Positions 1 to 15,613 of a stretch of DNA of 15,613 bases are shown here, piece after piece. This stretch comes from a virus (lineage: Duplodnaviria > Heunggongvirae > Uroviricota > Caudoviricetes): the IMG/VR virus record IMGVR_UViG_3300038300_000093; one strand, written 5' to 3'. Numbering within the stretch: position 1 is the first letter of the stretch; each line of letters opens with the position of its first letter. The notes under the pieces are model-generated. The model ran no database searches. It saw nothing but the letters and a program-made list of their open reading frames with translations, and had not been told where the DNA came from. A program made the position numbers and the translations under genes.

Positions 1-309
1 TTAAAGTGAAAGATATAGCTTTGTATGTTGCTCAAATGTTTTTTTCAACATGTCAGCGTATAAGCCTTTAAACTCTTTAGTGACTTTATACTCATACTTT
101 CTTATCTTTCCAAATTCCATATCATATAAATCCATAGCGTTTAATTTGATCTTTACAATTACGCCTCTTGGAAGCTTGAACGTAATAAAGTACTTTTCAC
201 TGTCTTGAGCGAAGTTTTTAGCTCCTGTCATCATTGCGAGCTTTCTAGCTCCGTTAGATGACTGAGTGAGTTGGTTAAGTACTTCGTTGGCTGAGAATGA
301 TGATGTCAT
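1..309 (-). CDS. Hypothetical protein, 102 aa; resembles a widespread phage/MGE family with QL..MTGAKNF...D.Y.MEF motifs (recalled, not searched)
   Basis: ORF track; AAAGGACA RBS at 315-322; own promoter unit 1; TAA at 1-3. Confidence 0.9.
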   Translation of the reverse strand: MTSSFSANEVLNQLTQSSNGARKLAMMTGAKNFAQDSEKYFITFKLPRGVIVKIKLNAMDLYDMEFGKIRKYEYKVTKEFKGLYADMLKKTFEQHTKLYLSL

Positions 310-361
310 GATTTTGTCCTTTCTTTTTTTGTAAGCTTGCTTAGTGCTTCTTACTAAAATT

Positions 362-389
362 AATATAGTCGCTTAACTTAATAATGATA
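362..389 (-). promoter_or_regulatory. Unit 1 promoter (variant -35)
   Basis: TATCAT-16-TATATT. Confidence 0.55.
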
Positions 390-430
390 GCCCTACTTTA
401 AAAATAATGTAACATTTCTCTACAGGCAAT

Positions 431-472
431 AAAAAAGCCCCTCAATAATGATTAATTATCTGTTGGGGCTTT
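431..472 (-). terminator. Intrinsic terminator
   Basis: AAAGCCCC 434-441 / GGGGCTTT 465-472 with inner ATAAT/ATTAT pairing, followed by TTTTTTATT on minus. Confidence 0.85.
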
Positions 473-592
473 AGCAGACTGGTTTATTCTCTTATCGCTA
501 CTAGAGGTAGGGCTTTTGGCAACATCTCATTCACTGGCTTATCAAATATAGTAGCTCCCTTAGGCTTTCAAAGATCAAAGCGTTTCCTGCAT
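431..592 (-). ncRNA. Candidate ~160-nt structured small RNA
   Basis: Promoter unit 2 upstream, terminator downstream, no RBS-led ORF; helices 549-555/497-503 and 564-568/577-581. Confidence 0.45.
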
Positions 593-598
593 GACTCT

Positions 599-626
599 AT
601 AATACTGGTTTAATTGGATTATTCAA
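599..626 (-). promoter_or_regulatory. Unit 2 promoter
   Basis: TTGAAT-16-TATTAT. Confidence 0.7.
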
Positions 627-629
627 GCC

Positions 630-728
630 CTATTTATAATTATTTATTACTTTTATCAAATCTTTTTCAAGTTGTCTAAATTCTTTACTATGATTATAAA
701 AATCAATGTCAGCCTTATGTATTAGCAT
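630..728 (-). CDS. Possible 32-aa peptide MLIHKADIDFYNHSKEFRQLEKDLIKVINNYK
   Basis: Manual translation; ATG overlaps the upstream stop (ATGCTAA); TAG falls inside repeat unit 2; weak RBS. Confidence 0.4.
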   Translation of the reverse strand: MLIHKADIDFYNHSKEFRQLEKDLIKVINNYK

Positions 729-862
729 TTCTTTCTAAAGTAGCTTTTTACATTGGCAATGATTTCTTTTCTTTCAGCTTTTGGAGCTATAAGAAAACCG
801 ACTGCAGAGACTATTGCGAAAAATCCGATAAAAACTAGAGTGAAGAAAATTGAGTCGTTCAT
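722..862 (-). CDS. 46-aa single-pass membrane peptide MNDSIFFTLVFIGFFAIVSAVGFLIAPKAERKEIIANVKSYFRKKC
   Basis: Manual translation (below the ORF track cutoff); AAAGGACA RBS at 868-875; hydrophobic residues 5-26 then a basic tail. Confidence 0.8.
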   Translation of the reverse strand: MNDSIFFTLVFIGFFAIVSAVGFLIAPKAERKEIIANVKSYFRKKC

Positions 863-916
863 GATGATGTCCTTTCTAAGTTTTGTAAGCCTGCTTAGTG
901 CTTCTTACTATTCTTT

Positions 917-944
917 ACTATATAGGCTTGAGTTGTTAATTCAA
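917..944 (-). promoter_or_regulatory. Unit 3 promoter
   Basis: TTGAAT-16-TATAGT. Confidence 0.8.
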
Positions 945-962
945 GCCCTGTTTTAAATTAAA

Positions 963-1187
963 TTAAAATTTCTTTTTGCTGTATATCATTAAGTTCAAGT
1001 ATTCACGTTCAAGCTGTTCTTTCTTCTTTCTCCACTCTTGCGCTGTCTTAGAGCTGTGATTAAAGCCCTCTCTATCTCCTGCCTGACTACAGTGACTTGC
1101 ATCAAGCGCATAGTCAAAAGACTTTTCATCAGCTTGTAGTATTAAGATTTCGAGTTCTTCTTTAGTGTTGAAAATTGAGATGGCCAT
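963..1187 (-). CDS. Hypothetical protein, 74 aa
   Basis: ORF track; AAGGACA RBS 1195-1201; unit 4. Confidence 0.85.
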   Translation of the reverse strand: MAISIFNTKEELEILILQADEKSFDYALDASHCSQAGDREGFNHSSKTAQEWRKKKEQLEREYLNLMIYSKKKF

Positions 1188-1240
1188 GTTACTTTGTCCT
1201 TGTTTTTTTGTAAGCCTGCTTAGTGCTTCTTACTAATCTT

Positions 1241-1268
1241 AATATAGTAGCTCAACTTCATAATGATA
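1241..1268 (-). promoter_or_regulatory. Unit 4 promoter (variant -35)
   Basis: TATCAT-16-TATATT. Confidence 0.55.
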
Positions 1269-1359
1269 GCCCTACTTTAAAAATAATGTAACATTTCTTA
1301 TGATTTATGTATCCTAATCATTGCGATTAGAAACACTATTGTTATAAATGCCAGTTCTT

Positions 1360-1560
1360 TCACTTTTGCATGAGACTTATTAAAAGATCATTCTTCTTTG
1401 TGACTTCTTTTGTTATGTGCTTTTGCAATATGTCCGGCTTGATATATCCAGAGCTCTCACAGTTCGCATTTATGAACTTAGTTGCAACTTTCAAATCTAA
1501 GCCAAGATCATAACATCGCTTTGCTGCTTGATAGTTGCTTATATGAATTTCTGTCTTCAT
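1360..1560 (-). CDS. Hypothetical protein, 66 aa
   Basis: ORF track; RBS 1566-1571; unit 5. Confidence 0.85.
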   Translation of the reverse strand: MKTEIHISNYQAAKRCYDLGLDLKVATKFINANCESSGYIKPDILQKHITKEVTKKNDLLISLMQK

Positions 1561-1591
1561 GACTTTGTCCTTTCTAATTTTAACTTACTTA

Positions 1592-1619
1592 ACTATATCA
1601 TCGTTTAGGGCTCTTTCAA
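1592..1619 (-). promoter_or_regulatory. Unit 5 promoter
   Basis: TTGAAA-16-TATAGT. Confidence 0.8.
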
Positions 1620-1632
1620 GCCCTACTTTGAA

Positions 1633-2028
1633 TTAAATGCAAAATCTATCAATATGAATTTCTTTTGTTATTCTGTCAGCCATTCTCAAGCCTCTTGCTT
1701 TATTGATATGGCCTGTATACATGTCAGACTCTTTTAGAGCTGTCAGAACTGGCAAAGGGCATAATACGATATCAATGTCGTTATCTTTCTGGGCAACGCT
1801 TAGAGCGTCCAATACAGCTTCATTCATGTTAAATTGAATCCTTATGTCAGTCCAAGATGTAGTACTTCTCTTGATCTCTTTTTCTTCCACTTCCAACATT
1901 AAAGCTTTACAGCGATCAACCGAGCAAGGCTTAAGCTCAGTTCCATCGACAAACTTGAAAGGATGGTTAGAACTGAAATTTGCAACTCTGAGGCCGTTGC
2001 TTAATGTTGCTGTAGTGTACTGATCCAT
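1633..2028 (-). CDS. Hypothetical protein, 131 aa (NFSS.HPF.F.DG motif, phage-type)
   Basis: ORF track; RBS 2034-2039; unit 6. Confidence 0.9.
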   Translation of the reverse strand: MDQYTTATLSNGLRVANFSSNHPFKFVDGTELKPCSVDRCKALMLEVEEKEIKRSTTSWTDIRIQFNMNEAVLDALSVAQKDNDIDIVLCPLPVLTALKESDMYTGHINKARGLRMADRITKEIHIDRFCI

Positions 2029-2080
2029 GATGATGTCCTTTTATTTTGTAAGCTTGCTTGATTGCTTCTTACTATTCTTT

Positions 2081-2108
2081 ACTATAGCGGTGCTTTGGGC
2101 TTTTGCAA
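2081..2108 (-). promoter_or_regulatory. Unit 6 promoter
   Basis: TTGCAA-16-TATAGT. Confidence 0.8.
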
Positions 2109-2123
2109 GCCCTTCTTTAAAGA

Positions 2124-2330
2124 TTATACTGTTTGGTTTATGCTACATTTATCTCTTGGAATGAAAACTTGTACATAAGGATAAACAGTATCGCTTACTT
2201 CTTTCTTAATCCTTATATCGAATCCATTGCTGTAAGAGTAAAGAACTTCATGCTGTGAGCCCTTAGGGCACATTGTAGGATGGTTTGGGTGAGTCACTGC
2301 CATTGTGATTGTGGTTTTTACTTCGCTCAT
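2124..2330 (-). CDS. Hypothetical protein, 68 aa
   Basis: ORF track; RBS 2336-2341; unit 7. Confidence 0.85.
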   Translation of the reverse strand: MSEVKTTITMAVTHPNHPTMCPKGSQHEVLYSYSNGFDIRIKKEVSDTVYPYVQVFIPRDKCSINQTV

Positions 2331-2383
2331 GATATTGTCCTTTCTAAGTTTTGTAAGCTTGCTTAGTGCTTCTTACTAATCTT

Positions 2384-2411
2384 AATATAGTAGCTCAAAC
2401 GAATAGTTCAA
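2384..2411 (-). promoter_or_regulatory. Unit 7 promoter
   Basis: TTGAAC-16-TATATT. Confidence 0.8.
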
Positions 2412-2440
2412 GCCCTACTTTAAAATTCTTTTGATTATTT

Positions 2441-2602
2441 TCACTTATCCTCTGAGATTGTTTTAAATCTTACTAAAAACAATAAGTTTGATTTGATCAA
2501 ATGATCATTGTGTTCAGTCTCAGAGATGGCTGTAGCGACTCTCATTGTTTTCTTGACAATCTTACCGCTGTTTTTGATTAGTGAGCTTAGAGATTTTTTC
2601 AT
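2441..2602 (-). CDS. 53-aa basic hypothetical protein MKKSLSSLIKNSGKIVKK...
   Basis: Manual translation; RBS 2605-2610 unusually close to ATG; unit 8. Confidence 0.65.
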   Translation of the reverse strand: MKKSLSSLIKNSGKIVKKTMRVATAISETEHNDHLIKSNLLFLVRFKTISEDK

Positions 2603-2640
2603 GATGTCCTTTGCATTGAGTTATCTTTCTTACTAAGATT

Positions 2641-2668
2641 ACTATAAGGGCTTAACCGTTAAAGTCAA
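2641..2668 (-). promoter_or_regulatory. Unit 8 promoter
   Basis: TTGACT-16-TATAGT. Confidence 0.8.
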
Positions 2669-2684
2669 GCCCTGTTTTGAAAGT

Positions 2685-2855
2685 TTAGTAAGTATATCCT
2701 AAGATATCCATTGATTCCTCAAGAGTTTGATTACTCTTTGCTCTTGGAGAGTTAAAGAGGCTATCATGTAATTCCTGCTCTTCAGGAGTCATTTCAAATA
2801 GTTCTGCGAATTGCGGGGAGTTTAAAATTTCTTCTAATTTTTGATTGCTGTTCAT
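2685..2855 (-). CDS. 56-aa acidic hypothetical protein MNSNQKLEEILNSPQFAELFEMTPEEQEL...
   Basis: Manual translation; RBS 2861-2866; unit 9. Confidence 0.8.
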   Translation of the reverse strand: MNSNQKLEEILNSPQFAELFEMTPEEQELHDSLFNSPRAKSNQTLEESMDILGYTY

Positions 2856-2911
2856 GATGATGTCCTTTTCTTTCTGTTTTGTAAGCTTGCTTAGTGCTTC
2901 TTACTAATCTT

Positions 2912-2939
2912 AATATAGTCGCACTAAGGAATGTTGCAA
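2912..2939 (-). promoter_or_regulatory. Unit 9 promoter
   Basis: TTGCAA-16-TATATT. Confidence 0.8.
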
Positions 2940-2952
2940 GCCCTGTTTTAAA

Positions 2953-3126
2953 CTATTTTAACATTTTTTTAGATATTAGTCCCATGATCCAATCTTTTTC
3001 CTCTTTGTTATATTCGCTGCTCTCATCAACGTCAACATAGTAACAGTATAAAGCATCATTTGATTGACTTTCTATATACTCTAATACTCTTTTCCTATAT
3101 TCTTCATTCTCTAAATAACGATTCAT
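2953..3126 (-). CDS. 57-aa hypothetical protein MNRYLENEEYRKRVLEYIESQ...
   Basis: Manual translation; variant RBS AAGGGCA 3134-3140; degenerate unit 10. Confidence 0.75.
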   Translation of the reverse strand: MNRYLENEEYRKRVLEYIESQSNDALYCYYVDVDESSEYNKEEKDWIMGLISKKMLK

Positions 3127-3175
3127 AACACTTTGCCCTTGTATTTGTTATCTACAATTAAAGAACAAAAATTGA

Positions 3176-3208
3176 AATATTATTAGGGCTTAATTAAGTT
3201 TAAGCCCT
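3176..3208 (-). promoter_or_regulatory. Unit 10, degenerate (palindrome kept, boxes decayed)
   Basis: AGGGCTTAA 3185-3193 / TTAAGCCCT 3200-3208; -35 TTAAAC. Confidence 0.4.
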
Positions 3209-3218
3209 TTTAAGCCGT

Positions 3219-3614
3219 CTAGCTCGCTTTCTTTTCCTCTTTCCACTCATCGAGTTGATCAGCTCTCTCGGATGCCTTCTTTGCCCATGTATACGATCCA
3301 CAGCCATAAGAGTTGTATTCTCTTTCTCTCCTTCTTTGTTCCTGCTCATACTCTTGAACTGTAACAAGTTCCCAGTCAACACAATATTCTTCACTATAGT
3401 CATCTTTATAACTAATAGAGTTAATTACACTTTGTGCAAAATCCTCAATGCCGTCTTGAGCTTCATCTAAAGAAAGTTCACGGCTTATGTAGTCGAAGCC
3501 TCCTTTGAATTTCCAGTACTGCGGGCATTCGCCTTTCCCGTCCCATGAGTGAGCGCCATAGTTTTCTTTGTACTGCATGGTGATGAATATTAAAAATGTG
3601 CTTGACTTACTCAT
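3219..3614 (-). CDS. Hypothetical protein, 131 aa; motif ENYGAHxWDGxGECPQYWKFKGG recalled from T4-like/large phage hypotheticals
   Basis: ORF track frame; start moved from 3665 to 3614 using RBS 3620-3625. Confidence 0.9.
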   Translation of the reverse strand: MSKSSTFLIFITMQYKENYGAHSWDGKGECPQYWKFKGGFDYISRELSLDEAQDGIEDFAQSVINSISYKDDYSEEYCVDWELVTVQEYEQEQRRREREYNSYGCGSYTWAKKASERADQLDEWKEEKKAS

Positions 3615-3663
3615 GATGATGTCCTTTTCTTTTTTAAGTTGCTTAGTGCTTCTTACTGATATC

Positions 3664-3691
3664 AATATAAGGGCTTAACCGTTAAAGTCAA
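3664..3691 (-). promoter_or_regulatory. Unit 11 promoter
   Basis: TTGACT-16-TATATT. Confidence 0.8.
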
Positions 3692-3704
3692 GCCCTGTTT
3701 TAAA

Positions 3705-3848
3705 TTACTTTCCCCACTTTATTACAAAAAAGTTTTCATTGCTCGCATTTGCCAAAAACAGAGTTACCATTGTATCAATATAAAACAAATCTCTTGACAT
3801 TCTAAATTCTTCATCTCTTGTTACTAGATCTATTAAGTTGCTGTTCAT
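3705..3848 (-). CDS. 47-aa hypothetical protein MNSNLIDLVTRDEEFRMSRDLFYIDTMVTLFLANASNENFFVIKWGK
   Basis: Manual translation; RBS 3854-3859; unit 12. Confidence 0.75.
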   Translation of the reverse strand: MNSNLIDLVTRDEEFRMSRDLFYIDTMVTLFLANASNENFFVIKWGK

Positions 3849-3904
3849 GATGATGTCCTTTTCTTTCTGTTTTGTAAGCTTGCTTAGTGCTTCTTACTAA
3901 TCTT

Positions 3905-3932
3905 ACTATAGTGGTACTTTGGGCTTTTGCAA
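3905..3932 (-). promoter_or_regulatory. Unit 12 promoter
   Basis: TTGCAA-16-TATAGT. Confidence 0.8.
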
Positions 3933-3947
3933 GCCCTATTTTGAAAT

Positions 3948-4430
3948 TTATTTTAATTGATTGAATATTTCTAATGCTTTTTTGTATTCATCCTCAGTGC
4001 CTCTTGGAATATCAAAAGCTACAAAGATAAAAGAGTCATCGCTGTCGTTTGGCTTTAAGCGGTGGCTTATGTCTGATCTTAGTAAAACTACTTCACCAGT
4101 ATTAACGACAATTTTATCATCCTCAGTTTCTATTATCCTGCCTTCTGACTTTATTATTACCATTACTGAGTAGCTGAATGTATCAACGTGCCAATTACTC
4201 TCTTGGCAGAATGTAACTCTATGGTAAAAATAATCCATTGCCTCGCTACTCATGAAGCTCTCTAGCTTCTCGTATATTTCTTCTACAATTTCAAATCCTT
4301 CGATAAAGTCATCGTTAGACGTTATTACATTTCCCGTCCTAGTCTCATAGTTGTCACTTATTCTTTCTGACCATGAAGATAAAAGCTCAAGTGAAAGTGA
4401 TCCTATATTTGATGATTGAATTTCTGTCAT
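3948..4430 (-). CDS. Cupin / 2OG-Fe(II)-oxygenase-like double-stranded beta-helix protein, 160 aa
   Basis: WHVD...GEVVLLRSDISHRLKP fits an HxD...H metal triad; RBS 4437-4442; unit 13. Confidence 0.65.
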   Translation of the reverse strand: MTEIQSSNIGSLSLELLSSWSERISDNYETRTGNVITSNDDFIEGFEIVEEIYEKLESFMSSEAMDYFYHRVTFCQESNWHVDTFSYSVMVIIKSEGRIIETEDDKIVVNTGEVVLLRSDISHRLKPNDSDDSFIFVAFDIPRGTEDEYKKALEIFNQLK

Positions 4431-4468
4431 TGTCTTTGTCCTTTTGATTAGTTGTTCTTACTAATCTT

Positions 4469-4496
4469 ACTATAGTGGTGTTTAGGGCTTTTGCAA
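4469..4496 (-). promoter_or_regulatory. Unit 13 promoter
   Basis: TTGCAA-16-TATAGT. Confidence 0.8.
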
Positions 4497-4514
4497 GCCC
4501 TGTTTTAAATTATT

Positions 4515-4667
4515 TTAATTGTTCACCATGAAGTCAAGATCTTCATGAGATATTTCAGAAGGCTCGCACCATCCATAACCATCGGGACGTACTTTTGTTT
4601 CTTTGTACTCTCCCGTAAACCAGTTATAGCAAATGTGAGTCGTGCCGTTATATTTTCTAGTAGCCAT
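4515..4667 (-). CDS. 50-aa hypothetical protein MATRKYNGTTHICYNWFTGEYKETKVRPDGYGWCEP...
   Basis: Manual translation; RBS 4674-4679; unit 14. Confidence 0.8.
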   Translation of the reverse strand: MATRKYNGTTHICYNWFTGEYKETKVRPDGYGWCEPSEISHEDLDFMVNN

Positions 4668-4705
4668 TGTCTTTGTCCTTTTGATTAGTTGTTCTTACTA
4701 ATCTT

Positions 4706-4733
4706 ACTATAGTGGTTGTTTGGGCTTTTGCAA
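4706..4733 (-). promoter_or_regulatory. Unit 14 promoter
   Basis: TTGCAA-16-TATAGT. Confidence 0.8.
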
Positions 4734-4751
4734 GCCCTACTTTGAATTATT

Positions 4752-5183
4752 TTATACTTTTTCTTTTTCTTTTCTTATTTCTTCAAAATATGCTTCACTT
4801 CCTCTTGTGTCTAATACTACTTTTAAATCCTTTTCTTTGATGAAATCGTTTATCATTGAATCAAAATCAGATTGCCATCTATCATCAAAACAAGAATAGC
4901 TTCCTTTCTGAATCGTTACATCTTCTTTAACGATTGTTTTGCTCTCATCATAAATGCCGTTTGGCTCCGGGTTGTTCCAGCCTTCTAAGATCAAAATGTC
5001 AGGACTTCCACCGCATGGCGTGTAAATCTTTCTGTATGATGTTCTCTTGCGTTTTGGAGTGTGGATTACTTCCAAGGCATTAGGATATTGAGCGTACTTT
5101 CTGAAAGTGAAAGACTTAAGCTTTGTTTCAGTTGCAACTATGTTGCCCATAAATTCTGACTTGCTGTAGATTGTTACTTTCAT
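4752..5183 (-). CDS. Hypothetical protein, 143 aa (KYAQY.NA...PKRKR motif)
   Basis: ORF track; RBS 5190-5195; unit 15. Confidence 0.9.
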   Translation of the reverse strand: MKVTIYSKSEFMGNIVATETKLKSFTFRKYAQYPNALEVIHTPKRKRTSYRKIYTPCGGSPDILILEGWNNPEPNGIYDESKTIVKEDVTIQKGSYSCFDDRWQSDFDSMINDFIKEKDLKVVLDTRGSEAYFEEIRKEKEKV

Positions 5184-5224
5184 GATCTTTGTCCTTTTTA
5201 AGTTTAGTTGTTCTTACTAATCTT

Positions 5225-5252
5225 AATATAGTAGCTCAAACGAATAGTTCAA
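5225..5252 (-). promoter_or_regulatory. Unit 15 promoter
   Basis: TTGAAC-16-TATATT. Confidence 0.8.
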
Positions 5253-5265
5253 GCCCTATTTTGAA

Positions 5266-5484
5266 TTATTTTAAATTTTTCTCTTCCCACCAATCACACA
5301 TAGATTTAAACTTATCTCTTCTAATCTGTCTGCCCCGCTTCATGGCTTCGCTTCTTGAGCTTTCCCTATTGTTAACACAGTGAGGAACTCCAGTTCTCCC
5401 ATCTGGTGCTAGAATGTCTATTTCAAAATGTCCCCGTCCAATCCCCTGCTTAGTGACACTTATGTAAAAATCTGATAGTTTCAT
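5266..5484 (-). CDS. Hypothetical protein, 72 aa, translationally coupled to the upstream gene
   Basis: ORF track; ATGA overlap at 5481-5484. Confidence 0.75.
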   Translation of the reverse strand: MKLSDFYISVTKQGIGRGHFEIDILAPDGRTGVPHCVNNRESSRSEAMKRGRQIRRDKFKSMCDWWEEKNLK

Positions 5485-5651
5485 TTTAACAACTCTGCTT
5501 TGTATTCTCTTCCATTCGGATGAAAGAAAGTTACAATTTCATAATTTCCTTTTCTTTCTATTTTTCTTATCTTCGCTGTAAATGTTTCTGTAGATGATTC
5601 TATTACACGCTCTGGAAGATTGTCAAATTCTTTTTTACATAAACGTCTCAT
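5481..5651 (-). CDS. Hypothetical protein, 56 aa (MRRLCKKEFD...)
   Basis: ORF track frame; start moved from 5753 to 5651 using RBS 5658-5663. Confidence 0.8.
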   Translation of the reverse strand: MRRLCKKEFDNLPERVIESSTETFTAKIRKIERKGNYEIVTFFHPNGREYKAELLK

Positions 5652-5673
5652 GATCTTTGTCCTGTTGGTTATT

Positions 5674-5687
5674 GGGGCTTTCGCCCC
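5674..5687 (-). other. GGGGC-GAAA-GCCCC tetraloop hairpin in a promoterless intergenic gap
   Basis: 5-bp all-GC stem with GNRA loop on minus; no U-tract. Confidence 0.6.
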
Positions 5688-5694
5688 TGCCTTT

Positions 5695-5895
5695 CTAGTA
5701 GAATTCAATTCTTTGGTAAGTTTCAAACTCAAAGTCTTCACAGCCTGCATCAATTAAAGCGTCAGACGCTTCATTGTAGTTCATTGAGTTACTTACTACG
5801 AAATCTGATCCCTCTTGCTTTAGATGCTTTGCGTCGGTGAATCCTGCTTTGTGCAGTGCTTTGACTGCTTTCTTGATGTTGCTTGACTTACTCAT
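5695..5895 (-). CDS. Hypothetical protein, 66 aa
   Basis: ORF track; RBS 5902-5907; unit 16. Confidence 0.85.
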   Translation of the reverse strand: MSKSSNIKKAVKALHKAGFTDAKHLKQEGSDFVVSNSMNYNEASDALIDAGCEDFEFETYQRIEFY

Positions 5896-5949
5896 GGTGT
5901 TTGTCCTTTTCTTTTTTTGTAAGCTTGCTTAGTGCTTCTTACTAAAATT

Positions 5950-5977
5950 AATATAGTGGTGCTTTGGGCTTTTGCAA
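5950..5977 (-). promoter_or_regulatory. Unit 16 promoter (drives a 3-gene operon)
   Basis: TTGCAA-16-TATATT. Confidence 0.8.
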
Positions 5978-5993
5978 GCCCTGTTTTAAAAGT

Positions 5994-6176
5994 TTATTTA
6001 ACAATCTCAAAATGTATATCTTCAATTAAAAGATCTGTTCCGCCTTTCTCTCCCCATCCTTTCAATCCTGCTCTACTTCTTATAGAAGCGTTGAAAGCGC
6101 TCTTCTTCCCTTCTGATGTCGTTCCTCTGTAGTCTTTGTGGATTGACTGAAATTGTTTGTTTGTTAGCTGTATCAT
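5994..6176 (-). CDS. Hypothetical protein, 60 aa (IHKDYRG...GT.LL.E..HFEI motif)
   Basis: ORF track; RBS 6183-6188; unit 17. Confidence 0.85.
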   Translation of the reverse strand: MIQLTNKQFQSIHKDYRGTTSEGKKSAFNASIRSRAGLKGWGEKGGTDLLIEDIHFEIVK

Positions 6177-6222
6177 GATCTTTGTCCTTTTTAAGTTTAG
6201 TGTTGTCTTTCTTACTAATCTT

Positions 6223-6250
6223 AATATAGTAGCTCAATCTAATAGTTCAA
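6223..6250 (-). promoter_or_regulatory. Unit 17 promoter
   Basis: TTGAAC-16-TATATT. Confidence 0.8.
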
Positions 6251-6263
6251 GCCCTATTTAAAA

Positions 6264-6461
6264 TTATCTTCTTCCTTTCTTTCTGAGTTTCTTTTTTGCT
6301 GATTTGCTTAACTGCTTTGGCTTTGTTGCTCTGTTACTTACTTGCCTTGTGAGTCCTAAAGACTTTATACGTCCTTTTCTTTTACTATCTTTAAACTTGC
6401 ATTCGTTGTCAGTTCTGCCACAATCGCAGAGCTCGCAATCTGTCCCGCATTTCCTATTCAT
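6264..6461 (-). CDS. 65-aa Cys-rich, highly basic protein (putative Zn and nucleic-acid binding)
   Basis: Start moved from 6512 to 6461 using AAAGGACT 6469-6476; five Cys then a K/R-rich tail. Confidence 0.8.
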   Translation of the reverse strand: MNRKCGTDCELCDCGRTDNECKFKDSKRKGRIKSLGLTRQVSNRATKPKQLSKSAKKKLRKKGRR

Positions 6462-6497
6462 TTTATTTAGTCCTTTAGTTTGTTTCTTACTAAGCTT

Positions 6498-6525
6498 ACT
6501 ATAAGGGCTCAACCGGATAAGTCAA
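6498..6525 (-). promoter_or_regulatory. Unit 18 promoter
   Basis: TTGACT-16-TATAGT. Confidence 0.8.
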
Positions 6526-6541
6526 GCCCTGTTTAAAATTA

Positions 6542-6820
6542 TTATTTTCCTAGAAATGCAACATTTTCGCCAGTGAATACTTTATTAACCTTTTGCCATA
6601 GCCAGAAATGCAATTCATGATTTCCGCTTTCTATTTCATCAGCCTTTTTTAAATCCTCTTTAAGATTCAAATCTTTTGCCTCTTCCGTCACGTGAGAGGC
6701 GTAGTTATCTTCTTTGCGGATTGCCTTGGCAAGCTCTCTTTCTTCTTGCGCGACTATCTTAAATGCTGCGTTAAGCTCTTCCTGAGTCTTTTGCTGTCCT
6801 TCACTTGTAATGAATTTCAT
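6542..6820 (-). CDS. Hypothetical protein, 92 aa
   Basis: ORF track; RBS 6828-6833; unit 19. Confidence 0.9.
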   Translation of the reverse strand: MKFITSEGQQKTQEELNAAFKIVAQEERELAKAIRKEDNYASHVTEEAKDLNLKEDLKKADEIESGNHELHFWLWQKVNKVFTGENVAFLGK

Positions 6821-6866
6821 TTGTCTTTGTCCTTTTTAAGTTTAGTTTGTCTTTCTTACTAAGCTT

Positions 6867-6894
6867 ACTATAAGGGCTCAACTTGATTAGTCAA
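6867..6894 (-). promoter_or_regulatory. Unit 19 promoter
   Basis: TTGACT-16-TATAGT. Confidence 0.8.
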
Positions 6895-6907
6895 GCCCTG
6901 TTTTAAA

Positions 6908-7339
6908 TTAAACTACTTCAAAAGGAATATTTTCTCTGTTGTCGTCTATTGCCTTTCTAAGCTTCTTAAAATAGTTTGTTAAGTGCTTTACAATTTGTTC
7001 AGCGGTTGCTTTGTTCTTCTTTCTAAAGCCAGTCTTAACGCGACCATAACAAAGATGTGAATCTTTGGGAGGATTGATTAAGATTGATCCACCAGTACCA
7101 CTTGAAACTTCCATGTCGTTCGTGCTGTTGCCTTCTTTATCAAATCCATAAATCATAACAGAGTGAAAGCTCGGATCGTTCTGTCTGATGCCGTTTGAGT
7201 GCTTTGACTCTTCTTGTATTCCAAAGCCTAAAGCGATATGTCTTGTCAGTCCTACTTTATACGCTGATGCCCAGTAACCGCTTCCTAGTTCTTTCTTGAA
7301 AGCTTCTGTCAGTGCTGTTACCATTTCTTGATTTTTCAT
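6908..7339 (-). CDS. Hypothetical protein, 143 aa
   Basis: ORF track; RBS 7344-7349; unit 20. Confidence 0.9.
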   Translation of the reverse strand: MKNQEMVTALTEAFKKELGSGYWASAYKVGLTRHIALGFGIQEESKHSNGIRQNDPSFHSVMIYGFDKEGNSTNDMEVSSGTGGSILINPPKDSHLCYGRVKTGFRKKNKATAEQIVKHLTNYFKKLRKAIDDNRENIPFEVV

Positions 7340-7383
7340 ATTGTGTCCTTTCTTTTGTTTGAGTTGTCTTTCTTACTAAGCTT

Positions 7384-7411
7384 ACTATAAGGGCTCAACT
7401 CATTAAGTCAA
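7384..7411 (-). promoter_or_regulatory. Unit 20 promoter
   Basis: TTGACT-16-TATAGT. Confidence 0.8.
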
Positions 7412-7425
7412 GCCCTATTTTAAAA

Positions 7426-7653
7426 TTATTTTAAAGGAGTATAGACGAAATCAATATATTCTTTTTCAAAAGACTCAACGGCTTTTTGATAGTCTGTAAA
7501 GCTTGCCTCATACTTTTCCGTTTCATTGTTCTGTATGTGATGGCAAACTAATTTATTTTCAATGGTATACATTCTATTGAAAACTAATGTGTACTTACTG
7601 AGCTCTGTTATCTCAGTTCTTTTTTTTCCTGATGGTTTGTAGTTTGTAAACAT
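7426..7653 (-). CDS. Hypothetical protein, 75 aa
   Basis: ORF track; RBS 7658-7663; unit 21. Confidence 0.85.
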   Translation of the reverse strand: MFTNYKPSGKKRTEITELSKYTLVFNRMYTIENKLVCHHIQNNETEKYEASFTDYQKAVESFEKEYIDFVYTPLK

Positions 7654-7693
7654 GTTTTGTCCTTTGGTTTAGTTTGTCTTTCTTACTAATCTT

Positions 7694-7721
7694 AATATAG
7701 TAGCTCAACTTGATACTTCAA
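7694..7721 (-). promoter_or_regulatory. Unit 21 promoter
   Basis: TTGAAG-16-TATATT. Confidence 0.8.
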
Positions 7722-7742
7722 GCCCTATTTTGAAATAAATGC

Positions 7743-7791
7743 AAAAAAAAGATCCTAAGCCAAAAAGGACATTAAAGGCTTAGGATCTTTT
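7743..7791 (-). terminator. Intrinsic terminator with AAAAAGGACA-containing loop (plus sense)
   Basis: 15-bp perfect inverted repeat 7747-7761 / 7777-7791; T8 on minus. Confidence 0.9.
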
Positions 7792-7805
7792 GAAACTTAA
7801 ATTAC

Positions 7806-8630
7806 TTAATAAAAAGAACTTTTTCTCTTTTTACCTCTGTTAAAGTCGATCTTTGGATTTCTCTTCTTTTTACTATGACTCTCTGCCTGTTTTTTTTCTC
7901 TATACGCCTTCTTATCCTTTTCGTATTTGGCAACATCTGATAATTTAGCTTTATAATATTTATCAAATCTTCCACAAAATTCAACATCCCATTGATCTGG
8001 TTTCCACAATATTCTGTTGTTATTTATCTTTGCTTTAATTTCCCTGTATGTCTTAGAAGCTTCTCCTTTCTCTTTATTTAAAGCTTTTTTTACTTCTAAG
8101 TACTTCCCAACAATGCCGTAATATTCTTTCACTTTCAGCATTGAATTTAAATGATCTTTTTGTTGTATAAGAACTTGAGCCTTCGCGGCTTTAACTTCTG
8201 GCAGCCGATGATCATGAAGTCCTTTCACTTTAATTGTCCACCACATCGAACACGCTTTTCGACTGCTTGACTTTTGTTTTTCTATCAAAGCATCTAAAGA
8301 TTTTTTAACACGATAACCTTTATCCTTCAAAGCTTTCATCTGTTTTAATTCTTCTTGAGTGTAAGAATCTTTTGCCTTCTCAGCTAATTCTTTTGCTTTT
8401 GCTTTCTCAGCTAATTCTTTTGCTTTCTCAGCTAATTCTTTTTCTTTTGCTTTCTTTTCTTTATATATTCGATAATTCTCAGCCAACTTTTCGTTTACTT
8501 GTCGCGCTTTTTCCGATCTCTCCTTGTTTGTCTTTTCAATAAGAGCTCTTTTCTTTTTGTTTAGTTCATCCCTGTCAGTTGCCGTCAAACTAATACTGAA
8601 TAGGAAGAGTATTGTTAATAATATTTTCAT
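7806..8630 (-). CDS. Lys-rich coiled-coil protein with N-terminal signal peptide, 274 aa
   Basis: MKILLTILFLFSISLTA signal-like; ELAEKAK x3; atypical RBS; unit 22; followed by a terminator. Confidence 0.85.
   Translation of the reverse strand: MKILLTILFLFSISLTATDRDELNKKKRALIEKTNKERSEKARQVNEKLAENYRIYKEKKAKEKELAEKAKELAEKAKAKELAEKAKDSYTQEELKQMKALKDKGYRVKKSLDALIEKQKSSSRKACSMWWTIKVKGLHDHRLPEVKAAKAQVLIQQKDHLNSMLKVKEYYGIVGKYLEVKKALNKEKGEASKTYREIKAKINNNRILWKPDQWDVEFCGRFDKYYKAKLSDVAKYEKDKKAYREKKQAESHSKKKRNPKIDFNRGKKRKSSFY
8371..8452 (-). repeat. Intragenic tandem repeat encoding KELAEKA(K) three times
   Basis: ttctcagctaattcttt occurs three times; 21-bp tandem pair at about 8400-8441. Confidence 0.9.
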
Positions 8631-8663
8631 TTATATTCTCTTTGTTAGTTAGTTTACTTGTTT

Positions 8664-8691
8664 AATATAATGTTACTTAGGGCTCTTTCAA
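8664..8691 (-). promoter_or_regulatory. Unit 22 promoter
   Basis: TTGAAA-16-TATATT. Confidence 0.8.
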
Positions 8692-8706
8692 GCCCTGCTT
8701 TAAAGT

Positions 8707-8973
8707 TTAAGCAATATATCTATTCAATTCAAAATTATTGCTTATATTGTTGCCACGATTATAAACTTGGAAGTGTAAAGATTTATTCTTTACAAGCTTA
8801 TTGTTCTTGTATACTGGGACTGATACTCTAGTCGTCTTTCCCTCTTTAGGACGCTTTGAGTTCATTCCGACTAGAACAGCCACTTCTTCTTGATCAGTAG
8901 TGAATCCCTCGCTTATAACGTGATTCAAAGCGGTTTCAACTGCTGATGTGTATGATGAGTGATAAAGTTGCAT
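8707..8973 (-). CDS. Hypothetical protein, 88 aa (LH.QVYNRG...ELN.YI motif, phage-type)
   Basis: ORF track; canonical AGGAG RBS near 8979-8984; unit 23. Confidence 0.9.
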   Translation of the reverse strand: MQLYHSSYTSAVETALNHVISEGFTTDQEEVAVLVGMNSKRPKEGKTTRVSVPVYKNNKLVKNKSLHFQVYNRGNNISNNFELNRYIA

Positions 8974-9026
8974 GTCTAACTCCTGATGAAATTTTGTAAG
9001 CTTGCTTAGTGCTTCTTACTAATCTT

Positions 9027-9054
9027 AATATAGTAGCACTAATGATTATTACAA
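9027..9054 (-). promoter_or_regulatory. Unit 23 promoter
   Basis: TTGTAA-16-TATATT. Confidence 0.8.
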
Positions 9055-9077
9055 GCCCTGTTTTAAATTATTTTTAA

Positions 9078-9338
9078 TTAAAACCATACAGTGTGAAATT
9101 CGACATCATCAAGCTCACTCGCCCCACAAGCATCGACAATCTGTTTATCATTTAGTATTTCTTTAAAAGCATTTAGAATAGCGTTCTCATGTTTAAAGAC
9201 TGGAATGTTCCAAAGTCCTACAGAACTATTCTCTAAGCCATCCTTATCCACATTTAAGAATAGTTCTATTATACTGCCCGACTGAACTATATTATAGCCG
9301 TGCTTACGACAAATTCTTGTGATTAATTTTCTCTTCAT
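9078..9338 (-). CDS. Hypothetical protein, 86 aa (MKRKLITRICRKHG...)
   Basis: Start moved from TTG 9407 to ATG 9338 using AAAGGATG 9343-9350. Confidence 0.75.
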   Translation of the reverse strand: MKRKLITRICRKHGYNIVQSGSIIELFLNVDKDGLENSSVGLWNIPVFKHENAILNAFKEILNDKQIVDACGASELDDVEFHTVWF

Positions 9339-9348
9339 GTCGCATCCT

Positions 9349-9376
9349 TTAATATTGTATCTTAGGGCTCTTTCAA
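9349..9376 (-). promoter_or_regulatory. Unit 24, collapsed (no leader, poor -10)
   Basis: TTGAAA-16-TATTAA; palindrome AGGGCT/AGCCCT intact. Confidence 0.45.
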
Positions 9377-9388
9377 GCCCTGTTGTGA

Positions 9389-9520
9389 TTAGGAAGCATT
9401 CTTCCAACTCTTGTCCTTTCTGCTGTAGTTCTTCTTAGACTCTACAACACGAGTTGTTGGATTGAATCCCCAACTTCTGCGATTAAGCTTTGTTGGATCT
9501 GATATTTTGATCTTTTTCAT
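9389..9520 (-). CDS. 43-aa basic protein MKKIKISDPTKLNRRSWGFNPTTRVVESKKNYSRKDKSWKNAS (R..W..NP.TRV..SKK.Y.RK motif recalled from phage small proteins)
   Basis: Manual translation; RBS 9527-9532; unit 25. Confidence 0.85.
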   Translation of the reverse strand: MKKIKISDPTKLNRRSWGFNPTTRVVESKKNYSRKDKSWKNAS

Positions 9521-9566
9521 TTTCTTGTCCTTTCTAAGTTTTAGTTGTCTCTCTCTTACTAATCTT

Positions 9567-9594
9567 AATATAAGGGCTCAAACTCATTGTTCAA
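9567..9594 (-). promoter_or_regulatory. Unit 25 promoter
   Basis: TTGAAC-16-TATATT. Confidence 0.8.
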
Positions 9595-9612
9595 GCCCTA
9601 TTTTGAATAATA

Positions 9613-9771
9613 TTAAACTTTTTTAGAATCTTCATCATCTGAACCGAAAAGTTCATCCATAAGTTCTTTAGTGCTGGAGTAGGATCTTCTATCAGAATCA
9701 TCTTTTGATCTTTGTTTTATTAAAGGCTTTATATCTCTTTCCCACTCTGCTTCTTTTTCATCTTCAGTCAT
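9613..9771 (-). CDS. 52-aa charged hypothetical protein (MTEDEKEAEW...)
   Basis: Start moved from 9822 to 9771 using AGGAGT 9776-9781. Confidence 0.8.
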   Translation of the reverse strand: MTEDEKEAEWERDIKPLIKQRSKDDSDRRSYSSTKELMDELFGSDDEDSKKV

Positions 9772-9807
9772 AATAACTCCTATTAATTTGATTAACTTAC
9801 TAATCTT

Positions 9808-9835
9808 AATATAAGGGCTCAAATGATTATTACAA
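9808..9835 (-). promoter_or_regulatory. Unit 26 promoter
   Basis: TTGTAA-16-TATATT. Confidence 0.8.
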
Positions 9836-9842
9836 GCCCTAT

Positions 9843-10052
9843 TTAAAATTTATTTAAAACATATTCATCACTTGATCCGATTCTTTCAAAATTCTTTTCT
9901 TTGTCAGCATCTTCAATCTTAACAATCTTATATGAATGTCCAGTTCTCTTGCCAAGGCGATTCCATCCCGCTACAATTCCGTCCTCTTTGCCTCTCTCGC
10001 AATAGCGGTGATCTTCTCTTGTTCCATTGCAACTGTATGTAAACTTGATCAT
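9843..10052 (-). CDS. Hypothetical protein, 69 aa
   Basis: ORF track; RBS 10059-10064; unit 27. Confidence 0.85.
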   Translation of the reverse strand: MIKFTYSCNGTREDHRYCERGKEDGIVAGWNRLGKRTGHSYKIVKIEDADKEKNFERIGSSDEYVLNKF

Positions 10053-10078
10053 TGTGTGTGTCCTTTTTAAGTTGTTAT

Positions 10079-10106
10079 ACTATAGCGGTGCTTAGGGCTA
10101 TTTCAA
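10079..10106 (-). promoter_or_regulatory. Unit 27 promoter
   Basis: TTGAAA-16-TATAGT. Confidence 0.8.
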
Positions 10107-10120
10107 GCCCTGTTTATAAT

Positions 10121-10312
10121 TTAAGCTATCAGTATTTCTTCGATCTTCATATTATATGAGTCTTGAAGATCATTCATAGTTGCATTACTGCCATGAATAT
10201 TATCATTAATGTAATTTTGAATGTCAGCTTCTTCTATGTTGTCTGGAATGCTTACAGTTCCACTCCACTCTTCAGTGACTCTTTGAATAATTTTTACGTT
10301 TATTTCTTTCAT
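10121..10312 (-). CDS. Hypothetical acidic protein, 63 aa
   Basis: ORF track; RBS 10319-10324; unit 28. Confidence 0.85.
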   Translation of the reverse strand: MKEINVKIIQRVTEEWSGTVSIPDNIEEADIQNYINDNIHGSNATMNDLQDSYNMKIEEILIA

Positions 10313-10349
10313 TTTCTTTGTCCTTTTGTTTGATTAACTTACTAATCTT

Positions 10350-10377
10350 ACTATAAGGGCTCAAATGATTATTACAA
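10350..10377 (-). promoter_or_regulatory. Unit 28 promoter
   Basis: TTGTAA-16-TATAGT. Confidence 0.8.
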
Positions 10378-10393
10378 GCCCTATTTAAAACTA

Positions 10394-10678
10394 TTATGCA
10401 ACTTTACCAAGTGGCGTTACATTTCCGTTTAATACTTCAACCAATGTTTCAACTGAGATTTTTAACTTAAGATTAAATCCGAATGAATCTTTTCTATAGT
10501 AAAGCCCTTCATTGTCAATTAACACTTCGCGAGTGATCATCTCTTTATTGCCTGCTTCGTATTCAAAAGCAATCCCTGTATGATGTCCTGCGTTTAGATT
10601 AGGATAATCAGTTAGTATGCTATTTGTTACTGTAGTGATCAACTGGCGGAGTTCTGTGGTATTGAATGGCTTCTTCAT
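10394..10678 (-). CDS. Hypothetical protein, 94 aa (MKKPFNTTEL...)
   Basis: Start moved from 10738 to 10678 using RBS 10684-10689. Confidence 0.85.
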   Translation of the reverse strand: MKKPFNTTELRQLITTVTNSILTDYPNLNAGHHTGIAFEYEAGNKEMITREVLIDNEGLYYRKDSFGFNLKLKISVETLVEVLNGNVTPLGKVA

Positions 10679-10723
10679 GATGATGTCCTTTTCTTTTGTT
10701 TGATTGTCTTTCTTACTAAGCTT

Positions 10724-10751
10724 ACTATAAGGGCTCAACTCATTAAGTCAA
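10724..10751 (-). promoter_or_regulatory. Unit 29 promoter
   Basis: TTGACT-16-TATAGT. Confidence 0.8.
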
Positions 10752-10764
10752 GCCCTATTTTAAA

Positions 10765-11121
10765 CTATTCTCCTAAACATTGACAACATTGTCCGCTGTC
10801 GTATCCTCGGCCTGTCGGCTCTCCGCATGAATAACATTCATAATCATCATCATCGGGACATGGTCTCTCTTCTTCGATCTCTGGTTGCTGTGACTCTAAC
10901 TGTAATGATTTTTCCAAAGTCATTACAACAAAATTATATCTGCCAGTTGCCCACTTGTCAGCCCAGTCTTGATCAAACTTTAAAACTTTTTTAATTTCAG
11001 CCTTACTATCAGACGTGAGATAAACACTCTTACCAAGATACTTGAAAGTTTTTGATTCATTGAAATATAATTTTCTTTTGATATATCCTGTCGTATCGTC
11101 TGCGATTACTAATTGCGCCAT
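10765..11121 (-). CDS. Hypothetical protein, 118 aa, with C-terminal CxxC...CxxC zinc-ribbon-like motif
   Basis: ORF track; RBS 11127-11132; no own promoter (second gene of an operon). Confidence 0.85.
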   Translation of the reverse strand: MAQLVIADDTTGYIKRKLYFNESKTFKYLGKSVYLTSDSKAEIKKVLKFDQDWADKWATGRYNFVVMTLEKSLQLESQQPEIEEERPCPDDDDYECYSCGEPTGRGYDSGQCCQCLGE

Positions 11122-11134
11122 TTCCTTGTCCTCT

Positions 11135-11344
11135 TTACTTTCTACTGTCTGATACTTCTGTTCTAACGTCAGAGCCTTTCAAGCCTATCTTGTTAGCTTC
11201 TCCATTGGCGAAATCTTTGATTTCCTTGAGTTCTTTTATCAAGTTGTCAACTTCATCAGTATCTCCTCTCATATCCCACATCAATTTGTTTTGAATCTTC
11301 AAACCATTATTCTTGATGCTGATTGTTACAAATACTCTTTTCAT
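11135..11344 (-). CDS. Hypothetical protein, 69 aa (MKRVFVTISI...)
   Basis: Start moved from 11374 to 11344 using RBS 11350-11355. Confidence 0.85.
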   Translation of the reverse strand: MKRVFVTISIKNNGLKIQNKLMWDMRGDTDEVDNLIKELKEIKDFANGEANKIGLKGSDVRTEVSDSRK

Positions 11345-11372
11345 TGTCTTGTCCTTTTCTTTAAGTTGATTC

Positions 11373-11400
11373 AATATATATGTCGTTTAGATTATTACAA
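11373..11400 (-). promoter_or_regulatory. Unit 30 promoter (drives a 2-gene operon)
   Basis: TTGTAA-16-TATATT. Confidence 0.75.
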
Positions 11401-11530
11401 GCCATATTTTAAAAAAAGGGCCACATCTTGTTAATTCAAGTTCTTCCTAATCTTTTCAATTAAGACGTATTTTATATCCCTATGAAGGATAACTATATAC
11501 TAATGCAAGCACTAAGTTGTTTTTATAACT

Positions 11531-11746
11531 CTACATTGTTATGTAGAGTTCTACGCATTCCTTAGAGTAGCCTTCTGCTTTCGCTCTTTCTCTAAAGCGT
11601 TCTTCTGTGGTAGGGAGATTCCTCAGTGTGAATCTGTTCCCTGATGCAGACTGTCTGCACTTTTCCCATAGTCTCATAAGGCGGAAGGCGCTGTCTGATC
11701 CTCCTGCCAACTCCTCTAGGCGATCGTTTTCTTCTTGTTCTGTCAT
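11531..11746 (-). CDS. Hypothetical protein, 71 aa
   Basis: ORF track; RBS 11754-11759; unit 31. Confidence 0.85.
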   Translation of the reverse strand: MTEQEENDRLEELAGGSDSAFRLMRLWEKCRQSASGNRFTLRNLPTTEERFRERAKAEGYSKECVELYITM

Positions 11747-11776
11747 TTCTCTGTGTCCTTTTATTTAAGATAATTT

Positions 11777-11804
11777 AATATAAGGGCTTAACCGTTAAAG
11801 TCAA
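11777..11804 (-). promoter_or_regulatory. Unit 31 promoter
   Basis: TTGACT-16-TATATT. Confidence 0.8.
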
Positions 11805-11817
11805 GCCCTGTTTTAAA

Positions 11818-12009
11818 TTAATCAGCTTTAATATCTGAGTAAATCATCATATCTCTTTCTTTACAGTGGAATTCTAACAATCCTTCTGAATCAATATAAG
11901 TTTCTTTCTTTGAACTAATATTAAATACAGTCATGATTTGTTCTTCTGTAAGATCGGCTTTGAACTTTGTTACTATCTTATTTCCCAGTACTACTGTTAA
12001 TTCATTCAT
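11818..12009 (-). CDS. Hypothetical protein, 63 aa
   Basis: ORF track; RBS 12016-12021; unit 32. Confidence 0.85.
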   Translation of the reverse strand: MNELTVVLGNKIVTKFKADLTEEQIMTVFNISSKKETYIDSEGLLEFHCKERDMMIYSDIKAD

Positions 12010-12040
12010 TGTCTTTGTCCTTTTTCTTTAAGTTATTTAC

Positions 12041-12068
12041 ACTATAGTGGTTGTTTGGGCTTTTGCAA
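12041..12068 (-). promoter_or_regulatory. Unit 32 promoter
   Basis: TTGCAA-16-TATAGT. Confidence 0.8.
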
Positions 12069-12081
12069 GCCCTATTTTGAA

Positions 12082-12399
12082 TTAATCCTCTATTCTATCG
12101 TGAATTGATACTGGTTGACCGCTTACCGCTTCTCTAAAGCGACTATCACAACTCCAAGCAAAGTTACCGCCTGCCATACAATGACGCTTTGAATCGGATG
12201 GCTTGAGACTAAGGCAAGTACTGCCAAAGATTTCTCTCTTGATCAAATCCACTCTCAGAGCTTCAGGAGCGTTTTCCTCCTTGATCCATCCTCTTGGATG
12301 TTCTATGTAAAGAAGATCCGTCTTACTGCTTAATCCTTTGTTTGTGCAATCTCCAAGGCGAGAATCTCTTAGTACGCTTACTGATATGAATTTTTTCAT
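12082..12399 (-). CDS. Hypothetical protein, 105 aa; GDCTN.G.SS...M.GGNF...DSRF...P..IHDR.E family recalled from diverse phages
   Basis: ORF track; RBS 12405-12410; unit 33. Confidence 0.9.
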   Translation of the reverse strand: MKKFISVSVLRDSRLGDCTNKGLSSKTDLLYIEHPRGWIKEENAPEALRVDLIKREIFGSTCLSLKPSDSKRHCMAGGNFAWSCDSRFREAVSGQPVSIHDRIED

Positions 12400-12452
12400 T
12401 TTGCTGTCCTTTCTAAGTTTTGTAAGCCTGCTTAGTGCTTCTTACTATTCTT

Positions 12453-12480
12453 AATATAGTAGCTCAAATTATTATTGCAA
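12453..12480 (-). promoter_or_regulatory. Unit 33 promoter
   Basis: TTGCAA-16-TATATT. Confidence 0.8.
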
Positions 12481-12500
12481 GCCCTATTTTAAATTATTTT

Positions 12501-12526
12501 AAAAAAAGCTCTAAGTTAATAGAGCC
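12501..12526 (-). terminator. Intrinsic terminator
   Basis: GCTCTA 12508-12513 / TAGAGC 12520-12525; T7 on minus. Confidence 0.7.
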
Positions 12527-12535
12527 TTGATTATT

Positions 12536-12589
12536 TTACATTCCGTTGGTTTCTTCACGTCCACCGTCATTCTTGTCGTGGTCATTCAT
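12536..12589 (-). CDS. Possible 17-aa micropeptide MNDHDKNDGGREETNGM
   Basis: Manual translation; AAAGGAAC RBS 12595-12602; own promoter (unit 34) and terminator. Confidence 0.45.
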   Translation of the reverse strand: MNDHDKNDGGREETNGM

Positions 12590-12625
12590 AATATGTTCCT
12601 TTGTTTTGTTGTTGTTTACTATCTT

Positions 12626-12653
12626 AACTTAATGGCTTAACTCGATCTTTCAA
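12626..12653 (-). promoter_or_regulatory. Unit 34 promoter
   Basis: TTGAAA-16-TAAGTT. Confidence 0.6.
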
Positions 12654-12672
12654 GCCCTTTTTTGATTAATCT

Positions 12673-13032
12673 TTAAGATACTTTAAGCATTTCTTCTATT
12701 TCAGATGGTGTGCTCTCACAATGTAAATTTGGAAGAGGAACAGAAAGCGTGTTTCTGTAAGAATCTAACAGAGTGAATCTTTTAACAATTTCATTCACTT
12801 TCTTTTCATTAATCCAGTAATGTTTAGACTTGTCTAAATTGTCCCATGCTTCTTTAATAGCCTTCTCTGTGACGCTGAAACACATGTTGGTGCTTGAGTA
12901 TACACGAGCATCTACTTTAGAGCCATCAAGCAAAGTAAGAATGACTTGTACATCTTCACTACTTACTACGCCATGTAGACTTCTTATACTTCCCGCTCTG
13001 ACTGTCAGAGATAATGTTTTATAGTTTTTCAT
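12673..13032 (-). CDS. Hypothetical protein, 119 aa (MKNYKTLSLT...)
   Basis: Start moved from 13089 to 13032 using RBS 13040-13045. Confidence 0.85.
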   Translation of the reverse strand: MKNYKTLSLTVRAGSIRSLHGVVSSEDVQVILTLLDGSKVDARVYSSTNMCFSVTEKAIKEAWDNLDKSKHYWINEKKVNEIVKRFTLLDSYRNTLSVPLPNLHCESTPSEIEEMLKVS

Positions 13033-13052
13033 TTGCTGTTGTCCTTTTAAAG

Positions 13053-13130
13053 TTAGTAGTGAGAGAGAACCATTTCTTTTAACCTTCACACTATTACGTG
13101 TTCTTCGGAGTTATTCTCTCTCACTACTTA
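13053..13130. repeat. 15-bp perfect inverted repeat enclosing 44 nt in a 5'UTR (possible MITE or structured leader)
   Basis: AGTAGTGAGAGAGAA 13055-13069 / TTCTCTCTCACTACT 13114-13128. Confidence 0.85.
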
Positions 13131-13131
13131 T

Positions 13132-13159
13132 ACTATAAGGGCTCAAACTTATTGTTCAA
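13132..13159 (-). promoter_or_regulatory. Unit 35 promoter
   Basis: TTGAAC-16-TATAGT. Confidence 0.8.
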
Positions 13160-13172
13160 GCCCTATTTTGAA

Positions 13173-13493
13173 TTATTTGTAATGAATTTCCATTACATCT
13201 CCACTGTCTTTAACATCATTCTTTATTGCAAGAACTATGAGCTTGTTGATTTGCCATTCTAGCATAACATCATCAATTTCGCCTTCAATCTCAGGAACTG
13301 TATTCAAAACGATCATTTTGATCTCAAAGAGTCTCTTCTTCTTTTCAAATCGTTCTGTCAAGTCAGTGCGGATCTTTTCAACTGTAGTCATATCATCGTT
13401 TAGACGAGAGGCAAGAGCCTTCAATTCGTTACAGCTTTCACCATCAAAACAGCGTTCTTTACAGTACTCACAAACTTCATTGTCTTTTGTCAT
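13173..13493 (-). CDS. Hypothetical protein, 106 aa, N-terminal CxxCxxxC-x5-C
   Basis: Start moved from 13559 to 13493 using RBS 13499-13504. Confidence 0.85.
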   Translation of the reverse strand: MTKDNEVCEYCKERCFDGESCNELKALASRLNDDMTTVEKIRTDLTERFEKKKRLFEIKMIVLNTVPEIEGEIDDVMLEWQINKLIVLAIKNDVKDSGDVMEIHYK

Positions 13494-13538
13494 TGTATTG
13501 TCCTTTTCTTTTGTTGAGTTGTCTTTCTTACTAATCTT

Positions 13539-13566
13539 AATATAAGGGCTTAAACTCATTGTTCAA
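13539..13566 (-). promoter_or_regulatory. Unit 36 promoter
   Basis: TTGAAC-16-TATATT. Confidence 0.8.
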
Positions 13567-13581
13567 GCCCTATTTAAATTA

Positions 13582-13929
13582 TTAGTTCATTATTCCTATT
13601 TTATTGTCATCTGTAACATAAGCATCAAAAGATCCATAAGGCTTACAAAGTTCTGTCAACTTATCGCCTTCATTGTAATCACCATCCCAAAATCCTGCCC
13701 CATGTCCATTACATGTTAAAATGAAATCGTGAGCGATCTGAGACAAGTCTTGATCTTCACTGTTGATCAGTTCAGCATTAGAGCTGTAGAAGTCCTCAAA
13801 CTTGATCTGTAGATTCTTTGCATCTTCTTTTAAGATGTCCTCATTTGAATAGTCATCAAGATAATCATCTCCGTCAGAACTACTCCAAAGAAGAGTTTCA
13901 AATAGGCTGTTGATAGTTTCTGTTTTCAT
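13582..13929 (-). CDS. Acidic hypothetical protein, 115 aa; HDF.LT.NGHGAGFWD family recalled from phages
   Basis: Start moved from 13986 to 13929 using RBS 13934-13939. Confidence 0.9.
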   Translation of the reverse strand: MKTETINSLFETLLWSSSDGDDYLDDYSNEDILKEDAKNLQIKFEDFYSSNAELINSEDQDLSQIAHDFILTCNGHGAGFWDGDYNEGDKLTELCKPYGSFDAYVTDDNKIGIMN

Positions 13930-13971
13930 GTTGTGTCCTTTTGTTTGTTTAGTTTGTTTCTTACTAATCTT

Positions 13972-13999
13972 AATATAGTAGCCCAAACTATTAATGCAA
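13972..13999 (-). promoter_or_regulatory. Unit 37 promoter
   Basis: TTGCAT-16-TATATT. Confidence 0.8.
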
Positions 14000-14020
14000 G
14001 CCCTATTTTAAAATAAATGC

Positions 14021-14099
14021 AAAAAAAAGAGTTAAGCCAAAAGGACAGTAAAGGCTTAACTCTATAAACTAAGTACAAAGGACAGTAAGACTTAGTTTT
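14021..14099 (-). terminator. Tandem hairpins; the first is a minus-strand terminator
   Basis: 11-bp IR 14028-14038/14053-14063 with T8 on minus; 9-bp IR 14066-14074/14090-14098. Confidence 0.85.
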
Positions 14100-14108
14100 A
14101 GCTACTGG

Positions 14109-14228
14109 TCAGTTACGCTTAAGGAGCTTAACTTTTACCAATAACTTTCCCCACCATTTTAAATCATCATACCAGAGAATATCATCTATCAGTTCTATCA
14201 TTGCAAAATCTTCTTCATAACTACTCAT
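14109..14228 (-). CDS. 39-aa peptide MSSYEEDFAMIELIDDILWYDDLKWWGKLLVKVKLLKRN (acidic N-half, basic C-half)
   Basis: Manual translation; RBS 14235-14240; unit 38. Confidence 0.7.
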   Translation of the reverse strand: MSSYEEDFAMIELIDDILWYDDLKWWGKLLVKVKLLKRN

Positions 14229-14252
14229 TGTCTTTGTCCTTTTCTTTAAGAT

Positions 14253-14280
14253 ACTATAAAGGCTTAACTCGATTAGTCAA
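14253..14280 (-). promoter_or_regulatory. Unit 38 promoter
   Basis: TTGACT-16-TATAGT. Confidence 0.8.
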
Positions 14281-14283
14281 GTC

Positions 14284-14640
14284 CTACTTTGAAATTAATT
14301 TGCGTAATTCGCAAGTCATTAAACCATCATCGATTTTTACGCCTGACTTTCTTAGAGTTCTTTTAATCTGAATTACTTCTTTGCGGTTTTCTATTAAGTC
14401 TCTCATCTGAATTGATTCTAACTTTTGAGAGAGTAAAAGTCTTTCATGTGCTAAAGTTCTGTATGAATCCAATTCATTACAATCTAAGAACTCTTCATGG
14501 CTTGACCATACAAGCATTGCATTGTTGCTTATGTGACTGCTGTCGTGTTTCTTTGATCTCTTCTTTATCAGATCATCAAAAGGCTTTATCTTGATGTCTA
14601 GCTCTTCGATTTGATTTCTTAGTTTGATTACATGTTTCAT
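14284..14640 (-). CDS. Hypothetical protein, 118 aa (MKHVIKLRNQ...)
   Basis: Start moved from 14688 to 14640 using RBS 14645-14650; TAG lies inside unit 38. Confidence 0.85.
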   Translation of the reverse strand: MKHVIKLRNQIEELDIKIKPFDDLIKKRSKKHDSSHISNNAMLVWSSHEEFLDCNELDSYRTLAHERLLLSQKLESIQMRDLIENRKEVIQIKRTLRKSGVKIDDGLMTCELRKLISK

Positions 14641-14673
14641 TGTTTGTCCTTTTGTTGTTATCTTACTAAGATT

Positions 14674-14701
14674 AATATAAGGGCTCAACCGTTAAAGTCA
14701 A
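14674..14701 (-). promoter_or_regulatory. Unit 39 promoter
   Basis: TTGACT-16-TATATT. Confidence 0.8.
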
Positions 14702-14716
14702 GCCCTACTTTAAAGA

Positions 14717-15106
14717 TTAACCGGAGACAACAGAGGCATTGATTACAAGATCTACAGGGAGCTTGTAAGTATTACCATCTCTTGCATCTTTTCCAAGTAC
14801 TGGATATTTACTTGCTCTTGGTTTAAGTCCAACAATTTCAAGAGTCTTTCCTTGAATCATTACAGTCTTTCCAAGTAATGATTCGTCAAGTCCAAGGAAC
14901 TTTGCATTTTCATTCCAATCAATCATTGCTTTTGTAACCACTGATCCGTCAGTGGAATTTTCAACAACTTCAAGTTTAAGATTGAAACTTAAATCTGAAT
15001 AACTTGCAGATCCTGCTGAGATAGTACAGCCATGCTTTTCAGCTACTGCTTTGAGAGCTTCGTTGATGTCTTCTCTCATTGTGCGTATTTTTTGTTTTGT
15101 TATCAT
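14717..15106 (-). CDS. Hypothetical protein, 129 aa (G.KPRA.KYP...DG.TYK motif, phage-type)
   Basis: Start moved from 15133 to 15106 using RBS 15113-15118. Confidence 0.9.
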   Translation of the reverse strand: MITKQKIRTMREDINEALKAVAEKHGCTISAGSASYSDLSFNLKLEVVENSTDGSVVTKAMIDWNENAKFLGLDESLLGKTVMIQGKTLEIVGLKPRASKYPVLGKDARDGNTYKLPVDLVINASVVSG

Positions 15107-15160
15107 TTTGTATGTCCTTTTCTTTTTTAGCAAGCTTGCTTAGTGCTTCTTACTAATCTT

Positions 15161-15188
15161 AATATAGTAGCTCAATTAAATACTTCAA
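15161..15188 (-). promoter_or_regulatory. Unit 40 promoter
   Basis: TTGAAG-16-TATATT. Confidence 0.8.
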
Positions 15189-15209
15189 GCCCTTTTTAAA
15201 AAGAAATGC

Positions 15210-15280
15210 AAAAAAAAGAGTTAAGCCAAAAGGACAGTAAAGGCTTAACTCTTATAAACTAAGAAGGGCTTAGTTTTTTT
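15210..15280. terminator. Back-to-back terminators (minus-strand hairpin 1, plus-strand hairpin 2)
   Basis: 12-bp IR 15216-15227/15242-15253 with T8 on minus; AAACTAAG/CTTAGTTT IR 15256-15276 followed by T-run on plus. Confidence 0.85.
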
Positions 15281-15285
15281 AGTAA

Positions 15286-15613
15286 CTACTCAGTTAAATT
15301 TATTTTTTTCCCACTCTTATGTACATACTTCTCGCTAAAAGTCCACTTATCACTATCCTTGATCTCATAATACTCAATTACAACAACATCTTTAACAAGC
15401 TTAGAAGAATCTTTCTCATTGTAATTTCTATGAGCTGTAACATCAGTTACAGTCTTAATAACTCTTATTTCCTCAGATGAAACAACAAAGCTGTTATTAA
15501 TATCTCTCTCATGACCATTGAAATATATTACTTCCAGTTCATCCTCTCTGAAAATAACTTCTTTTAAATATAGTACTTCTGTCTTGCTTCCATAACAAAC
15601 TATAACTTTCTGT
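15286..15613 (-). CDS. 5'-truncated hypothetical protein, at least 108 aa (QKVIVCYGSKTEVLYLKEV...INLTE)
   Basis: Manual translation: stop-free frame from 15612 to TAG at 15286-15288. Confidence 0.75.
   Translation of the reverse strand, partial: QKVIVCYGSKTEVLYLKEVIFREDELEVIYFNGHERDINNSFVVSSEEIRVIKTVTDVTAHRNYNEKDSSKLVKDVVVIEYYEIKDSDKWTFSEKYVHKSGKKINLTE

Follow-up and report, generated by a model that had tools for sequence, protein, structure and literature searches.

The window considered here, a stretch of DNA of 15,613 nt in its entirety, very probably represents a cassette array of the PeSL type (promoter-early stem-loops, known from T4-type phages) in a hyperplastic region of early genes from a large, uncultured lytic phage. 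Its minus strand encodes 43 small genes and one mini-ORF of 17 codons, all co-oriented, together with exactly 40 copies of a promoter-hairpin repeat, likewise all on the minus strand. The array is of a known kind in an unusually dense and well-documented form, and constitutes no new system or mechanism.

The small-gene array

Genes are numbered g01–g43 in transcription order; the assignments are based on an ORF and its ribosome site.

1..15613, minus strand: small-gene array with one repeat per gene (ORFs and repeat profile search)
g01–g06, minus strand: 15286-15612 (partial), 14717-15106, 14284-14640, 14109-14228, 13582-13929, 13173-13493
g07–g12, minus strand: 12673-13032, 12082-12399, 11818-12009, 11531-11746, 11135-11344, 10765-11121
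12536-12589, minus strand: mini-ORF, 17 codons
g13–g18, minus strand: 10394-10678, 10121-10312, 9843-10052, 9613-9771, 9389-9520, 9078-9407
g19–g24, minus strand: 8707-8973, 7806-8630, 7426-7653, 6908-7339, 6542-6820, 6264-6461
g25–g30, minus strand: 5994-6176, 5695-5895, 5481-5651, 5266-5484, 4752-5183, 4515-4667
g31–g36, minus strand: 3948-4430, 3705-3848, 3219-3614, 2953-3126, 2685-2855, 2441-2602
g37–g43, minus strand: 2124-2330, 1633-2028, 1360-1560, 963-1187, 722-862, 630-728, 1-309

The 43 ORFs have lengths between 32 and 274 aa with a uniform ribosome site (AAAGGAC), and no paralogues were detected among the encoded proteins (blastp, E<1e-5). A first-pass annotation had described about 44 co-oriented, mutually unrelated small genes; co-orientation and unrelatedness hold, while the count is 43 plus the mini-ORF and the strand is the minus strand. 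The array extends past both ends of the window, with more small genes on other contigs of the same phage on each side.

PHROG matches were obtained for 10 of the 43 genes, all of them PHROGs of unknown function. Searches of the window proteins against Pfam and NCBIfam matched almost nothing, no relatives of g20 exist among 5.8 billion proteins, and tblastn with g31 and g38 gave no matches. The predicted structure of g22 is confident (pLDDT 88), and the model has no significant match in the PDB. The window contains no Rfam families or tRNA genes, and is devoid of DNA-level similarity to the phage collection in near and distant search modes. The suggested enrichment in anti-defence genes is unsupported (PADLOC and NCBIfam yielded no usable match, Pfam yielded close to nil, and the PHROGs carry no function). 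The best cultured homologues of g43 are found in the Vibrio phages nt-1/KVP40 (46-48% identity). It is the only gene that points toward these phages, and no hallmark gene is present in the accessible sequence. In viral contigs, g43 retrieves distant loci (31-54% identity), in which repeated promoters are only sparse.

Architecture of the repeat unit

The repeats were located with an nhmmer profile built from the repeat, anchor listings and sigma-70-type hexamers. A strict 45-nt pattern of the repeat has 19 matches, compared with 0 in 200 shuffles.

348..15211, minus strand: 40 copies of the promoter-hairpin unit
AGGGCTTG core starts 1-10, minus strand: 15193, 14706, 14285, 14004, 13571, 13164, 12658, 12485, 12073, 11809
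AGGGCTTG core starts 11-20, minus strand: 11405, 10756, 10382, 10111, 9840, 9599, 9381 (weak), 9059, 8696, 7726
AGGGCTTG core starts 21-30, minus strand: 7416, 6899, 6530, 6255, 5982, 5257, 4738, 4501, 3937, 3696
AGGGCTTG core starts 31-40, minus strand: 3208 (weak), 2944, 2673, 2416, 2113, 1624, 1273, 949, 631, 394
6821..6907, minus strand: typical unit between g22 and g23 (stop codon, A/T-rich stretch, −35 box in hairpin, −10 box, leader, ribosome site)

The unit is intergenic and comprises 75-105 nt, most intergenic spaces being 68-104 nt long. Read from 5' to 3', it has first a stop codon embedded in A/T-rich sequence, then a hairpin whose 5' arm contains the −35 box, with 16 nt of spacer between this box and the −10 box. 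A leader that is A-rich and unstructured follows, and leads to the ribosome site AAAGGAC and the ATG. The boxes are of sigma-70 type (TTGACT/TTGAAC/TTGCAA, 16 nt, TATAGT/TATATT) with an A-rich stretch upstream, and are recognizable in 35-40 copies. For 31 of 38 repeats, the stop codon of the preceding gene is located at most 20 nt from the AGGGCTTG core (median 10 nt), and the distance from the core start to the ATG ranges from 57 to 132 nt (median 78). The earlier description of one promoter repeat heading nearly all genes, with the preceding stop codon adjoining, is therefore borne out by the 40 copies and the median of 10 nt. The correspondence is not complete: five genes (g12, g18, g27, g28, g42) lack a repeat of their own, and repeat 631 precedes a non-coding stretch.

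The hairpin of the typical unit has a folding energy of −15.7 kcal/mol (z = −5.4). Hairpins of −5 kcal/mol or below within 29 nt are present in 30 of 37 repeats, as compared to 12% of control windows. The stem (AGGGCTT...AAGCCCT), whose 5' arm contains the −35 box, occurs in three classes (tight, long and weak) with some covariation. Because these classes differ in geometry, it is unlikely that the inverted repeat serves as a protein operator with fixed spacing. The sense-strand hairpin has no clear U-run, and its role as a terminator is therefore uncertain. The leaders are unstructured; a candidate hairpin in the long leader was rejected (z about 0). Searches of viral contigs for the repeat patterns gave zero or single chance matches.

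Structural events in a close strain

A close strain, L060, is collinear with the window (92.6-97.9% identity) and differs from it by six structural events within about 7 kb:

14225..14245, minus strand: event 1, stretch from ribosome site to ATG; L060 has an extra 93-aa gene and one more repeat
13923..14013, minus strand: event 2, single repeat here; L060 has two near-identical copies flanking an extra 52-aa gene
12004..12066, minus strand: event 3, promoter core before g09, of another subtype in L060
11524..11743, minus strand: event 4, g10, swapped in L060 for an unrelated 55-aa gene
10122..10369, minus strand: event 5, repeat and g14, missing in L060
9354..9364, minus strand: event 6, 157 nt more in L060, beside a degenerate hairpin inside g17/g18, with short microhomology at the junction

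Four of the six events are gains, losses or replacements of whole genes with both ends in repeats. The first-pass annotation had named beforehand, as a test of shuffling, whether gains and losses in relatives break within repeats, and the repeat-bounded cassette indels and replacements of L060 answer it in the affirmative. In event 3 the A/T-rich stretch and the ribosome site on either side are kept in both strains; the L060 homologue of g09 also possesses 67 additional N-terminal residues, corresponding to an in-frame deletion in g09. Event 4 is bounded on one side by the upstream repeat and on the other by the A-rich stretch that precedes a degenerate repeat with its core at 11513. The junction of event 5 lies in the A/T-rich stretch directly after the stop codon of g13. 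The junctions thus occupy three positions of the repeat (A/T-rich stretch, promoter body and ribosome site), which fits homology-driven rather than site-specific exchange. The proposed unit of promoter plus gene does not cover all events, since one of them took out a gene with its downstream repeat.

We note that intergenic DNA is almost entirely repeat. Events that spare genes must therefore end in or beside repeats, such that the location of breakpoints alone is compatible both with homology-driven exchange and with illegitimate exchange whose products were then selected. The repeats might then be merely co-regulated early promoters kept alike by selection, with illegitimate recombination occurring anywhere and intergenic survivors being selected, and breakpoints in repeats would be expected in any case. 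Two of the six events, the in-frame deletion in g09 and the 157-nt indel, indeed rest on short microhomology of a few bases alone. We nonetheless regard this explanation as unlikely: the extra 52-aa cassette of L060 is situated between two near-identical repeats of ~90 nt each, the junction of another event is an exact shared 20-mer, and the promoter core of event 3 was exchanged between strains of 93-97% identity with both flanks unmoved. A further argument against it comes from the repeats themselves.

Repeats as mosaics

Exact stretches of at least 30 nt are shared by 44 pairs of repeats. Particularly informative are the following segments:

2845..2912, minus strand: 68-nt block, identical to 3838-3905 (sequence identity)
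3838..3905, minus strand: 68-nt block, second copy of 2845-2912 (sequence identity)
2331..2440, minus strand: chimeric repeat, whose 5' 48 nt equal repeat 5257 and whose 3' 46 nt equal repeat 9059

The 68-nt block starts just past the −10 box and extends 11 nt into two unrelated genes. Judging from these identities, the chimeric repeats and the 68-nt block show exchange among the repeats themselves, which repeats that are promoters only would not imply. Adjacent repeats tend to be more alike than distant ones, as gene conversion between neighbours would produce, but the trend is not significant (p = 0.10), and homogenisation of repeats within the genome is weak; both observations would also suit promoters kept alike by selection.

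In 54 pairs of homologues, the 19-nt variable core of the repeat is unlinked to either flanking gene, and the leader shows weak linkage (p = 3e-4 to 0.01) to the gene that follows it. As read from these alignments, the promoter core travels separately from the genes, which refines the unit of exchange. The earlier proposal that repeat plus gene moves as a unit accordingly stands with respect to the whole-gene events and fails with respect to the core, which is unlinked from both neighbours.

Gene order in distant relatives

The same repeat architecture is carried by 14 more distant contigs, in which 62 of 181 genes (34%) are shared with the window at a mean of 67% aa identity. Of 24 adjacent pairs of shared genes in these contigs, none is adjacent in the window. 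The changes in order predicted for relatives are hence found, in the form of a scrambled order. Some of the homologues could be paralogous copies rather than orthologues. An example of rearrangement is provided by the relative L045, which has three cassettes between the homologues of g11 and g12, at a place where the window has no repeat:

11122..11134, minus strand: g11-g12 junction, 13 nt without repeat

The rearranged orders might be chimeras of short-read assembly, created by an assembler that jumps between repeats. Contigs of the phage do break in repeats, and L001 both starts and ends in repeats. Yet L036 and L040, from two samples, are 100% identical across 3089 nt; the gene order of L045 is found in three independent assemblies and that of L057 in three assemblies; the g33-g22 adjacency of L054 is found again in a Logan contig; and a g22-g37 adjacency is common to two diverged contigs from different projects. 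The probability that assembly accounts for the rearranged orders is close to nil.

Integrons and site-specific recombination

The array shares with bacterial integrons (IntI, attI, attC) unrelated single-gene cassettes, hairpin-forming spacer repeats, and gain, loss and reordering at the level of cassettes. Integron cassettes are, however, promoterless and recombined by a tyrosine recombinase at a fixed attC point, whereas the units of the window carry their own promoters and exhibit varied junctions. An IntI-type tyrosine recombinase adjoins the array neither within the window nor among the flanking called genes: no recombinase domain was detected in the 43 window proteins, consistent with the earlier remark that no integrase is visible, and no recombinase among the called genes about 10 kb on either side. 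The label 'integron-like' given to the array at first is unfit as a mechanism, because junction positions vary within the repeat and no recombinase is seen in the window or its called flanks.

We consider it very unlikely that a site- or structure-specific system uses the AGGGCTT...AAGCCCT hairpin by means of a recombinase encoded elsewhere in the genome. Cassettes of single genes and a conserved hairpin directly after each stop codon, as in attC, would accord with such a system, and the window covers only a minor part of the genome. Against it stand the missing recombinase in the window and its called flanks, the L060 junctions without any fixed point, the three hairpin geometries with their overlap with the −35 box, and the promoter on every cassette. 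There is, likewise, only a slight chance that, besides its role in RNA, the hairpin is recognised by a structure-specific nuclease or recombinase from another part of the phage genome, which would thereby initiate exchange at the repeats. If this were true, the array would be a genuine phage equivalent of the integron, in which the cassettes bring their own promoters.

Relation to known early-promoter systems

T4 early promoters and the SPO1 host-takeover module are clusters of strong promoters of the host type, which have conserved upstream elements and drive small early genes. The window is similar in its host-type promoters with upstream element and its small genes. It differs from plain promoter clusters of this kind in the hairpin and in the cassette-level turnover, both of which are PeSL features, and has no DNA-level similarity to any deposited phage.

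PeSLs are units of ~100 bp comprised of a stop codon in an A/T-rich stretch, sigma-70-like boxes, a stem-loop between or overlapping the boxes and, at the 3' end, a Shine-Dalgarno site and ATG (Arbiol et al. 2010, PMC2839356). In the T4-type coliphages RB49 and phi1 they precede ORFans in hyperplastic regions and bound indels between close relatives; crossover was proposed within the A/T-rich region, and experiments demonstrated promoter and terminator activity as well as mini-circles (PMC2839356). The parallel to PeSLs drawn in the first-pass annotation is well founded, as the architecture of the window matches the published definition: promoter boxes with an A/T-rich upstream stretch, a stem-loop over the −35 box, and edges formed by the stop codon and by the Shine-Dalgarno site with ATG. 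The array is located in a hyperplastic region with repeats mostly before ORFans, indels and replacements in relatives are bounded by the elements (six events in L060, four of them whole-gene), and the junction of event 5 also falls in the A/T-rich region. In contrast to ~52 units per 170-kb genome in RB49/phi1, the window has 40 units in 15.6 kb, one per gene. The sequence of the unit is unrelated, its promoter and terminator activities are predicted, and its carrier is uncultured.

For nt-1/KVP40, a PeSL stem-loop consensus of A3-4 G3 - loop - C3 T3-4 and a run of six ORFs separated by PeSLs with many rearrangements have been described (Comeau et al. 2014, PMC4122927). The stem of the window (AAAA-AGGGC...GCCCT-T) is of the same style. 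The repeat core of the window was not found in nt-1, where, unlike in the window, the genes around the g43 homologue are mostly abutting and do not have a promoter each.

Proposed mechanism and significance

Each repeat would first be an expression module, consisting of a strong promoter of the host sigma-70 type with A/T-rich upstream element, a stem-loop including the −35 box, an unstructured standard leader and a strong ribosome site. Because the repeat combines promoter, stem-loop and leader with ribosome site, any small gene placed behind it would be expressed independently. The stem-loop may terminate or attenuate transcription of the preceding gene, or stabilise the 3' end of its transcript. 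Promoter strength, timing and terminator activity are properties that we infer from the repeats.

With some 40 copies that have exact stretches of 20-68 nt in common, the repeats would also serve as portable homology, presumably used by the general recombination and replication machinery of the phage. Crossover or copy-choice between repeats would then result in deletion, insertion, replacement and reordering of genes as well as swaps of promoter cores. Such outcomes of gene turnover are what the comparison of aligned strains shows. We propose that a dedicated recombinase is not needed for the shuffling.

To our knowledge, PeSL shuffling has so far been described for no more than a few pairs of cultured T4-type phages. 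The contigs analysed here add a metagenomic natural series, with six recent events over 7 kb in one close strain and an essentially randomised gene order in at least 8 more distant lineages. The series suggests that shuffling is general and fast, and able to fill tens of kilobases with cassettes of one promoter per gene. The array thereby marks a large, quickly turned-over pool of uncharacterised small early genes.

Gene content and architecture of the repeat units

The minus strand carries the entire coding capacity of the window, which comprises 43 ORFs of 32-274 aa (g01 to g43, numbered in order of transcription) together with one mini-ORF, at a coding density of 74%. Nearly all ORFs are headed by the ribosome site AAAGGAC, located 4-7 nt 5' of the ATG. 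A profile of the intergenic repeat identifies exactly 40 copies, 40 of 40 on the minus strand, and a strict 45-nt repeat pattern matches 19 times in the window versus 0 times in 200 shuffles. The first-pass annotation had described an array of small, repeat-headed genes; its layout holds, the strand is corrected here to minus for all genes and repeats. The constituent parts of a unit are as follows.

Parts of the repeat unit, in the direction of transcription
1. Stop codon ending the previous gene, in most cases TAA, within an A/T-rich stretch
2. Core AGGGCTTG, 8-13 nt past the stop codon, whose TTG opens the -35 hexamer (TTGACT, TTGAAC, TTGCAA or TTGTAA)
3. Spacer of 16 nt
4. -10 box, TATAGT or TATATT
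5. Conserved leader start, AAGATTAGTAAGAA or a variant
6. Optional insert of 21 nt
7. A-rich stretch, followed by the ribosome site and the ATG

In 31 of 38 repeats, no more than 20 nt separate the stop codon from the core, and the median distance from core start to ATG is 78 nt.

No paralogues were found among the window genes (blastp of the genes against one another, E<1e-5), and no DNA match to the window among deposited phages. Ten of the 43 proteins match PHROGs, all of unknown function, and g43 shares 46-48% identity with a hypothetical protein found in nt-1 and KVP40, T4-type phages of Vibrio. The same phage is present in a JGI metagenome as a 44-kb contig with unchanged gene order, as well as in a Logan assembly; by the genes listed for its contigs, the small-gene field reaches 9 kb or more below the window. 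Three individual genes are described here:

3948-4430, minus strand: g31, candidate 2OG-Fe(II) oxygenase or cupin
7806-8630, minus strand: g20, the largest gene (274 aa)
12536-12589, minus strand: mini-ORF of 17 codons between g07 and g08

The assignment of g31, a lead only, draws on structural likeness to 2OG-Fe(II) oxygenase and cupin proteins (TM 0.6-0.69, ESM Atlas) and a weak match to Pfam Cupin_6. Genes of this type are common in marine phages. The product of g20 has a hydrophobic N-terminus and a Lys/Glu/Ala-rich stretch encoded by tandem 21/27-nt repeats (8368-8455); a search of 5.8 billion proteins gave no relatives, save a 30%-identical piece in the related metagenome contig L042. 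The mini-ORF comes with a repeat, a ribosome site and a terminator of its own.

Hairpins and other RNA-level elements

Together, the core and the spacer's 3' end make up an inverted repeat, AGGGCTT...AAGCCCT. Segments of 29 nt fold at -5 kcal/mol or better in 30 of 37 repeats (mean -10.2, mean z -3.8), compared with only 12% of control segments of the same DNA. The hairpins are tight (loop of 4-6 nt), long (stem of 10-11 bp, loop of 5-7 nt) or weakened by loss of the outer G-C pairs. Of 114 distinct copies in the window and relatives combined, 61-96% have a given stem position paired, with real covariation (C-G, A-T, T-G) at one position. Because the hairpin geometry varies, the inverted repeat more likely acts as a nucleic-acid structure than as a protein operator with fixed spacing. 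On the sense strand, the stem of the window repeats is not followed by a clear U-run. On the opposite strand, the stem and, behind it, the upstream element's T-rich complement resemble an intrinsic terminator, and 9 of the 20 terminator-like matches of a simple scan are such opposite-strand stems. The leaders, as transcribed, lack structure (z about 0). Further elements, all on the minus strand, are:

15216-15253, 14066-14098, 14028-14063 and 7747-7791, minus strand: sense-strand intrinsic terminators (stem and T-run)
13033-13140, minus strand: long perfect hairpin in the 140-nt leader of g07 (-33.7 kcal/mol, z = -5.7)
about 425-629, minus strand: ~190 nt lacking an ORF behind repeat 631, closing in a hairpin and T-run

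The four terminators differ in stem sequence, and each 14-15-nt loop contains GTCCTTT, exactly complementary to the ribosome site used throughout the array; such terminators also occur in the related contigs L045 and L043. The g07 leader is an exception, and its homologues in L045 and L047 have an ordinary short leader. The ORF-free stretch is a possible small RNA. Rfam gives no match to it, and its overall fold does not surpass that of shuffles (z = 0.15).

Cassette differences between close strains

Scanning metagenome contigs with the repeat pattern yielded 13 related contigs, and further ones were reached through homologues of g22 and g02; all share the one-strand alternation of promoter and gene. 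The close strain L060 (10.4 kb) is collinear with window positions 15613-8632 at 92.6-97.9% identity, with six structural differences.

Structural differences of L060 relative to the window
1. Between g03 and g04: extra 93-aa gene and one repeat; the junction is a 20-nt stretch from ribosome site to ATG common to both copies
2. Between g04 and g05: extra 52-aa gene between two near-identical copies of a repeat that is single in the window
3. Before g09: promoter core of another subtype, with shared flanking A/T-rich stretch and ribosome site; beside it, the g09 N-terminus differs by 67 residues
4. Position of g10: unrelated 55-aa gene, bounded by the upstream repeat and by the A-rich stretch preceding a degenerate repeat
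5. g14 and its repeat absent; the junction falls within the A/T-rich stretch directly after the g13 stop codon
6. Indel of 157 nt adjoining a degenerate hairpin; junction marked by short microhomology

The junctions are spread over three distinct positions within the repeat, an argument for exchange driven by homology, as judged from the sequences, rather than by a fixed recombination site. The junction of event 5 coincides with the crossover place proposed for promoter-early stem-loop (PeSL) elements (Arbiol et al. 2010, PMC2839356). L056, from the same sample as L060, matches the window collinearly along 1.7 kb (95.7% identity). On the basis of gene sizes alone, one 70-aa gene upstream of g02 (L060:1-2800) is present in L060 and not in the window's own phage; the two would then differ by another cassette outside the window.

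Gene order in diverged relatives

Fourteen diverged contigs contain 181 genes, 62 of which have a window homologue (mean 67% aa identity). Among immediate-neighbour pairs of shared genes in these relatives, 0 of 24 are adjacent in the window. Both expectations of the first-pass annotation are thereby borne out, namely that gene gains and losses in relatives break within repeats (the gains, loss and replacement in L060 are bounded by repeats) and that gene order changes. An origin of these orders as assembly artefacts was rejected, as assemblies made independently show the identical or a matching order. The adjacency of g22 and g37 is common to two diverged contigs.

L054, part of a 63.6-kb contig, has 42 repeats in 16.5 kb and window homologues in the order g24, g26, g29, g36, g35, g31, g38, g37, g13, g32, g19, g25, g35, g37, g36, g41, g33, g22 and g40. 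The homologues of g35, g36 and g37 are each present twice, in differing order (L054:3100-4870 and 8220-8880), a pattern that reveals duplication within a single array. L045 retains a long-range order (g02, g05, g07, g11 ... g12, g13) with other cassettes interspersed, and homologues of g43 and g17 have moved in. The g04 homologue at L045:700-860 lacks a repeat and, through the sequence ATGA, overlaps the stop codon of the gene before it; a gene that is promoter-led in one phage can thus, as predicted from this overlap, be translationally coupled in another.

We note that some of the relatives' homologues may be paralogues within the relatives' genomes; no paralogue of g02 or g22 is detectable on the window's own contigs. 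Whether orthologous or paralogous, homologous genes occupy different cassette contexts in the contigs compared.

Recombination among the repeats

Exact shared stretches of at least 30 nt occur in 44 pairs of window repeats, and of at least 40 nt in 13 pairs. One 68-nt block is identical in two units and extends 11 nt into two unrelated genes. Repeat 2416 (named, like the others, by its core start) is a chimera of a 5' part of the 5257 type and a 3' part of the 9059 type, and spacer classes, -10 types and leader types are found in every combination. By these sequence patterns, recombination occurs among the repeats themselves. Linkage was assessed in 54 homologue pairs between window and relatives. 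The 19-nt variable core shows no excess likeness next to the same gene, at 0.49 before it and 0.47 after it, versus 0.48 and 0.47, respectively, between unrelated units. For the transcribed leader there is weak linkage to the gene downstream of it (p = 3e-4 to 0.01). The travelling unit therefore tends to be the gene with part of its leader, promoter cores being freely exchanged.

Relation to known systems

The array of repeats and genes is confirmed as an observation, and its earlier reading is supported in the parallel drawn to PeSL (Arbiol et al. 2010; Comeau et al. 2014, PMC4122927): every sequence-level feature of the PeSL definition is present in the window units, with promoter and hairpin activity predicted here. 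The stem-loops reported as PeSLs in nt-1 have the same style (A-run, G3, loop, C3, T-run), but the actual stem-loop sequence of the window is absent there. The label integron-like, in contrast, does not suit the mechanism: a recombinase, promoterless cassettes and a fixed crossover point were each tested for and not found, the recombinase among the window proteins and the called genes about 10 kb to either side, the crossover point in the comparison with L060. The array is of PeSL type, an already known mechanism, here very dense, and its value lies in the comparative series rather than in a new mechanism.

Follow-up and report, generated by a model that had tools for sequence, protein, structure and literature searches.

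To our knowledge, the shut-down of early genes in large phages has been worked out in just a few models, among them T4, which uses RegB. Stable terminator-containing 3′ fragments (3′UTR-derived small RNAs) can serve as regulators, and the c4 antisense RNA of phages P1 and P7 is processed from the transcript of its own target and pairs at the ribosome-binding region of that single target, ant. In Alphaproteobacteria, the Cuckoo/CcsR sRNAs (RSs0680, alpha-r14) consist of 2–4 adjacent hairpins with one anti-SD-like loop motif and compensatory changes in the stems (PMC4615179; PMC8034643). The T4 endoribonuclease RegB acts on GGAG(RAYARAA) in the ribosome sites of early genes (PMC3014915; PMC1702504), and the stem-loops of the promoter-early stem-loop (PeSL) cassettes of the T4-type phages RB49 and phi1 are, in the part of the source considered here, described as terminators or attenuators (PMC2839356).

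The window, by which we mean the whole analysed stretch of 15,613 nt, is an array of about 35 units in which sigma-70-type promoters are fused to stem-loops before small orphan genes. The cassette promoter consists of GGGCUUGA at −35, a 16-nt spacer and TATAGT or TATATT at −10, with a palindrome overlying the −35 box, and the features that define a PeSL array are all present: a repeated promoter plus stem-loop, an AT-rich upstream tract, an SD, a small orphan gene and shuffling among relatives. All genes and long U-tracts (7–8 nt) lie on the minus strand. With 1.2 copies of the octamer AAAGGACA expected in the window, 36 were counted (exact 8-mer count on both strands). The 32 minus-strand copies each lie just 5′ of a start codon; a previous sequence-only reading had reported this ribosome-site tag before 34 genes, and the class it described was recovered with the smaller exact count. 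The remaining four copies are on the plus strand, at 7764–7771, 14040–14047, 14077–14084 and 15229–15236, so that UGUCCUUU, which is exactly complementary to the tag, is exposed in the minus-strand RNA by four hairpin loops, distributed over three terminator sites (Table 1). Both the positions of these four loops and their complementarity to the tag, as proposed in that reading, were borne out by the motif count and comparison. The tag extends past the length needed for 16S pairing, and its bases CA beyond the 16S-pairing core are near-invariant and matched by the terminator loop, which we refer to as the anti-tag.

Table 1. Coordinates of the tag, hairpins, terminators and related features in the window.
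Feature	Position	Strand	Description
Ribosome-site tag AAAGGACA, 32 exact copies	315–15120	−	3–8 nt before small-gene starts; proposed targets
Terminator T1	7743–7791	−	15-bp stem 7747–7761/7777–7791; 15-nt loop 7762–7776, UUUAAUGUCCUUUUU (RNA)
Second-class terminator	12505–12526	−	6-nt loop UUAACU, U7, without anti-tag
Terminator T2b	14021–14063	−	Hairpin 14028–14063, 11-bp stem AGAGUUAAGCC, 14-nt loop UUUACUGUCCUUUU (14039–14052), then U8
Hairpin T2a	14066–14098	−	9-bp stem, 15-nt loop CUUACUGUCCUUUGU, without U-tract; 2 nt upstream of T2b
Short transcription unit	14109–14250	−	Promoter-proximal leader with tag, 39-codon ORF; ends in T2a+T2b
14-nt identity	14257–14270		Promoter stem-loop arm of the neighbouring cassette, identical to T2b arm 14049–14062
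Terminator T3b	15210–15253	−	Hairpin 15217–15252, stem and loop as T2b (loop 15228–15241), then U8
Hairpin T3a	15256–15276	−	T2a stem, 5-nt loop CCCUU, without anti-tag; internal negative example

All four anti-tag sites fold as perfect hairpins in minus-strand RNA, as had been claimed for their stems, with the motif unpaired in 14–15-nt loops (z −6.6, −4.5 and −5.4; unpaired probability of the motif 0.94–0.99). T1 (dG −22.4, z −6.55) draws its U-tract from 7743–7746 plus the stem end, and a U8 run directly follows three of the four hairpins. With perfect stems of 11–15 bp, U8 and positions downstream of stop codons, T1, T2b and T3b have the properties of intrinsic terminators, and the hairpins terminate early transcripts, in one case as a two-hairpin 3′ end, within an array of PeSL-type promoter cassettes that belongs to a large uncultured phage. 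Typical Rho-independent terminators have loops of 3–8 nt; the anti-tag loops, at 12–18 nt, depart from this rule, which is why a consensus terminator scan missed them. The other terminator class of these phages has 6-nt loops, and its representative in the window carries no anti-tag, showing that terminators there do not carry the motif as a rule.

The three terminator sites are closely related to each other. The stems of T2b and T3b are identical, T1 has its inner six pairs (TAAGCC/GGCUUA) in common with both, and the same T-run, GCATTT and promoter class follow at all three sites, which are therefore paralogous modules and not independent events. Moreover, terminator stem arms and promoter stem-loop arms have sequence in common, and the 14-nt match between T2b and the neighbouring cassette, pointed out earlier, is real by sequence comparison. 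The single paralogous terminator-plus-promoter module and the arm identity are in favour of a by-product of cassette evolution, a reading close to the relic of inverted repeats that had been listed as a third option. According to it, the stems would derive from promoter arms and the loop would be a recombined, inverted piece of a ribosome site, created as the many-copy cassettes underwent recombination or template switching with one another; the module would then have been multiplied by duplication and gene conversion and passed on by exchange between phages. Only the terminator hairpin would be selected, and the loop would have no base-pairing role. PeSL cassettes are, in the part of the source considered, known recombination substrates (PMC2839356).

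Comparison with related contigs from other samples, which are 70–87% identical at the nucleotide level and shuffled in gene order, provided evidence bearing on both readings. Among these metagenome contigs, the core GUCCUUU is retained on five or more different stems, which show compensatory changes, namely AAAAGAUCCUAAGCC, AGAGUUAAGCC, AGAGUUAAACC (a G-C to A-U double change), AAACUAAGU or AAACUGAGU (G.U) and GAAGCUAG, where the stem pairs were tabulated by script from the loop outward, MAFFT having misaligned the outer stems. Substitutions in the loop occur just outside the core (UUUA[C/A/U]UGUCC; UUAGGUCC in contig L129). The claim of a conserved loop on covarying stems, weaker within the window alone because of the duplicated module, is strengthened by these contigs. 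Variable loops in homologous terminators, named beforehand as the observation that would speak against a functional loop, were found in part: homologues on eight related contigs retain the anti-tag, and two homologous hairpins are without it (T3a and one in L129 near 5470, with the loop CAAUGA). Two relatives have the imperfect loop GUCCCUU. The two-hairpin architecture of T2a+T2b recurs in L151, L223 (two pairs), L129 and L240, while single anti-tag hairpins are represented by T1 and L107. Most terminators of the clade carry no anti-tag. In favour of a link between tag and loop, anti-tags are missing from the terminators of L187 gene blocks with GGAG-type ribosome sites. At the start of L187, a homologous hairpin is interrupted by 100 N.

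About 6–9 independent lineages could be compared, and as the modules are mobile, being present or absent between relatives, and homogenised within a genome (the U-tract terminator loops T1, T2b and T3b are all identical in L221), the conservation could partly reflect recent exchange. Homogenisation, patchy presence and homologues without the motif all fit a by-product. The same reading leaves unexplained the absence of substitutions from the 7-nt core, the compensatory stem pairs, the antisense orientation in about nine of ten lineages and the retention of costly 12–18-nt loops by terminators.

Enrichment of the motif in loops was evaluated in 127.9 kb of related arrays, where 8 of 47 sense-strand copies of TGTCC lie in terminator apical loops, although such loops make up 0.35% of the sequence; 5-mers of the same composition occur there 0–1 times, except for two that overlap the motif. 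This census replaced composition-preserving loop shuffles, a weak null, as the motif consists for the most part of that same U-rich composition. As a control, a stem-pair scan of bacterial genomes yielded 31 unrelated hairpins sharing this stem, and none has such a loop. An exact-pattern scan of IMG/VR for the loop yielded 57 matches, all of them single chance matches outside hairpins, and scans of the same collection for the promoter, the stem pair and the L224 tag (see below) returned no relatives, so that the phage clade seems to be absent from it. No near match was present in the phage GenBank collection, and Rfam gave none at E ≤ 1 except one chance snoRNA match elsewhere. In a relative at 60% identity (L189), the promoters are different, the ribosome sites are mixed and none of the terminators is informative, and elements of other types that encode relatives of the phrog_1915-like protein (L065, L066, L233–L235) come without cassette arrays.

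The distant relative L224 has a different promoter and different stems. Its tag (AAGGACACACU..., with the private SD-region extension GGACACACU) is longer than that of the window and is found as AAGGACACACUAAAAUG in 16 of 28 genes. All three sense-strand copies of GUGUCC are located at terminators, sometimes 5′ of the hairpin, and one of them is in a terminator loop, AUAGUGUGUCC, complementary to 10 nt of the tag of L224 itself. Anti-tags that match their own invariant tag in a different register are a further observation that a by-product does not account for, and no mutational process is known to us by which inverted copies of a start region would repeatedly arise in hairpin loops. Conversely, the terminator loop at L224:1347–1381 contains the tag in sense orientation (AAAGGACAUAA), as expected if loops flip between palindromic arms. 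The relic option accords with the common arms and mobile modules and fails on the invariant core, the orientation bias and the register shift; a by-product is the main rival to a pairing role, and we consider it rather unlikely.

The sense-orientation loop of L224, the single case with the GGA side displayed, bears also on the question whether the motif is a protein or ribosome site and not an antisense element. It could be a double-stranded DNA site, or a loop-displayed mimic of the tag, on plus-strand RNA or on the sense strand as in L224, titrating a tag-binding factor such as a CsrA-like repressor, protein S1 or a RegB-like nuclease. A tag longer than 16S pairing needs makes another reader plausible, the motif that RegB recognises at the ribosome sites of T4 early genes is extended, to 11 nt (PMC3014915), and a weak promoter-like match on the plus strand (7674–7701) lies upstream of T1 on that strand. 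Against this, the genes and U-tracts are confined to the minus strand, with at most 4 U in the plus-strand versions of the hairpins, two of the three sites are without a plus-strand promoter-like match, and a double-stranded DNA site does not require the strong antisense bias; nor did the ten largest window proteins include a CsrA, RegB or other RNA-binding family. The minus-strand loops show UCC, and GGA appears only on the gene-free plus strand, unlike in a CsrB/RsmZ-type sponge. The plus-strand GGA decoy suggested in the sequence-only reading fared poorly on account of the strand of the genes and long U-tracts and of the single weak plus-strand promoter-like match, and we regard a protein or ribosome site of any kind as improbable.

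We favour the remaining option of that reading, pairing of mRNA 3′ ends with ribosome sites, which the retained core, the loop enrichment and the L224 register support best among the three. The pairing itself is a prediction, for which duplex energies and accessibilities are given, because a loop bound to linear RNA while its stem stays closed is outside the structures that RNAcofold handles. Predicted duplexes of loop and tag average −10 to −11 kcal/mol and are at least as favourable as −8 in 36 of the 39 start regions; a canonical 16S tail gives −6.8. The oversized terminator loop may be read as complementary to a private SD-region extension common to the early genes; it would bind the single-stranded tag of early mRNA and compete with the 30S subunit. 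In trans, this would be mediated by stable 3′ fragments accumulating during the decay of early mRNA, and in cis by pairing inside the same or a read-through transcript; by either route, a single short sequence would dampen translation from all tagged genes or set its timing. We infer all three elements, the pairing, the direction of regulation and the use of cis or trans, and judge it about as likely as not that the anti-tag loops at mRNA 3′ ends bind the ribosome sites of early genes.

With regard to cis action, the whole-transcript fold of the short T2 unit pairs its own tag with T2a and makes cis pairing energetically favoured. No tag precedes the gene upstream of T1, and simple self-pairing therefore cannot be the general mode. 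Each anti-tag terminator is followed by a tagged start region within about 100–120 nt. Together with the T2-unit fold, this spacing is compatible with a purely local insulator, a sub-case lacking any trans role, in which the loop in read-through RNA would pair with the tag of the next gene approximately 100 nt downstream, leaving that gene to be translated only from transcripts of its own promoter. Most cassette boundaries have neither terminator nor anti-tag, however, and insulation is therefore not a general need; the L224 anti-tag can be 5′ of the hairpin, and a single downstream site does not need the two-loop architecture. We give such a restriction to cis little credence. A point against pairing in general is that the window has only four anti-tag loops for its 39 start regions.

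If the pairing is real, one 8–10-nt RNA loop would govern dozens of otherwise unrelated orphan genes, terminators would double as regulators, and the retention of a ribosome site longer than the ribosome requires would be explained; tag and anti-tag would furthermore provide a simple sequence rule for spotting early gene classes in uncultured phages. A more far-reaching proposal, which is tentative and to our minds more doubtful than the pairing, is that the early genes of this clade of large aquatic phages bear a private, extended tag that is titrated by its complement in the terminator loops of nuclease-resistant 3′ fragments accumulating during early transcription, giving a timed shut-off of early translation, an RNA-only analogue of RegB, and that the clade represents a single lineage within a broader phage strategy in which other tag/loop pairs occur. 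A literature search found no published description of such anti-tag terminator loops.

Among the known systems, the Cuckoo/CcsR sRNAs resemble T2a+T2b and their relatives in the adjacent hairpins with the same loop motif on variable stems. They differ in the motif, which is CCUCCUCCC there and UGUCCUUU (or GUGUGUCC), with the core GUCCUUU and no match to an Rfam family, in the phages; in being sRNA genes, while the phage-encoded elements reside in mRNA 3′ ends and terminators; and in that the phage loops fit the private tag of genes which the phage itself encodes. The array of promoters and stem-loops before small orphan genes and its modular shuffling are shared with the PeSL cassettes of RB49 and phi1, but the part of that description considered here does not mention loops complementary to the ribosome site (PMC2839356), and the anti-tag hairpins form U-tract terminators of their own, located upstream of the promoter unit. 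C/U-rich apical loops that initiate pairing with ribosome-binding sites are a likeness to S. aureus RNAIII with its UCCC loops; unlike RNAIII and 3′UTR-derived sRNAs, which are host-encoded and have diverse targets, one loop here matches dozens of near-identical start regions of an array. Similarly, c4 of P1 and P7 is a phage RNA that pairs at the ribosome-binding region of a target in the same transcript, but it is a dedicated RNA gene with one target, in place of terminator loops and a tag common to a gene class. Finally, class-wide control of an extended motif common to phage early-gene start regions is the trait shared with RegB; there the effector is a protein nuclease, of which no counterpart was seen in the window, and the proposed effector here is a base-pairing RNA loop, whose control would be the RNA counterpart of RegB action on the GGAG sites of T4 early mRNA.

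The window lies within a metagenome contig from JGI that measures 44 kb or more, and it carries ~39 small genes on its minus strand, nearly every one preceded by a repeated unit, here called a cassette, of AT-rich tract, promoter, leader and tag, the last being an 8-nt ribosome-site extension common to the early genes. The -35 box (GGGCTTGA) is located within a palindrome and is followed by a 16-nt spacer, TATAGT or TATATT at -10, and a short leader that ends in AAAGGACA 3-8 nt ahead of the start codon. Some of the encoded proteins match phage-only families of unassigned function. The cassettes fit the description of promoter-early stem-loops (PeSLs; Arbiol et al. 2010, PMC2839356), strong sigma-70-like promoters fused to stem-loops ahead of orphan genes, which drive modular shuffling. 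On the plus (non-coding) strand, the -35-box palindromes of many cassette promoters form a compact hairpin with T-rich sequence after it (~10 were flagged by the terminator scan) that could block antisense transcription entering the array. One cassette has a 14-bp terminal inverted repeat element in place of the standard leader, with a promoter-tag distance of ~75 nt. At 274 aa, the window's largest protein combines a hydrophobic signal-like N-terminal segment with lysine-rich repeats (KAKELAEKA) and has no Pfam or PHROG match; its gene, among the few without a tag, ends at hairpin T1.

We counted 36 copies of AAAGGACA in the window against 1.2 expected. The minus strand holds 32 of them, every one at a start region, and the four on the plus strand are those that a sequence-only reading had reported as hairpin loops, which on the minus strand display the complement of the tag (the anti-tag). 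These hairpins (T1, T2a, T2b and T3b; see table) have predicted folds much more stable than those of shuffled sequence (z -4.5 to -6.6), with the motif left unpaired (P 0.94-0.99), so that, with the copy positions, the observation is confirmed. T2a lies upstream of T2b, separated by 2 nt. The further claim that separate stems surround a conserved loop must be narrowed: the hairpins are real, but less independent than proposed, as T2b and T3b are identical in sequence, the inner six stem pairs are common to T1 and T2b/T3b, and the same T-run, GCATTT and promoter class follow all three sites. Other terminators of the window, for example near 12505-12526 (loop UUAACU), contain no anti-tag.

Coordinates of hairpins, terminators and neighbouring elements in the window and in related metagenome contigs (L-numbers)
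Feature	Contig	Position	Strand	Description
T1	window	7743-7791	minus	15-bp stem, loop UUUAAUGUCCUUUUU, U8
T2a	window	14066-14098	minus	9-bp stem, loop CUUACUGUCCUUUGU, no U-tract
T2b	window	14021-14063	minus	11-bp stem, loop UUUACUGUCCUUUU, U8
T3a	window	15256-15276	minus	adjoins T3b; T2a stem, loop CCCUU
T3b	window	15210-15253	minus	stem and loop of T2b, U8
Counterpart of T3b	L221	8333-8371		terminator
Counterpart of T2b	L221	9866-9902		terminator
Counterpart of T1	L221	17554-17598		terminator
Gene of 274-aa protein	window	7806-8630	minus	
-35 palindrome hairpins	window	900-14700, e.g. 2097-2112, 3921-3936, 5966-5981, 12057-12072	plus	
Inverted repeat element	window	13053-13130		
Run of 100 N	L187	97-196		
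Second terminator family	L187	10433-17100		
Second terminator family	L097	2990-3021, 7513-7544		
Second terminator family	L186	3529-3552		
Second terminator family	L111	2027-2056		
Second terminator family	window	12505-12526		
Imperfect inverted repeat	L187	10520-10620, 11130-11200, 12170-12260, 14080-14130 and neighbours		
Sense-tag hairpin	L224	1347-1381	sense	terminator
Gene-poor stretch	L224	1-460, 1400-1560		adjoins sense-tag hairpin

Best supported among the readings considered is that anti-tag loops at the 3' ends of early transcripts would pair with the common early ribosome-site tag, the first of three options raised from the sequence, which we hold with moderate confidence. Duplexes between loop and tag have a predicted mean energy of -10 to -11 kcal/mol, with values of -8 or better at 36 of 39 start regions, compared with -6.8 for a canonical 16S tail; the tags themselves are predicted to be largely unpaired within their leaders (mean P 0.74). 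A standard 16S tail offers no pairing partner for the CA that comes after AAAGGA in the tag, but the loop does, which provides a reason for the near-invariance of these two bases. Pairing stands as a prediction, and its effect may be repression, timing, stabilisation or cis insulation. The whole short T2 transcript is predicted to fold with its own tag and spacer paired with T2a (z -2.95). Counting against function, the gene upstream of T1 lacks a tag, so that self-pairing cannot be the general mode. That the loops serve solely as insulators in cis is improbable. We likewise see little likelihood in a protein-binding site or in the plus-strand GGA decoy of the second option, against which strand, U-tracts and orientation bias all speak.

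Across the sense strand of 18 related contigs (127.9 kb), a census yielded 47 occurrences of TGTCC, eight of them inside apical loops of U-tract terminators; since such loops make up 0.35% of the sequence, ~0.16 would be expected there. Paralogy inflates these eight, which represent at least five independent lineages. Except for two overlapping the motif, other 5-mers of the same composition occurred 0-1 times each in these loops. When the loops were shuffled with their composition preserved, p-values were weak, since U-rich composition makes up most of the motif. In a control set of 31 bacterial hairpins with a chance match to the T2b stem, the loops were unrelated.

No relatives were found in IMG/VR or the GenBank phage collection. 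Scanning metagenomes for the promoter-leader pattern recovered at least 13 related contigs in other samples, with 70-87% identity over pieces and a shuffled gene order, and L187, L221-L224, L236, L237 and L240 were added through protein look-ups. The T2 pair is present in L151 and L240, where a single stem change results in a G.U pair. L223 has two anti-tag pairs, one with loop UUAUUGUCCUUU and a double compensatory stem change (AAGCC/GGCUU to AAACC/GGUUU), and in the T3-type pair of L237 hairpin 1 has a short loop and hairpin 2 again UUAUUGUCCUUU. L129, too divergent for DNA-level alignment, carries an anti-tag pair in which the first stem is new (GAAGCUAG, loop UUCAUUUGUCCUUUGUUU) and the second loop is UUAGGUCCUUUU; L107 keeps the outer T1 stem and has all seven inner pairs exchanged for other perfect pairs around the loop UUUGUGUCC, which is complementary to GGACACAAA, i.e. 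the tag plus a common spacer. Among loop variants of the T1/T2b family the 7-nt core GUCCUUU is invariant and the base directly 5' of UGUCC is C, A or U; in L129, G replaces the U of UGUCC itself. In the near-identical strains L221 and L222, the T1, T2b and T3b U-tract terminators all have the loop UUUAAUGUCCUUUUU, with a G.U pair in the T1 stem. As L221 (~98% protein identity to the window) has the T1-type sequence in all three of these loops, whereas the window has two types, the loops have been homogenised within the genome, indicating gene conversion or exchange among terminator modules. In L187 a run of 100 N, probably an assembly gap due to the palindrome, falls exactly on the loop of a T2b-type hairpin (AGAGTTAA...CTTAACTCT, then a T-run).

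The loops could also be a non-functional by-product of cassette recombination, which we consider unlikely, though a serious alternative. The 14-nt identity between a T2b arm and the neighbouring promoter arm, from which the sequence-only reading had derived its third option of inverted-repeat relics, was borne out; judging from these sequences, cassette stem-loops are evidently the source of the terminator stems, and the modules are evidently mobile. Also counting against function, the motif is absent from two homologous hairpins (T3a and a T2b-type terminator of L129 with loop CAAUGA), L237 and L239 lack the T2 module at the corresponding position, and the majority of clade terminators fall into another class, whose loops are 6 nt long (UUAAAC, GUAAAA, UUAAUU). 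On the other side stand the loop enrichment and the compensated stems around a constant core.

The second terminator family combines variable G+C-rich stems with 6-nt loops from a small set that also includes UUAACU, frequently has the tail UUUUUUGUG, and occurs mainly in gene blocks whose ribosome sites are GGAG-type and whose promoters are of another type (GGGCTTTACTTATC...). In the second gene block of L187, several intergenic regions share an inverted repeat, long but imperfect, whose arms read TAGCCCACGGGGTTGGAGAAGTCT and AGACTTCTCCAACCCCGTGGGCTA and which looks like a repeated structured element.

For pairing between loop and tag, the distant relative L224 is informative: its linking gene has only 55% protein identity, its promoter differs (GCGTGAC..TATATTATATTAA), and its invariant tag, AAGGACACACUAAAAUG, present at 16 of 28 start regions, is longer. 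All three sense-strand GUGUCC copies of L224 are at terminators, two of them single-stranded directly 5' of a hairpin (UUCGUGUCCUU and UUUGUGUCC) and one in an apical loop, AUAGUGUGUCC, the complement of GGACACACUA, 10 nt of L224's own tag. The invariant start-region part is AAAGGACA in the window's group and GGACACACU in L224; as the L224 loop matches its own tag, the anti-tag register shifts to the part that is invariant in that phage, which is the closest approach to tag-loop co-variation obtained here. Imperfect GUCCCUU loops occur in L224 and L236. Counted against function is an L224 terminator whose loop displays the tag itself (AAAGGACAUAA), perhaps as a decoy, perhaps because it was copied in inverted form. 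The adjoining gene-poor stretch contains short tandem repeats (AAAACCATC units; TTTTTTGAGGTTTTTTCAAG twice).

In the literature searched, we found no published account of phage terminators with loops that complement a private tag of early genes. The nearest known system in architecture is the cuckoo/CcsR family, in which adjacent hairpins with variable stems share one anti-SD-like loop motif (PMC4615179); the anti-tag hairpins depart from it in motif, host, location and Rfam membership. The proposed loops come nearest in purpose to T4 RegB, whose target at early ribosome sites is an extended GGAG motif (PMC3014915).
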